DNA of 64,000 nucleotides from Methanobacteriota archaeon (GCA_027064425.1 JAMOPO010000027.1:32001-96000); one strand, 5' to 3'. Shown: positions 1-64,000, numbered from the stretch's first letter. Program-made: numbers and translations. Notes: generated by a model not told the origin, from the sequence alone.

Positions 1-17
1 GGAGCCCGACCCGGCTA

Positions 18-40
18 AACGTTATTGAACTCGAAACGAT
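18..40. repeat. Conserved palindrome copy 1 (AACGTTATTG-AAC-TCGAAACGAT)
   Basis: CGTT-N11-AACG core; 6 nt downstream of the tRNA-Trp CCA end. Confidence 0.75.
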
Positions 41-46
41 TCGGGC

Positions 47-202
47 TGGTGGGCCCGCCGGGATTTGAACCCGGGTCACGGGGTGTCTTCGACCCGCCTC
101 ATCGCTCCAAGGGGCTCCACACCAGAGCCCCGGCACACCCCATGCCAGTCATCGGCGGGCCCCTGGAGCCCCGCATGATAGACCAGGCTACACCGCGGGC
201 CC
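47..202 (-). tRNA. tRNA-Trp(CCA) with a 78-nt intron at 37/38 (intron 85-162); genomic C8; CCA encoded
   Basis: Reverse complement folds as a cloverleaf: GGGCCCG/CGGGCCC acceptor, CT-CCA-G anticodon loop, GTTCAAATC T-loop, ACCA end. Confidence 0.96.
85..162 (-). ncRNA. Intron-encoded box C/D guide RNA for tRNA-Trp Cm34 and Cm39
   Basis: C-like CGATGA; guide ATGGGGTGT pairs with the intron/exon-2 junction (N+5 from D' CCGG = C39); guide TTGGAGC pairs with the anticodon arm (N+5 from D ATGA = C34); matches the known euryarchaeal pre-tRNA-Trp arrangement. Confidence 0.8.
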
Positions 203-231
203 GACACCCAGGCCGGGGCGACCCCAGCCGA

Positions 232-242
232 ATACTTAAGCG
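232..242 (-). promoter_or_regulatory. Probable TATA box of tRNA-Trp
   Basis: CTTAAGTAT on the minus strand about 30 nt upstream of the tRNA 5' end. Confidence 0.55.
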
Positions 243-253
243 TTGCCCCGACC

Positions 254-276
254 TACGTTACGAGGCTCGCAACGAT
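254..276. repeat. Conserved palindrome copy 2 (TACGTTACGA-GGC-TCGCAACGAT)
   Basis: Near-consensus copy just upstream of the tRNA-Trp promoter. Confidence 0.8.
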
Positions 277-564
277 ACGCGGCGGGGCGATGAACCCTGA
301 CGTCGCCAGTCGGCACGCTTCGGGCGTCCCGGGAGTCCTGGAGGCCCCGTGATACACACTTCAACCAGACTCATCGGGTGCGCCGTGGTTCCCCTCCCGC
401 GAGCCCGCCGGAGTCGGTTCCCCCGCGGCTCCGCTGGCGACTGGCCCCCGGCCGGGACGTCCCCCTGCGGCCCCGTCGGGCCGGGACCGTTCTGGGCGTC
501 GCAACGATGCGCCCAGGCCCAATTTAGTCGACGGTTCGAGGGATCCATCCGGGGGGAGGCCGGG

Positions 565-1482
565 ATGCTCCACGGTCGCGTGGAAGAGGTGCTCCGGAAG
601 CAGGGTTACGGTCTCGTGGGCAAGCATTCGGCCGTGAAGCCCTGCCACTGGTGCCGGGAGGCGATCAAGAACGGGCGGCACTGCTACAAGGCCAAGTTCT
701 ACGGGGTGGAGAGCCATCGCTGCCTTCAGATGACGCCCACGGTCGCGTGGTGTCAGCAGCGGTGCGTGTACTGCTGGAGGCCCGTCGAGCTAACGGAGGG
801 GACCGACGACGTTCCGGACCCGGACGACCCGGATCTGATCGTGGAGAGAAGCGTCGAGGAGCAGCGGCGCTTCCTGCAGGGCTACGGTCATCTGGAGGGT
901 GAGGCGCGGAGGCGGTGGAAGGAGGCGATGGAGCCGCGGCACGCGGCGATCAGCCTGGCGGGCGAGCCCACGCTGTACCCGCGCATCGGGGAGCTCATCG
1001 ACGCGTTCCACTCGCACGGATTCAAGACGACTTTCCTGGTCACTAACGGCCTGCGGCCCGACCGGATCGAGTCGTTAGAGCGCGAACCCACCCAGCTGTA
1101 CGTGTCCCTGGACGCGCCCAACGAGGACCTGCATCGCCGGATTAACCGGCCGATGGTGCCGGACTCCTGGGAGCGGATCCGCCAGACCCTGGAGCTGCTG
1201 AGCTCCCTCAGCTGTCGTACCGTAATTCGGATCACCGCGATCAAGGGGTGGAACATGGACGGGACGGCGGAGGAGTTCGGCCGGCTGCTGGCCGAGGTGG
1301 AGCCGGACTACGTCGAGGTCAAGGGGTTCATGTGCGTGGGATGGGCGGCGTTCCGGATGACGCCGGACAACATGCCCAGCCACGAGGAGGTGAAGGAGTT
1401 CGCCGCCGAGATCGCCGAGCACGCCGGGTTCGAGCTCGTGGACGAGTCGCCACCCAGCCGCGTCGCCCTCCTGTCCTCCTAG
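565..1482 (+). CDS. taw1: 4-demethylwyosine (imG-14) synthase, radical SAM
   Basis: HSAVKPCHW, CYKAKFYGVESHRCLQMTP, CQQRCVYCWR, AISLAGEPTLYP; ATG at 565 after a GGAGG RBS. Confidence 0.93.
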   Translation: MLHGRVEEVLRKQGYGLVGKHSAVKPCHWCREAIKNGRHCYKAKFYGVESHRCLQMTPTVAWCQQRCVYCWRPVELTEGTDDVPDPDDPDLIVERSVEEQRRFLQGYGHLEGEARRRWKEAMEPRHAAISLAGEPTLYPRIGELIDAFHSHGFKTTFLVTNGLRPDRIESLEREPTQLYVSLDAPNEDLHRRINRPMVPDSWERIRQTLELLSSLSCRTVIRITAIKGWNMDGTAEEFGRLLAEVEPDYVEVKGFMCVGWAAFRMTPDNMPSHEEVKEFAAEIAEHAGFELVDESPPSRVALLSS

Positions 1483-1846
1483 GCGCGTACTCACCCCGGG
1501 CGACTCCGCGGCAATGAGTTTAGGGCGCGCTACCCTCGCCCCGGACTCGACTCTGATGGCCAGTGCTAGGCGGGTCGAGCGCCCGGCGCGCTAACGACGC
1601 GGCGGTCAGGCTCGGGGCATCGGGCCGGCCGAGGTCGGTGTGCACGCGTCTGGCACCGTGTCCGCGGCTGCGGGCGCGCCGATCCGGCTGTCGCCGGAGC
1701 CGCGGGCGCCGCCGGGCTACCCCCCCGCGCCAAGGGGCTCGTCACCGCAGAATCGGGAGGATCGAGCCCGGGAGGACTCCGCTGCGAACTGCCGCGTGGC
1801 TTACCCGGTTCTTGATGTTCCGGAAACACCTTTGGAGGGAAGTCGG

Positions 1847-2770
1847 ATGATCGTCCGGCTGGCCTGGGCGGTGATGGACTTCCTGGTGACGGTGCTGAAG
1901 GTGGCTCCGATGGTCTTCCTGGGCTTCTTCGCGGCCTCGCTGATGACGGGGTTGAGGGTACACGAGAGGATGGGTAGGCTGCTGGGAGACCGGCTGGCGG
2001 GCTGGGGACTCACCCCGGAGGCCGCCTCGGCGCTGGCGGCCTCACTGGTGAGTCCAAGCGCCAGCTACCCGATGCTCGCGGAGCTTCAGCGGGATGGGCG
2101 GCTGGACGATCGGGACGTGGTGCTGCTGGTCGTGGCGACGACGCTCCCGACGACGGTCGGCGAGATGCTCCTCAAGGGACCCCTCTTCGCGGCCCTGGCG
2201 ATCCTGGGCCCGAAGCTCGGCCTGGAGTACGTGGGCGCGCTCCTGCTCTCGGCCTCGATTCAGACCGTGCCGGCCCTGTTGGTCTACGGTCGACGAAGGT
2301 CCCGCGCGGGTGGTTCACCCGACGTGCCGGTCGGTCCCGGAGCCGCCCAGCCGGTGAGGGAGGTCGTGAGGAGTGCGCTGCGAAGGGCGGCGCGGCGCAT
2401 GGCTCACGTGCTCCCGCGGATGATCGGGGTGGGCGCGCTGACCGTGGTGTTGGCCGAGCTCGTCCGGTGGCACGTTCGAGGCGGGTTCGGCCCGGTGCTG
2501 GCCACGGTGCTGGCCAACCTGAGCCACTACACCGTTGGGTACGCGACGGTGGCCGAGTTCGTCCGCCGGGGAATGCTCTCGGAGCGGGAGGCGGTCGCGG
2601 CGCTGCTGATCGCCGGCTGTGCGAACGTGCTGGCGATCTTCCTGCGCGCGTCGCTGGCCACGTACGTGTCGATCTTTGGGGGTCGGCTGGGAGTTAAGGT
2701 GTGGGCGGCGAACCTGGGGACGAGTATCGGGGCGAGGTTGCTGGTGGCCGGACTGCTGCTGCTGGCGTGA
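1847..2770 (+). CDS. Multi-pass membrane protein (nucleoside-recognition/Gate-like, methanogen family)
   Basis: About 8 hydrophobic segments in two repeated halves; GGAGG RBS before ATG 1847. Confidence 0.65.
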   Translation: MIVRLAWAVMDFLVTVLKVAPMVFLGFFAASLMTGLRVHERMGRLLGDRLAGWGLTPEAASALAASLVSPSASYPMLAELQRDGRLDDRDVVLLVVATTLPTTVGEMLLKGPLFAALAILGPKLGLEYVGALLLSASIQTVPALLVYGRRRSRAGGSPDVPVGPGAAQPVREVVRSALRRAARRMAHVLPRMIGVGALTVVLAELVRWHVRGGFGPVLATVLANLSHYTVGYATVAEFVRRGMLSEREAVAALLIAGCANVLAIFLRASLATYVSIFGGRLGVKVWAANLGTSIGARLLVAGLLLLA

Positions 2771-2780
2771 TCGAGGGGTG

Positions 2781-2790
2781 AACTTTATAG
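2781..2790 (+). promoter_or_regulatory. Probable TATA box for alba
   Basis: AACTTTATAG in the intergenic region upstream of alba. Confidence 0.5.
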
Positions 2791-2849
2791 CGTCCGCTCA
2801 GGGCGCGAAACCGCGCTAAAGGCGCAAAGCGGCGCGAGGGGTGGTTTCG

Positions 2850-3134
2850 ATGGCGGAAGAGGAGAACGTCATCTACGTCGGCAACAAGCCCGTGACCAAC
2901 TACGTGCTCGCCGTGATGACGCAGTTCAGTGAGGGCGCCGACGAGGTCAAGCTGGTGGCCAGGGGCCGGGCCATCAGCCGGGCCGTCGACGTCGCCGAGT
3001 TCATCAGGAACAACGTCATGCCGGAGGTGGAAGTGAAGGACATTGAGATCGGCACCGAGGAGATCGAAACGGAGGAAGGAGACACGATCAGCGTGTCCAC
3101 GATCGCCATTACGCTGGTTAAGCCCTCGGAGTAA
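2850..3134 (+). CDS. albA: DNA/RNA-binding protein Alba
   Basis: [35 protein letters not shown] motifs. Confidence 0.96.
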
Positions 3135-3166
3135 GCCCCTCCTTCCTCCCACGCCCCCTTACGAGG

Positions 3167-3982
3167 GTGCCCTTCTTGTCGCTTAAAGTTGAGGACGTGA
3201 TGACGGAAGACCCGGTCACGGTCGACGCGGACCAGTCCCTCAAGTTCGCCCTCCGCACGATGGAACGCGAGCGGGTCAACCGGCTCCTCGTGACCGAGCG
3301 CGTCTCTGAGGGTCGGAAGGAGCTAGTTGGGATCATCACCGTCCTCGACGCCGCGCTCGCGGTTGCCGACGCGCGCTTCGGTGACGTCCCGCCGTCGCGG
3401 ATTAAGGTCTCCGAGGTCATGACCTCGCCCGTCGTGACCATTTCCCCGGACGCGACCGTGGACCAGGCGATCAAGACGATGCTCTCCCACGGGATCTCCG
3501 GCCTGCCCGTCCTGGACGGGGACCGGCTCGTCGGCATCGTCACCAAGACCGACCTGCTCGACCTGGTCGAGTCCGAGGACTACGTCGCCCTGCACATGAC
3601 CAAAAACCCCGTTACGGTGTCCGCGGGGGCCAGCCTGCTCCACGCTCGCCGGCTGATGTTCGAGGAGGGCGCGAAGGTCCTTCCCGTCGTGGAGCGTGAG
3701 CGCCTGTCGGGCCTCCTCACAGATAGGACTTTGGCCGTGGAACTGGCGCGGCTGAGGGAGAAAACGCCCAAGGGTAAGTTCAAGTCGAGGCTGAAGCGGG
3801 TGCTCGTGGACGACGTCATGCGCCCACCGGTGGCGGTTAGGACGGACTTCGGCCTGGTGGACGCGGCGGAGCTGATCGCGCGGAAGCGCGTGCCGGGCCT
3901 GCCCGTGGTTAACTACCGGGATGAGGTGGTCGGGGTGATCACCAAGACGGACCTCCTCCGGACCCTGGTGGAGGGAACCTAG
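3167..3982 (+). CDS. CBS-domain protein (four CBS domains)
   Basis: Repeated VEDVMT..PVTV / LPV...LVGIVTKTDLL units. Confidence 0.9.
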   Translation: MPFLSLKVEDVMTEDPVTVDADQSLKFALRTMERERVNRLLVTERVSEGRKELVGIITVLDAALAVADARFGDVPPSRIKVSEVMTSPVVTISPDATVDQAIKTMLSHGISGLPVLDGDRLVGIVTKTDLLDLVESEDYVALHMTKNPVTVSAGASLLHARRLMFEEGAKVLPVVERERLSGLLTDRTLAVELARLREKTPKGKFKSRLKRVLVDDVMRPPVAVRTDFGLVDAAELIARKRVPGLPVVNYRDEVVGVITKTDLLRTLVEGT

Positions 3983-6019
3983 TTGTCACTCGTCGGGATC
4001 GACATCGGCGGCACTTTCACCGACCTCGTCGAGTACGACGGCCGGCGCCTCCGGGTCAAAAAGGTGCCCTCTTCACCCCGGCGGCCCGAGCGGGCCTTCA
4101 AGCGCGCCCTGTCGGAGGTGAAAGGGTCACCGGACGCCGTCCTTCACGCGACCACGATCGGCACGAACGCGTTCCTGGGGCAGCGCGGGCTCGAGCTTCC
4201 GAAGGTCGCCCTAATCACCACGCTCGGCTTCCGGGACCTCATCGAGATCGGTCGCCAGGTCCGGCCCCAAATGTACACCCTGGAGCCCAGGAAGCCCGAG
4301 CCGCTGGTCCCGCGCAGCCTGAGATTCGAGGTCAAGGAGCGGGTGTCCCCGGACGGCGAGGTGATCGTCCCGGTGGACGAGGACGGGCTCCGGGAGATCG
4401 CTCGAGAACTGCGCTCGAGGAACGTTCGCGTGGTCGTCATCTCCTTCCTGCACGCGTACGCGAACCCCGAGAACGAGAAGCGGGCGAAAGAAGTGCTGAG
4501 AAAGGAGCTCGGCGATGAGGTGGAGATCGTCTGCTCCCACGAGGTGTGCCGGGAGTACCGGGAGTACGAGCGCACGTCCACGGCGTTGGTGAACGCGGTC
4601 CTGCGCCCGCTGGTGAGCGAGTACGTGGAGCGAACGCGCGAGGCCGTCCGGAAGGCGGGCGCCTCGGATTACCTCCTGATGCAGTCTGACGGGTACGCGG
4701 TGCCGGCGGAGCGTGTCATACACACTCCGGCCAAGCTGATCGAGTCGGGACCGGCCGCCGGGGTGGTGGCGACGCGGGTCGTGGGCGAGTGGCTGGGCGA
4801 GTCCCGGCTTATATCGTTCGACATGGGCGGGACGACGGCGAAGGCGGGGACGGTCGTTGACGGGCGCTACGAGGTGACTAAGGAGTACGAGGTGGGCGGC
4901 GAGACTCACCGCGGTCGGCGCATCCGGGGCTCCGGGTACCCGGTGCTGCACCGGTTCGTCGACCTGACCGAGTGCAGCGCGGGCGGCGGGACGATCGTCT
5001 GGGTGGACGAGGCCGGCGCGCTGCGCGTCGGGCCCATCAGCGCCGGTGCGGATCCCGGCCCGGTGTGTTACGGGAAGGGCGGCGCTGACCCGACGATCAC
5101 TGACGCCAACGTGACGCTGGGCCGGCTGAACCGGAAGGCGTTGTTAGGAGGCGAGATGCCCATCGACGCGGGGGCGGCGGACCGAGCGTTCAAAGGTCTA
5201 GCGGAGGCCGTGGGCGACGAGCCCGAGGAGGTGGCCTACCAGGCCATTCGGCTCGCGGTGGAGGAGATGGCGCGCATCGTCCGCATCGTCACCGTGGAGC
5301 GGGGGCACGATCCTCGGGACTTCTCCCTGGTGGCCTTCGGCGGGGCGGGCCCACTCCACGCGGCCGAGCTGGCGGAGGTGCTGGGCGTCCAGCGCGTGAT
5401 CGTGCCGCAGCACCCCGGCGTCTTCTCGGCGTTCGGGCTGCTGGCCGCTGAGACGGCCTGGGAGCACGTGGTCCCGGTGCTGAAGTCCACGGGGGAGCTG
5501 GAGGACGAGGAGCTGGAGCGCGCGATAAGCGAGGCCGTGTCGCGCGCCTCGAAGGTACTGCCCGGCGAGCCGGACGAGGTGCGAGTTATCGTCGAGGCCC
5601 GGTATCAGGGCCAGGCTCACGAGCTGGACGTCGACGTGGAACCCAAGACCTCGGTGAAGGACGTGGAGGAGGCGTTCCACGCCCGCCACGAGGCCGTGCA
5701 CGGGTTCCGTCTGGACGCTCCGGTTGAGATCGTGAACGTGCGGGCCGTGGCCGTCGCCCGCCGGGAGCCCCCGAGGCCGGAGCCGCTGAAGGAAGGGGGA
5801 GAGGAGAACCCGGACCGGGCGGTGAACGAGCGCCGGGAGGTTTACTTCGAGGACGAGGGGTTCGTGGAGGCCCCCGTCTTCGACCGAGGGCGGCTCCGGG
5901 CGGGGGATGAGATCGAGGGGCCCGCGGTCATTGAGGAGTACGACTCCACGACGCTCGTTCCGCCGGGGTGGAGGGCGCGCGTCCACGAGTTAGGCGCCCT
6001 GATTCTGACCCGGGAGTGA
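3983..6019 (+). CDS. Hydantoinase A / 5-oxoprolinase family ATP-binding subunit
   Basis: GIDIGGTFTD, REYERTSTALVNA, SGPAAG, DMGGTT, GPISAGADPGPVCYG, AFGGAGPLHA. Confidence 0.92.
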   Translation: MSLVGIDIGGTFTDLVEYDGRRLRVKKVPSSPRRPERAFKRALSEVKGSPDAVLHATTIGTNAFLGQRGLELPKVALITTLGFRDLIEIGRQVRPQMYTLEPRKPEPLVPRSLRFEVKERVSPDGEVIVPVDEDGLREIARELRSRNVRVVVISFLHAYANPENEKRAKEVLRKELGDEVEIVCSHEVCREYREYERTSTALVNAVLRPLVSEYVERTREAVRKAGASDYLLMQSDGYAVPAERVIHTPAKLIESGPAAGVVATRVVGEWLGESRLISFDMGGTTAKAGTVVDGRYEVTKEYEVGGETHRGRRIRGSGYPVLHRFVDLTECSAGGGTIVWVDEAGALRVGPISAGADPGPVCYGKGGADPTITDANVTLGRLNRKALLGGEMPIDAGAADRAFKGLAEAVGDEPEEVAYQAIRLAVEEMARIVRIVTVERGHDPRDFSLVAFGGAGPLHAAELAEVLGVQRVIVPQHPGVFSAFGLLAAETAWEHVVPVLKSTGELEDEELERAISEAVSRASKVLPGEPDEVRVIVEARYQGQAHELDVDVEPKTSVKDVEEAFHARHEAVHGFRLDAPVEIVNVRAVAVARREPPRPEPLKEGGEENPDRAVNERREVYFEDEGFVEAPVFDRGRLRAGDEIEGPAVIEEYDSTTLVPPGWRARVHELGALILTRE

Positions 6020-6034
6020 TCCGCCCAGGCGCCG

Positions 6035-6057
6035 ATCGTTTTGATAATCAGAACGAT
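6035..6057. repeat. Conserved palindrome copy 3 (ATCGTTTTGA-TAA-TCAGAACGAT)
   Basis: 6 nt downstream of the tRNA-Cys CCA end. Confidence 0.8.
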
Positions 6058-6063
6058 TCCCGG

Positions 6064-6139
6064 TGGAGCCGCGGCCGGGATTTGAACCCGGGTTACGGGA
6101 TCTGCAGTCCCGCGCCCCGCCAGGCTAGGCTGCCGCGGC
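6064..6139 (-). tRNA. tRNA-Cys(GCA); genomic C8; U73; CCA encoded
   Basis: GCCGCGG/CCGCGGC acceptor, CGGGA-CT-GCA-GA-TCCCG anticodon arm, GTTCAAATC T-loop. Confidence 0.96.
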
Positions 6140-6189
6140 CTCGGTGGGGCCGTGCGTGCGCACCCGGCCCCCAGTTTTAAGTCTTTCCC

Positions 6190-7629
6190 CTACGGCGGCT
6201 CCACCCCGGGCCGCTCGTACAGCCACACCTCCGCCCACTGACCCACGCGGACCCCACCGCGCACGATCTCGAACGCCCTCACCGACACCTCGTCGGGCTC
6301 GAACCCCGCGACCTCAGACGCCAGCTCGACGAGCTCCTCCTCATCGTACACCCTGCCCTTCTCCACCTCGAACCGCTCGCCCGCCGGGACCACGTGCCCG
6401 TAGCCGCGCTCCGTGTGCACGTACACCGTCGCCTCTCGCGCCCTCTTCGCGACCGCGCACCCGACGGCGTTGCACACCGGGTGGTGCGGGACCACCTCGC
6501 CCACGCCAGTGAGCTCCCGGTACTCCTCCGCCAGCCCTCCCGCCCAGAGGACCTTCTCGCCTTCCAAGCGCTCCCTCAGCTCCCGGCGGACCTCGACCAG
6601 GACCCGCTCGGCCACCTCCTCGGGATCTCCGAGCTCCCTCAGCGCCCGCCGGGACTCGCGCGGGTCGCCGTCCGGCTCCGGGTCATGGTACCCGGCGACC
6701 ACCAGCGCGTCCGTGATCGTCGGCTTCGAGCCCCCGTAGCACGCGGGCAGGGACGTCTCCTCAGTGACCCCATCCTCGGAGAGGACCGCGTTACCGCCCA
6801 GGGGGAGCGACCTTACCTTGGCCGCGAGCACCGAGGTCGGGTGCCCGAACAGGGTGGCGTTCCGCTCCACCATCGGGGCCCCGTCCCGCGCCCGCACGAG
6901 GTCCACGGTCGATCCTCCCACGTCGGCCAGCAGGAAGTCGCGCTCTCCCGACAGGTACGCGGCACCCAGCACGCCCGCCGCCGGGCCGGAGTGCAGGACG
7001 TTTACCGGGACGCGCAGCGCCTCCCGGGGCGTTTGAAGCCCGCCGTCTCCGCGCAAGACTCCGTCAACGTCGCCTATGGATCGGAGGAACCTGCGCGTCA
7101 CCCGCTTCACCCGGGCGCTGAGCACGGCCGTGGCGACGCGGCGGGGGAAGCTGCCCCGAGGGACGTGGTGGCCCGGGACCACGGCGAGCGCCTCATCCCT
7201 GACGGCCTCGGCGATCTTCGCCTCCAGCTCCGAGTTCCGCTGCGAGAACTTCGAGACGACGGCGACGGCGTGCTCCGCGGGCGCGGTGACGGAGTCCGGG
7301 TCCACGTCCTCGACCACGTCCCCCTTGTGGTCCACGTACCCCTCCACCACCTCCATGCTGTCGGCGAGCTCCCCGAGCGGGCTCGGGTCGAGCCCGGGGC
7401 CCGGGATCACGACCAGGTGGACTGGGTCGCCCCGGTCCCGGACGAGCGCGTTGATGGGGAGGGTCGTGCTGACGCGGCGCTCGTCCGCCTCCAGCTCCCT
7501 CAGAGCCTTTTTCGTGGGCTCGACGAGCCTCCCATCGCGAAGGACCTTAACGCTCTCGACGACCTCCCCGTCCTCCAGGACCACCGCGTCCACGTGCGTG
7601 CTGCCCGTGTCCAGGCCGAGCACGCGCAC
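6190..7629 (-). CDS. Hydantoinase/oxoprolinase family protein (short form)
   Basis: LGLDTGSTHVDAV, STTLPINA, SGPAAG, DVGGSTVD, PTITDA. Confidence 0.85.
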   Translation of the reverse strand: MRVLGLDTGSTHVDAVVLEDGEVVESVKVLRDGRLVEPTKKALRELEADERRVSTTLPINALVRDRGDPVHLVVIPGPGLDPSPLGELADSMEVVEGYVDHKGDVVEDVDPDSVTAPAEHAVAVVSKFSQRNSELEAKIAEAVRDEALAVVPGHHVPRGSFPRRVATAVLSARVKRVTRRFLRSIGDVDGVLRGDGGLQTPREALRVPVNVLHSGPAAGVLGAAYLSGERDFLLADVGGSTVDLVRARDGAPMVERNATLFGHPTSVLAAKVRSLPLGGNAVLSEDGVTEETSLPACYGGSKPTITDALVVAGYHDPEPDGDPRESRRALRELGDPEEVAERVLVEVRRELRERLEGEKVLWAGGLAEEYRELTGVGEVVPHHPVCNAVGCAVAKRAREATVYVHTERGYGHVVPAGERFEVEKGRVYDEEELVELASEVAGFEPDEVSVRAFEIVRGGVRVGQWAEVWLYERPGVEPP

Positions 7630-7709
7630 CGGCGGTCCCCCTCAGTAATAAGGGACCTCCTCATCGGTCGGCAAGCCGGCCTCTCCTCATCGGGGGGTCC
7701 GCGAGGTTG

Positions 7710-8801
7710 ATGGAACTGAAGGTCCTGGCGGCGACCGCGCTGTGGGTGGTGGTCGAGAGGGACTACCCGTTCGCCACTTATTACCAGAACGTGGACCTGC
7801 AGCGGCTGATTCAGGTTCACCCGCGGACGGTCTGCGTCGACCCCTACTCCGGGCCCGGAGGAGACCCGTGGACTCTGGAGGAGCTGGGCCGGTTAAGGAG
7901 GGCGGGGATACGGCCGGTTGCGTACCTGACCCTCGGGGTCGTGCCGAGATTCCATCCGGACCTGTTCCAGCGGGCCCGGGAACTGGGACTGCTGGGCCCC
8001 GAAGACCCGAGGTGGAAGGGGGACTACGCGGTCGAGTTCTGGGACCCTCGGTGGCAGGAGGTCCTGGCCGAGAAGCTCGCGAGCCTGCGTGAGCTAGGCT
8101 TCGAGGGCGTTCTCTTCGACGTCATCGACGTGTGGACGAGCAGGTGGTACGTCCGGTGGTTCGAGGACGTGACGGGGAGATCGCCGGACGAGCTCCGGGA
8201 GCTCGTGTACCGAACCCTGGCCAGGCTCGCCGACGTGGCCCACTCCCTGGGGATGGAGGTCTACGTGTGCGCCGGGGCGGCCATCTACGACAGGGAGTTC
8301 GGCGCGTTCGTGGAGAGGCACGGTATCAAAGTGGTGACCGAGAACGTGATCGCCACGGACAATGGCACGCTGCAGCCCGCCGAGGCGTTCATGGACGCGC
8401 TCGAGGTGCTGATGACTTTGAGCCGGATCACGGACGTTTACGACGTGGAGTACGGGCTGGACCTGGAGGACGAGGAGGTGAAGCGTCGGCTGACACTCCT
8501 CCTCGGCTCGACCAGGGTTCGGGAGGTGTACGTGACCTCCCCGGCGCACGATCGGCTGGGCGTGGCCGTGGTGCCGGCGGGTCGGTCCGGGCGGGTCGGG
8601 ACCGCCGAGGCGAGGACCGGGAGGGGCGAGAGCTCGACCGCGGGTTCCCAGCGCCCGCACCGCGGGGTACCGTTGATCCCGGTGGTTCCCGTGGGGAGGA
8701 GGGGGAAGCTCCGCCCTGCCCAGTCCGTTCATCCCCGGGCGGGTCGGCGTTACAACCCCTCTTCACGGCCGGCGTGCGGGGAGGTGCCGGCGCGGGGATA
8801 A
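7710..8801 (+). CDS. Secreted endo-alpha-1,4-polygalactosaminidase-like hydrolase (MJ1477/TM1410, GH114/PelA-like)
   Basis: AYLTLG, DPRWKGDYAVEFWDPRWQ, GFEGVLFDVID; hydrophobic N-terminus; Pro/Arg-rich C-terminal tail. Confidence 0.72.
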   Translation: MELKVLAATALWVVVERDYPFATYYQNVDLQRLIQVHPRTVCVDPYSGPGGDPWTLEELGRLRRAGIRPVAYLTLGVVPRFHPDLFQRARELGLLGPEDPRWKGDYAVEFWDPRWQEVLAEKLASLRELGFEGVLFDVIDVWTSRWYVRWFEDVTGRSPDELRELVYRTLARLADVAHSLGMEVYVCAGAAIYDREFGAFVERHGIKVVTENVIATDNGTLQPAEAFMDALEVLMTLSRITDVYDVEYGLDLEDEEVKRRLTLLLGSTRVREVYVTSPAHDRLGVAVVPAGRSGRVGTAEARTGRGESSTAGSQRPHRGVPLIPVVPVGRRGKLRPAQSVHPRAGRRYNPSSRPACGEVPARG

Positions 8802-8825
8802 GGGTCCTTCGGGGCGGCGAGGGGC

Positions 8826-9743
8826 TTGAGGTGCCGTCGGTGCGGTGAGCGGCGGGGTGAGTACGAGCGTCCCTACGCGGGCGACGTAGTGTGCGGCCGG
8901 TGCCTGGTCGAGCTGGTCAGAGACCGGGTGTTCCGGGAGGTCCGCCGCTGGAGGTGGTTTGAGCCGGGGCAGCGGGTAGTCGTGGCGCTCTCGGGTGGAA
9001 AGGACAGCGCGGTCGCGCTCCGGCTCATCCTCGAGTATTTGGAGCCGCTGCCTGAGGTCGAGGTGATCGCGCTCACGGTCGACGAGGGGATCTCGGGGTT
9101 CCGGGACAGGTGCCTGCGTCAGGCTGAGAGGCTGGTGGAGGAGCTCGAGGTGGAGTGGGAGGTGGTGTCGTTCGAGGAGGAGTACGGGTTTAGGCTCGAG
9201 GACGTCGTGGAGGACACCGAGTACCCGGCGTGCACCGTCTGCGGGGTGCTGAGGCGGCGGCTGATAAACGCCAAGGCCCGGGAGCTGAACGCCGACGTCG
9301 TGGTGACGGGGCATAACCTAGACGACGAGGCGCAGGCCGTGCTGATGAACTTCGTGAAGGCGGACCTGGCTCAGCTCTCCAAGCTGCATCCGGAGGTTAA
9401 GCCCGAGTCCGAGTCGGTGGTGCCGAGGGTTAAGCCGCTGCGGCGGGTCCCGGAGCGGGAGGTCCGGTGGGTTGCTGACGAGCTGAACCTGCCGTATCAC
9501 CCGGACCCCTGCCCGTTCGCCGAGTCCTCCGTCCGGTCGTTCTTCCGGCGACTGCTGGACGAGCTGGAGGAGGAGCTCCCGAACGCGAAGTTCGGGATCC
9601 TGCAGGCCCTCGACCGGGCCGGTCCGCTCCTGGCCGAAGAGTTCCTCCAGGGCGAGGTTAGAGCGTGCGAGCGCTGCGGGGAGCCGGCCTCCGGGGAGCT
9701 CTGCAAGGCCTGCGAGATCTTGGAGGCGCTCGATCAGCGCTGA
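8826..9743 (+). CDS. tRNA 2-thiolation protein (TtuA/Ncs6/NcsA family)
   Basis: N- and C-terminal Zn fingers, SGGKDS PP-loop, CTVCGVLRR, TGHNLDDEAQ, CP. Confidence 0.9.
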   Translation: MRCRRCGERRGEYERPYAGDVVCGRCLVELVRDRVFREVRRWRWFEPGQRVVVALSGGKDSAVALRLILEYLEPLPEVEVIALTVDEGISGFRDRCLRQAERLVEELEVEWEVVSFEEEYGFRLEDVVEDTEYPACTVCGVLRRRLINAKARELNADVVVTGHNLDDEAQAVLMNFVKADLAQLSKLHPEVKPESESVVPRVKPLRRVPEREVRWVADELNLPYHPDPCPFAESSVRSFFRRLLDELEEELPNAKFGILQALDRAGPLLAEEFLQGEVRACERCGEPASGELCKACEILEALDQR

Positions 9744-10897
9744 TCGCGGGTCCTGCGCAGCAGCTCCGCCCGGACGAGCAGGGACGAGTGGTTTTCAACG
9801 CGCTCGCGGACGTCGTCCCACTCCGGCTTGGCGTGCTCGACGTCATTGAACCGCGACAGCTTGACCCGAACGCCGTCCACCTCGACGATCTCCCGCTCCG
9901 CCATCACCCGCTCGCACCGGTAAACCCGGGCGCCCAAGGACCCCGTCCAGCGGAAGATCTCGCGGAAAACCTCCTCCTCCACACCGGGCCGGTCCTCCGC
10001 GATCACGCGCAGGATGAACCTGGGCCGGTTTTTCTTCCCCAGCCCGTGCAGCACCTCTACGTCCCGCACGCCGTTCAGCTCGAGCAGCCGGGTGATGGCC
10101 TCCCCGATCATCTCCCCGTCCGCGTCGTCCACCGACGTTTCCACGATCTTCACGAACCCTCCACCCGCACCGGGCTCGCAGACTAGAGCCCGGAGGACGT
10201 TCGGCCGGTCGTCCAGCTCGCGGGACCCGGCCCCGAATCCTTGCCTGACCACCCTCCAGGGTGGCTCCGCATCCTCCGTGAGCTCGTCAATCGCCCTCAG
10301 CAGCGCCGCGCCCGTCGGCGTGAGCAGCTCACCCTCGCCGCTCGCGTGGAACTCGCGCCCCCAACCTGATAGGATCTCGGCGACCGCGGGCGCCGGCACG
10401 GGGAGCTCACCGTGCTCGGTCCTCACGGTGCCGGAGCCCACGTTCGGTGGGAGCACGGCGACCCGCGCTGGGTCGAGATCCTGGAGGAGGGCGGCGCACC
10501 CCACCAGATCCACGACGGTGTCCACGGCGCCCAGCTCGTGGAGGTGGTCGAGCTCCCCGTGCACCTTCTCCTCCGCCTCAAAGAGCAGCTTCAGCGCCCT
10601 CTCCGGTAGCCTCGACCAGGGCTCCTTCGCCAGCACCTCCCGGGAGACGTCCTCAACGAGGCTCTCCAGCTCTTCGGGGTCCCGGACCTCCCCGTCGGCC
10701 TCCACCGCGACCCGAACCGCCCGGAACCCTTTGACCGTCACCCAGTTCCAGTCGATGTCCACCCGGTACCCCCGCTCTCGGAGGACCCGCACCACGCGGT
10801 CGAGGTTCTCGCCGCTCGCGCCCACGGCCAGCAGGCAGCCAAGGAGCATGTCGCCCGAGGCGCCGGCCACCTGCGGGTCGAGGACCAGCAGCTCCAC
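9734..10897 (-). CDS. larC: Nickel pincer cofactor nickel chelatase LarC family
   Basis: GASGDMLLG, HLHELGAVDTVVD, TEHGELPVPAPA, ELLTPTGAA, KKNRP, KPEWDD; GTG start after GGAGG. Confidence 0.9.
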   Translation of the reverse strand: MELLVLDPQVAGASGDMLLGCLLAVGASGENLDRVVRVLRERGYRVDIDWNWVTVKGFRAVRVAVEADGEVRDPEELESLVEDVSREVLAKEPWSRLPERALKLLFEAEEKVHGELDHLHELGAVDTVVDLVGCAALLQDLDPARVAVLPPNVGSGTVRTEHGELPVPAPAVAEILSGWGREFHASGEGELLTPTGAALLRAIDELTEDAEPPWRVVRQGFGAGSRELDDRPNVLRALVCEPGAGGGFVKIVETSVDDADGEMIGEAITRLLELNGVRDVEVLHGLGKKNRPRFILRVIAEDRPGVEEEVFREIFRWTGSLGARVYRCERVMAEREIVEVDGVRVKLSRFNDVEHAKPEWDDVRERVENHSSLLVRAELLRRTRDQR

Positions 10898-10965
10898 CGA
10901 TCCTCCCCCGGGCGAGTTCGGGGGTCTCTTAACCCCTCTCGCCACCCAGGGACCCGGGGATAAGG

Positions 10966-11292
10966 TTGGGTCTGGTTGAGGTGCGGGTCTTCGTGGACCC
11001 CGAGAACGTCGGCAAGCTGATGAACGCGATGGCGGACGCCGGCGTGACCGGGTTCTACGCGGTGGAGTATCGGGGCGTGGCCCCGGATCGTTGGGAAGGG
11101 TTCGAGATCGACGAGGATCCGGAGCAGGCGATCAAGGCCATGAACGACCTCTCGGAGCGCGCGGTCATGGTGGTGACGGTGATCCCGGAGGACCGGCTGG
11201 ACGACCTGAAAAAGGCCGTGAGGGAGCGTCTGTCGGGCGACAGGTACACGATCATGGTGGCTGAGGTGAGGGAAGTCGAGGTGAGGGGCTAG
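10966..11292 (+). CDS. Methanogen-conserved MJ1244-like protein (PII-like fold)
   Basis: FVDPENVGKLMNAM..AGVTGFYAVEYRG..P..W.GF...EDPE pattern. Confidence 0.65.
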   Translation: MGLVEVRVFVDPENVGKLMNAMADAGVTGFYAVEYRGVAPDRWEGFEIDEDPEQAIKAMNDLSERAVMVVTVIPEDRLDDLKKAVRERLSGDRYTIMVAEVREVEVRG

Positions 11293-12257
11293 CGGAACGC
11301 CCGCCGCACGGCGTCCGCCACCTTCTTCACCTTCCACGCGATTCCCTCGATGCGGACCTCGCACGAGCCAACGACGGCGTCCTTGGTGGCCGAGCATTCC
11401 ACCTCCACGACCCGCTTGAACGGGATTCCGTAGTGCTCCAGCAGCATCGACAGGGCGCCGCGCACCGCGTGGCAGACGGGCTCGTCGGACTCCATCCCGG
11501 CGCACTCCAGGCACTTCTCCACGCGGAACCGGTCGCCCTCGAGCTCGTAGCTGGACCCGCTGATCTCCTCCACCCTGGCCACCAGCTCCTCCGGATCCTC
11601 CGGATCGAACGCATCGATGAACGCCTCGGCGTACAGCCGGCCCGCCCGAAAGAACATGGGCCGGGCCGCGTCGCCGAAGACCTCCCGCAGCAGGCTCTCC
11701 GAGGCGATCTTAAAGGCCGCCACCTCCTCCGGGTCGCGGCTCGCGCTGAGCATCTCCTCGAACTCCGACTCGGTGAAGTCGCGAAGCTCCGGGATGTGGG
11801 GCTCCCCGTTGCCGCCCTTGCTCTCGTCCCCGATCACGAATACGCATCGACCATCACCCGCTCCCTCGCACTCCGTCTGGACGACCTTGACCGGTTCTCC
11901 CGTCACCTCCTTCACGACGCCCGCGATGAACCCTCGGATGAAGTTGCAGGCGGGGCCGTTGAGGCGCGGGTAGCCGGCGCACTCGGGGCAGTTTCGGACG
12001 ATCACAACTCCGTCCTTCTCATCCACCTCGCAGTCGGCACCTACCATGTCAAGGAACTCAGTTAGCGGCTCCTCGAGATCGTCACCCTTGAACCACCTGG
12101 CCAACATCGAGCCCGCATTGACCAGCGCCCCGCAGCACTTGTCGCCGACCAGCGTGTACAGCGCCAGCACGACCATCTTGTTGGTCGCCTGAAGCTCCCC
12201 GGCCGTGAACTCGGACCCTACCTCCTCCGCCACCTGTCGGAGCTTGTCGGGGGACAT
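11289..12257 (-). CDS. Tandem V4R-domain protein
   Basis: Two C.EC...C...G...E.EC...C V4R repeats; ATG at 12257. Confidence 0.82.
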   Translation of the reverse strand: MSPDKLRQVAEEVGSEFTAGELQATNKMVVLALYTLVGDKCCGALVNAGSMLARWFKGDDLEEPLTEFLDMVGADCEVDEKDGVVIVRNCPECAGYPRLNGPACNFIRGFIAGVVKEVTGEPVKVVQTECEGAGDGRCVFVIGDESKGGNGEPHIPELRDFTESEFEEMLSASRDPEEVAAFKIASESLLREVFGDAARPMFFRAGRLYAEAFIDAFDPEDPEELVARVEEISGSSYELEGDRFRVEKCLECAGMESDEPVCHAVRGALSMLLEHYGIPFKRVVEVECSATKDAVVGSCEVRIEGIAWKVKKVADAVRRAFR

Positions 12258-12346
12258 CTCAAGTCCCCCGCTGAGCGCCACATTCACGGTGCCGGGCTTC
12301 TCATTACCGGCGGACGTCGGCGCGGGCACCGTAGCGAACCCAGTCG

Positions 12347-13579
12347 TCATTGGGATACGAAGATGCTTTCGATAGGGGCGTTGATGCGCTCGATCCACCT
12401 GGACATCAGCTCGGACACCCTGCGTACGTCCTCCTCCTCGACCCTGTCAGACAGCCTCAGACGGGCGTGGGCCCGGGCCAGCAGCAGCATGGTCCGCTCT
12501 ATCCTCCTCTTGGACGGGCCCCAGCTGGAGGCCCTGGACAGCTCCGAGGCCCGAGACGACACCATCCTCACGACGCTCGACGAACACCTCGGCCCCTCGA
12601 CCCGAGAGGCACACTTCAGCAGCGCCCTGACGTCCTCCTCCCTGATTCGTCTCCCGCTGACCCTCTCCGGGTAAGGATCCGGCCACAGGATCAGGTCCAC
12701 GCTCCTCAGCGCGGCTCCGGGGATCTTCAGGCAGGTGAGGGCGGGGTGCTCGTCTGGTGAGGACTCCAGCGCGCAGATGACGGAGCATCGGACCCCGAAC
12801 CGGACGCCGGAGACCGGGATCACGCCACGCCGGGTTAGGGAGAGCAGCTCCAGGAGTTTGGGATCGTGCGGATCGACGCCGTCGGCGATCAGCAGGCCGT
12901 CGTTGGCCAGCATCGGAACACCGGCCTCGAACCTCCACCCGGTCTCGGTAACCGTCAAGTCCCCTCGGAGGTTCCGGGAGCTGGCGGACCTCAGGTTTAC
13001 CTTGTGGGCCTGGGGCGAGAGCCGCCGGATCCGCTCCGTGACCGCACGCGCGACCCGCGGAGGGGCCAGGAAGAGCGCGCTCGCAGCCGCGCCGCCCACC
13101 GGGGTGACCATCAGCAGTGCCAAGAGCTCATAGCATGGCTCCGGCCTCCTCCGAGGCGAGAGAACGCTCGCGCACGCCTCGAGCGGGTCGTCATCCGAGA
13201 GCTCCTGGGCCGCAACCATCTCCTCAGGTGAGGGGGAGGGGTCCGACTCGACGGGTCTGACGTCGATGGCCACAACCTCGCCGCGGTCGTTGCGCCCGCC
13301 CAGCACCAGAACCTCACGACCGGGCCGCAGGAGGTCCGGGGCCACCCTGACCGACGGCCTCACGGGGACCGTCTCGCCCTCCTCCGTTAGCAGCTTGAAC
13401 CCGCGGACGTGTTCCACCCCCTCCACGGACTTGACGCGGCCGCGCACGACGACCGGCGCCAAATTCCTCAGCTCGAGTGAGCTGGGGGCTGAATCCTCGG
13501 GAACGCTGTCCTGAGGGACGTCCAGCTCGGACAGCCGCCGCAGCGCGTCAGCCGTCAGGTCCTCGTCCGCGTCCTCCAT
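12347..13579 (-). CDS. Degenerate MCM helicase-like protein (probably ATPase-inactive)
   Basis: OB-fold LRPGREVLVLG, GWRFEAGVPMLANDGLLIAD, RCSVICA, LARAHARLRLSDRVEEEDV lid; no Walker A/B or Zn finger. Confidence 0.78.
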   Translation of the reverse strand: MEDADEDLTADALRRLSELDVPQDSVPEDSAPSSLELRNLAPVVVRGRVKSVEGVEHVRGFKLLTEEGETVPVRPSVRVAPDLLRPGREVLVLGGRNDRGEVVAIDVRPVESDPSPSPEEMVAAQELSDDDPLEACASVLSPRRRPEPCYELLALLMVTPVGGAAASALFLAPPRVARAVTERIRRLSPQAHKVNLRSASSRNLRGDLTVTETGWRFEAGVPMLANDGLLIADGVDPHDPKLLELLSLTRRGVIPVSGVRFGVRCSVICALESSPDEHPALTCLKIPGAALRSVDLILWPDPYPERVSGRRIREEDVRALLKCASRVEGPRCSSSVVRMVSSRASELSRASSWGPSKRRIERTMLLLARAHARLRLSDRVEEEDVRRVSELMSRWIERINAPIESIFVSQ

Positions 13580-13709
13580 ACTCTCCTTGACCTTCCTCGC
13601 GCGGGCGCCGACGGGCGAGTCTCGCCAGGGTGGCTTAATCCCCTCGTCACCCCCTTGACGGGCCCGGTTTCCGAAACGCGCGCCCCGGATTTCAGTTAAT
13701 CAATTAACC

Positions 13710-14942
13710 TCACGATCCTCCGCACTCCGACGCCGGAACGAGGCCGCGACGAGACCGCAGCGCCGCGGGCAGTGGGAGCGGGACCGTGGGTAGCGGGGGC
13801 AGCCGCCTCTTCCGTTCAGCCCCACCCCCTCCCTTGACGGCAACGCCGCTCGGTGCCACGATCACGGTGACCGGGTTGCTGAACGCTGGAGCCATGAGCG
13901 GTCCCCCCTGGAACATGGCCACGTAGACGAACCGACCGGACTTCTTCGGAGTGACCCTCAGGGGCGGGGTCTTACCGTCCGGACCGGTGACCCAGCCCGC
14001 AAGGGCCGAGGCGCTCACTATCGCCCCGTTTTCCAGCAGGAAGATCCTGGCGTTCGGGACCGGGCGGCCCCTGTAATCCGTGAGCACGGCCCGGAGCTCG
14101 AACGCCCTACCACCGTCGACGGCCTTGGCGAGGAGCCTCAGCCTGACCCGCTCCCGGAACGTGCACACGGTTCTCCAGGTGGCGGGCTCGTAGAGGGGAC
14201 CGCCCGCGTACCGGACCTCGATGGCGAGGATCCCGGGCTTCTTGGGCCTGACCCACAGCTGGAACCCGCCGGCTCGGTCCGGCCGCGCGGTGATCGTCTC
14301 GCTCAGCCCGCACCCCTGAACGACCACCGTGATCGGCGCGGGGATCGGCACCCCGAACACCCCGTCCCGCAGCTCTCCCCGGATCATCACGCGCTGTCCG
14401 ATCAGGCCAACCCGTGGGAGGACCGCGACCCGCAGGCTCACCGGGAGCCTCGTTAGGAACTTCGTCAGCGGGTGGATGACGCAGTCCGGGACCCTGGCCA
14501 CCGGTCTCGAGGTTGCTCCACGGAGCTCCAACAGCAGCAGCTCGGGCCTGGTCAGGTTGTTCGGGCCGGTAATTAGCAGTCCGTAGAGGCGCAGGTACCG
14601 GCCGGTAAGACCCACGTAAGCTCGGGCCTTAATCGCGGACGACCGGGTTTTAAGCGCGCGGGCGGTGACCTCGATCCACCCTCTGGTCTCGTCGCCCACG
14701 CGGACGCGGGTGATCCATCTGACCCCGCCGTTCTCCGCGAGGACCAACCTACACCACGGCTTACCGTTCACCAGCAGGTCCACGGCCCAGCCCACTCTCG
14801 GGTCCAGCCGCAGCAGCGGGTAGTACTTCAGACCGATCGCGTAGACCGCTGCGTGGCCGGTCGCTGGAGCCGTGAACGCCGCTAACAGCACCACCGCGAG
14901 CGTCAGAGCGGTCCGAAGTATTACCCCCGAGGCGGCCGGCAC
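13710..14942 (-). CDS. Secreted protein with Ig-like repeats
   Basis: Signal peptide; two repeats ending Y/F.GGPL..PA; basic/Pro-rich C-terminus. Confidence 0.7.
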   Translation of the reverse strand: MPAASGVILRTALTLAVVLLAAFTAPATGHAAVYAIGLKYYPLLRLDPRVGWAVDLLVNGKPWCRLVLAENGGVRWITRVRVGDETRGWIEVTARALKTRSSAIKARAYVGLTGRYLRLYGLLITGPNNLTRPELLLLELRGATSRPVARVPDCVIHPLTKFLTRLPVSLRVAVLPRVGLIGQRVMIRGELRDGVFGVPIPAPITVVVQGCGLSETITARPDRAGGFQLWVRPKKPGILAIEVRYAGGPLYEPATWRTVCTFRERVRLRLLAKAVDGGRAFELRAVLTDYRGRPVPNARIFLLENGAIVSASALAGWVTGPDGKTPPLRVTPKKSGRFVYVAMFQGGPLMAPAFSNPVTVIVAPSGVAVKGGGGAERKRRLPPLPTVPLPLPAALRSRRGLVPASECGGS

Positions 14943-14975
14943 TCCCCGACGGACCCTCCACTGGGTAAACGGAAG

Positions 14976-14985
14976 GCATATAAGT
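14976..14985 (+). promoter_or_regulatory. Probable TATA box for the 15037 surface-protein gene
   Basis: GCATATAAGT with purine-rich BRE-like ACGGAAG upstream, in the divergent intergenic region. Confidence 0.5.
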
Positions 14986-15036
14986 GTCTCTTCGGTCGGT
15001 CAAGTATGAGGCCGGTCGGAAGGGGGTGAGAACCCA

Positions 15037-17715
15037 GTGGCCCGCGTGGGGCCGGTAATCCTCGCGGCGTTGGCCGCTTTGTTGGCGCTCACGGGCGCCT
15101 CGGCGGCGGCGCCGCTGTCGGTTAGCCAGTCGGACGTGGTCAGGGGAGTCGTCGAGTGGGAGCTCAGCAAGGGTGTCTTCACGCCGGTGTACAGGCAGCT
15201 GGAGATCACCTCAGAGGCCGCCGTATCCAACCCGTCGACCAACCAGAAGACCTACGATGTGGTCCCTGTGGCGCGGTCGCCGTCGCTGACGGGTTTCCAG
15301 ATGCTACAGGACCCGAACGCGCAGGTGCAGGTAGCGCAGCTCAGCGACAAGGTGGTCGGTGAAACTTACGTTAAGCTGTCGCCCGGAAGCCAGGCGGCGG
15401 TCGGCTACCGGCTGGTTTGCGTCAGCCCGACCGAGGGTGAGTGGGGTCGGGTCGCTCCGGTAGTGAAGTACGACATCATGGTCAACGGAGCCCCGTGGTT
15501 CCAAACGCAGGTGTCGGGCGCCGACACCATCGCGGAGGTGATCGAGATCGCCAACCACGGCGTCCAGGTGTGGGTCGACGACGAGCAGGGAGGCACGCAG
15601 CAGGCCGGTTCGCTCTACAACCTGATGGTGCTGGTCCCGGTTGATCAGCTCTACCAGCTCAGGCAGGCCCTCGGAGTCGACTACGAGGTCACACTGTCCG
15701 TGGCCGAGAACCCGTTGAACGGGACGATCCCGAGCAATCTGCAGCCGACGGCTAGGGTCACCGTGGACGCGAACGGGAACCCGACCATCACCTTCGACCT
15801 GGACGGTGACGGCGCCTCGGACTCGTGCCTGATGATCTACACCCTGAATGGCGTTCAGTACCTGACGATCGGTGTCGACACGAACGGTGACGGTGCGGTG
15901 GACGAGCCCGCGAAGTACGCGGTGGACCCGGACTCGAAGCTCGGCGTTCGGGTGATGTACCAGCTGTCCTCGGCGCCCTCGCAGGCCGCGACGGCGCTGC
16001 TGCCGGACGTGTACCTCGAGTACGAGTACGCGTACAAGGACTCCTCAGGCAACTACGTAACGAGCGGGGTCACCGTCACCCCACCGTGGTACGTGGCCGT
16101 GCGGCCCGACGAGCTGATCGAGGTCTCGTGGGTCGGTGAGCCGCTGCAGGTGCCGTCGAACGGTGATTGGGGCAGCGTGGACTGGCAGGTCGTGCCGAGG
16201 GTGCGGAACCTGGCGGAGTTCGGGGTCTACCTGCAGCAGGTCAACGTTTACGGACTGTCGAGCGCGGACCTAGTCAACGGGTGGACGCTGGTGCAGTCGT
16301 TCTCGTTCAACCCGCCGAGCGACGGGCTGATCCCGGCCGGTGGTGAGTGGGTCGGGGAGGCCGTAACGATCAGCCCGGCGTCGAGCCCGATCTACGGCAG
16401 CGCGGTGTACTGGAAGATCGAGGTGCAGCTGGGCAACCCGCTGCTGGGTCAGGAGGTGGAGCTGGACAAGACCCGGGCGGCCACCGGTGAGGTCGTGGTG
16501 AAGGGTGTGGCACTACCGGTCGTGCCGCAGGGCGTCCCGGCGGTCTTCGGGCTCTCGGCGTACACCGAGCCGACGAGCGTGCAGCCGGGCACGCGGACGG
16601 TGACGTTCCACTTCAAGTTGGGCGTGGACGGGTCCGCACTGACGTCCGACTCGGTGACCGTCTCGATCTCGATCCCAACCCAGACGGCCCTGGGCGGTTC
16701 GGCCAGCTACGTCGCCGGGAGCGTGAGGGTGTACGTGTACAAGGCCGTGCAGCACTCGAACGGCACGGTGAGTCTGGTGAGGGAGGACGTCACGGGCCAG
16801 GCCAGCATCACGGAGCCGTCGAGCACGAGCAACACGCTGACGATCACGCTCGGTCCGAGCCAGGACCTGGCGTCGGTGCGGTACATCGAGGTCGTGTTCC
16901 AGGTGAACGCCGACTTCCAGTCGGGTGACGCGTACACGATCTCGGACGCCACGGTGCAGATCGGTAGCGTGAGCTACGCGTTCCCGGAGGTTCGGGTAAC
17001 GTCAACCTACGTGCCCGACGTCCCGGTGATCTCGGGTGAGAAGACGAGCTCGGGCTTCGTGGTTGAGGCGAACGGGTTCGTGAGCCCGAAGACCGGTGAC
17101 TTCGGCATGCCGATGGTGGTCGTGGATTACGTGCCGATGGCCGACGTGAAGGACACTGATGGTGACGGGCAGCCGGACATCAACGCGTTCCTGCAGAACC
17201 TGAGCGTCACCGGCCGGTGGGGTCAGACGGACATCGCGTCAGCGGAGTACGTCGGGCAGGCGTCGACGGGAGAGTACATCCTGGCGCTGAAGGACGCGAG
17301 CGGGAACGTGCTGGCGTACCTCGCGGTGAAGGTGCTGGGCACGGTAACCATCGGCAACGTTGACTACTACGCCATCCTGCTGTACAGCGTGAGCTACGAC
17401 CCGAGCTCCGGCACGATCACCGGCGTCCGGAACATGCTGCCGAACACGCAGATTCAGGTGACCTACCCGAGCACGTACTACGACCCGAACGGCGTGCCGG
17501 TGCGGTACTGGGACGAGATCCGGCTGCTGATCGCCGTGGACCCATCGTCCATCCCGATGACCCACTCGGCCGGTGGACCAACGCTGAAGGTCAGGCTGCC
17601 AACGACGGAGGGCGCGCACCAGTACAGCATCACCAAGAAGGGCAAGCGGGCGGTGCCGGTGGCCATCGCGCTGCTGGGCGCGCTGATCCCGCTGATCGCC
17701 CGCCGGCGCTTCTAA
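15037..17715 (+). CDS. Large secreted cell-surface (S-layer/adhesin-like) protein with C-terminal membrane anchor
   Basis: Signal peptide; S/T/V/G-rich beta-strand composition; three Dx[DN]GDG loops; tail KKGKRAVPVAIALLGALIPLIARRRF. Confidence 0.8.
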   Translation: MARVGPVILAALAALLALTGASAAAPLSVSQSDVVRGVVEWELSKGVFTPVYRQLEITSEAAVSNPSTNQKTYDVVPVARSPSLTGFQMLQDPNAQVQVAQLSDKVVGETYVKLSPGSQAAVGYRLVCVSPTEGEWGRVAPVVKYDIMVNGAPWFQTQVSGADTIAEVIEIANHGVQVWVDDEQGGTQQAGSLYNLMVLVPVDQLYQLRQALGVDYEVTLSVAENPLNGTIPSNLQPTARVTVDANGNPTITFDLDGDGASDSCLMIYTLNGVQYLTIGVDTNGDGAVDEPAKYAVDPDSKLGVRVMYQLSSAPSQAATALLPDVYLEYEYAYKDSSGNYVTSGVTVTPPWYVAVRPDELIEVSWVGEPLQVPSNGDWGSVDWQVVPRVRNLAEFGVYLQQVNVYGLSSADLVNGWTLVQSFSFNPPSDGLIPAGGEWVGEAVTISPASSPIYGSAVYWKIEVQLGNPLLGQEVELDKTRAATGEVVVKGVALPVVPQGVPAVFGLSAYTEPTSVQPGTRTVTFHFKLGVDGSALTSDSVTVSISIPTQTALGGSASYVAGSVRVYVYKAVQHSNGTVSLVREDVTGQASITEPSSTSNTLTITLGPSQDLASVRYIEVVFQVNADFQSGDAYTISDATVQIGSVSYAFPEVRVTSTYVPDVPVISGEKTSSGFVVEANGFVSPKTGDFGMPMVVVDYVPMADVKDTDGDGQPDINAFLQNLSVTGRWGQTDIASAEYVGQASTGEYILALKDASGNVLAYLAVKVLGTVTIGNVDYYAILLYSVSYDPSSGTITGVRNMLPNTQIQVTYPSTYYDPNGVPVRYWDEIRLLIAVDPSSIPMTHSAGGPTLKVRLPTTEGAHQYSITKKGKRAVPVAIALLGALIPLIARRRF

Positions 17716-17735
17716 ACCCCTCCCTTCTTATTTCC
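17716..17735 (+). terminator. Pyrimidine-rich terminator-like tract
   Basis: ACCCCTCCCTTCTTATTTCC directly after the stop codon. Confidence 0.45.
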
Positions 17736-17738
17736 GGA

Positions 17739-17761
17739 ATCGTTACGAACCTCGTAACGGG
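17739..17761. repeat. Conserved palindrome copy 4 (ATCGTTACGA-ACC-TCGTAACGGG)
   Basis: Perfect 8-bp arms CGTTACGA/TCGTAACG, after the surface-protein gene. Confidence 0.85.
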
Positions 17762-17773
17762 GGAGCCCGGCCC

Positions 17774-18964
17774 TTGCCGCCCGCAGCCCTCGCCTTCCTC
17801 ACGGCCTTGATCGCGCTCTCCTCTCCGGTCTCGGCGTCAACGCCCCAGAAGGTGGACATCGTCGTTGACTCGGGGAGTGGCCAGCTCCCGGACCCGCGCT
17901 ACCTGAACTCCTACCCCAACACTCCCTCGTACGACTCCCGGATCATCGTCACCACCAAATCCGGGTCCGTCGTCTGGCGGTACTCCATCTACCTCGGCAT
18001 CGTGGACGGGCGGGGGGCGACCGCCCCGGCCCCGATGATCGTGGCCCGGGTGGACGAGGGTGCGGACGGGACCTGGGACGTCGTCCTGTTCGAGGGCAGC
18101 CCGCCGAACCCGACCGTGACGCTCCCTTACACGGCCGAGTACACCGTGCCGGTCGCCCTGGAGGTCCGGGCGGACGACAACGAGGGGGATGGCGACTACG
18201 ACGACGTGGACGTGATCCTCAAGATCACCGGCACCGGGATCACGGTGGAGTGGGTGAGCGTATCCTCGGGGGTCACCCCGTGGCTGGAGGTGAAGCCCCT
18301 CACCGTCAACGCCTCTTGGGACCCCGCGGGCGGGACGCTGAGCGTTGGCACGCCGCCCGCCTACCGGTTCTCACGGTCGACCGTGAGCGTCTCGTTCCGG
18401 GACGATGGAACGGTGGTCGGCGTGGACGCGCAGGGGAACCCCTCGTACTATGACGATCCCAACGTCAGCGGGGTGGCCCCGCCGTACCTCTCGAACTTCA
18501 AGGCGCTCGTGCTGATCCCCGCCCCGGAGAACGCGGCCTCCGTGGAGCTTCAGGGATCCTTCGTCGTAACGCGGACCATCAACGACGGGTCACAGACGTT
18601 GGATGAGGGAACGTTCGACGTGACCCTGCAGCCCGGTAGCTCGGTTCAGGTCACCGGCACCAACCAGGCGGCTCAGCTGACCTTCCAGCTGGAGGCGTTC
18701 TCGTCGGGCTACGCCATCCTGCTGATCACCATGTCCGCCGACTCGGGCGGCTCGGCGGTGTTCAGCTCGGGCGACAGGTACGAGCTGACGTTCTCCAGGG
18801 TAGTCGTCTACGACTCCTCGGGCAACGCCGTGGAGATCCCACCGGACCGGGTGCTAACGCTGGCTGTGATCTTCGGCGGCGCGCCCGGAGACCGGGCGAG
18901 CGTGCTACCGTTCTCGGTCGTCGGCCTCCTCGCCCTCGCACGCCTTCTTCAGCGATCGCCATAG
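17774..18964 (+). CDS. Secreted cell-surface protein with C-terminal hydrophobic tail
   Basis: Signal peptide; S/T/D/G-rich; acidic DDNEGDGDYDD loop. Confidence 0.72.
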   Translation: MPPAALAFLTALIALSSPVSASTPQKVDIVVDSGSGQLPDPRYLNSYPNTPSYDSRIIVTTKSGSVVWRYSIYLGIVDGRGATAPAPMIVARVDEGADGTWDVVLFEGSPPNPTVTLPYTAEYTVPVALEVRADDNEGDGDYDDVDVILKITGTGITVEWVSVSSGVTPWLEVKPLTVNASWDPAGGTLSVGTPPAYRFSRSTVSVSFRDDGTVVGVDAQGNPSYYDDPNVSGVAPPYLSNFKALVLIPAPENAASVELQGSFVVTRTINDGSQTLDEGTFDVTLQPGSSVQVTGTNQAAQLTFQLEAFSSGYAILLITMSADSGGSAVFSSGDRYELTFSRVVVYDSSGNAVEIPPDRVLTLAVIFGGAPGDRASVLPFSVVGLLALARLLQRSP

Positions 18965-19855
18965 GCGGTCGAGGAGCTCGACGCGGTCCATGGACAGCTC
19001 CAGCCTCAGCCACTCGAGCCCGTGGGCGACCTTGCCGCGCAAGGTTGCGGCGTAGGGCTTCGAGTACGGGCAGTCCGCGTTGAACGGCTCGAGCCCGGTC
19101 TCCTCCGGGACGCGGGCGGTCCACTCCTCCGGGACCCGGACGATGGGTCGCACGATCGTCGTGGGAGGGAACTCGTAGTTGACGTACCTCGAGACCATCC
19201 CTTCGAGCCGCTCCTTCGGGGGCAGGAGCTTCACTCCCTCCCCCTTCACGGCCGTCGCGAGGGCGGTGATCACCGCGTCGTCCAGCGTGTGAGCCAGAAC
19301 GATCTTCTCCGAGCGCTCCCGGAGCTCGCGCCGGCGGATCAGCGAGCAGATCAGGCAGGGGGACTCGTCGTGCTCCTCGGCCAGCTCTCCCACGTCCTCG
19401 CGCGGTCGGACGTACTCCAGCTCCAGGCCTAGGCGCCGGCAGAGCTCCTCGCAGTGCCGCCGCCCCTCGCTCCCCCAGACCTCCTCGCCGTGAAGCCTGA
19501 CGTCGATCAGGACGGGGCGGAGCCGGAGGCCCAGCCGGCGGGTGAGGGGCTCCAGCACGAGCAGGCAGGTCAGGCTGTCCTTGCCGCCGCTGAACCCGAC
19601 GGCGACTTCCTCCCGAGGCTCGAAAAGCTCATACCTGGTTATAACGCGATGGGCCCGGACCGAGGCGCGCTCGAGGGTCTTGGACCGGACGATCGTTAGC
19701 CCCGCTCGCTCCAGCCTCCGGCGCCGGCGCTCCGTGAGCTTAGCCCGGCGGGGGTTTAGCGGCACTATCACGCCCTCCTCCAGCACCGCGACGTACCGGG
19801 CGTCCACTCCCACGTCCCGGAGCTCCTCGAGCACCTCCTCGCGCCGCAACGCCAC
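18905..19855 (-). CDS. PP-loop ATPase, TtcA/TtuA-like
   Basis: GFSGGKDS, PCLICSLIRR, AHTLDD, RPIV, CPY. Confidence 0.8.
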   Translation of the reverse strand: MALRREEVLEELRDVGVDARYVAVLEEGVIVPLNPRRAKLTERRRRRLERAGLTIVRSKTLERASVRAHRVITRYELFEPREEVAVGFSGGKDSLTCLLVLEPLTRRLGLRLRPVLIDVRLHGEEVWGSEGRRHCEELCRRLGLELEYVRPREDVGELAEEHDESPCLICSLIRRRELRERSEKIVLAHTLDDAVITALATAVKGEGVKLLPPKERLEGMVSRYVNYEFPPTTIVRPIVRVPEEWTARVPEETGLEPFNADCPYSKPYAATLRGKVAHGLEWLRLELSMDRVELLDRLWRSLKKACEGEEADDRER

Positions 19856-19864
19856 GACCCCGGG

Positions 19865-20506
19865 GTGATCGTCTCGCTAACGATGCTACTGATGGCCGCG
19901 AACGTGGCCGCCTACGTGGTGACGATCGGGCCGGACGGGACCATCCGACCGGACGTCGCATGGGCCTACGGGCTGTACGCCGCGAACCTGATCTACCACC
20001 CGGAGTGCCTGATAACCCACATGTTCCTGCACGCCGGACCGCTTCACCTCCTGTTCAACATGCTGGGGCTGCTCACCTTCGGTCTGCAGCTTGAGCGGAT
20101 GCTCTCCCGGGGCGAGTACCTGTTCCTGTACCTCGCCTCCGGGGTCGCGGGCGGGCTGCTCCAGGTGGTGGTGACTCCGAACATCCCCACCATCGGCGCC
20201 TCGTCGGCCGTCTTCGGCCTGGTCGGGTGCCTGACGATGCTGCGGCCGATGAGCATGATCATGTTCTTCTTCGTCCCCATGCCGCTGGTCCTGTTCTCGG
20301 TCCTGTACGCGCTGGCGGCCGTGTTCGTGATCGAGTCGGGAGCGTTCACGCACGTGGCGCACGCCGGGCACCTCGGAGGCATGCTTGCGGGCGGGGCGCT
20401 GGCCCTGCTCTACCGGCCGCGGGAGGCGCTGAAGGGGCTCGCGGCCGTGTCGGTGGTGGTCCTCCTGCTCCTGGTCGGGTACTGGATGCTGGTGGGTGGA
20501 CCGTAG
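19865..20506 (+). CDS. Rhomboid family intramembrane serine protease
   Basis: THMFLHAGPLHLLFNM, GASSAVFG (catalytic Ser), AHAGHLGG (catalytic His). Confidence 0.93.
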   Translation: MIVSLTMLLMAANVAAYVVTIGPDGTIRPDVAWAYGLYAANLIYHPECLITHMFLHAGPLHLLFNMLGLLTFGLQLERMLSRGEYLFLYLASGVAGGLLQVVVTPNIPTIGASSAVFGLVGCLTMLRPMSMIMFFFVPMPLVLFSVLYALAAVFVIESGAFTHVAHAGHLGGMLAGGALALLYRPREALKGLAAVSVVVLLLLVGYWMLVGGP

Positions 20507-20507
20507 G

Positions 20508-20522
20508 GCGAAATCTTTATGC
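20508..20522 (+). promoter_or_regulatory. BRE/TATA of tRNA-Ala
   Basis: GCGAAATCTTTATGC about 30 nt upstream of the tRNA. Confidence 0.55.
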
Positions 20523-20551
20523 TGGTCCACGCCCGGGTGCCGCCTGGAGGA

Positions 20552-20628
20552 GGGCCCGCAGCTCAGCCTGGTAGAGCGCGGCCCTGGCGCGGCCGTGGCC
20601 CCGGGTTCAAATCCCGGCGGGTCCACCA
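20552..20628 (+). tRNA. tRNA-Ala(GGC); genomic C8; G3:U70; CCA encoded
   Basis: GGGCCCG/CGGGTCC acceptor, CGGCC-CT-GGC-GC-GGCCG anticodon arm, GTTCAAATC. Confidence 0.96.
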
Positions 20629-20636
20629 AGCCGCGA

Positions 20637-20659
20637 ATCGTTATGAATCTCAAAACGAT
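20637..20659. repeat. Conserved palindrome copy 5 (ATCGTTATGA-ATC-TCAAAACGAT)
   Basis: 8 nt downstream of the tRNA-Ala CCA; just upstream of the tRNA-Ile promoter. Confidence 0.8.
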
Positions 20660-20664
20660 CCGGG

Positions 20665-20682
20665 GCGAAAGACTTAATAATT
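20665..20682 (+). promoter_or_regulatory. BRE/TATA of tRNA-Ile
   Basis: GCGAAAGACTTAATAATT upstream of the tRNA. Confidence 0.55.
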
Positions 20683-20715
20683 GGATCCGAGAGCGGGCCG
20701 CATGGAGCCGCGGCA

Positions 20716-20793
20716 GGGCCCGCAGCTCAGCCAGGTCAGAGCGCGGGGCTGATAACCCCGAGGTCCCGGGTTCAAATCCCGGCGGGCCCACCA
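20716..20793 (+). tRNA. tRNA-Ile(GAU); genomic C8; CCA encoded
   Basis: GGGCCCG/CGGGCCC acceptor, CGGGG-CT-GAT-AA-CCCCG anticodon arm, GTTCAAATC. Confidence 0.96.
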
Positions 20794-20799
20794 GCTCGG

Positions 20800-20822
20800 A
20801 TCGTTACGAGAATCGTAACGTT
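20800..20822. repeat. Conserved palindrome copy 6 (ATCGTTACGA-GAA-TCGTAACGTT)
   Basis: 6 nt downstream of the tRNA-Ile CCA; perfect 8-bp arms. Confidence 0.85.
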
Positions 20823-20834
20823 CGGGTGATCCCC

Positions 20835-22007
20835 GTGTCCCGGCGGGTCGAGCTGGAAGGGTGTCGGACGTGTGGGTACTGCTCGCAGGTTGTGGACTGC
20901 CCCGCCGGGGATCCGCTCTGGAGCCGGGAGGAGTGCTACGGGTGCGGGGCCTGCGTACCCGCCTGCCCCCACGAGGCCCGGAAGCTCGTTGAGGTGGAGC
21001 GCGAGCCCATCGAGATCGTGGTGGACGGGGAGCGGGTCGAGGTGGAGGCCCGGTCGGTGGAGGAGGCGCTGCGGGAGCTGGGCAAGGAGGTGGACGCCCC
21101 GTGCGGCGTGGGCGGCTGCTACGCGTGCGCGGTGGAGGTGAACGGGGAGCTGCGTCCCGCCTGCAACACTGGGCTGGGGGAGGGTGACGAGATCCGGACG
21201 GAGGGTGTGCGCCGGGACGTGCGCGTGGTGAGCGGCTTCCAGCCGCACGGGGTGGGCGGCGTCGGCACGCCCGTGGAGCTCAAGGATCGCCCGGGCCCGG
21301 TGGAGGCGGCCTGCTTCGCCCACGGCTGCAACCTGCGGTGCCCGCAGTGTCAGAACCACGCGATCGCCTTCGGGGCGGCGTCCGGGGCTCGGATGACCGC
21401 GGAGGAGGCCGCGAGGCTGGTGGTGGGCACGGCCCGGGAGCACGGGCTGGATCGGGTGGCGATCTCGGGCGGTGAGCCGACGCTGAACCCGGACTTCCTG
21501 GTGGAGTTCGTGCGGAGGTGCCGGGAGCTGGAGCCGAACGTGCGGGTGCACGTGGACACGAACGGCACGGTTCTGACCCCGGAGTACGTGGACCGGTTGG
21601 TTGAGGCGGGGATGACGGACATCGGGATCGACATCAAGGGGTTCCGGCCGGAGACGTTCGCCCGGATCGCGGGCGTGGACGAGGAGCGGGCGGCGGAGTA
21701 CCTGGACAACGTGCTGCGGATCCTGGAGTACCTGGCGGACGAGTACCTGGGCGAGGGGCTGTTCGTGGGCGTGGGGATCCCGTACAACCCGAAGCTCGTG
21801 GACAAGGAGGAGGTCTTCGCGCTCACGGACTGGCTGCACGCTCACGTGGGCGAGGAGCTGCAGGTCTGCTATCTGGACTACCGGCCGGAGTTCCGGCGTC
21901 GGGATCTCCCGCTGCCCAGGTATGAGGACATGGTGGAGCTGGAGGAGTACGCGCGCTCGCTGGGGTTCAAGCGGGTTCACGCGCAGAAGGTCTCGGTGCG
22001 AAGGTAG
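20835..22007 (+). CDS. Radical SAM protein (PFL-activase-like) with N-terminal 4Fe-4S and 2Fe-2S ferredoxin domains
   Basis: CRTCGYC, CYGCGACVPACP, CGVGGCYAC...ACN, GCNLRCPQCQN, SGGEPT, DTNG; GTG start after GGGTGA. Confidence 0.82.
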   Translation: MSRRVELEGCRTCGYCSQVVDCPAGDPLWSREECYGCGACVPACPHEARKLVEVEREPIEIVVDGERVEVEARSVEEALRELGKEVDAPCGVGGCYACAVEVNGELRPACNTGLGEGDEIRTEGVRRDVRVVSGFQPHGVGGVGTPVELKDRPGPVEAACFAHGCNLRCPQCQNHAIAFGAASGARMTAEEAARLVVGTAREHGLDRVAISGGEPTLNPDFLVEFVRRCRELEPNVRVHVDTNGTVLTPEYVDRLVEAGMTDIGIDIKGFRPETFARIAGVDEERAAEYLDNVLRILEYLADEYLGEGLFVGVGIPYNPKLVDKEEVFALTDWLHAHVGEELQVCYLDYRPEFRRRDLPLPRYEDMVELEEYARSLGFKRVHAQKVSVRR

Positions 22008-22026
22008 CGGGGGCGAGGCCTCCATA

Positions 22027-22101
22027 GACCCCCGATGACGAAAGGGTAGGTTGCCGTAGCCGGCCCAGCGATGCGGAGAGCCGTCCCGACCAGAGGGGGT
22101 C
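22027..22101 (+). ncRNA. Box C/D guide sRNA
   Basis: 7-bp terminal stem GACCCCC/GGGGGTC; C box ATGACGA; D CAGA; guides AGGGTAGGTTG and GAGCCGTCC are complementary to the archaeal 16S segment GGACGGCUCAGUAACACG..AACCUACCCU (recalled consensus). Confidence 0.72.
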
Positions 22102-22106
22102 CCCGG

Positions 22107-23516
22107 TTGCCCGTTCACCCCATCGAGTCCCGGTACGGGTCGGACGAGCTGCGCGAGGTCTTCTCGGAGGAGAACAAGGTGGCGAAGATGCTCGAGGTTG
22201 AGGCGGCGCTGGTCCGGGCGCTCTCCGAGAGCTTCGACTTCGTTCCGGAGGAGGCGGCGGACGAGGTCGAGCGCGTGGTGGAGGAGATCACGGGGGACGA
22301 GGAGGAGCTGCGGCGGTTCGTGGAGCGGGTGAAGGAGATCGAGGCGGAGATCAAGCACGACGTGATGGCCCTGGTTCGGGCGCTCTCCGAGCGGTGCGAG
22401 GTCGCGGGCGACTACATTCACCTCGGTGCCACCAGCAACGACATCATCGACACCGCGCACGCGCTGATCCTCCGGGATGCGATCCGGATCGTCTACCGGA
22501 AGCTGCGGAGGCTGGCGGAGCTGCTCGCGGACCGGGCGGAGGAGTACGCGGATCTGCCGATCGTGGGCCGAACGCACGGCCAGCACGCGGTCCCGACGAC
22601 GCTGGGGATGAAGTTCGCGATCTGGGCGAGGGAGGTCGTCCGCCACCTTAGGCGGCTTCGGGAGTGCGCCGAGCGGGTCCTGGTCGGCCAGCTCTCCGGC
22701 GCGGTGGGAACGATGGCCGCGCTGGGTGAGAAGGGGCCCGAGGTGGAGCGTCGGGTGATGGAGCTCCTGGGCCTGCGCCCGGTGACGGTCTCCAACCAGG
22801 TCATTCAGCGGGACCGGTACGCCGAGCTGATCTCGCTCCTGGCGCTGATCGGGAGCACGCTGGACAAGATCGCCCGGGAGATCCGGCACCTGCAGCGCAC
22901 GGAGATCCGGGAGCTGGAGGAGCCGTTCGACCCGGAGAAGCAGGTCGGATCCTCCACCATGCCTCACAAGCGCAACCCCATCCGCTCCGAGCGGGTGTGC
23001 AGCCTGGCCAAGGTCCTCCGGTCCAACGTGCAGGTGGCGCTCGAGAACGTGCCGCTGGAGCACGAGCGGGACCTCACGAACTCCGCCAGCGAGCGGGTGC
23101 TGTTCCCGGAGCAGTTCCTGCTCCTGGATGAGATGCTGGACCTGACGATCACCAACCTGGAGGGCCTCCGCGTCAACGAGGAGAACATCCGCCGCAACCT
23201 GCGCCTGACCAAGGGGCTCAACATGGCGGAGGCGCTGATGGTCGAGCTGGTCAAGCGCGGCATGGGCCGGCAGGAGGCGCACGAGCTCGTCCGGCGGCTC
23301 GCCATGAGGGCCTGGGAGGAGGACCGCGAGTTCCTGGAGGTCGTCCGCGAGGAGGAGCGCGTCCTGGAGCTGATCCCGGAGGACGAGCTGACCGAGATCC
23401 TGGACCCGGAGCGCTACCTAGGAGTGGCCCCGGAGCTGGCGCGGGAGGCGGCGGAGAGGACCCGCCGGGACCTGGAGCGGCTGGAGGAGGAGTTCGACGA
23501 TGTCCTCGGCGCCTGA
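22107..23516 (+). CDS. purB: Adenylosuccinate lyase
   Basis: KHDVMA, HLGATSNDI, GRTHGQHA, GSSTMPHKRNP; TTG start. Confidence 0.96.
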   Translation: MPVHPIESRYGSDELREVFSEENKVAKMLEVEAALVRALSESFDFVPEEAADEVERVVEEITGDEEELRRFVERVKEIEAEIKHDVMALVRALSERCEVAGDYIHLGATSNDIIDTAHALILRDAIRIVYRKLRRLAELLADRAEEYADLPIVGRTHGQHAVPTTLGMKFAIWAREVVRHLRRLRECAERVLVGQLSGAVGTMAALGEKGPEVERRVMELLGLRPVTVSNQVIQRDRYAELISLLALIGSTLDKIAREIRHLQRTEIRELEEPFDPEKQVGSSTMPHKRNPIRSERVCSLAKVLRSNVQVALENVPLEHERDLTNSASERVLFPEQFLLLDEMLDLTITNLEGLRVNEENIRRNLRLTKGLNMAEALMVELVKRGMGRQEAHELVRRLAMRAWEEDREFLEVVREEERVLELIPEDELTEILDPERYLGVAPELAREAAERTRRDLERLEEEFDDVLGA

Positions 23517-25038
23517 GGTCCGGGTGCGCCGGTGCGACTGCGCGCGCGTGCTGGAGCTCGACGGCACGACCACCCCCGCCCCCTTCCTCCACCTACCCCG
23601 GCTCGAGTCGCTCTCCCGGCTGGAACCCGAGGCGGGGGAGCTGGCGACCGAGCTCCTCGAGCTGGCGGGGTCCGAGTGCGTCCGGCTTCGCCCCTCCCCG
23701 CCCGGGAACTGGGCCCCCAGTAGACCGGCTCGGGACGGTCCGATAGTCCATTACTCGTTGGAGCGCACGCCCGATCCGGAGGAGCTCGTCGGGCTCGTGC
23801 GCGAGGTCCGGGAGTCCGGGAGCGTCCGCGCGGTCACCGTTCTGGACCCGGAGTGGATCCCGCTGTTGTACTACCTGGGGTTCGACCTGTTCGACGCGCT
23901 CGTGTGCGTGCACCTCTCCCTGAGGGGCGAGGTTCTGCTGGAGGATTTCGCGACGGAGGAGCGCGAGGATGAGCCGTCGGAGCTTCTCCGGGAGAATTGG
24001 CACCGGTTCCAGGTCGCGCTGGAGCGGCTCGAGCGGCTGCTGCGATCGGGCGAGCTTCGCGAGTTCGTCGAGTCGGTGGCGGCCCGAAACCCGCGGGTCG
24101 CGGAGGTCTTGCGAGTGTGTGACCGGGAGCGGGCGCTCACGAGGCACGTGAACATGGCCCGGGACTCGGAGATCAGGTGTTCCACCGACCTCTCCTTCGA
24201 TCGACCCGAGGTCTCGGAGTGGGTGCGCAGGGTGACCCGGTACCGGCCCCCGGAGTGGGCCGAGGCGTTCGTCCTGCTCCCGTGCACGGCCCGGAAGCCG
24301 TACTCTCAATCCCCTATGCACCGACGCGTTTCCCGGATAACTAGGGAGTTTCCCGTGGACGAGCTGATCATCACGAGCCCGCTAGGGATCGTACCGAGGG
24401 CGCTCGAGCGCACCTTCCCGGCGGCGCACTACGACGTGAGGGTGACCGGGGAGTGGTCCGAGGAGGAGGTCGAGCGGGTGGCGAACCTCGTCGAGAGGAT
24501 CGTGCCGGAGTCCGCGGTGCTCGTGTGCCACGCGCACGGCGGGTATAGACTGGCGGGCGAGGAGCTGAGCGAGCGGGGGTTCGAGGTGGAGTTCACCTGC
24601 GACCGGGATGAGAACCCCGCGTCCCGGAGGGCCCTGGCCAGGCTGGAGGAGACGCTGGGGGAGCTGCTGGACCGGGACGGTGGGAACCTTTGGGATCACG
24701 TGCCCCGGGCGGTCTCAACGTTCCAGTTCGGCGTCGACGTGCTGGAGGGGGTCGAGTACCGGTTCGACGGGCAGCACGTGCGGTCGAGCGACGGTGAGCG
24801 GCTGCTCACCGTCCCACCCACGACCGGGCTCTTAGCCCTGTCGGAGCCCGGCGCGCGCGTCTGCCTACGGGCCGGCGTGGACCCCGTCCGGGTGGAAGAG
24901 GGAGATGTGGAGGTGCCGGAGGAGGCTCGCCCGGGCTTCCAGTGGCCGGCGGTGGTGGAGGGAGAAGTGAAGGTCTGCCGTCTGCTCGTTAGGCCCGAGG
25001 ATGTTCCGCCGGGAGCTCAGGTCATTGAGCTTAGGTGA
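23500..25038 (+). CDS. arcS: Archaeosine synthase (ArcS/TgtA2 family)
   Basis: LLYYLGFDLFD, LLPCTARKPYSQS, ITSPLGIVPRALE, PAAHYDV.VTGEW. Confidence 0.8.
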   Translation: MSSAPEVRVRRCDCARVLELDGTTTPAPFLHLPRLESLSRLEPEAGELATELLELAGSECVRLRPSPPGNWAPSRPARDGPIVHYSLERTPDPEELVGLVREVRESGSVRAVTVLDPEWIPLLYYLGFDLFDALVCVHLSLRGEVLLEDFATEEREDEPSELLRENWHRFQVALERLERLLRSGELREFVESVAARNPRVAEVLRVCDRERALTRHVNMARDSEIRCSTDLSFDRPEVSEWVRRVTRYRPPEWAEAFVLLPCTARKPYSQSPMHRRVSRITREFPVDELIITSPLGIVPRALERTFPAAHYDVRVTGEWSEEEVERVANLVERIVPESAVLVCHAHGGYRLAGEELSERGFEVEFTCDRDENPASRRALARLEETLGELLDRDGGNLWDHVPRAVSTFQFGVDVLEGVEYRFDGQHVRSSDGERLLTVPPTTGLLALSEPGARVCLRAGVDPVRVEEGDVEVPEEARPGFQWPAVVEGEVKVCRLLVRPEDVPPGAQVIELR

Positions 25039-26570
25039 AGCCCGAGTGGCGCTCGCGGAGAGAACGTTTATTATCTGAAAGTCCGATGAGTTACCGAGGG
25101 GCGGGATTGGGCAAACCTGAGGTCACGATAGTGACGGAGGGAACCTACCCCATCACGCTGGGAGGAGTTACGACCTGGGTGCAGAGGCTGATCAAGTATT
25201 CGCCTGACGTGAAATTTAACGTCCTGTGTCTGGCCCCGCCGGACAGGAAGAAGCCCGCGGTGGACATTCCGGATAACGTGCGGAAGGTGGTCATCCGGGA
25301 GCTGGTCCCGCGCCGACTGAGCAAGTACAGATGGGTGGCCCGGATCCTGCCCGTTCACCGGATCAGGTGGCTGCTCGGTCGGAGGTTGGACCGTGCCCCT
25401 CGGGGCTACCGGGTCCTGGAGCGAACGTTTGAGCTGATGCTGGAGGGTGAGCCGCTCGAGGAGGAGATGCTGGAGCGGCTGTACCGGGTTTCGAAGGAGC
25501 CCGTGAGGGTTCTCGAGGGGCCCGTCATGTACGCGTTGACCGAGTTCGTGGAGGATCAGATGGGGGCGGACGAGCGGTTCAGCGACCTTTACTGGGCCGT
25601 GGTGAACGTGTGCTCGTTCGTTCTGGGGGCAGCCTCTGGCGCCCGGAGCATGCCCAGGTGTGATGTGGCGCACCCGCAGAACTGCGGGGTCTGTGGGTTC
25701 CTGTGCGCGGTCAAAAAGGTGGTAGAGGGCACCCCGTACATCATCACCGAGCACGGGATCCTGACTCGAGAGCTCGAGTCCAGGCTGGAGGGGATGGGCG
25801 AGGTCGCGCGGGAGCTGTACCGGCGCTGCTTCGAGTCGATGATCAGGACCTCGTACCAGTACTGCGACGAGATCCTGGCGATATCCGATTACCACCGGGA
25901 GCACTCCGTGAGACAGGGGGCGCCGGAGGACAGAATCGACGTGATCTACTCGGGGATAGAGACCTGGAAGTTCCCGCCACCATCGGACATGGAAAGGAAG
26001 TTTCGCGAGGCTGACCGGCTGCACGTGGGGACGGTCGCGCGGGTGGAACCCATCAAGGGCATCGACGTTTTCGTCCGCATGGCGGCCGAGGTCGTCGAGG
26101 AGGTAGGGCACGATAGGGTCCGATTTCACGTCGTCGGGCCCATAGACGACCAGGATCACTACGAGGAGTGCAAGGAGATATTGAGGCAGCATGAGCTGGA
26201 GCGGGTCGTAAAGTTCCACGGGCCGCAGCCTCCGGACGAGATCCTGAAGTTTTATCACAAGTTCCACGTGTTCGTGCTGTCGAGCCGGTCGGAGGGCCTG
26301 CCGATGGCCCTGCTGGAGGCGATGAGCGCCGGATGTCCCGTGGTGGCGTCCGAGGTGGGTGCTGTCCCGTACATCGTGACTGAGGAGATCGGTAGGACGT
26401 TCCCAGTGGAGGATCACGAGGCGGGGGCCAGGGCCCTCCTGGAGCTGCTTCGGGACCGAGAGATGCTTCTGGAGATGGCTCACGCGGCCACGAGGACGGC
26501 CGAGAAGTTCGACATCACCAGGATGTGTGAGGAGTACACCCGACGGTACTCCGACTACGCCCGATTCTGA
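25035..26570 (+). CDS. pelF: GT4 glycosyltransferase, PelF-like (DUF3492 + GT-B)
   Basis: EGTYPITLGGVTTWV, ITEHGILTRE, VARVEPIKGI, SSRSEGLPMALLEAM. Confidence 0.8.
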   Translation: MKPEWRSRRERLLSESPMSYRGAGLGKPEVTIVTEGTYPITLGGVTTWVQRLIKYSPDVKFNVLCLAPPDRKKPAVDIPDNVRKVVIRELVPRRLSKYRWVARILPVHRIRWLLGRRLDRAPRGYRVLERTFELMLEGEPLEEEMLERLYRVSKEPVRVLEGPVMYALTEFVEDQMGADERFSDLYWAVVNVCSFVLGAASGARSMPRCDVAHPQNCGVCGFLCAVKKVVEGTPYIITEHGILTRELESRLEGMGEVARELYRRCFESMIRTSYQYCDEILAISDYHREHSVRQGAPEDRIDVIYSGIETWKFPPPSDMERKFREADRLHVGTVARVEPIKGIDVFVRMAAEVVEEVGHDRVRFHVVGPIDDQDHYEECKEILRQHELERVVKFHGPQPPDEILKFYHKFHVFVLSSRSEGLPMALLEAMSAGCPVVASEVGAVPYIVTEEIGRTFPVEDHEAGARALLELLRDREMLLEMAHAATRTAEKFDITRMCEEYTRRYSDYARF

Positions 26571-26584
26571 CTGGGTGAACGTTA

Positions 26585-28096
26585 ATGGGGTTCATCTCCG
26601 AGGCCGTCTCCGAGGCGCTGCGAGGTCTCAAGCGCGGACCCAGCGTGCGGTCGGCGGTCCGGTCGGCGCTGCTGCTGTCGCCCGTCTGGAGCGTGATCGC
26701 GCTCACGGCGGTGATCCAGTCGGCGTCGCTGGAGAGGGTGTCCGAGCTGAGCTTCGGCCTGATCGCGGGAGTCCTCGCGTCGGCGCCGTTCCAGACGCTG
26801 GGGTCCAGAGTGGTTTCGGACGCCCGGTACCTGGGCGTTCTGTCGCCCTTTTTGGGCACGGTGGTCCTGACGACGCTCGCGTACCCGCCCGCCGCCTACC
26901 TCCTCGGCAAGCATCTGGCGCTAATTTTCAGGGTGAAGTTCTCCGAGGACGTCGCCCTGACGACCGAGCTCACGGGGGCCGCGTACACCCTAAGCTGCAT
27001 GGTCGTGGCCAGCTGGGGGGAGCATCAATGGCGGGCCGTCCTCCAGATCGTGCTGGCCTGGGCGCTGTTCTCGGTACTCTTCTCGGCGCTCTTTCTGGTC
27101 ACGTTCGACGTCGTGCGGGCCCTCCTCGTCTCGGCCTCGGTCCTCATCGCTACGCTCTCGGCGTGCCTGTTACTCAACGTCCTGGAGCACGTGGAAGACC
27201 GTCCAAAGCTGACGGCCCGGTACGTGTTCGGGAGCGTGATCGTGGCCGCAGCCGCCGCGCTGGACTACGCGATGACCGCGGTGTCATCCGCGATGTACTA
27301 CGCCATGGTCTTCTTCGACAAGGCGCTCGTGTGGTGGGAGCGCGGCTTCCCCTGCCCACCCCTGGACACGCCAGCCTTCGTGGGGATGATCCCCCTCCTA
27401 GCGGGCACGTTCGCGGCCGGCTTCTTCTGGACGAGCGCGGGGGACGATCTCGATCGAGTGTATGACGCGAGGCGGGAGGAGATGGCCCGCATTCAACGCA
27501 GGGTGTTCCTGCAGTTCCTCCAGGGGATGGGGGCGTCCCTGGCCCTGGCCGGGGTGCTCCTGCTTCTCTTGGTCCTGCTGGTAGGATCCGAGTTCAGGTG
27601 CTGGATTCTCCGGTACGTGGTGCCCCTGCTCGGTCCCGCGCTGGGCGTGCTGTCCGCCCACCTGATCGGTGGAGGGAGGACCAGCATCAAAGCGCTGCTA
27701 CCCTTGTGTATGTCCGCCCTCTCCCTGCTAACCTGGCTGAAGCCGCGGCCGGCCAGCATCAGCGCGGACCTGACGCTGATCTACGCGCTCGGCAGCGTCC
27801 CGGGAGCGCTGGTAGTCTACATATACCCCCAACTGGTCGCACTCCGGAGGGAGATCGAGGCCACGGCGGCGCTGGCCCTGATTCCGACGGCCGAAGCGCT
27901 CGCCTGGCGCTGGTGGGGAGTTGAGTGGGTAGCGCTGGGATACCTGGCCGGGACCGCCGCGTCGGCGGCCGTTCACGCGCTGGTCGCCGCCAGGATGTGG
28001 CGGGACCTGCGCGCAGAGATCTGCCGGGTGCTCTCGTACAACAACTTCGTCTCGTACGTCATAGAGATCCCGAGGTACGGGGGTGAGAGGCTCTGA
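26585..28096 (+). CDS. pelG: PelG-like multi-pass polysaccharide export membrane protein
   Basis: About 12 TM segments; YY....FDK.L.WW and LDTPAFVGMIP resemble PelG; directly downstream of pelF. Confidence 0.6.
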   Translation: MGFISEAVSEALRGLKRGPSVRSAVRSALLLSPVWSVIALTAVIQSASLERVSELSFGLIAGVLASAPFQTLGSRVVSDARYLGVLSPFLGTVVLTTLAYPPAAYLLGKHLALIFRVKFSEDVALTTELTGAAYTLSCMVVASWGEHQWRAVLQIVLAWALFSVLFSALFLVTFDVVRALLVSASVLIATLSACLLLNVLEHVEDRPKLTARYVFGSVIVAAAAALDYAMTAVSSAMYYAMVFFDKALVWWERGFPCPPLDTPAFVGMIPLLAGTFAAGFFWTSAGDDLDRVYDARREEMARIQRRVFLQFLQGMGASLALAGVLLLLLVLLVGSEFRCWILRYVVPLLGPALGVLSAHLIGGGRTSIKALLPLCMSALSLLTWLKPRPASISADLTLIYALGSVPGALVVYIYPQLVALRREIEATAALALIPTAEALAWRWWGVEWVALGYLAGTAASAAVHALVAARMWRDLRAEICRVLSYNNFVSYVIEIPRYGGERL

Positions 28097-29367
28097 CCGC
28101 CAGGGTCAACGTCGAGGTCTACGGGTGCGCGGCGAACCGGGACGACGGCAGGCTGGTGAAGGCTCTGCTCCGCCGGGCGGGGTTCGAGATCGTCGGCTCC
28201 GAGGACGAGGCCGACGCCACGGTCCTGCTCACCTGCATCGTCCGGGACAGCGTGGACGCGCGGATGGTCAACCGGATGGTGGAGCTGGAGGGTCACCCGA
28301 CGGTGGTAGCGGGCTGCTTCCCGGAGGCCTACCCGGATCGGGTCCGGAAGCTTCGGCCTGACGCCTCCCTCGTCGGCCCTCGCCACCTGGACCGGATCGT
28401 GGAGGCCGTTCGGGCGGTGCTGGAGGGGTCCAGGGTGGAGTTCATCGGCGACCGGGAGGATCTGGATTGGAAGGCCGACGCGCCCAGGGTTCTCCCCGGC
28501 CTGAGCGCTATTGTACCCATCTGCGAGGGGTGCCCGAACCGGTGCGCCTACTGCGCCGTTAAGCTCGCCCGCGGCGACCTGCGCAGCTTCTCGCCGGAGC
28601 GCATCCTGCGGCGGGTGGAGCGGGAGCTGGAGCGGGGCGCGGTTGAGATCCACCTCACGGCCCAGGACACGGCCGCGTACGGTCAGGACCTCGGCGTGGA
28701 CCTGATCGACCTGCTGGAGGACGTGGTCGAGTTGTGCTCGCGGTACGGGGCCCGGGTGCGGCTGGGCATGTTTAACCCTGGCAGCGCGTACCCGATCGCG
28801 GACGAGCTGGCCGACCTGTTCGCCACATGGGATGACGTGCTCTACCGATCCGTGCACATGCCGGTGCAGAGCGGCGACGACGAGGTGCTGCGGCGCATGA
28901 ACCGTAACTACACCGTCGAGGAGGCGCTGGAGATCTACCGGGCCTTCGAGCGGCGGCTCGGGTACTTCGCGTTCATCACGGACGTGATCGTGGGGTTCCC
29001 CGGGGAGACGGAGGAGGCATTCCGTAACACGCTGGAGTTCCTGGAGCGGACCAGGCCTCACATCCTGCACGCCTCCCGGTTCTGCAGGCGCCCCCGCACG
29101 CCGGCCGCCGAGATGGAGGACCAGGTCCCGGAGGAGGTCAAGCTCCGGCGGAGCCGCGTCCTGCACAGGAAGCGGTTGGAGTGGGCGCGCGAGGCCAACC
29201 GGGAGCTGGTCGGTAGGAGGGTTGAGGTAACGGTGCTGGGCGAGGGGTGGGGTCGTGACGAGCACGCCAAGAAGTCGGTGTTCCGGGGCGACGAGCCCGA
29301 GCCGGGCGAGCGGGTGCGGTGTCGGGTCGTGGACGCGTGTCACTCGAGGCTGGTGGTGACGACTTAA
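28093..29367 (+). CDS. mtaB: tRNA t6A methylthiotransferase (MtaB/CDKAL1 type); probable CTG start
   Basis: EVYGCAAN, LTCIV, VAGC, EGCPNRCAYC, HMPVQSG, DVIVGFPGET, TRAM-like C-terminus. Confidence 0.85.
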   Translation: MTARVNVEVYGCAANRDDGRLVKALLRRAGFEIVGSEDEADATVLLTCIVRDSVDARMVNRMVELEGHPTVVAGCFPEAYPDRVRKLRPDASLVGPRHLDRIVEAVRAVLEGSRVEFIGDREDLDWKADAPRVLPGLSAIVPICEGCPNRCAYCAVKLARGDLRSFSPERILRRVERELERGAVEIHLTAQDTAAYGQDLGVDLIDLLEDVVELCSRYGARVRLGMFNPGSAYPIADELADLFATWDDVLYRSVHMPVQSGDDEVLRRMNRNYTVEEALEIYRAFERRLGYFAFITDVIVGFPGETEEAFRNTLEFLERTRPHILHASRFCRRPRTPAAEMEDQVPEEVKLRRSRVLHRKRLEWAREANRELVGRRVEVTVLGEGWGRDEHAKKSVFRGDEPEPGERVRCRVVDACHSRLVVTT

Positions 29368-29375
29368 GCGTCGGG

Positions 29376-29435
29376 GCGGTCGGAGAGTACAGCCCTCGTC
29401 ACCAGGTCTCTGCCACGAGCCGGTCGTCATCCCGC
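29376..29435 (-). ncRNA. Box C/D guide sRNA
   Basis: gcgg-GATGACGA-ccggctcgtgg-CAGA-gacctg-GTGACGA-gggctgtactct-CCGA-ccgc: all four boxes, 11-12 nt guides, terminal stem. Confidence 0.82.
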
Positions 29436-29449
29436 GGGGGGTGACCCGA

Positions 29450-29614
29450 ATGTTTCCGATCCTAATAGTGCTGGCGGTCCTGCTCCTGGGGCTGATAGCC
29501 TGTCTGCTCGTGATCGGCGCGATGGTGCTCTTAGGGGTGCGACCGTCCAGGCTACTGAGGCGGCTGGCGGACGTGTTGGAGCGGCTAGAGGAGCGCCTCA
29601 CGTCGGAGAGCTAG
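29450..29614 (+). CDS. Small single-pass membrane protein (54 aa), not in the ORF track
   Basis: GGGGTGA RBS; MFPILIVLAVLLLGLIACLLVIGAMVLLGVRPSRLLRRLADVLERLEERLTSES; stop overlaps the mobB stop. Confidence 0.65.
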   Translation: MFPILIVLAVLLLGLIACLLVIGAMVLLGVRPSRLLRRLADVLERLEERLTSES

Positions 29615-30252
29615 AGGCGCACGGCGACCAGCGCGCGCTCCCCTCCACCCCCCTTCAGCGACCGCACCAGTGACCCCACCACGTTTCGAACGAGCCGCGC
29701 GACGAAGGGGTTGAGGTGCAGCGGCCGGTCGTCGACGAGGACCGCGGCGTTCTCCGGCACCCGACAGTCGTCCGGTGACACCTCCCCGCGCGCCACCGCC
29801 CGCCAGAACGCCCGGCAGGAATCGTACCCACACCGCCCGCAGTCGGCCTCAGCCGTGTACTTGACCGCGTACTTGCGGACAATCTCGCCCGGCGACTCCC
29901 CCTCGAGCGGCACGGTCGGCCCTCGCCCGTCCCTCCCCAGATCCACCCTCGTCCCGACCTCGCGCGACCGGAATCCCTCGACCAGCGCGTAGTCCACGCC
30001 CACCAGGGCGAGGAGCGCCAGCGCCCCGTCGAGGTCCAGGTCTAGGAACGCGACCGTCTCCTCCTCCGCCACGCCGACCCTCACGTCCGCGGGCACGCGG
30101 CCCGTATCCCGGCTCTTCAGGTCCAGCCGGCGCTCCCCGACGGACTTCACGTAGCCCACCCGGTAACCCTCCTCGGTCAGCTCCTCGGCCGCCTCCGCGC
30201 AGAACTCGGTCTTGCCCGAACCCTTGGGTCCCACCACCTGAAGGACCCGCAC
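29611..30252 (-). CDS. mobB: Molybdopterin-guanine dinucleotide biosynthesis protein B with FeS domain
   Basis: VVGPKGSGKT P-loop, LVEGF, DCGRCGYDSC, LNPFV. Confidence 0.85.
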   Translation of the reverse strand: MRVLQVVGPKGSGKTEFCAEAAEELTEEGYRVGYVKSVGERRLDLKSRDTGRVPADVRVGVAEEETVAFLDLDLDGALALLALVGVDYALVEGFRSREVGTRVDLGRDGRGPTVPLEGESPGEIVRKYAVKYTAEADCGRCGYDSCRAFWRAVARGEVSPDDCRVPENAAVLVDDRPLHLNPFVARLVRNVVGSLVRSLKGGGGERALVAVRL

Positions 30253-30311
30253 GTTCGGTCCCCCTAACCTTATCAGGGACCGCGGGAGGGTCACGCGGTC
30301 GGGGGCGCGGA

Positions 30312-30959
30312 TTGTACAAGGTGACCGTGGTGGTCTCGGACGAGCCTCCGCTGGAGGAGGGTCTGAAGTCCGGACCCGGATTCGCGGCGCTGGTCGAGGG
30401 AAGGAGAACGGTGCTCTTCGACACCGGTCCCAGCCCGGACCTGCTGGAGCATAACCTCAAGGAGCTGGGGTACGAGCCGGACGACATCGACTTCGTCGTG
30501 GTGTCTCACAACCACTGGGACCACACGGGAGGGTTGGAGGCCGTCGCCTCCTCGGCCCTGAAAGTGGTCACCCCGGAGGAGCTGGGCGCGCCGAACGAGA
30601 TGGTTCGGGAGGAGTGGCTCGGCATCGACGACATCGTGCTGACCGACGTGCTCGAGGGACCGCCCCGGGAGCGGGCGCTCTTCATCAGCGGCCTCCTGGT
30701 GACCGGGTGCGCCCACCCCGGCATCGACAAGTTCGCGGAGTGGTGCGACCGGCGCGGGTTCAAGGTGACCGCCGTCCTCGGCGGGTTCCATCTGTCGGGC
30801 GCGTCGAAGCGGGAGGTCGAGCGCATCGCCGATCGGTTGGAGGAGCTCGGGGTGGAGATCGCGGGACCGTGCCACTGCTCGGGCGAGGTCGCGAAGGAAG
30901 TGTTCAAGGAGCGGTTCGAGTTCATCGACGTGGGCCCGGGACTCGAGGTGAAGATCTAG
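30312..30959 (+). CDS. MBL-fold metallo-hydrolase (MJ0301-like)
   Basis: LFDTG, SHNHWDHTGG, TGCAHPG, GGFHL, PCHCSG. Confidence 0.85.
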   Translation: MYKVTVVVSDEPPLEEGLKSGPGFAALVEGRRTVLFDTGPSPDLLEHNLKELGYEPDDIDFVVVSHNHWDHTGGLEAVASSALKVVTPEELGAPNEMVREEWLGIDDIVLTDVLEGPPRERALFISGLLVTGCAHPGIDKFAEWCDRRGFKVTAVLGGFHLSGASKREVERIADRLEELGVEIAGPCHCSGEVAKEVFKERFEFIDVGPGLEVKI

Positions 30960-31029
30960 CCGCGCCCGGCGCCGCGACGCCCGGGGAGGCGCCCGGGATG
31001 GTGAGGGACGACCGGGGGCCGGCGCCGGG

Positions 31030-32061
31030 TCACGGATGGTACCCGAACTCTTCCAGTCCCGCCGCTTCCTCGAACCCCATCCGGATGTTCATGTTCTGGA
31101 TAGCCTGACCGGAGGCTCCCTTGGTCAGGTTGTCGATGGCCGAGGCCACGACGATGCGGCCGTCACCCACGGCGAAGACGCCGATGTCGCAGTAGTTGGT
31201 GCCCCGCACCGCCCACAGCCGCGGCGCCTCACCGACCTCGCACAGGCGGATGAACGGCTCATCCTCGTAGTAATCCTCGTAGAGCTCCCGGAGCTCTTGG
31301 GGCTCGATCTCCGCGTCGCCGAGGCAGTGGGCGGTCGTCTCGATGCCGCGGACGAGCGGTGCCAGGTGCGGGGTGAAGTGCACCTCCGCGTCGCCCAGCT
31401 TGCTCAGCTCCTGCCGGATCTCGGGCAGGTGCCGGTGGTCCGTGGGGTTGTACGGGGTGAGGTCCTCCGCGCACTCCGGGTGGTGGGTCGTCTGGGAGGG
31501 CTTGACACCGGCGCCCGAGGTCCCGCTCTTGGAGTCGAAGATGATCACGTCGGCCAGGCCCTCCTCCACGATCGGGGCGGCGGCGAGGATCGCTCCGGTG
31601 GGGTAGCACCCGGGGTTGGCGATGAGATCGGCCTTCCGTATCTCGTCCCGGTGCAGCTCGGGCAGCCCGTACACGGCCTTGTCGTTGAGCTCCGGGGCCT
31701 TGTGTTCGACGCCGTACCAGCGCTCGTACTCCTCGACGTCGTCGAACCGGAAGTCGGCGCTGAGGTCGATCACGACGGCCCCACCGTCGAGCAGCTCGGG
31801 CACGATCTCCATGGCCGCGGTGTGTGGCACGGCCGTGAACACGACGTCGCACTCCTCACCGACCTCCGCCGGGTCTGGGTCCGTGAACCGGAGGTCGGGG
31901 TACTCGTCGCGGAGGTTAGGGTGCACCTTCCAGACGGGTTCTCCCTCCATCTTGCGGGAGGTCGCGTACCGGACCTCCTCAACCTCGGGGTGCCGGGCGA
32001 GGAGCCTTAGGAGCTCTCCGCCCGTGTAACCGGAGGCGCCGACCACGCCCACGACGACCAC
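31030..32061 (-). CDS. argC: N-acetyl-gamma-glutamyl-phosphate reductase
   Basis: GASGYTG, DLSADFR, ANPGCYPT, SGTSGAG, DNLTKGASGQA. Confidence 0.96.
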   Translation of the reverse strand: MVVVGVVGASGYTGGELLRLLARHPEVEEVRYATSRKMEGEPVWKVHPNLRDEYPDLRFTDPDPAEVGEECDVVFTAVPHTAAMEIVPELLDGGAVVIDLSADFRFDDVEEYERWYGVEHKAPELNDKAVYGLPELHRDEIRKADLIANPGCYPTGAILAAAPIVEEGLADVIIFDSKSGTSGAGVKPSQTTHHPECAEDLTPYNPTDHRHLPEIRQELSKLGDAEVHFTPHLAPLVRGIETTAHCLGDAEIEPQELRELYEDYYEDEPFIRLCEVGEAPRLWAVRGTNYCDIGVFAVGDGRIVVASAIDNLTKGASGQAIQNMNIRMGFEEAAGLEEFGYHP

Positions 32062-32075
32062 GGGGTGCCGCCCCC

Positions 32076-32777
32076 TTGGGCGACCCTTTGGTGGAGATCG
32101 TCGGGGAGATTCGCCGTGATCTGGGCTTTAAGGAGTCCGAGGATCGGCTGGCCGCGGCGCTGATGTGCGAGCTGTTGTCGGGTCGGGGACTGGATCTGAG
32201 GGACGTCCCGGTCGCCCGGGAGGTGGTCGTGGTCGGGGCCGGACCGTCCGTCCGCAGGCTGCCGGAGGTTCGAGAGGAGCTTGAGGACCGGGTCGTTTAC
32301 GCCGCGGACGGCGCGTGTGAGGCGCTGCTCCGGGCGGGCATCGTCCCGGACGTGGTGGTCACGGACCTAGACGGCCGGGTGGAGTTCCTGCTGATGGCCG
32401 TGCGGGCGGGCGCGGTACCCGTCGTGCACGCGCACGGGGACAACGTGGACCGGCTGGCGCGGTGGGTCCCGGTGCTGGCGGATGAGGGAGTGCTCGGGAC
32501 CTGCCAGGTGGACCCGCCGTGCCCGGAGCTCGTGAATCCGGGCGGGTTCACGGACGGGGATCGCGCGGTGGTGCTGGCGGCCAGGCGCGGGGCGCGCCGG
32601 GTTCTAACCGTGGGGATGGACTTCGGGGAGCTGACGACGGAGTTCTCCAGGCCGGGTGAGGGGCGCGGCGTGTTCCGGGCGGACCCCGTCAAGCGAAGGA
32701 AGCTGGAGTGGGGGGAGCGGATCGTGCGGATGGTCCGGGAGCACCTAGGGGTGGAGATCGTCCCGATGGTGGAGTAG
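32076..32777 (+). CDS. mptE: 6-hydroxymethyl-7,8-dihydropterin pyrophosphokinase
   Basis: GAGPS, AADGA, VTDLDG, HAHGDN, GGFTDGDRA, KRRKL. Confidence 0.9.
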   Translation: MGDPLVEIVGEIRRDLGFKESEDRLAAALMCELLSGRGLDLRDVPVAREVVVVGAGPSVRRLPEVREELEDRVVYAADGACEALLRAGIVPDVVVTDLDGRVEFLLMAVRAGAVPVVHAHGDNVDRLARWVPVLADEGVLGTCQVDPPCPELVNPGGFTDGDRAVVLAARRGARRVLTVGMDFGELTTEFSRPGEGRGVFRADPVKRRKLEWGERIVRMVREHLGVEIVPMVE

Positions 32778-32778
32778 G

Positions 32779-32836
32779 GGCTCGGCCTCGTGCCGTGTCA
32801 TCACCGGTCAGCAGGGGCGCCGGGTCACCTCATCGC
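32779..32836 (-). ncRNA. Box C/D guide sRNA overlapping the cobB stop codon
   Basis: ATGAGGTGA-cccggcgcccctg-CTGA-ccg-GTGATGA-cacggcacgagg-CCGA; second guide is complementary to conserved 16S CUCGUGCCGUG. Confidence 0.8.
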
Positions 32837-33580
32837 ACGGATCTCTTCCCACAGCCTGCGCATCGCCGGCGCGGCGCGCTCGCGGATGCACACGTGCATG
32901 TGGTGGGACAGCTGGGTCTCGGAGGGGTTGATCTCGATCAGCCTGGCCCCGTGCTGCCGGGCGATCACGGGCAGGTCGGCGGCGGGCCGAACCTCCCCGG
33001 AGGTGCCGATCACGAGCATCACGTCGCAACCTCGAGCCAGCTCCTCAGCCTCGACGAGGGCGTCCGGTGGGAGGGGCTCGCCGAACCAGACGACCCCGGG
33101 CCGCAGCAGCTCGCCGCACTCGGGGCACCGGGGAGGGAGCTCGTCGTACTCGAGCCCCTCTCCACGTTCCGGGTCGTTCATCCGCTCGTAGTCGCAGTCG
33201 ATGCACTCATCGCGCCAGATGTTCCCGTGCAGCTCGATGACGCGCTCGGAGCCGGCGCGCTGGTGCAGCCCGTCAACGTTCTGGGTGATCACGGCCTCCA
33301 GAAGGCCTTCCTCTTCCATCCTAGCGAGGATCCGGTGCGCGTCATTGGGCTCCGCCTCGGCGATCTTCTTCCGGCGCCAGAGGTACCATTTCCAAACTTT
33401 CTCGGGATCCTTGGCGAACGCCTCCGGGGTGGCGAGCTCGCGGGGATCGTAGCGGTTCCAGAGCCCGTCCTTGCCGCGGAAGGTGGGGATGCCGGAGTCG
33501 GCGGAGGCCCCGGCTCCGGTCAGGGCGACGACGGTCTCGGCGTCCAGGATGAGCTCCGCGGCGCGCTCCAGCTCACTCAT
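32825..33580 (-). CDS. cobB: NAD-dependent protein deacylase, Sir2 family
   Basis: [39 protein letters not shown]. Confidence 0.95.
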
Positions 33581-35096
33581 TTTGCTCCTTCCTCCGCTGC
33601 TTCTTCCACTCCTCCAGCGGGACGCCGAACTTCCGCTCGACCTCCTCCCGGTGGATGGTGTTGTAGGCGCAGAACGGGATGATCCGGCCGTCCGGGGTGG
33701 CGTAGTGGATCACGCAGCGCCGCACCCGGTCGACCTGGAAGTTGTACGGGTCCATGAAGTGCATGCAACCGAGTAGGAACGCGTTCCAGTGGTACTCGGA
33801 GAGGGCGTCGTACGTTCCCTTGGTGACCACGTCCACGACCAGACGCGCCAGGCGCTTCTTGCCGGTGATTCCCTTGAAGATCCGGCGGAGGTTCTTGGCG
33901 ATGATCCAGGTTGCCTTGGCCTTGTCCCGCGTCCGCTCCAGGCTGCCAATCTTCCTTGCGACCTTCTCGAGCGTGTCGAGGAAGGCGTCCGGGTCGACGT
34001 AGTCGGTGATCGGCCGGTACCAGTCGTCCTCCTCGATGAGGTAAGTGGCGACGCCGCAGATTGGGTGGGCGGAGAACTCGGGCTTGGGCTCACCGTGCAG
34101 GCGGCCGATCAGGTGCGCGATCTTGGCGGCGACGGGGACGGGGTAGAAGCTGTCGGCGGGGATCCTGCCATCGGTCTGCTCCTCGACGAGCTTGACGAAG
34201 TCTGGGATGGTGATCCGCATCCGCTCGCGCTCCTCTTTCGGCGTCCGGCCGGTGAAGGAGATGGGCTGAACGTTGATCCCGCGGATGACCTCGTACTCGC
34301 GGGCGAAGTCGAGCATGGGTCGGATCTGGTCGTCGTTCACGCCGCGGGCGAGGGTGGGGACGAGGACGGTGGAGAGCCCCACGCGCTCGAGAACCTTGAT
34401 CGCCTCCTTCTTGAGCTCCAGGACCTTCCGGCTGCCGCGCACCTCCTCGTAGATCTCGGGCTTGAGCCCGTCGAACTGCAGGTACACGACGTTGAGCCCG
34501 GCCTCGTGCAGGTCCTCGGCGAGCTCGGGGTTGCGCGCGAACTCGATCCCGTTGGTCGCGATCTGGACGTGGAAGCCGCGCTCGTCGGCCGCCGCGATGA
34601 TCTCGTGGATGTCGTCTCGAACGAGCGGCTCGCCGCCCGCAAACTGGACGGCCGGGGTCTTCACGGGGCGCTCGGAGCGGAGCAGGTCGAGCATCTCCTC
34701 GATCTGCTCGAGGCTGGGCTCGTAAACGTACCCCTTCGCCTCGGCGTTGGCGAAGCAGACCGGACAGTTCAGGTTGCAGCGGTTGGTCACGTCGATGATG
34801 CCGAGGGCGGTCGTGCTGAGGTGACGGTCGCAGAGGCCGCAGCTGCGGGGACAGCCCTCGGAGCACTCCGTCTGCGGGTTCTCGATCCCGGGCCCCTTAT
34901 GCTCGTACTTCATGGCGCGCTCGAACATCTCCACGTCGGACCACACCACCTCCCGGAACTCGCCGTGCTCGGGGCACTTCTTAACTATCTCAACCTCACC
35001 GTTCCCGGTGCGCACCAGCCGGGCCGGAACGATTTCAAGGCACTCCGGGCAGAGGCTCTCGGTCTCGTACAGCACCTCGTTATTCTCGGTGGTCAC
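33573..35096 (-). CDS. tes: Tetraether lipid synthase Tes / GDGT-MAS (MJ0619 family radical SAM)
   Basis: TESLCPEC...[60 protein letters not shown]. Confidence 0.85.
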
Positions 35097-35124
35097 CAGT
35101 GCACCCCCGGAAGGGGATGGTGGA

Positions 35125-35640
35125 ATGGACGTGGGTGTGACCGTAATCGAAGTCGCTCGAGGGGTGTGGTTCATACTGCCCGCCTACATCGCCAACCTTA
35201 GCGCTTGCCTGTTCGGGGGCGGTACCCCGCTGGATTTTGGTAAAAAGCTTTCCGACGGGCGACGCCTGCTGGGCGACGGCGTAACCGTTCGCGGGTTCTG
35301 CGTGGGGGTGCTGGCGGGGGCGCTGACGGGGCTTGCGGAGGGTATCGCCAGCGGGAACCCCTCCAGGTGGCTGGAGGGAGCCGTCCTGGGCTTCGGGGCG
35401 ATGGCGGGTGACGCGGCGGGAAGCTTCATCAAGCGGCGGCTCGGGCTCGAGCGGGGGGCACCGGCCCCGGTCCTGGACCAGCTGGACTTCTTCGCGGGCG
35501 CCCTCCTCGCTTACTACCTGGTCTACGGGCAGGCCCTCACCGCGAAGATGATCGCGGTGCTGGCGGGGCTAACGCTCTTCCTGCACTGGCTGACCAACGC
35601 CCTCGGCTACCTGTTGAAGCTGAAGGAGGTGCCGTGGTGA
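35125..35640 (+). CDS. carS: CDP-archaeol synthase
   Basis: LPAYIAN, GGGTPLDFGK, GD..GSFIKRR, LDQLDF, KEVPW. Confidence 0.92.
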   Translation: MDVGVTVIEVARGVWFILPAYIANLSACLFGGGTPLDFGKKLSDGRRLLGDGVTVRGFCVGVLAGALTGLAEGIASGNPSRWLEGAVLGFGAMAGDAAGSFIKRRLGLERGAPAPVLDQLDFFAGALLAYYLVYGQALTAKMIAVLAGLTLFLHWLTNALGYLLKLKEVPW

Positions 35641-36185
35641 TGGAGCGGGAGCGGCTCGTAAGGATGCTCCTGGACGCTGGGGCGCTGAAGTTTGGGAACT
35701 TCGTTCTCTCCTCCGGGCGCCGCAGCGATTACTACGTCGACATCAAGGAGGCGTGCACGCACCCGGAGGTGCTGGACGCGCTGACGGACGCGCTGGCGGA
35801 GATCCTACCCGACGGCGAGGTGGTAGCGGGACCGGAGCTGGGTGCGGTACCGCTCGTCTCGGTCCTGGCGGTTAAGACGGGTCGGGAGATGGCCATCATC
35901 CGGAAGAGACGGAAGGAGTACGGCCGGGAGGAGAGGATCGTAGGCGACGTGGAGGGTCGGCGGGTGATCCTCGTGGACGACGTGGCAACGACGGGCGGGT
36001 CCCTGCTCGAGGCGGCGGAGGCTGTCGAGGAGGCGGGCGGCGAGGTGCGGGACGCGGTCGTCGTCGTGGACCGGCGCGAGGGGGCGGAGGAAGCGCTTAA
36101 AGAGCGTGGAATCAGGCTGAGGAGCGTGCTGACGGCCGACGAGCTGCGGGGGGCGGCGGAGCGTGAAGGTGATGATCGTGGGTAG
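35640..36185 (+). CDS. pyrE: Orotate phosphoribosyltransferase
   Basis: FVLSSGRRSDYYVD, RKRRKEYG, VDDVATTGGS. Confidence 0.95.
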   Translation: MERERLVRMLLDAGALKFGNFVLSSGRRSDYYVDIKEACTHPEVLDALTDALAEILPDGEVVAGPELGAVPLVSVLAVKTGREMAIIRKRRKEYGREERIVGDVEGRRVILVDDVATTGGSLLEAAEAVEEAGGEVRDAVVVVDRREGAEEALKERGIRLRSVLTADELRGAAEREGDDRG

Positions 36186-37514
36186 CGGGGCCCGGGAGCA
36201 CGCGATCGCGGAGGCGCTGTGCGGGGCCCCGGACGAGGACGTGGAGTTGTACGCGTTCATGGGGAACCGTAACCCTGGGCTGATCCGCCTCTCCGAGGAC
36301 TACGAGGTGGGTGACCCGACGGACGTCGACGCGGTGGCCAAGGCGGCGGCTAGGTGGGACGTCGACCTGGCGGTGGTCGGCCCCGAGGACCCGCTGGCCG
36401 AGGGCGTCGCCGACCGCCTGGAGGAGGAGGGCGTCCCGACGTTCGGTCCCAAGCGCGACCCGGCGCGGATCGAGTGGGACAAGGGTTTCGCGCGCCGGCT
36501 GATGAAGAAGTACGGGATCGAGGGTTACCCGGAGTTCGGGGTGTTTGAGGACCCGGACGAGGCCTGCGACTTCATCGACGAGCTGGGCAAGCCGGTGGCT
36601 GTGAAGCCGGCCGGCCTCACGGGCGGTAAGGGCGTCAAGGTGGTGGGTGATCAGCTGAAAAACCTGGAGGAGGCGAAGGAGTACGTCCGCGAGATCTTCG
36701 AGAAAGAGATCGGCGGCATCCCGAAGGTGGTGATCGAGGAGCGGTGCGTGGGCGAGGAGTACACCATCCAGGTGTACACGGACGGTCGGAAGGTGCTCCC
36801 GACGCCCGCCGTGCAGGACCATCCGCACGCCTACGAGGGGGATGAGGGGCCGATCACCGGAGGTATGGGCTCGTACTCCTGCCCGGATGGACTGTTACCG
36901 TTCCTGTCGAGGAAGGAGTACAAGGAGTCCATCCGCATCCTGGAGGAGGCCGTCGAGGCGATTCGGAAGGAGACGGGCGAGCCGTATCGGGGCGTCCTTT
37001 ACGGTCAGTTCATGCTGACGGCGGACGGGCCGGTGCTGATCGAGTTCAACTGCCGGTACGGAGACCCGGAGGCGATGAACATCCTGCCGATCGCGGAGGG
37101 CGACCTGGTCACCCTGCACGCCTCGATCGCGGAGGGCTCGATGGAGGGCGACGTCGAGTTCCTGGAGCGTGCCACGGTGTGCAAGTACGTGGTGCCGGAG
37201 GGCTACCCGGAGTCCTCGGAGGGTGAGGGCGAGCCGATCGAGGTGGACGAGGAGTGCATCCACCGGCTCGACGCCATCCCGTACTACGCGTCCGTGAACC
37301 TGGAGGAGGACGGCACGATCACGATGACCTCCTCGCGGGCGGTCGCGATCGTGGGTATCGGGGAGCGGCTGGAGGAGGCCGAGGAGGCCGCGGAGCGTGC
37401 GATCCGCGAGTGCGTGAGCGGTGAGAAGATCAGGCACCGGTCGGACATCGGCAAGCCCGAGACGGTAAGAGAGAAGGTCCGCCGGATGGAGCGGATCCGG
37501 GGGCGGGGCGGGTC

Positions 37515-37518
<4 letters not shown>
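36163..37518 (+). CDS. purD: Phosphoribosylamine-glycine ligase
   Basis: GSGAREHA, GPEDPL, GGKGV, GPITGGMG, EFNCRYGDPE. Confidence 0.96.
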
Positions 37519-39415
<1,897 letters not shown>

Positions 39416-39434
39416 GCGGCGAGGAGGTGTCCCG

Positions 39435-40832
39435 TTGAGCCGAGAGGAGCTGGTCGCCTACCTGACGGTGGCGCTCACGACCGCGTTCCTCATGTTCACC
39501 GCCCCCACGCTGATGAACTGGTACGACGTCCACTACTTCGAGCAGTGGTTTCGCGCCGCGGCGGCGCATGGGATCCTCAAGGTCTACTCGGTGTGCGAGA
39601 AGGTCCACTACCCGCCTCTGGCCGTGATATACTACGTCGCGGTGCGGGACCTCGTGCACGTCCTGCGCCTGGACACCGACCCCTGGACGTTCCAGTTCTC
39701 CATGAAGGTGCCTTTAGCTCTCTGCTACCTCTTCACCTCGCTGATAATCGTCTGGAGGTTCAAGTGGCCCGTCGCCCAGTGGGGAATCGTGTCGATACCC
39801 ATGGGACTGGTGATTTGGGGGTACCAGTTCGACACCATCATCGCGTTCCTGATGGCTCTATCCGCCGTAAGCGTCCTCGAGAGCAGGCCGGTCGCGGCGG
39901 GCGCGCTCCTGGCCCTGGCCACGAGCTTCAAGTACGTGCCCGCGGTGATGGCGGTCCCGATGGCCCTGGTACTGCGTGCCAGGGGCGGAAGTGTCCAGTC
40001 AACGAGGTTCCTCGCGGCCTTCGCTGGGCTGACCGCCGCCCTCTGGCTGCCGTTCTTCCTCGAGGATCCGGGGGCTTTCTGGCGGCAAGTGTTCCTGTTC
40101 CACATGCTCAGACTGCCGCAGGATCTGACTCCGTTCTACCTGCCATTGGTACTGTCCAGGTGGCACGTTCACCCATGGTTCTTCCTCCTTGGGAAGGTGT
40201 CCGGGGCGATCATGGTCGCGGGATTCGCCGTGATCGCCTGGTGGATGTGGAACAGGCGCGATGGGGTCATCAAAACGCTGATCGACAGGGTAGGGCCCAA
40301 GTTCGCCCTGTGGGGAACCTGCGCTCTGCTTGCCGCCTGGTTCGCCCTAACGACCAAGGTCGGCAACCCGTACTATCTGGCCTGGGTTTACCTCTGGGTG
40401 TTTCCGTTCGCTGGTTGGCTCATACCCGCGTGGCGGGTGGGGCTGATGAACTCGATACCGTTCCTGTTCACCGTTAACAGACTGCCTGCCCCCGTGCTCA
40501 ACGAGAAGGTGTTCGTGGTGGAGGACCTGCGGTGGTACCCCGCCCTCAGCCTGCTCGGGTTCTCGTCCCCCCACGTGCTCGAGAAGGCTCACCAGCTGCG
40601 GAAGGCAGCGCCCAAGCTCATGTGGGTCTGGTACAACCACATGCACCTGACCGAGGCGGCGCTGGTGGCCTGCTACACCATGGTGACCGCCTGGAACCTG
40701 ATCGACATTCTTAGGTGGGTGCGCGATCCGAGAGAGCCGAACGAGCGGCCCGACAACCGACCGATACACCCACTGCTGGTGGCCTTCACGCTGCCCGGGT
40801 TCGCGTTCGCCCTCTACCTGGCGTGGCCTTAG
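39435..40832 (+). CDS. GT-C fold (GT87/PIG-M-like) integral membrane glycosyltransferase
   Basis: TM1-D..YF, YPPLA, QFD, K..P motifs; about 11 TM segments. Confidence 0.65.
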   Translation: MSREELVAYLTVALTTAFLMFTAPTLMNWYDVHYFEQWFRAAAAHGILKVYSVCEKVHYPPLAVIYYVAVRDLVHVLRLDTDPWTFQFSMKVPLALCYLFTSLIIVWRFKWPVAQWGIVSIPMGLVIWGYQFDTIIAFLMALSAVSVLESRPVAAGALLALATSFKYVPAVMAVPMALVLRARGGSVQSTRFLAAFAGLTAALWLPFFLEDPGAFWRQVFLFHMLRLPQDLTPFYLPLVLSRWHVHPWFFLLGKVSGAIMVAGFAVIAWWMWNRRDGVIKTLIDRVGPKFALWGTCALLAAWFALTTKVGNPYYLAWVYLWVFPFAGWLIPAWRVGLMNSIPFLFTVNRLPAPVLNEKVFVVEDLRWYPALSLLGFSSPHVLEKAHQLRKAAPKLMWVWYNHMHLTEAALVACYTMVTAWNLIDILRWVRDPREPNERPDNRPIHPLLVAFTLPGFAFALYLAWP

Positions 40833-42073
40833 GCCCGCTCCACGGTGCAGAAGATGACCTTGAGATACTGGGTGTCCGGGTTGCCGGGGACGACGGGGTG
40901 GCACGGAGGCTGCCCGCGGATGGGCCCGAGCATCCGGAGCCGCAGCCCGCGGCGCCGGGCCGCCTCGGACACGACCCGGATGAAGTCGTCCGGCTCGAGG
41001 AAGTGGCTGCAGGAGCAGGTGACGAACAACCCGCCCTCCTTAACCAGCCCCAGGGCCTTGTAATTCACGTCGAAGTAGGCCCGCTTGCCCCGCTCGATGT
41101 GGTCCCGGGACGTGATGAAGGCGGGCGGGTCAAGGATCACCACGTCGAACTGCTCGTCGCGCCTCTCAAGCTTCTCGAGCAGGGAGAACGCGTCTCCTAC
41201 CAGGAACTTGACCCGGTCCCGGACGTCGTTCAGTGTGGCGTTCTCGTACGCGGCCTGCACGATCCGGTCGAACTTCTCGATCCCGACGACCTCCTCAGCG
41301 CCTCCCACGGCCGCGTGGATGGCGAAGCAGCCCACGTAGGAGAACACGTCCAGCACGCGGTCGCCCTCCTCTACGAGCCGCTGCACCTCGCCGCGGTTGT
41401 CCACCTGGTCGATGTAAAATCCGGTCTTCTGACCTCGCTCGGCGTCCACGTAGAACCGCACGTCGTACTCCGTAACGATCGTGCAGGACTTCTCCTCGCC
41501 GGCGACGGGCCGTTTTCGAACCTCCATCCCCAGCTGGCGGCGCTTCCGGGAGTCGTTTTTCTCGTACAGCGTTTCGACGTCCAGGATCTCCAGCAGCTCC
41601 TCGGCGTGCCGGAGGACGATCTTCTCCATTGCGGGACACGTCGTTTGGAACACGGCCATATCGTTGAACTTGTCGATGATCAGGCCGGGGAGGGCGTCCG
41701 CCTCCGAGAACACGACTCGCATGTGGTTCCGGTGCCGGTCCACGCGCCAGCGTTTCCGCTCCCGGTACCGCTCTCGGATCCGCTCCAGCACGATCTCTTC
41801 GGGGGAGCGGTCCGGGTACTCCCCCTCGGAGTCGAAGATCCGGGCGATGATGCCGGGAGAGCGGCCGCTGCGGATGTCCCGATCCGAGGCCTGGGCGAAG
41901 GCGTGGCCCAGAAACTCCCCGCTACCCGTCTCGATGCGGACGATGTCTCCAGCCTGAAACCTGCCCCTAATCCTTCGGACCGCCGGGGCGAAGACGGACA
42001 GGGCGCCCGACTTGATGGCCTCCCGGGCGCGCTTATCGACGACGATGGTGGGCAGCCGGCTCGTGCTCGTGAT
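40829..42073 (-). CDS. RlmI-like rRNA m5C methyltransferase with PUA domain; non-canonical start
   Basis: SEADALPGLIID, GQKTGFYIDQ, LDVFSYVGCF, DPPAF, TCSCS, YLK; frame stays open 94 codons upstream of the GTG at 41791 and encodes a PUA domain. Confidence 0.85.
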   Translation of the reverse strand: MTSTSRLPTIVVDKRAREAIKSGALSVFAPAVRRIRGRFQAGDIVRIETGSGEFLGHAFAQASDRDIRSGRSPGIIARIFDSEGEYPDRSPEEIVLERIRERYRERKRWRVDRHRNHMRVVFSEADALPGLIIDKFNDMAVFQTTCPAMEKIVLRHAEELLEILDVETLYEKNDSRKRRQLGMEVRKRPVAGEEKSCTIVTEYDVRFYVDAERGQKTGFYIDQVDNRGEVQRLVEEGDRVLDVFSYVGCFAIHAAVGGAEEVVGIEKFDRIVQAAYENATLNDVRDRVKFLVGDAFSLLEKLERRDEQFDVVILDPPAFITSRDHIERGKRAYFDVNYKALGLVKEGGLFVTCSCSHFLEPDDFIRVVSEAARRRGLRLRMLGPIRGQPPCHPVVPGNPDTQYLKVIFCTVERA

Positions 42074-42089
42074 GGTCGCGAGTCCCCCG

Positions 42090-42779
42090 TTACCTGGCGT
42101 ACCTCGTTGGGTCCTTCACACCCGCCTCCCGGAAGGCGCGCCGTCGGTGGTAACAGGACTCGCACTCACCGCAGTGGACGGGCCGGCCATCCTCCCACTC
42201 CGGGTTGTAACAGCTCACGGAGTGTTCCATGGGGGCGTCGAGCTCGTCCCCGAGCTTAACGATACCGGGCTTGTCCAGGTCCGCGAGCGGGCTGTGGAGC
42301 TCGGGCTCTGAGGGGAGCCCGGCCTTCAGGGCCTCGGCCGCGGCCTCGGCGAACTCCTTCGCGTTGTCGGGGAACCGCTCCGCCTCCTCCGCGTTGATCC
42401 CCCAAACGATGTGGAACTCGTCGTCCTCACCCTCCAGGTAGAGCTGGTCGCACAGGGCCGCGGCCACTCCGAGTAGGTTCCAGTTCCTGGCGGGGAGCCA
42501 GTTGGCGGAGAGATCCTCCGGGCCGGCCTCCCGGGGTAGACCGCCGACGAAGAGGGGGTTGTCGGGGCAGAGGCGACGGAGCCAGAACGTTCCGAGCGCC
42601 CGGAACTCAGCGCCGACCGCGTCCGCGATCTTTTCGGCCGCGCGCCGCTCGATGGGGGCGTTCCGCTGGCCGTAGTCAACGAAGAGGCAGATCACCCGGC
42701 CGCTCAACTCCTCGACCGCCCACTTGGAGATGACGCTCGAGTCCAGACCCCCGCCGCAGAGGACGATCGCGGTGGCCAT
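42090..42779 (-). CDS. queC: 7-cyano-7-deazaguanine synthase
   Basis: GGGLDS, DYGQR, PARN, SCY, HCGECESCYHR. Confidence 0.9.
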   Translation of the reverse strand: MATAIVLCGGGLDSSVISKWAVEELSGRVICLFVDYGQRNAPIERRAAEKIADAVGAEFRALGTFWLRRLCPDNPLFVGGLPREAGPEDLSANWLPARNWNLLGVAAALCDQLYLEGEDDEFHIVWGINAEEAERFPDNAKEFAEAAAEALKAGLPSEPELHSPLADLDKPGIVKLGDELDAPMEHSVSCYNPEWEDGRPVHCGECESCYHRRRAFREAGVKDPTRYAR

Positions 42780-42791
42780 GCCGGCCCCCTC

Positions 42792-43463
42792 CTAGCCGTA
42801 GAAGGGCCGCTTCTCCTTGGGCACGATCTTGGTCAGGGAGCGAAGGTCGTCCTTGGTGACCTCGAAGTCGTACTTCTTTACGAGCTCGTAAACCTTCCCG
42901 ATGTCCTCCTCGTCCGGTTCCACGACCTTGGCGTTCTTGCCCAGGTCCTCCACCTCGCCCAGGACGTAGATCTCACCGCGGAGCATGCTCTCGCCGGTGT
43001 AGGAGCCGGCGTCTCCGAGCACCACGATCGTGCCACCCATCATGTACATCCCGGTCATGATCTCGACGTCTCCGCCGATGATTACGGTGCCGTTCTTCAT
43101 GATCTGACCGACGCGGGAGCCCGCGTCACCTCGCACGACTACGGTCCCGCCGTACATTCCCTGTCCCACGCCGTCCCCGGCGTGCCCCTCAATGACGATC
43201 TCTCCCTTGGTGACGTTGTCCCCCGGGTACCAGCCGGCGTTGCCCTTCACCAGGATCCGCGGGCCGTGGATCATCGTGCCGACGTAGTACCCGACGCTGC
43301 CCTCGATGATCACCTCCACCTCCTCGACCAGGCCTGCCGCGATGTAGTGCTTCGCGCCCGGGTTCTTCAGGATGATCCGGTCGTAGTCGGGGGCGTAGGT
43401 CTTCAGCGCGCTGTTGATGTCGCGCGGTTCCTTGCCCTTGCAGTCGATCACCTTCTCCTTCAC
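42792..43463 (-). CDS. Glutamate synthase domain 3 (GXGXG beta-helix) protein
   Basis: Repeated I.GNAG/GDAG...G..M.GG units; GTG start overlaps the upstream stop. Confidence 0.85.
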   Translation of the reverse strand: MKEKVIDCKGKEPRDINSALKTYAPDYDRIILKNPGAKHYIAAGLVEEVEVIIEGSVGYYVGTMIHGPRILVKGNAGWYPGDNVTKGEIVIEGHAGDGVGQGMYGGTVVVRGDAGSRVGQIMKNGTVIIGGDVEIMTGMYMMGGTIVVLGDAGSYTGESMLRGEIYVLGEVEDLGKNAKVVEPDEEDIGKVYELVKKYDFEVTKDDLRSLTKIVPKEKRPFYG

Positions 43464-44404
43464 CGACGACCCCCCACCTCGAAGACCTCGTACTCCCCGG
43501 GCTCGATCTGGCTGATGCCCTCGATCTCCTCCCCGAAGATCCGGCGCAGGGCGACCTCCTCGGACGAGATGCCGATCGTGCCGTCCTTGCCGTACCCGAT
43601 GACGCCCGGTCTCAGGCCGAGCGGGTCCCGAGCGACGGCGATGGCGTCCGGGGTGCTGATGATGAAGCAGAACGGGCCGTCCAGCTCCCGGATGGCCTCC
43701 TCCATCGCCTCCTCGAGCGAGTAGCCGTTCATGAGCTTGTCCGCGATGTAAACCACGATGCACTCCGAATCGTTGTCAGTCTTGAACTTGTAGCCTTTCA
43801 TCTCCAGGAGCTCTCGAATGGAGTAGTAATTGGTGATCTGGCCGTTGTGCACCACGGCGATGTTCGGGACGAGGTAGCTCTGGAACGGGTGCGCGTGGTA
43901 CCGGTCGACCACGGACTCCGTGGAGAAGCGCACGTGCCCGATCCCGTGCGTGCCCGTGAGATCCTCCACCCCGTACTGCGACGAGACCTCCACCGCCTTG
44001 CCAACGTCCTTGAGGATCTCGAACCCCTGACCCGCGCTGAGCACGGTGATGCCGGCCTCGTCCTCGATCTTGCGGGTCACCTCGGCGAGCTCCCGCTGCC
44101 CCTCCTCGCCCGCCGGGATGCCCTTCACGAAGACGCGGTAGACGACGGTGCCGCCGTCCTCGGTCAGCCGCTCGACCTTGGTCACCTTGCGGTCCGGCCC
44201 GAGGCAGTGTTCCACGCTGGAGAGCAGGTCTCGCTCCTCATCGGCGGACAGCTCCAGCACCAGGATCGTGGAGTCCGTGTCCCGGTAAATACCGTAGCCG
44301 GCCGAGTCGGGCCCCCTGTGCTGCATTGCATCGAGCATCTCGGTCAGCAGGTGGCCCACCGAGCCCGGCTCGGGCAGGACTATCCCGGCGATCCCGCACG
44401 TCAA
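43460..44404 (-). CDS. Class II glutamine amidotransferase (glutamate synthase domain 1 / GlxB-like)
   Basis: CGIAG, HRGPDSAG, GHVRFSTES, AHPF, HNGQITNY, RDPLGLRP. Confidence 0.88.
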   Translation of the reverse strand: MTCGIAGIVLPEPGSVGHLLTEMLDAMQHRGPDSAGYGIYRDTDSTILVLELSADEERDLLSSVEHCLGPDRKVTKVERLTEDGGTVVYRVFVKGIPAGEEGQRELAEVTRKIEDEAGITVLSAGQGFEILKDVGKAVEVSSQYGVEDLTGTHGIGHVRFSTESVVDRYHAHPFQSYLVPNIAVVHNGQITNYYSIRELLEMKGYKFKTDNDSECIVVYIADKLMNGYSLEEAMEEAIRELDGPFCFIISTPDAIAVARDPLGLRPGVIGYGKDGTIGISSEEVALRRIFGEEIEGISQIEPGEYEVFEVGGRR

Positions 44405-44419
44405 CCCCGCTCACTCCCG

Positions 44420-45031
44420 TCACACCTTTTCCAGGAAGTAAGCGTGGAGGCGGTGATCGTCCGTCAGCTCCGGGTGGAACGCGGTGGCCAGCAGGTGGTC
44501 CTGCTCCACGGCGACGATGTAGTCACCGTACTCGGCCAGCACGTCCACGTCGTCGGACAGGACCTTGTCCACGGCGGGCGCGCGAATGAACACGGCCCGG
44601 AACTCGCCTCCCTCCAGCCCCTTGATCTCCAGGTCGACCTCGAAGGACTCCCGCTGCCGTCCGAACGCGTTCCTCACCACGCGGACGTCCATCAGGCCCA
44701 GCAGGGGCTGCTCGATGTCCACCTTAGTCCCGGGGTGCGCCTGCGGCACGACCTCCCGGGCCAGCAGCACCATGCCCGCGCACGTTCCCATGATCGGGAC
44801 CTCGGACTCCGCGAGCTCCAGCAGCGGCTTGACGAGCCCGTGCCGCTCCATCAGCTTGCCGATGGTCGTGCTCTCCCCACCCGGTAGTACGACCGCGTCC
44901 ACCCCCTCGAGGTCCTCAGGGTACCGGGCCCAGACCACCTCAACGTCCTCGCCCAGCTCCTCGCCCGCGCGCTCGAGCGCCCACTCATGCTCCTCCACGT
45001 CACCCTGCACGGCTATCACGGCCACCTTCAC
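44420..45031 (-). CDS. pdxT: Pyridoxal 5'-phosphate synthase glutaminase subunit
   Basis: AVQGDVEEH, PGGESTT, GTCAG, RNAFGRQRESF, FIRAP, FHPEL. Confidence 0.96.
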   Translation of the reverse strand: MKVAVIAVQGDVEEHEWALERAGEELGEDVEVVWARYPEDLEGVDAVVLPGGESTTIGKLMERHGLVKPLLELAESEVPIMGTCAGMVLLAREVVPQAHPGTKVDIEQPLLGLMDVRVVRNAFGRQRESFEVDLEIKGLEGGEFRAVFIRAPAVDKVLSDDVDVLAEYGDYIVAVEQDHLLATAFHPELTDDHRLHAYFLEKV

Positions 45032-45043
45032 GGCGACACCCCC

Positions 45044-45994
45044 CTAGATCTCGCTCAACTTACCCCCCACTCGACGGTAGTACCGTGAGCCGCGAGCGCG
45101 CAGCGGCCCGGTCACGGCCTCGTCGCTCAACCTGCCGCTGCGGATCACCACGTCGCGACCGTAGCGCTTGGGACAGTCTAAAATGCACGCGACGACGCGC
45201 TCGTGCTCCTCCAGCAGGAGCTCCCGCACGCGATCCACCACCCGCTCGGGAGGGTTCTTTGAGGAGGCCGCGACCCCGTAGAATTTCACGTTTTCCACCT
45301 CGAACTCCCCCCACTCGACCTCGCCACGAAACCTCCCCAGCGCGCGCATGAGCCGCTCCATCAGGGAGCGGTCCCACGTGATCGCGCTGAGGTTGACGCC
45401 GCGGGACTCCACCGCCCCGACGGTCTCCCACCCGGTATCCTCGCCCCGCGTGACCGCCCGGACCTGCGCGATCGTTTCCTCCCCACCCACGAACGCGTTC
45501 CCGCTGATCCGCACCACCTCACCGGAGTACTCCGCGGGCCGACCCATCACCACGGTGTAATCGTCCACGTCCTCCTCCACCACCGAGCCCGCCCCCACGA
45601 CCGCGCCGTCGCCCACGCGCACGCCGCCGTAGATGACCACCCGCATGCCGATGAAGCAGTCGTACCCCAGGACCGCCCGCTCCCCGCCCACCACGCCGAC
45701 CAGCGACCCGTCCCCGATGAACGCGTCGTTCCCCACCTCCGCTCGCACCACCGAGAACGGGGAGATGCTGGCGCGCTCGCCCACGTCGGAGTCGAACACG
45801 CGGCAGAACCCGTAGATGGCGGCCTTCCGCCGGATGACCACGCCCGGCCCGATCTCCGCGTACGCGCCGATCTCCGCGGTCACGTCGGCCAGATTGTCGC
45901 CTATGATCCGGACGCCCTCGTCCAGGATCGCCGGGTGACGGTACTTGTCGTCCTCCCGCAGGGGCCGCAGTCGCTCCCGCTTATCCCTCCTCAT
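45044..45994 (-). CDS. Hexapeptide-repeat (left-handed beta-helix) acyltransferase-like protein with extra C-terminal domain
   Basis: Hexapeptide repeats; [16 protein letters not shown]...GRPA. Confidence 0.7.
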
Positions 45995-46577
45995 CCCCCT
46001 CTCCCTCCCGGTACTGCAGGTACCTCTCGATCACGCGCTGGGCCTCCTCGTCCTCCAGCCAGTCCACGTCGTCACCCTCCCGGGACTCCACGGCCTCGAG
46101 CACCCGCTCCGCCACCTCGTCCTCGTCCAGCCCCGTCACGTCCAGCTGGACCACATCCTTCGGCGGCCGCATGGGGTGCCCGCCGGACCTCACCTCCACC
46201 GCCTCCCCGTAGCAAACTCCCACGAACTCCGCCTCCAGGTTCTCCGCGATCTTGCGCGGGGAGTAGCCCTTCTTCTTCAGCCGCCGCTCGAGCTCCCGGG
46301 GGTGCAGCCGCAGCACGATCACCAGGTCCACCGGCATGAGGTGGGCGTAGTGCGACTCGACGAACGCCGGATCGGACTCCGGCTCCCACTCCTCCACGTA
46401 CCGCTCCAGCGCGTGCAGGTCCACCACGCGCGCCTGACGCTCCTCGTCCTCCTCCAGCAGCGCGTCGATCTCCCTCGCCACCCGGTTGAGATGCAGCACA
46501 TCGTACCCCCTGCGCCGCAGCACCTTGCCCACGGTCGTCTTGCCGACCCCGGGAGTTCCCGTGATCGCCACCTTCAC
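45981..46577 (-). CDS. Adenylate kinase, AK6/Fap7 family
   Basis: [19 protein letters not shown]...KI.EN.EAE. Confidence 0.9.
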
Positions 46578-46601
46578 GGCGGGCTCGCCCCTTGCGCGGC
46601 T

Positions 46602-47567
46602 CTACCGGTACACCTCCACGCGAAGGCCCTCGTCCCGGAGGATCCGCCTAGCCCGCGCGAGCCCGCCTTCACCCACGGCCTCGGCCCGTCCCCTCGCGGG
46701 CGGTCTCGAAACCGTGTTCAGCTGCACCTCCCGAACCCCCAGCCCGGACAGTAAGCCCGCCAGCTCCCGCAGGTGGTCTGGGCCCGCGTTGGTAACGTCG
46801 CCCACCCGGCAGAGCAGCACCTCCACCGTGACGTCCTCCGAGACCGCCTCCAGCTGCTCCACCAGGTGGTCCAGGGACAGGTCGGGGTGCGGCCGGTTAA
46901 TCCGACGGTACAGATCCTCCCGGGCGCAATCCAAGCTGGCGATGATTCGGTCCAGCTCGGCGGGACACTCCGAGACCCAGGTGGAGTTGGTCAGGATGAC
47001 CAGCTCGGCGCCGGCCCGCTCCACCAGTGGGGCGATTTCCTCCACGACCTCCTCCAAGTTGGCGCACAGGGTCGGCTCCCCCACGCCCGCGAGCGTGACG
47101 GCGTCCGGCCGGCAGTCCCCGAGCGCGGTCCGCAACTCCTCAGCGAGCGTGGTCGGGTCGATCTCAAACCGCTCCTCCGGGGACACGCGCCGCGGGACGC
47201 CGACGCTGCAGTACTCGCAGTCCTGGGTGCACACGCCGCGGGGCAGATCGATGCCTAGGGACTGACCCAGCCGGCGTGAGGGTACGGGCCCGTACACCAG
47301 CGGGCGCCGGGGCGCGCTCTCCAGGGACTCCACCTCCACCTCGACGCCCAGCTTGCGGGCGAGCTTCACCAGGGTGCGGGCGGCGGAGTCCTCACCGCGC
47401 CCCGTGATCCGCAGCTCTCCGGAGTCTCGATCGACCTCGACCTGCTGTCCCGCGGGAGAAACCGCCACCATCCGAGACCCTTGCTCGCGGACCCTCCAGC
47501 CGAGCTCACGCAGCCCCCGCATGAGCCGATCCGGATCCCGGGTTCGACCCGTGAGCACGGTGCTCAC
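46602..47567 (-). CDS. Radical SAM protein with extra N-terminal domain
   Basis: YGPVPSRRLGQSLGID, CTQDCEYC, GEPTL, NTVSRPP. Confidence 0.85.
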   Translation of the reverse strand: MSTVLTGRTRDPDRLMRGLRELGWRVREQGSRMVAVSPAGQQVEVDRDSGELRITGRGEDSAARTLVKLARKLGVEVEVESLESAPRRPLVYGPVPSRRLGQSLGIDLPRGVCTQDCEYCSVGVPRRVSPEERFEIDPTTLAEELRTALGDCRPDAVTLAGVGEPTLCANLEEVVEEIAPLVERAGAELVILTNSTWVSECPAELDRIIASLDCAREDLYRRINRPHPDLSLDHLVEQLEAVSEDVTVEVLLCRVGDVTNAGPDHLRELAGLLSGLGVREVQLNTVSRPPARGRAEAVGEGGLARARRILRDEGLRVEVYR

Positions 47568-48265
47568 TCCCGAAGCGCCTCGATCAGGTCCTCAACCTCG
47601 CCCGACCCCAGGAACTCGAACGCGTCGGGATGCTCCCGGCCCAGCTCCCGGTAAACCGTGGCAAAGTCCTCGTTCCGGACGACGTCTTCGAGCACGATCA
47701 CGCGCCGGAGGTTGGGGACGTGCTTCCTGATCGTGTATTTAAACCGCTCCCGCGGGCGACCCCTCAGCTTACGGACCGGATTGTGGGCGACGATCAGGTA
47801 GTCCGGGTCCATGTGCGTGAATATCGAGGACATCTGCGCGCGGATCCCGAAGTCGATTCCCGCCTCCATCCCGCACCTGAGGTTGAAGTACGTGTCGTCG
47901 ACGGGCGTCCCCACGGCGACGAACCGCAGGTCCTCACGCAGCTCGTCGACCACGCGCTCCAGGCACTCTGCCGCCCGGTACAGGACCTCGTGGTTGCGGC
48001 GGTCGGTGAGAAAGCACACGGCCACGGCCACCTCAGGACGCCCCGCCGTCAGGTTCCCCCCGCGGCGGCAGCGATCGCAGTACGGGCCGGTGCCGTTCAC
48101 GTAGGGACCCTCCTCCAGCTCCTCTCCCCGGAGGTCGTTGCACCGGGTGCAGTTGCAGTGCGACAGCGGGATCCTGATCAACCGCCCGCAGCCGGCGCAC
48201 CTCCGGATCTTGAAGGAGCCCAAATCCCGAGGGTCGGGCGGGTTCCTGGCGGTCACCAGAGACAA
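47564..48265 (-). CDS. Hypothetical protein with Cys-rich (zinc-binding) N-terminus
   Basis: CAGC...HCNCTRC...CDRC; TTG start at 48265 after a G-rich RBS. Confidence 0.6.
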   Translation of the reverse strand: MSLVTARNPPDPRDLGSFKIRRCAGCGRLIRIPLSHCNCTRCNDLRGEELEEGPYVNGTGPYCDRCRRGGNLTAGRPEVAVAVCFLTDRRNHEVLYRAAECLERVVDELREDLRFVAVGTPVDDTYFNLRCGMEAGIDFGIRAQMSSIFTHMDPDYLIVAHNPVRKLRGRPRERFKYTIRKHVPNLRRVIVLEDVVRNEDFATVYRELGREHPDAFEFLGSGEVEDLIEALRE

Positions 48266-48600
48266 TTCCCGCCCCCCCCGGTTAGCCGGATCAAGGACGC
48301 CCGAGAGATGAGAACGCGCGGCTAGGGGGCGCCCAGCGGGCCCACCACGAGCCGTGATCGGGCGAGTGCTCGGGGCGAGGGGACGGGTCATTCAGGCTCC
48401 ACGCACGGGCTTCGGGAGATCAGCGGTCGCCGCGCCGCTCGCCGCTTCTCACCGAGCACGCGGCACGCGGAGCGTGGGATGAGCCGTCGACCCCCGGCGC
48501 GATCCACCGGCTCCGCCTCCGAGGCCCGCGCCACGCCTCGAGAGGAGTGATCGGGCGGGTGGAGCGGTCGGGCGCACGACCTTTTTCCGGCCCGAGAGCC

Positions 48601-48657
48601 GGCTCGGCAACGGCGGTCCCGATCATCCGCTCACCCTATCTACCGGTCGTCATCGCC
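48601..48657 (-). ncRNA. Box C/D guide sRNA immediately downstream of gatA
   Basis: ggc-GATGACGA-ccggtagatagg-GTGA-gcg-GATGATCG-ggaccgccgttg-CCGA-gcc; first guide is complementary to CUAUCUACCGG, resembling the 23S ~2615 region. Confidence 0.78.
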
Positions 48658-48658
48658 C

Positions 48659-50032
48659 TCACGGCTCGAACCGGGCGGCGTCCTCCAACGCCGCCATGGC
48701 GTTCAGGACGGTGAGGTCCTCCCAGGGCCGGCCTATCACCTGCACCCCGCACGGCACCTCGTCGCCGTCGACGCGGATGGTGTCGAACGGGACGGTGCCC
48801 GCCGGGCACCCGGCCAGGTTGGGGATGACCGTGAGCACATCGTACTCGTACATCTCCCGGACGGTGAGCTCCTCGCCCAGCCGGTGCGGCGGTTTGGGTA
48901 CCGTCGGGCCGATCAGCACGTCGTACTCCTCGAGCACCTCCAGCAGCTTCGACCGGATCCAGGACCGGGCGCGCAGGGCCCGCTCGTAGTACTTGCCGCG
49001 CGCCTCCTGCCGGCTGATCGCCGCTCCGGCAACGATCCGCCGCAGCACCTCCCTCCCGCACACGTGCTCGATCCGACGGCCGTACCGGCGACCGTCGAAG
49101 CGGCGCGTCGCGGAGAAGAACTCAACGTAGTTAATGATGTAGTACGTCGGCAGGGCCAGATCCACCAGCTTGCGTCCCACGCTCACGACCTCTACCTCGG
49201 CGCCCGCCGACTCCAGCGCCTTGGCCGCCTCCTTCGCCACCTCCGCGATCTCCGGCTCGGACACCTCCAGGAACTCCTCCACCAGCCCCACGCGCAGGTG
49301 CCTCACCTCGTCAGGGTCGAGCAGCTCCGAGTAGCGCGGGACCTCGGTGCGGCGCAGCGTGCCCTCCGCCTCCTCCGACGGGCCGGCGATCACCTCCAGC
49401 ACGAGGGCCGCGTCGCGCACCGTTCGGGCGATCGGGCCGATCTGATCGAAGCTCATCGCCAGGTCGATCAGGCCCTGCCGGGGCACGAGCCCGTACGTGG
49501 GCTTGAACCCGACGACCCCGCAGTGCGAGGCCGGGTTCCGGATCGAGCCGCCCGTGTCCGTGCCCAGGGCCGCGTCGCAGAAGCCGGCCGCGACCGCCGC
49601 CGCGCTCCCGGAGCTCGAGCCGCCCGGGATACGGCCCGGGCACCGGGGGTTGTCCGTGGGACCGTGGCACGAGGTCTCACCCGAAGAACCCGCCGCGAAC
49701 TCGTCCATGTTCGCCAGTCCCAGGATCGCCGCTCCCTCGCGCCGGAGACGCTTGACCACGGTCGCGTCGTACGGGGCCCGATACCCTTTTAGTGTGCGTG
49801 ACGCGCAGTCGCAGGGCATCCCCTCGACGTTGATGTTCGCCTTCACCAGGATCGCCGCGCCCGCCAAGCGCCCCTCGTCCGAGACCTCCTCGGGCGCGTC
49901 ATCGTTGACGTACGTCACCGCGTTAATGTCCTCGTCGCGCTCCTCGATCTCCTCCAGGTAACGGTGCACCCGCTCCTTCGGGTCCTCCCGACCCGATGAC
50001 ACCTTCTCCACCGCCTCCACCAGCATGCCCAT
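48659..50032 (-). CDS. gatA: Asp/Glu-tRNA amidotransferase subunit A
   Basis: NMDEFAAGSS, GGSSSGSAAAV, GTDTGGSIRNPAS. Confidence 0.94.
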   Translation of the reverse strand: MGMLVEAVEKVSSGREDPKERVHRYLEEIEERDEDINAVTYVNDDAPEEVSDEGRLAGAAILVKANINVEGMPCDCASRTLKGYRAPYDATVVKRLRREGAAILGLANMDEFAAGSSGETSCHGPTDNPRCPGRIPGGSSSGSAAAVAAGFCDAALGTDTGGSIRNPASHCGVVGFKPTYGLVPRQGLIDLAMSFDQIGPIARTVRDAALVLEVIAGPSEEAEGTLRRTEVPRYSELLDPDEVRHLRVGLVEEFLEVSEPEIAEVAKEAAKALESAGAEVEVVSVGRKLVDLALPTYYIINYVEFFSATRRFDGRRYGRRIEHVCGREVLRRIVAGAAISRQEARGKYYERALRARSWIRSKLLEVLEEYDVLIGPTVPKPPHRLGEELTVREMYEYDVLTVIPNLAGCPAGTVPFDTIRVDGDEVPCGVQVIGRPWEDLTVLNAMAALEDAARFEP

Positions 50033-50052
50033 CGCCCCGGGGTGACCGCTCG

Positions 50053-52212
50053 GTGCCGGTCCCGCTCCTGGTCACGGTCATATCGTTAACCGTCGCGGCG
50101 CCGGCGGGCGCGCTCCCGCCGGTCCACCTCGATACGAGCTACTTCGTGTACATGGACATAGGGTCCGAGGATCCGAACGATCAGCTGTCCCCGGTCTCTC
50201 CACCGTTCGTGGGTCTCCCCGCCACGAGCCAGTTCACCGGGAGAACAACCTCCGGACCGGCCGGCCAGGCCCAGGGACAGCAGGCGCAGCGGACCGGCCA
50301 GCAGGCCACGACGCCAGCGCCGTCCACGGGCCAGCAGCGGGTGCAGCGGCCCAGCGAGATCGGCGACTGGATCAAGCCGAAGCAGGGGCCTCGCGGCGAG
50401 ACGTACGTGCTCGAGCAGGTGTCGAGCTCGTACCAGATCTCGGTGTACTGGCTGCCCTACTTCTCGCTGCTCTCGTACATGGACGCCCAGGGTCGAATCC
50501 ACGTGATCCCCGCCTCGGCCGACCCCTGGCTCAGGTACCCGGTGCTCAAGGCCGTCCGGCAGCGGTGCCCCGGCATCACGGTCGTCAGGCTGGGGCTGAG
50601 GAACGCCGGGGAGATGCCGGACGTCGTTGACTTCGCGGCCAAACTCGGTTACAGTCGCCTGATCACGATCCTCGCGGAGTACGACCCGCTGGCGCTGTCG
50701 GCGGCTCTCGCCCTCAAGTGGAGGCTGGTGGAGGAGTACTGCAGGGAGGCTGGAGTGGATCCCGCGACCGTGGGCGTGGTGGTTACGGCGGTGGCCCTGA
50801 CCATGGCGAGGGTGCGAGTCGAGAACCCGGCGGATGAGACCGTGGACAGGCGCTACGTGACCGTCCTCGCCCCACTGCTTCCGAACGCGGCCGTCATCGA
50901 CGTAACCGACCTTGACCCGCGGGAGTCGGCCGGTCCACAGTTTCTCGACAACTTCGACCGGCTCCTGGTGGGTGATCGCGAGGTCGACGTCGTCAAAGTC
51001 GTCGTCGTGTACTCAAGCGACCTGTTCCGGGGGTACCTGGAGCGCTACTTCGAGTGGCTACTCGGAAACGTCCCAGGGTTTAGGCGCGAGAAGATCGTGT
51101 TCGTGCGCGCCTCGGCGGACGTCATCCGGGGATCATTCGCGGTCGTGCTGAGCCCTCCGCAGATCCCGGGAGGAGAGGGGTCTCCGAGGGAGCGGGAGGT
51201 CGTGGAGCACTTCTTCCCGTGGCCGGCCACGATGTTCCTGGCCGCGGTGTACGGGATTCCGGTCCTGTGGATGACTCGCGACGTCCAGCCCGAGGGCGTG
51301 CGGTGGGAGGGCCTCATCCTGATCTGGGCGCCGAAGCCGTCGGGCGGTTGGTACTGGGACTTCGAAACTGAGTTCACGCTCACGCTGCCGAGCCTCCTTG
51401 CGGAGATGACGGGACAGGACACCGGGCGGGGTGGGCGAGCAGTCTCGCCCACCACCCTGCTGTCCTACGCGACTCTAATCGACCACCGGGGCAACGCCGT
51501 CCAGGTCGGGGCTCCGGCGTACCTGTTCTCACTACCCTGCCTGGGCCTTTACCCGTGGGACCTGAGCGCGATCGACCTGAACACGGCCGCCGTCGCGTTC
51601 CAGGATCTCGGAATCCTCGTGAATTATTTCCACATCCTCCGACAGGAGCCGGGTGGCGGACACGAGCTTCTGCTCACAGCCCTGTGCGGCCCTTATGGGA
51701 TCGTGGCGGAGGCGGATGCCGCTGGGACGCGCATCATGACGGCCATCAGCAGGCTCGTCCGCGGGCTCATAGATCGCGCAAGATCCAGCCCGGAGCTCCG
51801 GAGCCTGCTCCGCGACGTGCAGGCCGTGGGCGTGGGCCTAAACCTCGCGCTGACCCTGATTAAGGGCCATTACTTCGGCGACGTGCGCCGCGTCGTTGAG
51901 GCAGTCACCGGAGGTGAGGTACACTTCCGGTTCGGTGCCTTCTTCGGCTTAGCCCTGTCCAGGGGCGGGACGAGGACTGAGCCCGTGGTGATCGACTTCG
52001 ACGGTATCGACGAACGCTTCCGCGTCATCATCGGCCGGGGCCGAGCGCCGCGAGTCACGGGGCCGTGCCTGCAGGCCTGGGTGTGTGACATCTACACGGT
52101 CCTGGAGTGGAGTCACTCGCGGGGACGGAGGCACGTCCCGGGGGTCGTGTGGTGGTGGGTGTGCGCGCTGGCGTGGTGCTGCTGGCGCTGGTGGCCGCGG
52201 CGGTGCCGGTGA
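50053..52212 (+). CDS. Lineage-specific secreted protein with Gln-rich linker
   Basis: GGGGTGA RBS before GTG; signal peptide; Q/T/P-rich segment. Confidence 0.65.
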   Translation: MPVPLLVTVISLTVAAPAGALPPVHLDTSYFVYMDIGSEDPNDQLSPVSPPFVGLPATSQFTGRTTSGPAGQAQGQQAQRTGQQATTPAPSTGQQRVQRPSEIGDWIKPKQGPRGETYVLEQVSSSYQISVYWLPYFSLLSYMDAQGRIHVIPASADPWLRYPVLKAVRQRCPGITVVRLGLRNAGEMPDVVDFAAKLGYSRLITILAEYDPLALSAALALKWRLVEEYCREAGVDPATVGVVVTAVALTMARVRVENPADETVDRRYVTVLAPLLPNAAVIDVTDLDPRESAGPQFLDNFDRLLVGDREVDVVKVVVVYSSDLFRGYLERYFEWLLGNVPGFRREKIVFVRASADVIRGSFAVVLSPPQIPGGEGSPREREVVEHFFPWPATMFLAAVYGIPVLWMTRDVQPEGVRWEGLILIWAPKPSGGWYWDFETEFTLTLPSLLAEMTGQDTGRGGRAVSPTTLLSYATLIDHRGNAVQVGAPAYLFSLPCLGLYPWDLSAIDLNTAAVAFQDLGILVNYFHILRQEPGGGHELLLTALCGPYGIVAEADAAGTRIMTAISRLVRGLIDRARSSPELRSLLRDVQAVGVGLNLALTLIKGHYFGDVRRVVEAVTGGEVHFRFGAFFGLALSRGGTRTEPVVIDFDGIDERFRVIIGRGRAPRVTGPCLQAWVCDIYTVLEWSHSRGRRHVPGVVWWWVCALAWCCWRWWPRRCR

Positions 52213-54185
52213 GCGCGGAGCGGGTGTACGTCCTGGTGAACGTGCCCGGAACGTTCTCGCTGGAGGATGACTGGGCGAAGGTCTTCATCACGGCCGCGTC
52301 GCTGGCCCGATCCAACGGTCCGTCGGTCGTTCCGGTCCCGGTGCAGGGACCGTTGGGACCGCTGGAGCTCCGGCTGCTGAACGAGCCGTCCCGCGTGCTC
52401 ACGTACGGCGTCTCTACGGTCAGGCCCGGCTGGGAGCGGCTCCCGGACACCGTGGAGGAGGCCTGCGCCCGGGTGGTGAACGCGGCGAGGGAGGCGGGTG
52501 TGCGGGTGGACTTCCTCCTCTGCCTGGACCGGGCGAACGTGCTGCCGGCGTTGGAGCTGGCCCCGGTGGTGGCCAAGCAGTGTGGGGCGATCGTGTGGGG
52601 AGACCCGACGGTGTACCTCCGGAGCGTGCCGGGGGTACCGGTGCTGACGCTGGACGAGTACCTGCGGCGGTTCTCGGGGGCGAAGGTGTCCGTCCGCGCG
52701 GTCGCCGCGGCGACCCCACCTGGTCCGGGCAACCCGAACCCGATGACCCTGGCCGCGGTCCTGTTCGCGTGCCTGCGGCCCGCGGTCTTGGGGCTGGTGA
52801 GCCCCTCGAGCGACCCGAGCAAGGTGGTAGGTGAGGTCCGGGGCCGGCTGAGGTCCGTGTACGGGGTCGACGTCGACTCCCGGGACGTCAGGTACCTGGT
52901 CGTGTTCGGCGCGGAGTTCGCGGAGCTGAAGCCGCCGAGGGGCCTCGTCGTAGCGGCGTTCCCGTTCCGGGGCGTGCCCGGGTTCTTGGCGGCGTGCCGG
53001 ATGATCCTGGCGGGGCTGACCGACGGCGAGCCGTGCCCCGTGCTGCTTTACGACCCGAGGAGTCGGTGGGTGCGGTACGAGCCGCGGCTGAGGGAGTGCG
53101 TTCAGGTCTCGGTGCTCAGGGTGTCCGACGTGGCGGCGCTGAACGTGGGGCTGGCCTCGCACCCGTGCGCGGTCGTGGACGCGAGCGAGGTGGCGACCGC
53201 GCCCGCGGGTCAGGGGGCTCAGCCCTCCCAGGCTCAGCAGCAGGGTCAGCGGGGGAGGACGGGCGGGCAGGCGCAGTCGCAGCGGGCCCAGCAGACCGGT
53301 CAGCAGCAACCGGCCCAGCCGGGCGGGCAGGCTCCGGCTCCGGGCGCCCCCTCGGGTCCGACGTCCTGGCTGGGGGCGCTGGACTCTCAGGGGAGGTGCG
53401 CGCTGTTCCTGGCGGCGAGCCCGAACGTGATCCGGCAGGCCCAGTCGTTCGCGACCCCGAACGGGTACCCGAAGTTCTCGTCCGTGGCCGCGTTCGTGAG
53501 CCCGGTGGGCGCCCTGCTGGCCTACCTGTTCGCGGCGGCCGGGTACGAGCTGGGGGAGGCCGTCCAGTGGGCGTCGTGGGTGCTGGAGGTGCTCCGGGAG
53601 CGCGGGTGCGGGGAGGGTGGGTTGGCGAACCCGGCCTACGTGCTGATCGGTGACCCGTTCCGGCGGTTCCGGGCGGTGCTCGAGTACCCGCTGCCGGGCT
53701 TGAAACCGGGATCCGTCGTCGTGAGCGTCTCGCCGGCGTTTCTGGTGCCCTTCGGTCGGTACTGGCTGCTTCCATTGGTGCTGCCGGGGTTCGTCGTCGG
53801 GCTGTGGGAGATCCCGAGGGACAACGACTGGATGGTGGTGGCCGAGGGGCTGGACTTCGTGCGGTTCCGGCTGGGGTCTCGGGAGTTCTCGGTGAGCGCC
53901 ATCCTGGCGGCGCCGGCGGGCGTGCGATCGTCGTACGCGCTCCCGCTGAACGAATTCAATAAGTACCGCGTGACCGTCGTGGTCGGGCTCGTCCCGCGCT
54001 CGGAGCGGGCTCGTCCGGCCTGGGTGGGGGTTTCGGCTTGCGGGGTCGTGGTCGGGTTAGCATTGTTGCTGGCGGTCAGTGGGGCGACGAGGGGAAGGGT
54101 AAGATCGTCGCGTACCTGGCGGTGCAGGACGAGCCGAGCGTTGTGGCGCGGGCGGGTGTGGGGCCGAACGCGGGTCACACGGTGA
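52161..54185 (+). CDS. Lineage-specific secreted protein with Gln-rich linker; possible degenerate peptidase C25/CHAT fold
   Basis: Signal peptide; RYLVVFG; GYELGEA...YVLIGDP; hydrophobic C-terminus overlapping purA. Confidence 0.6.
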
Positions 54186-55078
54186 GGGTGGACGGGAAGG
54201 AGTACGGGCTGAGGCAGATCCCGTGCGGGTTCCCGTACGAGGACGCGCAGCTGGCGATAGGGCCCGGGGTGCTGGTGAACCCGGAGGTCCTGTTGGACGA
54301 GGTGGACCGGCTGTCCGAGTTTCGGGTGAAGGAGCGGCTGGTGGTGGACGAGCGGTGCGCGATCATCGAGGAGAAGCACATAGAGGCGGAGCTGAAGTCC
54401 AAGCACCTCTCGGACGAGATCGACACGACGAAGACGGGCTGCGGGCCGGCGAACGCGGACCGGGCGCTGCGCAAGGCGAAGCTGGCGAGGGACGTGGACG
54501 AGCTGGAGGAGTTCCTCGGCGACGTGCCCGGGCTGGTCAACGAGTGCGTGGACGAGGGTGAGGACGTGCTGGTGGAGGGGACGCAGGGCTTTGGGCTGTC
54601 TCTGTACCACGGGATCGAGTACCCGTACGTGACGAGCAAGGACACGACGGCGAGCGCCTTCGCGGCGGACGTGGGGATCGGTCCGACGCGGGTGGACGAG
54701 GTTTACGTGGTCTTCAAGGCGTACGCGACGCGGGTGGGTGAGGGCCCCTTCCCGACGGAGCTCAGCCGGGAGGAGGTGGTGGAGAAGTTCGGTGAGGAGC
54801 TGCTGGAGGTGGAGCGCGGTACGGTGACCGGGCGGCCGAGGCGGATCGGTGAGTTCGACTTCGAGATGGCCCGGCGGGCGTGCGTGATCAACGGGGCGAC
54901 CCAGGTCGCGATCACGTGCATCGACCGACGGTTCCCGGATGCGGCGGAGGCTGAGACGTGGGGTGAGCTGCCCCGGGAGGCGAAGAAGTTCGTGGAGAAG
55001 GTGGAGGAGGCGGTGGGCGTGCCGGTGACGCTGATCTCCACGGGGCCCGAGCTGGAGCACACGGTGGACCTCAGGTAG
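54038..55078 (+). CDS. purA: Adenylosuccinate synthetase (short archaeal type)
   Basis: [42 protein letters not shown]. Confidence 0.96.
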
Positions 55079-55085
55079 CCTTTCC

Positions 55086-56384
55086 TTACTCAGACTCCAG
55101 CCTTTTCAGGACCTCGCGGGCCCGGTCCGTGACCGGCACCCGGACCACCTCGTACCGCTCCCTCTCCTCCACCGGCGCCGTCGCGTCGAAGATCGCCTTC
55201 GCCATGATCCCTTCCTCGCTGGACGGATCGAGCGTCGAGCCGAGCCCGCGCACGACGTGCAGGTCCCGGTCGGCCTGGAAGCGGGTGGACAGGGCGTACT
55301 CGACCTCCTCCGGGTCGTCCGGGTCGATGTCCTCGTCCACCACGATCACGTGCTTGAGGCTCGGGTGAGCGGCCAAGGCGGCGAGGCCCGCGTTCACGGC
55401 CTCCCCCTCCGTCCGCTTCCGGATCGAGATGACCGCCTGAAGCCACCGTCCACCGCCCGGGGTCAGCCGAACCTTCTTCACCTCGCACACCCGGGAGACG
55501 TGCGCCAGGATGGTCGCCTCCGCCGGTCCGCCCATCATGATCCGGTGCTCCTCGCCGCCGGGCAGGATCACGGTCGGCGTGAAGTCCTCGCGCGCGTACA
55601 CCTTCTCCACGACCAGGACCGGCTCCTTCCGGCGCTCGTCCAGGGTCCTCGTGACGTCGACGAACGGCCCCTCGGGCGCTCGCTCGTCCACGAGCCGGCC
55701 CACCATCACGACCTCGCTCTCGGCGGGCACGGGCAGGTCGTAGTCCACCTCGTGCACGCGGAAGTCGTCCCAGAAGGCGGCCGCGACCTCCAGCTCGTCC
55801 ACGTCGTAGGGCACCCGGGCGCAGCACGCGAACATGGTCCTCGGATCCACTCCCAGGCACACGGCCACGGGCAGGTCGCGGCCGGACCGCTCGTAGTACC
55901 GGTACAGGTGCCGGGGCACGATCCGCACGGCGAACCGGCCGTCGCCCAGGTACATCATCCGGTGGACCGAGGCGTTGGGCGTGCCCTTCTCGGGCTCGCG
56001 CGCGATGATCAGGGAGGTGGTCAGGTAGGGGCCGCCGTCCGTCTCGTAGAATCGGCACATGGGGAGCTCCTCGTCCAGGAACTCGGGGCCGTGCTCGGCC
56101 TCCAGGAAGGCGGGGGAGGGGTCCTTTCCGGGCCGCTCGGGGTTCTCCATGGCCTCGGCCAGGCGACGCAGGACGTCGTCCCAGGAGTCGACGCCGAGCG
56201 CCTCCGCCAGGTATCGGCGTCGGGCGCAGAGGTTGCCAAGGAGGGGAGCCTCGTACCCCCTCACCCGCTCGAAGAGCACCGGTCGGTCCAGCTCCTGCAG
56301 CACGGCGGGGATGTCGTACCTCGGCGAGAGCTCCTCTCGCACGGTCACCAGCTCGTCCTCGACAACCTTAAGGAAGTCCCGCAC
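55086..56384 (-). CDS. UbiD-family decarboxylase (likely anhydromevalonate phosphate decarboxylase)
   Basis: DGGPYLT, NASVHR, EGPF, LTPGG, VVDEDID, GSTLDPS. Confidence 0.88.
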   Translation of the reverse strand: MRDFLKVVEDELVTVREELSPRYDIPAVLQELDRPVLFERVRGYEAPLLGNLCARRRYLAEALGVDSWDDVLRRLAEAMENPERPGKDPSPAFLEAEHGPEFLDEELPMCRFYETDGGPYLTTSLIIAREPEKGTPNASVHRMMYLGDGRFAVRIVPRHLYRYYERSGRDLPVAVCLGVDPRTMFACCARVPYDVDELEVAAAFWDDFRVHEVDYDLPVPAESEVVMVGRLVDERAPEGPFVDVTRTLDERRKEPVLVVEKVYAREDFTPTVILPGGEEHRIMMGGPAEATILAHVSRVCEVKKVRLTPGGGRWLQAVISIRKRTEGEAVNAGLAALAAHPSLKHVIVVDEDIDPDDPEEVEYALSTRFQADRDLHVVRGLGSTLDPSSEEGIMAKAIFDATAPVEERERYEVVRVPVTDRAREVLKRLESE

Positions 56385-56395
56385 GCCCAGGCCCC

Positions 56396-56452
56396 CGGGA
56401 TGAAGAGGAAGTCCCGGACCGAGGGGTGAGGACCGGGACGCGGGCGGACCCG
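56396..56452 (+). ncRNA. Box C/D guide sRNA, antisense to the npdG-ubiD intergenic region
   Basis: cggg-ATGAAGA-ggaagtcccgga-CCGA-ggg-GTGAGGA-ccgggacgcggg-CGGA-cccg. Confidence 0.78.
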
Positions 56453-56453
56453 C

Positions 56454-57128
56454 CTACTCGAGTCCCGTGAATCGGATCCCGATGCTCTTCTCCCCGTACC
56501 GCTGGTTCAGGCTGATCAGCAGGGCGGTTATGGCCTCCACGATCCGGGCGTTGGCGAGCGGCCCACCGTCGATCGCCCGCACGCCGGGGATGTCCTCCGC
56601 GAGCTCCATCACCGTCTCCTTCGCGTCCTCGTCGTCGGAGCAGACGACCACGTCGCACTCGACCTCTCGGTCCAGGTCCTGGAGCAGCTCCGCCGAGACG
56701 TTCTCGAAGGCCGAGACGACGGGCTGGTCCAGCAGGGACTGAACGGTCTCCGCGGCCGAGCCCTCCCACGGGGTGACCAGCCGGGTCGGCCGGCCGCCGA
56801 TGGCGGTCTCCAGCGGCACGGTCACGTCCACGACGATCGCGTCCTCCGGGAGCGAGTCACGGAGCCCCTTGACCGTCTCGATCACCGCGAAGAAGGGGAC
56901 CGTCAGGAAGACCACGTCCGCGTCCGAGACGGCCTCCTCGTTCTCCCTCCCCTCCACGGTCGCGTCCCCGTACCCGTGCCCGGACAGGATCTCCCTCGCC
57001 TTCTCGGCGGCCTTGAGCGCCCGTTCCTCCTCCCGGGATCCGATCACGACCTCATGACCCGCGGCCGCGAACCTGAGGGCCAGGCCGAACCCCTGGTCGC
57101 CGGTGCCTCCGACGAGCGCGATGCGCAT
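56454..57128 (-). CDS. npdG: F420H2:NADP+ oxidoreductase
   Basis: GGTGDQGFGLA, IGSR, VDVTVPL, GSAAE, GPL.NA..VE.IT. Confidence 0.93.
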   Translation of the reverse strand: MRIALVGGTGDQGFGLALRFAAAGHEVVIGSREEERALKAAEKAREILSGHGYGDATVEGRENEEAVSDADVVFLTVPFFAVIETVKGLRDSLPEDAIVVDVTVPLETAIGGRPTRLVTPWEGSAAETVQSLLDQPVVSAFENVSAELLQDLDREVECDVVVCSDDEDAKETVMELAEDIPGVRAIDGGPLANARIVEAITALLISLNQRYGEKSIGIRFTGLE

Positions 57129-57182
57129 CGTGCACCCCTCCGTCGGACCTCGAGGACGGGGTTTTAGGGGTGCCGGATCCGG

Positions 57183-57938
57183 TTAGAACAGCTGGAGGGC
57201 GTTGTCACGAACGACGGCCTCCACGTCGTCGAACCCCCTCCGCTCGAGCTCGAGGGCTACCTCGGCCACGGCGAGCACGTTGCTGGGCGCCCGGGACGCG
57301 TCGCTGTTGATCAGGATCCGGTCCGAGTCCTCCCGGTGCTCGAGGACCATCTCGACGGCCTCCTCGACGGTGGCCTTGCCCGGCTGAACGGTGATACCGG
57401 CGTTGAAGCCCTCACCGAGCACGGCGTCCAGGAACTTCTCGTCCAGGTGATCCACCACGACCAGCTCGGGGTCCGCGTCCGACTCCTTAACCGTCTCAAG
57501 GATCCGGGAGATGACCTTCGGGTCCCGGCTGCGCGGGGTGTGGACGACGACGGGCACGTCCTCGGTGGCGGCGAGGTCGAGCTGCTCTCGCAGGACCTCG
57601 ACCTCTTGATCCGTGGCCTTCTCCAGCCCGACCTCCCCGACGGCGTCGATGTCGTCGAGGCGGGACTCCAGGGCCCGCAGGGCCTCCTCGATCCCCTGCT
57701 CCGGGACGGCGCGCGGGTGAATCCCGAGCCCGATTCGGGCGTCGACCAGGTACTCCGAGGCGTCCTCGGCCGCGGACTGGACGGCCTCCCAGTGCCCCAT
57801 CAGGGCCTCGTGGTTTCGGAAGGGCATGGGGTCGTGGGCCAGGGTAAGCACGTAGCGGATCCCAGCGAGGCTCATGCGCCTGACGTCGTCCTCCGGCCGC
57901 ACGTCCAGGTGCACGTGCGAGTCGAACTTCGCGAGCAT
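57183..57938 (-). CDS. TatD-family metal-dependent hydrolase
   Basis: DSHVH, GIHPR, GEVGL, HTPR, DH, NSD. Confidence 0.88.
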   Translation of the reverse strand: MLAKFDSHVHLDVRPEDDVRRMSLAGIRYVLTLAHDPMPFRNHEALMGHWEAVQSAAEDASEYLVDARIGLGIHPRAVPEQGIEEALRALESRLDDIDAVGEVGLEKATDQEVEVLREQLDLAATEDVPVVVHTPRSRDPKVISRILETVKESDADPELVVVDHLDEKFLDAVLGEGFNAGITVQPGKATVEEAVEMVLEHREDSDRILINSDASRAPSNVLAVAEVALELERRGFDDVEAVVRDNALQLF

Positions 57939-57963
57939 GGCCGGCGGGCGCCCCTTTCCTAGA

Positions 57964-57972
57964 GTTTAAATA
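57964..57972 (+). promoter_or_regulatory. Probable TATA box in the divergent tatD/regulator intergenic region
   Basis: GTTTAAATA. Confidence 0.5.
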
Positions 57973-58006
57973 CGCGGGAGCGGCCCTCGGCTGGGGGGTG
58001 CGCCCG

Positions 58007-58555
58007 ATGACCGAGCCGGTCGAGGAGGTTATCGACCTCTCGGAGATTCCATTCCAGCCGATGGACAAGCAGGAGATCCACCAGCTGGAGACCGTGCTGC
58101 TGGTCGCGACGCTCTTCCGGCCCAAGGTGCTGGAGATGATTCATGAGCAGAAGTTCCTGACCTGGGTGGACTCGCTGGCGGTCGCGGCGGCCGCGCTGGC
58201 CCGGCAGAAGGCCGGGTACACGGTCGCGGAGATCGCGGAGGAGCTGGGGCGCACGGAGACTACGATCCGGAAGCACCTGCAGGGTGAGACGAAGGCGGGC
58301 GAGCTGATCCAGGAGACTTACGACATGCTGAAGAGCGGAGAGCTCAAGATCGTGACCGGTAAGGAGGAGGTGGAGGAGAAGCTGAAGGCGGAGGAAGAGG
58401 AGCTGGAGCGGCTGCGCTCTAAGGTGAGCGACGTGGCCTCCTCGCTGAACCGGGTGGCGGAGAGCCTGCGCGAGTGCCGGTCCTCGATGGACGATGCGAT
58501 CGAGGAGCTGGAGGGCGTGGTGGACGAGCTGAGGGACCTCAGCGAGAGCGAGTAG
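58007..58555 (+). CDS. HTH transcriptional regulator (COG1318-like) with C-terminal coiled coil
   Basis: LTWVDSLAVAAAALAR.KAG.TVAEIAEELGRTETTIRKHLQGETKAG. Confidence 0.8.
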   Translation: MTEPVEEVIDLSEIPFQPMDKQEIHQLETVLLVATLFRPKVLEMIHEQKFLTWVDSLAVAAAALARQKAGYTVAEIAEELGRTETTIRKHLQGETKAGELIQETYDMLKSGELKIVTGKEEVEEKLKAEEEELERLRSKVSDVASSLNRVAESLRECRSSMDDAIEELEGVVDELRDLSESE

Positions 58556-59171
58556 CCTCCCGGAGCCCGCGAAGCCGCTTACGCAGCCCCTCCAGGTACT
58601 CCTCCACCTTCTCCTCGTCCACGGGCTGTTTCCAGGAGCCCGCCAGCATGCACTTGGGCTCGGAGCCGCGCACGGACACGCGCCGTTCGATCAGCCCCTC
58701 GTACACCTCCTTCTTTTCCAGGTCCCAGACCGGGGCCAGGTACTCGACGCCGTACTCCTTGCACATCTCCTCCCAGAACTCCTTGGCGGCGGGCGTCTGC
58801 TCGGGGTAGTCTCGGGAGCGGCGGTCTCCGGTCACGATCACGTCCGGCTTCAGCTTCTCGAGCGCGTGGTACAGCATGCAAAACTTGCAGTCCAGGCACA
58901 CCGGGTTCCACCCGAACCTCAGGATCCTGCGCTCGAGCCCGCGCAGGCCCCAGCGGTGGAAGATCCCGTGCACGTCGAACACGCGCCACTCCAGCTCACA
59001 CTCCACCCGACGGCGGACCTGAGAGTAGTTGATCTTCGCCTTCTCGACGTTCAGCAGCACGCCGTTATCGTACGTGGCGAGGAGCATACGGTCCGGCTCC
59101 AGCTCCTCCCAGGCGAGCAGGGCGGCCAGGACGGAGTCAGGGCCACCGGAGAACAGGACGACGACGCGCAT
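58539..59171 (-). CDS. PP-loop superfamily ATPase
   Basis: LFSGGPDS, CLDCK, YPEQ, EPKCM. Confidence 0.75.
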   Translation of the reverse strand: MRVVVLFSGGPDSVLAALLAWEELEPDRMLLATYDNGVLLNVEKAKINYSQVRRRVECELEWRVFDVHGIFHRWGLRGLERRILRFGWNPVCLDCKFCMLYHALEKLKPDVIVTGDRRSRDYPEQTPAAKEFWEEMCKEYGVEYLAPVWDLEKKEVYEGLIERRVSVRGSEPKCMLAGSWKQPVDEEKVEEYLEGLRKRLRGLREATRSR

Positions 59172-59183
59172 TCCGGGACCCCT

Positions 59184-60362
59184 TCAGGACACCTCGAGCC
59201 CGTGCTCCTCGGCGATCTCGTGGAAGGCCTCGATCACCCGCTCCACCTGCTCCTCGGAGAGGCCGTACACGCTCAGCTTGATCGTCTTCGTCTGGCCGGG
59301 CTGGATCCCCGTGATCCCGCGCTCCTTGAGCTCCTCGTACAGGAAGTACCCCTTCCTCGGGTGCTCACGGGCGATCTTGTCGAACCCCGGGGTCTCAAAC
59401 TTCACGAGATCGTGCCGCTTGGGCCGCTCACCCAGCTGGCGGACGCCCTCGATCCGCTCGAGTTCCTCCACGAGCCAGCGCGTCTTCTCGACCTCCTCCT
59501 TCCACCTCTTGACGCGCTCGACCACGTGCGGGAAGCTGGCCATCATGGTGACGATCGGTGCGCCCATCACCGTGCAGCCGAGCAGCTCCACCTCCTTGTG
59601 CGGCCAGCTTCGCCCGGAGAAGTCGCCCTTCACTGAGGACCCGCGGAGCACCTCCTCCGCCCACTCCTCCCGCATCGCGAGGACGCCGCAGGGCGCACAG
59701 GCGGCCATGCCCTTGTGCCCGCTGCCGATCATGAAGTCCGGCTTGGGCTTGAGCTTGGAGAGGTCCATGCGTCCCATCGTGTAGGCGCAGTTGAGGACGC
59801 AGGGCACGCCCCGCTTTCGGCAGATCTTGATGAACTTCTCCGCGTCGGCCAGGTTCCCGTACTCGCTGTCCACGTGGGTGAGCAGCGCGAGCGCCGGCGG
59901 GTCCCCGGTCTCGTCCTCCACCTCGTCGAAGATCCGCTCGTACTCCTCCACCTTGACCCGGTACTCCGGGTGGCCCGTGTGCGGGACCTCCCGGACCTTC
60001 ACTCCCCATCGCTCCGCGGCGAGGAAGGTGGTGTAGTGGGCCAGGGCGTCGACGACCATGACGTCCCCCTCCTCGCACAGGGCCCCCACGACGGCCTCCT
60101 TCGAGTACCGGGCGCCGGCGGTCACGCGCGCGACGTCCATGCCCAGAAACTCGGCCAGATCCTCGTGGAACTGCTTGATCGGCGGCTTCTCGACCTCGTG
60201 AAGCAGGCCCTCGCAGAAGTCGCACACGCTGTACCCGTCGCCGAACTCGATGAGCGCCTTCTTGGCCTCGGGGGTGAGGACGCCGCCCCGCTGGATCGGG
60301 TTCACGTTGATGTATCGCCGCTCCGTGTCGCGGACGAGCCGGCGGTAGGCGTCCAGGTTCAC
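59184..60362 (-). CDS. pscS: O-phosphoseryl-tRNA:Cys-tRNA synthase (SepCysS)
   Basis: NPIQRGGVLT, GDGYSVCDFC, AHYT, GSGHKGM, ELLGC. Confidence 0.95.
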   Translation of the reverse strand: MNLDAYRRLVRDTERRYINVNPIQRGGVLTPEAKKALIEFGDGYSVCDFCEGLLHEVEKPPIKQFHEDLAEFLGMDVARVTAGARYSKEAVVGALCEEGDVMVVDALAHYTTFLAAERWGVKVREVPHTGHPEYRVKVEEYERIFDEVEDETGDPPALALLTHVDSEYGNLADAEKFIKICRKRGVPCVLNCAYTMGRMDLSKLKPKPDFMIGSGHKGMAACAPCGVLAMREEWAEEVLRGSSVKGDFSGRSWPHKEVELLGCTVMGAPIVTMMASFPHVVERVKRWKEEVEKTRWLVEELERIEGVRQLGERPKRHDLVKFETPGFDKIAREHPRKGYFLYEELKERGITGIQPGQTKTIKLSVYGLSEEQVERVIEAFHEIAEEHGLEVS

Positions 60363-60374
60363 GGGGCCGCCCCC

Positions 60375-60803
60375 TCAGAGGTCGACCACGTACTCGGCGA
60401 CCCACCGGTCGTCCTCTCGCTCGACCCGCATGTTGTGGTACGTGATCGCCTTGACCTCGGTGTGGAACGGGTGCCGGTCCGGGTCGTAAGGCTCCCCCTT
60501 CGCCGTACCGACCAGCCGCCACCCCTCGTCCGTCTCCTCCAGCTCCTCGACCTCGAACTCGGAGAACAGGAGGCCCTCCACCTCGTGCTGGAAGTGGATC
60601 TCCTCGAGCCAGTCGTGCAGTAGCTCCACCTCGTCCTCCGCCTCGGTCACCTCGATCCTCACCTCCTCCCTCGGCTCGACCGCGTCGAGGTCCGTGATCA
60701 GGTCGAAGAGCGCCTTGGCCGCGTCGACGAGCAGCTCCTCCAGCGAGTCCGCCCACACGCGGAAGGCCGCGTCCGCGGTGTGCTCGATCTCCTCCCAGGG
60801 CAC
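60375..60803 (-). CDS. Archease
   Basis: EHTAD, EVKAITYH, VDL; GTG start at 60803. Confidence 0.92.
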   Translation of the reverse strand: MPWEEIEHTADAAFRVWADSLEELLVDAAKALFDLITDLDAVEPREEVRIEVTEAEDEVELLHDWLEEIHFQHEVEGLLFSEFEVEELEETDEGWRLVGTAKGEPYDPDRHPFHTEVKAITYHNMRVEREDDRWVAEYVVDL

Positions 60804-60875
60804 TTGGAGCGCCCCCGGCCCGCGGAGGGAAAATACGAAAGAAATCCTTCGGTCGCCCGTGGGGGGCCGCCTCGC

Positions 60876-61130
60876 ATGTGTCTGGCCATTCCAGGGAAGA
60901 TCGTGGAGCTGCAGGGCGACCGAGCGATCGTGGACTTCGGAGGCGTGAAGCAGGAGGTGGACGTGAGCCTGCTGGAGGACGTGAAGGAGGGTGACTGGGT
61001 CATCGTGCACACGGGGTTCGCCATTCAGAAGCTCTCCGAGGAGGAGGCGAAGGCGTCCCTGGAGGTGTGGGAGGAGGTGCTCAAGCACGTGGAGGAGGAG
61101 CTGAAGCATGGAGAGGCGGAGGATGGTTGA
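60876..61130 (+). CDS. hypC: Hydrogenase maturation chaperone HypC
   Basis: MCLAIPGKIV, GDWVIVHTGFAI. Confidence 0.95.
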   Translation: MCLAIPGKIVELQGDRAIVDFGGVKQEVDVSLLEDVKEGDWVIVHTGFAIQKLSEEEAKASLEVWEEVLKHVEEELKHGEAEDG

Positions 61131-62157
61131 GCGCATCGTCCGGCGCATCCACCGGGAGGCCGAGAAGCTCGACCGCGAGGTCTCCATCATGCACGTGTGC
61201 GGCTCGCACGAGCGGACAGTCGTAGAGCACGGTCTCCGGTCGCTCCTCCCGGAGAACGTGCGCCTCGTTTGCGGGCCGGGCTGCCCGGTCTGCGTGACTA
61301 CGGCCGGAGAGCTCGCGGCCGCCATCGAGGCGGCGGAGGACGGAATGGTCGTCTGCGCGTTCGGGGACGTGTACCGCGTCCCGACCCCGCGCGGCTCGCT
61401 CTCATCCTGCGACGGGGACGTCCGGGTGGTCCAGAGCGCGCGGCAGGCGGAGCAGATCGCCGAGTCGGAGGATCGGGACGTGCTCTACCTGGCGGTGGGG
61501 TTCGAGACCACGGCTCCGACGACCGCGGCCGTGCTGCTCGACGACCCGCCGTCGAACCTGTACGTGCTCTCGGCCCACCGGCTGATACCGCCCGTGATGG
61601 AGTGGCTGCTCGAGCAGGGCGAGTGCGAGATCGACGCGTTCATCTGCCCCGGGCACGTGTCCACGATCATCGGCGAGCGGCCCTACGAGCCGATCGCGGA
61701 GCGGGCGCCCTGCGTGATCGCGGGGTTCGAGCCCGAGGACGTGCTCATCGCGGTCCTCGCGTGCCTCAGGATGGTCCGGCGGGGCGAGACCGGCCTGGTT
61801 AACGAGTACACGCGGGCGGTGAGGCCGGAGGGGAACCGGGTGGCGCTGAGGGCCATGGAGCGGGCCTTCGAGCCGGAGGACCGGCCGTGGCGTGGATTCC
61901 CCACGATCCCGGAGTCCGGGCTGGCGCTGCGGGAGGAGCTCTCCGAACACGACGCAAGCGAGGCCGGGATCGAGCCGGACTTTAGCATCGGCGCGCACGA
62001 GAGGTGCATCTGCGACCGAATCCTGCGAGGCCTCGCCACGCCCGAGGACTGCCCACTCTTCGGCAGGGAGTGCACGCCGACCAACCCGGTGGGCCCGTGC
62101 ATGGTCTCTGAGGAGGGGCCCTGCTTCATCAAGTACCGGTTCGGCGGAGGTGCGTGA
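61108..62157 (+). CDS. hypD: Hydrogenase maturation protein HypD
   Basis: MHVCGSH, GPGCPVC, GFETTAP, PGHVS, GPCMVS.EG.C. Confidence 0.96.
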   Translation: MERRRMVERIVRRIHREAEKLDREVSIMHVCGSHERTVVEHGLRSLLPENVRLVCGPGCPVCVTTAGELAAAIEAAEDGMVVCAFGDVYRVPTPRGSLSSCDGDVRVVQSARQAEQIAESEDRDVLYLAVGFETTAPTTAAVLLDDPPSNLYVLSAHRLIPPVMEWLLEQGECEIDAFICPGHVSTIIGERPYEPIAERAPCVIAGFEPEDVLIAVLACLRMVRRGETGLVNEYTRAVRPEGNRVALRAMERAFEPEDRPWRGFPTIPESGLALREELSEHDASEAGIEPDFSIGAHERCICDRILRGLATPEDCPLFGRECTPTNPVGPCMVSEEGPCFIKYRFGGGA

Positions 62158-62889
62158 ATGAGCGTTGATCATTGGCTGAGACGCCTGGAGAAGGCCCTGC
62201 GAGACGGCGAGAGGGATCGAATCCTGGACCCGGCCGCGGCCGTCGGCCTGGTGGTCTTCGCCCCCGTCGTCTCGACATCCGCCGTGGTGGTCACGGCGGC
62301 CGGATTCCTACGCGTCTCCGGTGCCTCCATCGGTCGGGCCGGGGACCTGGCGATACCGCTCGGGCTGCTGAACTTGGTGGTCTCCTTCGCGGTCGTGAAC
62401 GCCGTGCTCGCGTACCTGCTCGTGCGCGGGGTCAACTTCCATCTCGAGCGCTCGGAGCGGTTCTTCCGCGCGCTGGCTGAGGTGCTGTACGAGGCGGGGA
62501 TGATTTCGAGGCGGCGCTACCTCACCGTGACGCGCAAGCTGGGCGAGCTGGCGCGGGTCGAGAGGATGGACGAGATCCTGTGGGCGGTGGCGGGCCTGGT
62601 CACGCTCGGTCTCTCGTGCCTGTACGTCCTGTGCCGGGTGTACTGGCGCATGCACCGGCACGAGCGGAAAGAGGTCGCGATAGTGGAGTTGCTCGGGGAG
62701 CACCTCGAGGCGGGCCTGGAGATGCGACGGTGCGTGTCGTACGAGGGGGTGGGCTCGTACGCCCTGCTCTCCCTGCTCCTGCCACCGGTGTACCCGCTGC
62801 TCGTTTACCGCGTGTTCCGGGACCTGGACAGGCACCTCGCGGCCCACCGAGCGTTCGAGCGGGAGCTGGTCGAGCGGGTCTTCTCGTAG
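62158..62889 (+). CDS. Membrane protein (DUF4234-like repeats)
   Basis: Hydrophobic helices each followed by a basic/His amphipathic segment. Confidence 0.55.
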   Translation: MSVDHWLRRLEKALRDGERDRILDPAAAVGLVVFAPVVSTSAVVVTAAGFLRVSGASIGRAGDLAIPLGLLNLVVSFAVVNAVLAYLLVRGVNFHLERSERFFRALAEVLYEAGMISRRRYLTVTRKLGELARVERMDEILWAVAGLVTLGLSCLYVLCRVYWRMHRHERKEVAIVELLGEHLEAGLEMRRCVSYEGVGSYALLSLLLPPVYPLLVYRVFRDLDRHLAAHRAFERELVERVFS

Positions 62890-62904
62890 CCCGTCGTCTC
62901 CGGC

Positions 62905-63996
62905 TCACTCGCAGGCCTCCCGCCAGCGCTCGTACACTTCCTCGCACTTCCTCACCATGTCCTCCGGGGTCACCTCCCCGCGCGTCTTGAGGGCGGCCGC
63001 CAGCTGAGCCCCGCCGGCCCCGACCCCCTCCTTCACGTACCCTTTCTCGTACAGGGTGAACCCCCGGTACTTGGACTCCGAAAACCCCGGGTCGGCGGAG
63101 AACAGGGCGAACTCTCCCACCTGACTCAGCAGGTCCTGGATGTCGGAGTCCTCGTCCTCGACCACGTACTTGGTGGTGCCCACGAACACGCGACCGGGGT
63201 CGTACTCTCCCTCCTCAGACAGGCACGCGAGGATGGGTGCCATCTGCGTCCCACCGGCCAGCAGGACCGGGACCTTGGACCCCTTGATGATCCCGATCAC
63301 CGCGGGCATCATCGGGTCGCCGAACCGGCGGATGGCCTCGTGCGGGTCCACGTCTCCCGGCTCCACGCCCTGCGCTTCGAGCCCCTCGCGCACGACCCTC
63401 TCCTTGATCTCGTGCGGGGTCTCGTGCGAGCTGCTCGCGAATCGGCCGCTGACCTCGTACCCGAGCGCGGCCATCACCGCCATCGCAGTGGTCGTGCCGC
63501 CCGGCACGCTCTCCCCCACGGTCAGGAAGCCCACGTCCCGGCTCAGCTCGCGACCCAGGAGCCTCCCCGCCTCGATCAGGTCCTCGTACGTGTTCTCGGA
63601 CAGCGCCGGACCCTTCCGGAAGTCCCGAGCCACCTCCCCGCCGAGGTCAATGCAGGGGCACGCGGGCTCCACGGCAACGCCGGCGTCGGCGGGAAGGAAG
63701 GGGATCGAGGCCAGCTCCATGGCCGCCCGGGTGATCACGGCGGGGGAGGGCGCTCCCGACGGGTTCTGCGGAACGTCCTCCGCGTTCACGATCCGGTCCA
63801 GGCAGATCAGCTCCACGTCCCCGGCGGGCGTGTGTAGCGTTAGCTCCGGCGTTCTCCCGGCCGCGGAGATCCCCGGAATCAGGCTGATCTCCGTGTTCCC
63901 GATCACGCATATCAGGACCGTGCGCTCCCCTAAGCACGCCCGAAGGGCGTCGCGAACGGCCCTCCGGCTCCCGTAGGCTCGTATTCCCGGGAGCAC
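62905..63996 (-). CDS. cobT: Archaeal nicotinate-mononucleotide:base phosphoribosyltransferase CobT; start at the window edge is uncertain
   Basis: IPGISAAG, PSPAVIT, GESVPGGTTTA, LAGGTQM, KEGVGAGG. Confidence 0.88.
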   Translation of the reverse strand: MLPGIRAYGSRRAVRDALRACLGERTVLICVIGNTEISLIPGISAAGRTPELTLHTPAGDVELICLDRIVNAEDVPQNPSGAPSPAVITRAAMELASIPFLPADAGVAVEPACPCIDLGGEVARDFRKGPALSENTYEDLIEAGRLLGRELSRDVGFLTVGESVPGGTTTAMAVMAALGYEVSGRFASSSHETPHEIKERVVREGLEAQGVEPGDVDPHEAIRRFGDPMMPAVIGIIKGSKVPVLLAGGTQMAPILACLSEEGEYDPGRVFVGTTKYVVEDEDSDIQDLLSQVGEFALFSADPGFSESKYRGFTLYEKGYVKEGVGAGGAQLAAALKTRGEVTPEDMVRKCEEVYERWREACE

Positions 63997-64000
63997 CTCC

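Follow-up and report, generated by a model that had tools for sequence, protein, structure and literature searches.

A conserved 23-bp palindrome downstream of stable-RNA genes in the genus Methanopyrus as a candidate protein-binding end mark of transcription units

An AT-rich palindrome of 23 bp (consensus GA-ATCGTTAYGA-N3-TCRTAACGWT) was found in about 100 copies in a 1.54 Mb, 99% complete genome of the class Methanopyri, which belongs to a GC-rich, heat-loving genus. Copies are concentrated at the 3' ends of genes and follow every tRNA gene counted. The palindrome may well be a genus-specific, dyad-symmetric site in double-stranded DNA that is read by a putative, probably dimeric protein and marks the downstream end of transcription units, a reading in which we place about half of our confidence.

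Results

Distribution of the palindrome in the genome

An earlier note, made from the sequence of one window, had placed the palindrome behind tRNA genes, and the genome scan that it proposed revealed enrichment at stable-RNA and gene 3' ends generally. Matches to the two halves of the core numbered 95 genome-wide at a spacing of 11, against 3-23 at spacings 5-19. At all 38 tRNA genes a copy of at least 26 bits begins 8-14 nt past the discriminator, in 25 of them at exactly 9 nt (6 nt past the CCA, CCA+6). Allowing introns made ARAGORN return many false calls with long introns, and these were left out of the counts. A copy within 150 nt upstream was present at only 2 of the 38 tRNA genes, and the candidate role of upstream promoter element was rejected on this ground. 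Copies also lie past the 3' ends of the 5S (12 nt), 16S (85 nt) and 23S (135 nt) rRNAs, the SRP RNA (15 nt) and the RNase P RNA (24 nt). The genome tally, taken at a threshold of 22 bits, covers 100 copies: 38 past tRNAs, 38 at 8-66 nt past a called stop codon (8 of these common to convergent genes), 2 within genes and 22 with no called 3' end within 80 nt, at least 4 of the last being past rRNAs. The element was missing from 10 of 11 strict C/D-box sRNA candidates (strict regular expression, small sample); following only one of them, it was rejected as a general small-RNA terminator.

The lack of an oligo-T tract, described before for the tRNA genes of the window, holds throughout the genome: within 80 nt downstream, T5 occurs in 0 of 37 and T4 in 1 of 37 tRNA genes. 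The corresponding T5 count was 44 of 1513 for protein genes and 1 of 58 for those bearing the element.

Of the 1513 protein genes, these 58 are the ones that a copy follows within 80 nt, and because they are so few the palindrome cannot be a general terminator. They include mcrB, mcrA and the genes for thermosome, A-ATPase subunit A, EF-1 beta, FrhB, rubrerythrin and the ribosomal proteins S15, L7Ae, L32e and S10. Their coding log-odds per codon was higher than that of other genes (0.817 vs 0.746, p = 0.002). By class of intergenic region, 17 copies were convergent, 31 tandem and only 3 divergent, the genome having 79, 346 and 176 regions of these classes (chi-square p = 1.3e-5). A tRNA-type promoter match of at least 10 bits was present in 8 of 30 tandem regions with a copy against 23 of 233 without (p = 0.014); the same match occurred in 29% of divergent regions, used as a control.

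Copies in the 64-kb window

The window, that is the whole 64-kb stretch of DNA analysed, contained seven matches to the core CGTT-N11-AACG where 0.55 were expected, and none of 100 shuffles reached seven. Six of them are the copies known before, all of which lie where they had been placed. The four behind tRNA-Trp, -Cys, -Ala and -Ile begin 9, 9, 11 and 9 nt after the discriminator (6, 6, 8 and 6 nt after the CCA), as claimed, and the transcript-proximal arm is indeed a perfect ATCGTT in these and in the copy after a large surface-protein gene. In the part 20823-64000, neither further copies nor further tRNA genes were found by core scan, ARAGORN and Rfam.

The copy at 18-40, read on the minus strand as ATCGTTTCGAGTTCAATAACGTT (29.4 bits), begins 6 nt past the CCA of tRNA-Trp and shares 11 nt with the 3' end of a DUF531 gene that enters from the left on the plus strand. 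The tRNA-Trp gene itself (47-202, minus strand; CCA 47-49, discriminator 50) was located by a T-arm scan and by eye; it was called by neither ARAGORN nor Rfam, the former missing it because it carries an intron. C/D-box-like GATGA motifs are present in this intron. The copy at 254-276 (TACGTTACGAGGCTCGCAACGAT, 26.5 bits, no strand assigned), which follows no called gene or Rfam RNA, is some 6 nt upstream of the tRNA-Trp promoter's BRE/TATA. The seventh core match (488-506) belongs to a weak copy at 486-508 (ACCGTTCTGGGCGTCGCAACGAT, 16.5 bits, likewise without strand). A hidden non-coding RNA between 254-276 and 486-508 was considered and rejected, Rfam giving nothing at E up to 1 and the fold z-score being +1.7.

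On the minus strand, the copy at 6035-6057 starts 6 nt past the CCA of tRNA-Cys (6064-6139, minus strand) and is at the same time 15 nt past the stop of a convergent plus-strand hydantoinase gene (3983-6019). The remaining three copies are on the plus strand. The one at 17739-17761 lies 23 nt past the stop of the surface-protein gene, and the next gene begins 12 nt on; this ORF (15037-17715) encodes 892 aa, is membrane-anchored with a C-terminal hydrophobic segment followed by RRRF, and had no Pfam match at 1e-5. The copy at 20637-20659 is 8 nt past the CCA of tRNA-Ala(GGC) (20552-20628), and the BRE/TATA of tRNA-Ile (20665-20682) begins 5 nt beyond it. Finally, the copy at 20800-20822 is 6 nt past the CCA of tRNA-Ile(GAT) (20716-20793), with the next gene starting 3 nt on.

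Conservation among relatives

The element was present in all six genomes of the genus Methanopyrus and in none of 25 other archaeal families. An exact-pattern scan of a species-representative collection returned 36 loci, of which 32 were in three Methanopyri/Methanobacteriota MAGs and 4 were single bacterial matches, about the chance level. In the sister genome G002 it follows 31 of 31 tRNAs and tracks the gene end also where no CCA is encoded, and in five genomes of the set (G001-G005) 134 of 154 T-loop matches were followed by the proximal arm. At the orthologous tRNA-Ala and tRNA-Ile sites (G001-G004, and one site in G005) the arms are kept while trailers and loops differ; likewise, in G003 an orthologous copy with its arms kept and a different trailer and loop follows the orthologous surface-protein gene. 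Compared for insertion polymorphism between relatives, three orthologous sites all keep the element.

Sequence, not pairing, is conserved

The arms vary independently of each other. Watson-Crick pairs between them numbered 535, where independent arms would give 532.9 +/- 5.4 (p = 0.375), and G-U mismatches (n = 30) were about as frequent as A-C mismatches (n = 34), so that pairing is not what is conserved; this covariation check, which the earlier note had named as a possible refutation, went in favour of a DNA site. No hairpin pairing kept by compensatory or wobble changes was detected across the arms. An extended GC-rich stem was also rejected: the upstream flanks are rich in C and the downstream ones in G, but compared within each site they do not pair (4.10 of 10 pairs vs 4.21 +/- 0.15), and swapping flanks left the minimum free energy unchanged. 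At 37 C the mean hairpin energy was -5.8 kcal/mol; it was about 0 at 85 C, and at 100 C it was 0, none of 68 copies being predicted to fold at that temperature, under an energy model for standard salt that ignores the very high intracellular salt of Methanopyrus.

Each arm is in itself a quasi-palindrome (TCGTWACGA), and tandem single-strand repeats were therefore a candidate; they were rejected because the conservation profiles of the two arms are mirror images rather than repeats. Neither loop nor flanks are conserved among the copies, which are therefore not recent duplicates. Positions 8 and 16 showed a weak association (Fisher p = 0.043).

The element is polar along the direction of transcription. 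The upstream flank has A at -1 in 32 of 38 tRNA and 20 of 30 mRNA copies, T occurs at +1 in 16 of 38 and 11 of 30, and among the 38 tRNA copies T stands at position 2 in 36 and A at position 22 in 22. Such polarity is not expected of a DNA site that is purely symmetric. Independent arms, equal G-U and A-C counts, unpaired flanks and a hairpin predicted to melt by 85-100 C favour a dyad-symmetric DNA site, read by a putative protein, over an RNA hairpin.

Promoter likeness and RNA data

Read outward, the arms contain CG[T/A]AAC, the BRE-like hexamer of 37 tRNA promoters. The mean BRE score of the arms was 1.8 bits (background -9.2, 99th percentile 2.9), and several copies adjoin the next promoter, as at the tRNA-Ile BRE. 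Under the full tRNA-promoter model the element scored 2.8 bits, real promoters scoring about 18; a promoter role for the element was thus rejected, and only a weak BRE likeness is left.

RNA evidence came from Logan contigs of four runs from one 2013 study, which give no strand, ends or levels. At locus L072 of G002, one copy is spanned by two contigs from the RNA libraries (depth about 22) that extend 31 nt or more to either side of it, and in the 20 kb around it six 667-nt bins were silent in all four runs; some RNA, of a strand that the contigs do not give, therefore crosses the element. Past the copies at L072 11049 and 12619 there is no contig cover, an absence that says nothing on transcription there. 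Poly(A) junctions in the contigs of the four runs mark the mature CCA ends of 3 tRNAs. Six 8-mers of the motif had no match in published lists of tRNAs, 126 C/D sRNAs, crRNAs and other sRNAs. The published small-RNA tables list 5' leaders, not 3' trailers.

Discussion

Under the preferred reading, in which the palindrome is a protein-read DNA site, it would close every stable-RNA gene together with a set of strongly expressed protein genes and operons, one site would serve both members of a convergent pair, and the end-marking would be done by the palindrome where oligo-T intrinsic terminators are almost absent. From position, sequence conservation and orientation bias we infer that a protein binds the palindrome and that this binding stops or releases RNA polymerase, by termination or attenuation. 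The footprint of an RNA polymerase reaches roughly 12-18 bp ahead into the DNA, and with a protein occupying the whole site the enzyme would therefore be halted before it had transcribed the CCA. Since the site begins only 6 nt past the CCA, polymerase cannot be released until it has moved into at least the proximal half-site, which makes factor-assisted pausing and release within the element more likely than a stop in front of it. The earlier preference for a DNA-protein site over a hairpin stands with respect to conservation of sequence rather than pairing and to 3'-end enrichment, but the plain roadblock that went with it fits the 6-nt distance poorly. The polarity of the palindrome, the weak association of positions 8 and 16, the RNA that spans one copy, the small share of protein genes served and the absence from most C/D-box candidates likewise speak against the preferred reading.

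DUF1678 genes, paralogues of which lie near 2 sites, were considered as reader or cassette and rejected, as the element is within 300 nt of only 2 of 9. A bolder and rather doubtful extension is that a double-stranded DNA terminator element read by a dedicated protein has largely replaced the oligo-U intrinsic terminator in Methanopyrus. The element would then be used for all stable RNAs and the most strongly expressed operons, in both orientations, and sometimes as an attenuator within an operon, as after mcrB. Such a replacement may be linked to the lineage's loss of the transcript-cleavage factor TFS, and the BRE-like hexamers of the arms would hint at a reader related to TFB.

The same positions could be explained at the level of RNA, if the transcribed palindrome, as hairpin or as sequence, were recognised on the nascent or precursor transcript, with cleavage or release just past the mature end. 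We regard this as unlikely, though of appreciable weight. Its reader might be a 3'-end factor, a tRNA 3'-maturation enzyme (the proposal of 2017) or a cleavage/termination factor like aCPSF1/FttA. The tight spacing at CCA+6, retained relative to the gene end at G002 tRNAs without an encoded CCA, the polarity and the RNA contigs bridging one copy all speak for it, as does an RNase Z-like gene (matched over the full length with 187 bits, short of the curated cut-off). A signal of this kind is proposed in the accessible part of PMC5217627, and an RNA-seq study, as far as its accessible text goes, puts 3' processing first in tRNA maturation (PMC3695527). Such a signal is, however, poorly reconciled with arms that lack covariation and tolerate G-U and A-C alike, with unpaired flanks and a hairpin predicted to be unfolded at growth temperature; the mirrored profiles contradict tandem single-strand motifs, and the motif 8-mers are absent from the small-RNA lists. 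A signal specific to tRNA maturation is impossible, because the element also closes protein genes and serves convergent pairs.

Dyad-symmetric conservation of the DNA type would equally suit a site with a role other than termination, as a topological or chromatin boundary at heavily transcribed units (recruiting a topoisomerase or nucleoid protein, much as REP/BIME elements do with gyrase and IHF in E. coli) or as a TFB/TBP decoy, and the bias to highly expressed units, the BRE-like hexamers and the copies adjoining promoters are in line with this. It is nonetheless improbable: topology or chromatin needs no near-fixed distance from tRNA 3' ends, the full promoter model fits the element poorly, and upstream copies are rare at tRNA genes. 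Least probable by far is a functionless REP-like or miniature mobile palindrome that would pile up where 3' intergenic DNA is permissive. The roughly 100 scattered extragenic copies, mostly at gene ends, and occasional overlapping pairs (C52 74060/74077 and C3 131778/131795) have that appearance, but presence behind 38 of 38 tRNAs at a near-fixed distance does not, nor do orthologous positions kept across species despite diverged flanks. The Y1 (RAYT/IS200) transposase PF01797 had 0 matches in the 99% complete genome, whereas the control gave matches in 6 of 14 genomes.

Comparison with known systems

The palindrome motif itself is already published. In its accessible part, a paper of 2017 (BMC Genomics 2017;18:27, PMC5217627) describes a palindromic CGTTA(N)9TAACG about 10 bp past M. 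kandleri tRNA genes as specific to M. kandleri, with roughly half of the tRNA genes having the strict form and the others similar ones, and speculates on a tRNA 3'-maturation signal. Core, palindromic form, distance past tRNA genes and restriction to Methanopyrus are the same as here. The accessible text makes no mention of copies at rRNA, SRP, RNase P or protein genes or in other species; relative to that text, the palindrome occurs throughout the genus, lies past every tRNA and many non-tRNA genes besides, and behaves as a dyad at the DNA level. The statement in the earlier note that no description was known is accordingly corrected as to the motif. A search of the full-text literature on Methanopyrus palindromes, inverted repeats and termination returned only this paper. 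The palindrome's function, its reader and its use past non-tRNA genes go beyond what was printed in 2017.

Bacterial intrinsic terminator hairpins are similar in being inverted repeats just 3' of a gene, but the stem here is AT-rich, predicted to be melted at 85-100 C, and has neither a U tract nor compensatory changes. The REP/BIME elements of E. coli are short extragenic palindromes at gene 3' ends, bound by gyrase and IHF. The likeness lies in about a hundred dispersed short palindromes at such ends; the palindrome differs in having no RAYT-type transposase, in its fixed place behind every tRNA and in arms kept in sequence rather than pairing.

FttA/aCPSF1 is one of the factors of factor-dependent termination in Archaea. 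Oligo-T/poly-U and Eta-dependent termination, in the accessible part of a review (PMC7289017), resemble the present case in acting directly 3' of genes without need of a hairpin, whereas the palindrome is a specific 23-bp sequence and no T5 tract follows the tRNA genes (0 of 37). The same part of the review describes no site-specific protein-bound terminator of the eukaryotic kind in Archaea. So far, understanding of archaeal termination is limited to the oligo-U intrinsic kind and a few general factors. One 23-bp palindrome for all stable RNAs and the busiest operons, with T tracts nearly absent, would be a clean natural system, which might yield a site-specific archaeal termination factor and an insight into transcript-end formation near 100 C, where RNA hairpins cannot form.

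Eukaryotic protein-bound terminators include the Pol I Sal box with TTF-I, Reb1/Nsi1, mTERF1 at mitochondrial tRNA-Leu and the Reb1/TFIIIB roadblocks of Pol II. They share with the proposed element a double-stranded DNA site past a stable-RNA unit, action through a protein and use common to convergent units. The palindrome differs in its dyad symmetry, in its putative reader and in a distance of 6 nt from the mature 3' end, closer than roadblock geometry allows. If the bolder extension given above is true, it would be the first system in Archaea resembling Sal-box/TTF-I, Reb1 or mTERF.

Copies within the window

The core CGTT-N11-AACG of the 23-bp palindrome was found seven times in the 64-kb window, where 0.55 matches are expected, and none of 100 shuffles reached seven. 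Six of the matches are the copies that the earlier note had listed (18-40, 254-276, 6035-6057, 17739-17761, 20637-20659 and 20800-20822), and the remaining match, with its core at 488-506, is weak at 16.5 bits. Reading of the sequence also bore out the reported distances: the element begins 6 nt past the encoded CCA in tRNA-Trp, -Cys and -Ile, and 8 nt past it in tRNA-Ala. The tRNA-Trp gene (47-202, minus strand) was missed by both ARAGORN and Rfam because of a long intron, which contains C/D-box-like GATGA motifs. The copy at 17739-17761 lies 23 nt beyond the stop codon of an ORF of 892 aa, which has a hydrophobic anchor at its C-terminus.

No gene or RNA could be called ahead of the copy at 254-276, which is positioned just upstream of the tRNA-Trp promoter. 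A GC-rich spacer of 211 nt (277-487) separates this copy from the weak one at 486-508. The spacer matched nothing in Rfam, and its fold was not more stable than those of shuffled sequences (z = +1.7). It may form the 5′ portion of the Wyosine/radical-SAM gene, with a possible ORF start at 349.

Genome-wide distribution

In the genome holding the window (1.54 Mb, 67.8% G+C, 57 contigs, designated C), the core was present 95 times at the spacing of 11, and 3 to 23 times at the other spacings from 5 to 19. A symmetrised weight matrix identified 112 sites scoring 16 bits or more, of which 100 reached 22 bits. The earlier observation of a palindrome at gene 3′ ends was confirmed and now extends across the genome to the genes of tRNAs, rRNAs, SRP RNA, RNase P RNA and about fifty proteins; among strict C/D-box sRNA candidates, 10/11 lack the element. 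In 38/38 tRNA genes, a few of them on small and possibly redundant contigs, an element scoring 26 bits or more started 8-14 nt past the discriminator; in 25 genes the distance was exactly 9 nt. The 38 genes were found by a T-arm/acceptor scan and comprise 37 with CCA and one Sec-type gene; Rfam alone found 34. Near-duplicate loci of tRNA-His, -Ser and -Trp were present on the small contigs C16, C18, C32 and C45 besides the large-contig copies, which looks like assembly redundancy that slightly inflates the tRNA counts. Only 2/38 tRNA genes had a copy within 150 nt upstream.

Among the other stable RNAs, copies were located 12 nt past 5S, 85 nt past 16S, 135 nt past 23S, 15 nt downstream of the SRP RNA and 24 nt downstream of the RNase P RNA. 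The surroundings of the 16S and 23S 3′ ends were read at C57:192839-193351 and C26:1-870. Two copies are found beyond the 16S end, at 85 and about 277 nt, and then a called gene, likewise on the minus strand, with its start codon 43 nt beyond the outer copy; behind the 23S end come two copies and then a tRNA. This arrangement suggests that 16S and 23S are transcribed as separate units.

Protein genes were called with a purpose-made codon-bias gene caller (n = 1547). Leaving tRNAs aside, 38 copies scoring 22 bits or more were positioned 8-66 nt past a stop codon, eight of them common to convergent genes. Another 22 copies at this threshold lie more than 80 nt from any called 3′ end, with at least four of these coming after rRNAs, and two were located within genes. 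Convergent, tandem and divergent intergenic regions held 17, 31 and 3 copies, with 79, 346 and 176 such regions in the genome (chi-square p = 1.3e-5; depletion in divergent regions p = 1e-4). At C52:74060/74077 and C3:131778/131795 two elements overlap, offset by 17 bp, and share one arm, which is distal in the first copy and proximal in the second.

Conservation and spread among archaea

The strict 23-bp pattern, allowing up to two mismatches, was present in 6/6 genomes of the genus (13 to 58 sites each) and in 0/25 genomes of other archaeal families. An exact-pattern scan of a species-representative collection returned 36 loci, 32 of them from three MAGs whose titles name a Methanopyri or Methanobacteriota archaeon; the remaining four were single matches in unrelated bacteria, at about chance level. 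In the sister genome G002 the element was found behind 31/31 of the tRNAs found, including those without an encoded CCA, and across the five genomes G001-G005 the proximal arm was at the right distance after 134/154 T-loop matches. At the orthologous tRNA-Ala and tRNA-Ile sites both arms are kept while trailers and loops differ (both sites in G001-G004, one site in G005), and the trailer consensus is genome-specific. The copy at the end of the surface-protein gene is retained in the G003 ortholog. A mobile, REP-like origin of the palindrome is unsupported, since no Y1/RAYT transposase was present in the genome holding the window.

Protein genes and unit boundaries

Pfam was run on the 58 genes that have a copy in the 80 nt behind them; of 60 gene-element pairs, 14 are genes merely convergent with a tRNA. 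The families included methyl-coenzyme M reductase beta and alpha, thermosome, A-type ATPase subunit A, ribosomal proteins S15, L7Ae, L32e and S10, EF-1 beta, FrhB, a polyferredoxin and rubrerythrin. The codon-bias proxy per codon was 0.817 in genes with the element versus 0.746 in those without (p = 0.002). A tRNA-type promoter match of at least 10 bits was found in 8/30 tandem intergenic regions with a copy versus 23/233 without (p = 0.014), and in 29% of divergent regions, which served as positive control. The excess fits an element that closes one unit ahead of the next. One copy (C26:20004) lies 32 nt past mcrB with the next gene 19 nt beyond, a possible intra-operon attenuator; another (C26:23945) comes after mcrA.

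The mRNA-side flanks of the palindrome are C-rich upstream and G-rich downstream. In seven protein-gene 3′ UTRs outside the window, the C-rich motif CCCACGCC preceded the palindrome by 3-9 nt in the direction of transcription (for example C26:19989, C15:380782 and C3:145616), these being 7/29 occurrences of the motif outside called genes. About nine DUF1678 paralogues were detected (C48:1204-1893, C15:344771-345349 and seven further places), 41-88% identical to the query and at least 66% in six, and two of them have a palindrome pair 150-290 nt downstream.

Canonical oligo-T signals are nearly absent: T5 within 80 nt downstream was found for 44/1513 genes and 0/37 tRNAs. The tRNA genes carry archaeal BRE/TATA promoters with the consensus sCG[A/T/C]AA[A/C]-n-TTTWTAW (37 upstream regions), in the window at 20508-20525 and 20665-20682. 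The BRE-like hexamer CG[T/A]AAC of these promoters is also that of each palindrome arm read outward; the BRE likeness of the arms is weak (mean 1.8 bits versus a 99th percentile of 2.9).

DNA site or RNA signal

An element at gene ends that acts on the DNA and is read by a protein is the best-supported reading, with a roughly even chance of being right; its main rival, a signal acting in the RNA, is considered unlikely. The two were compared on 68 copies oriented by the preceding transcript (38 at tRNAs, 30 at one-sided mRNA ends). The arms showed no covariation, with 535 Watson-Crick pairs versus 532.9 ± 5.4 for independent arms (p = 0.375), and a weak association at pair 8-16 only (p = 0.043). 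Mismatches between the arms were G-U in 30 and A-C in 34 cases, and these similar frequencies indicate no strand-specific tolerance of wobble pairs; C-A mismatches were also common in the core in transcript orientation in G002. The flanks were not complementary per site (4.10/10 pairs versus 4.21 ± 0.15 with swapped partners), and swapping them left the folding energy unchanged. The predicted hairpin had a mean energy of -5.8 kcal/mol at 37 °C, which rose to about 0 at 85 °C and was 0 at 100 °C; a growth range of 84-110 °C is quoted in the available part of PMC5217627. Each arm is itself a quasi-palindrome (TCGTWACGA), and the two arms have conservation profiles that mirror each other and do not repeat, which argues against two tandem single-strand motifs despite the quasi-palindromic arms. 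Taken together, pairing, flanks, stability and mirror symmetry favour a symmetric reader recognising the sequence on double-stranded DNA.

A simple symmetric roadblock is a poor description of such a site, as the element is polar. Position 2 is T in 36/38 tRNA copies and its partner position 22 is A in only 22/38 (p = 3e-4); the upstream G-A flank has -1A in 32/38 tRNA and 20/30 mRNA-end copies, and the mirror flank is weak, with +1T in 16/38 and 11/30 (p = 3e-4 and 0.04). The element also begins only 6 nt beyond the CCA. A polymerase covers more downstream DNA than this, so a protein holding the whole site would halt transcription before the tRNA is complete.

RNA contigs (Logan contigs only) from four runs of one 2013 study with size-fractionated libraries were compared with L072, a 20-kb locus of G002. 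In three tRNAs, poly(A) junctions were found at the mature CCA. The copy separating an AIM24-like gene from a convergent tRNA is spanned by two contigs (depth about 22) that extend 31 nt or more beyond it in both directions, and six bins of the locus were silent in all four runs; together these indicate that some RNA crosses that copy, which is weak evidence as the contigs carry no strand or end information. An abundant C/D-box sRNA (L072:5735-5798) overlaps the called start of the AIM24-like ORF, has poly(A) junctions at 5791-5798 and is not followed by a palindrome. An RNase Z-like gene in the genome holding the window matched over its full length with 187 bits, under the curated cut-off.

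Comparison with Methanopyrus kandleri

No TFIIS-type zinc ribbon (TFS) was detected in the genome holding the window, the control being positive in the four archaeal reference genomes. This agrees with the accessible part of PMC7289017, which names M. kandleri as the one archaeon that lacks TFS. The available portion of a small-RNA study of M. kandleri (PMC3695527) does not mention the motif, and its RNA tables, as accessible, contain none of six 8-mers taken from the motif. A full-text literature search found no description besides PMC5217627 (BMC Genomics 2017). The element, of which the earlier note knew no description, is nevertheless in print there; its function, reader and wider distribution are not. 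The available text of that paper places CGTTA(N)9TAACG about 10 bp downstream of the tRNA genes of M. kandleri AV19, calls the motif palindromic and species-specific, and speculates that it is a 3′-maturation signal.
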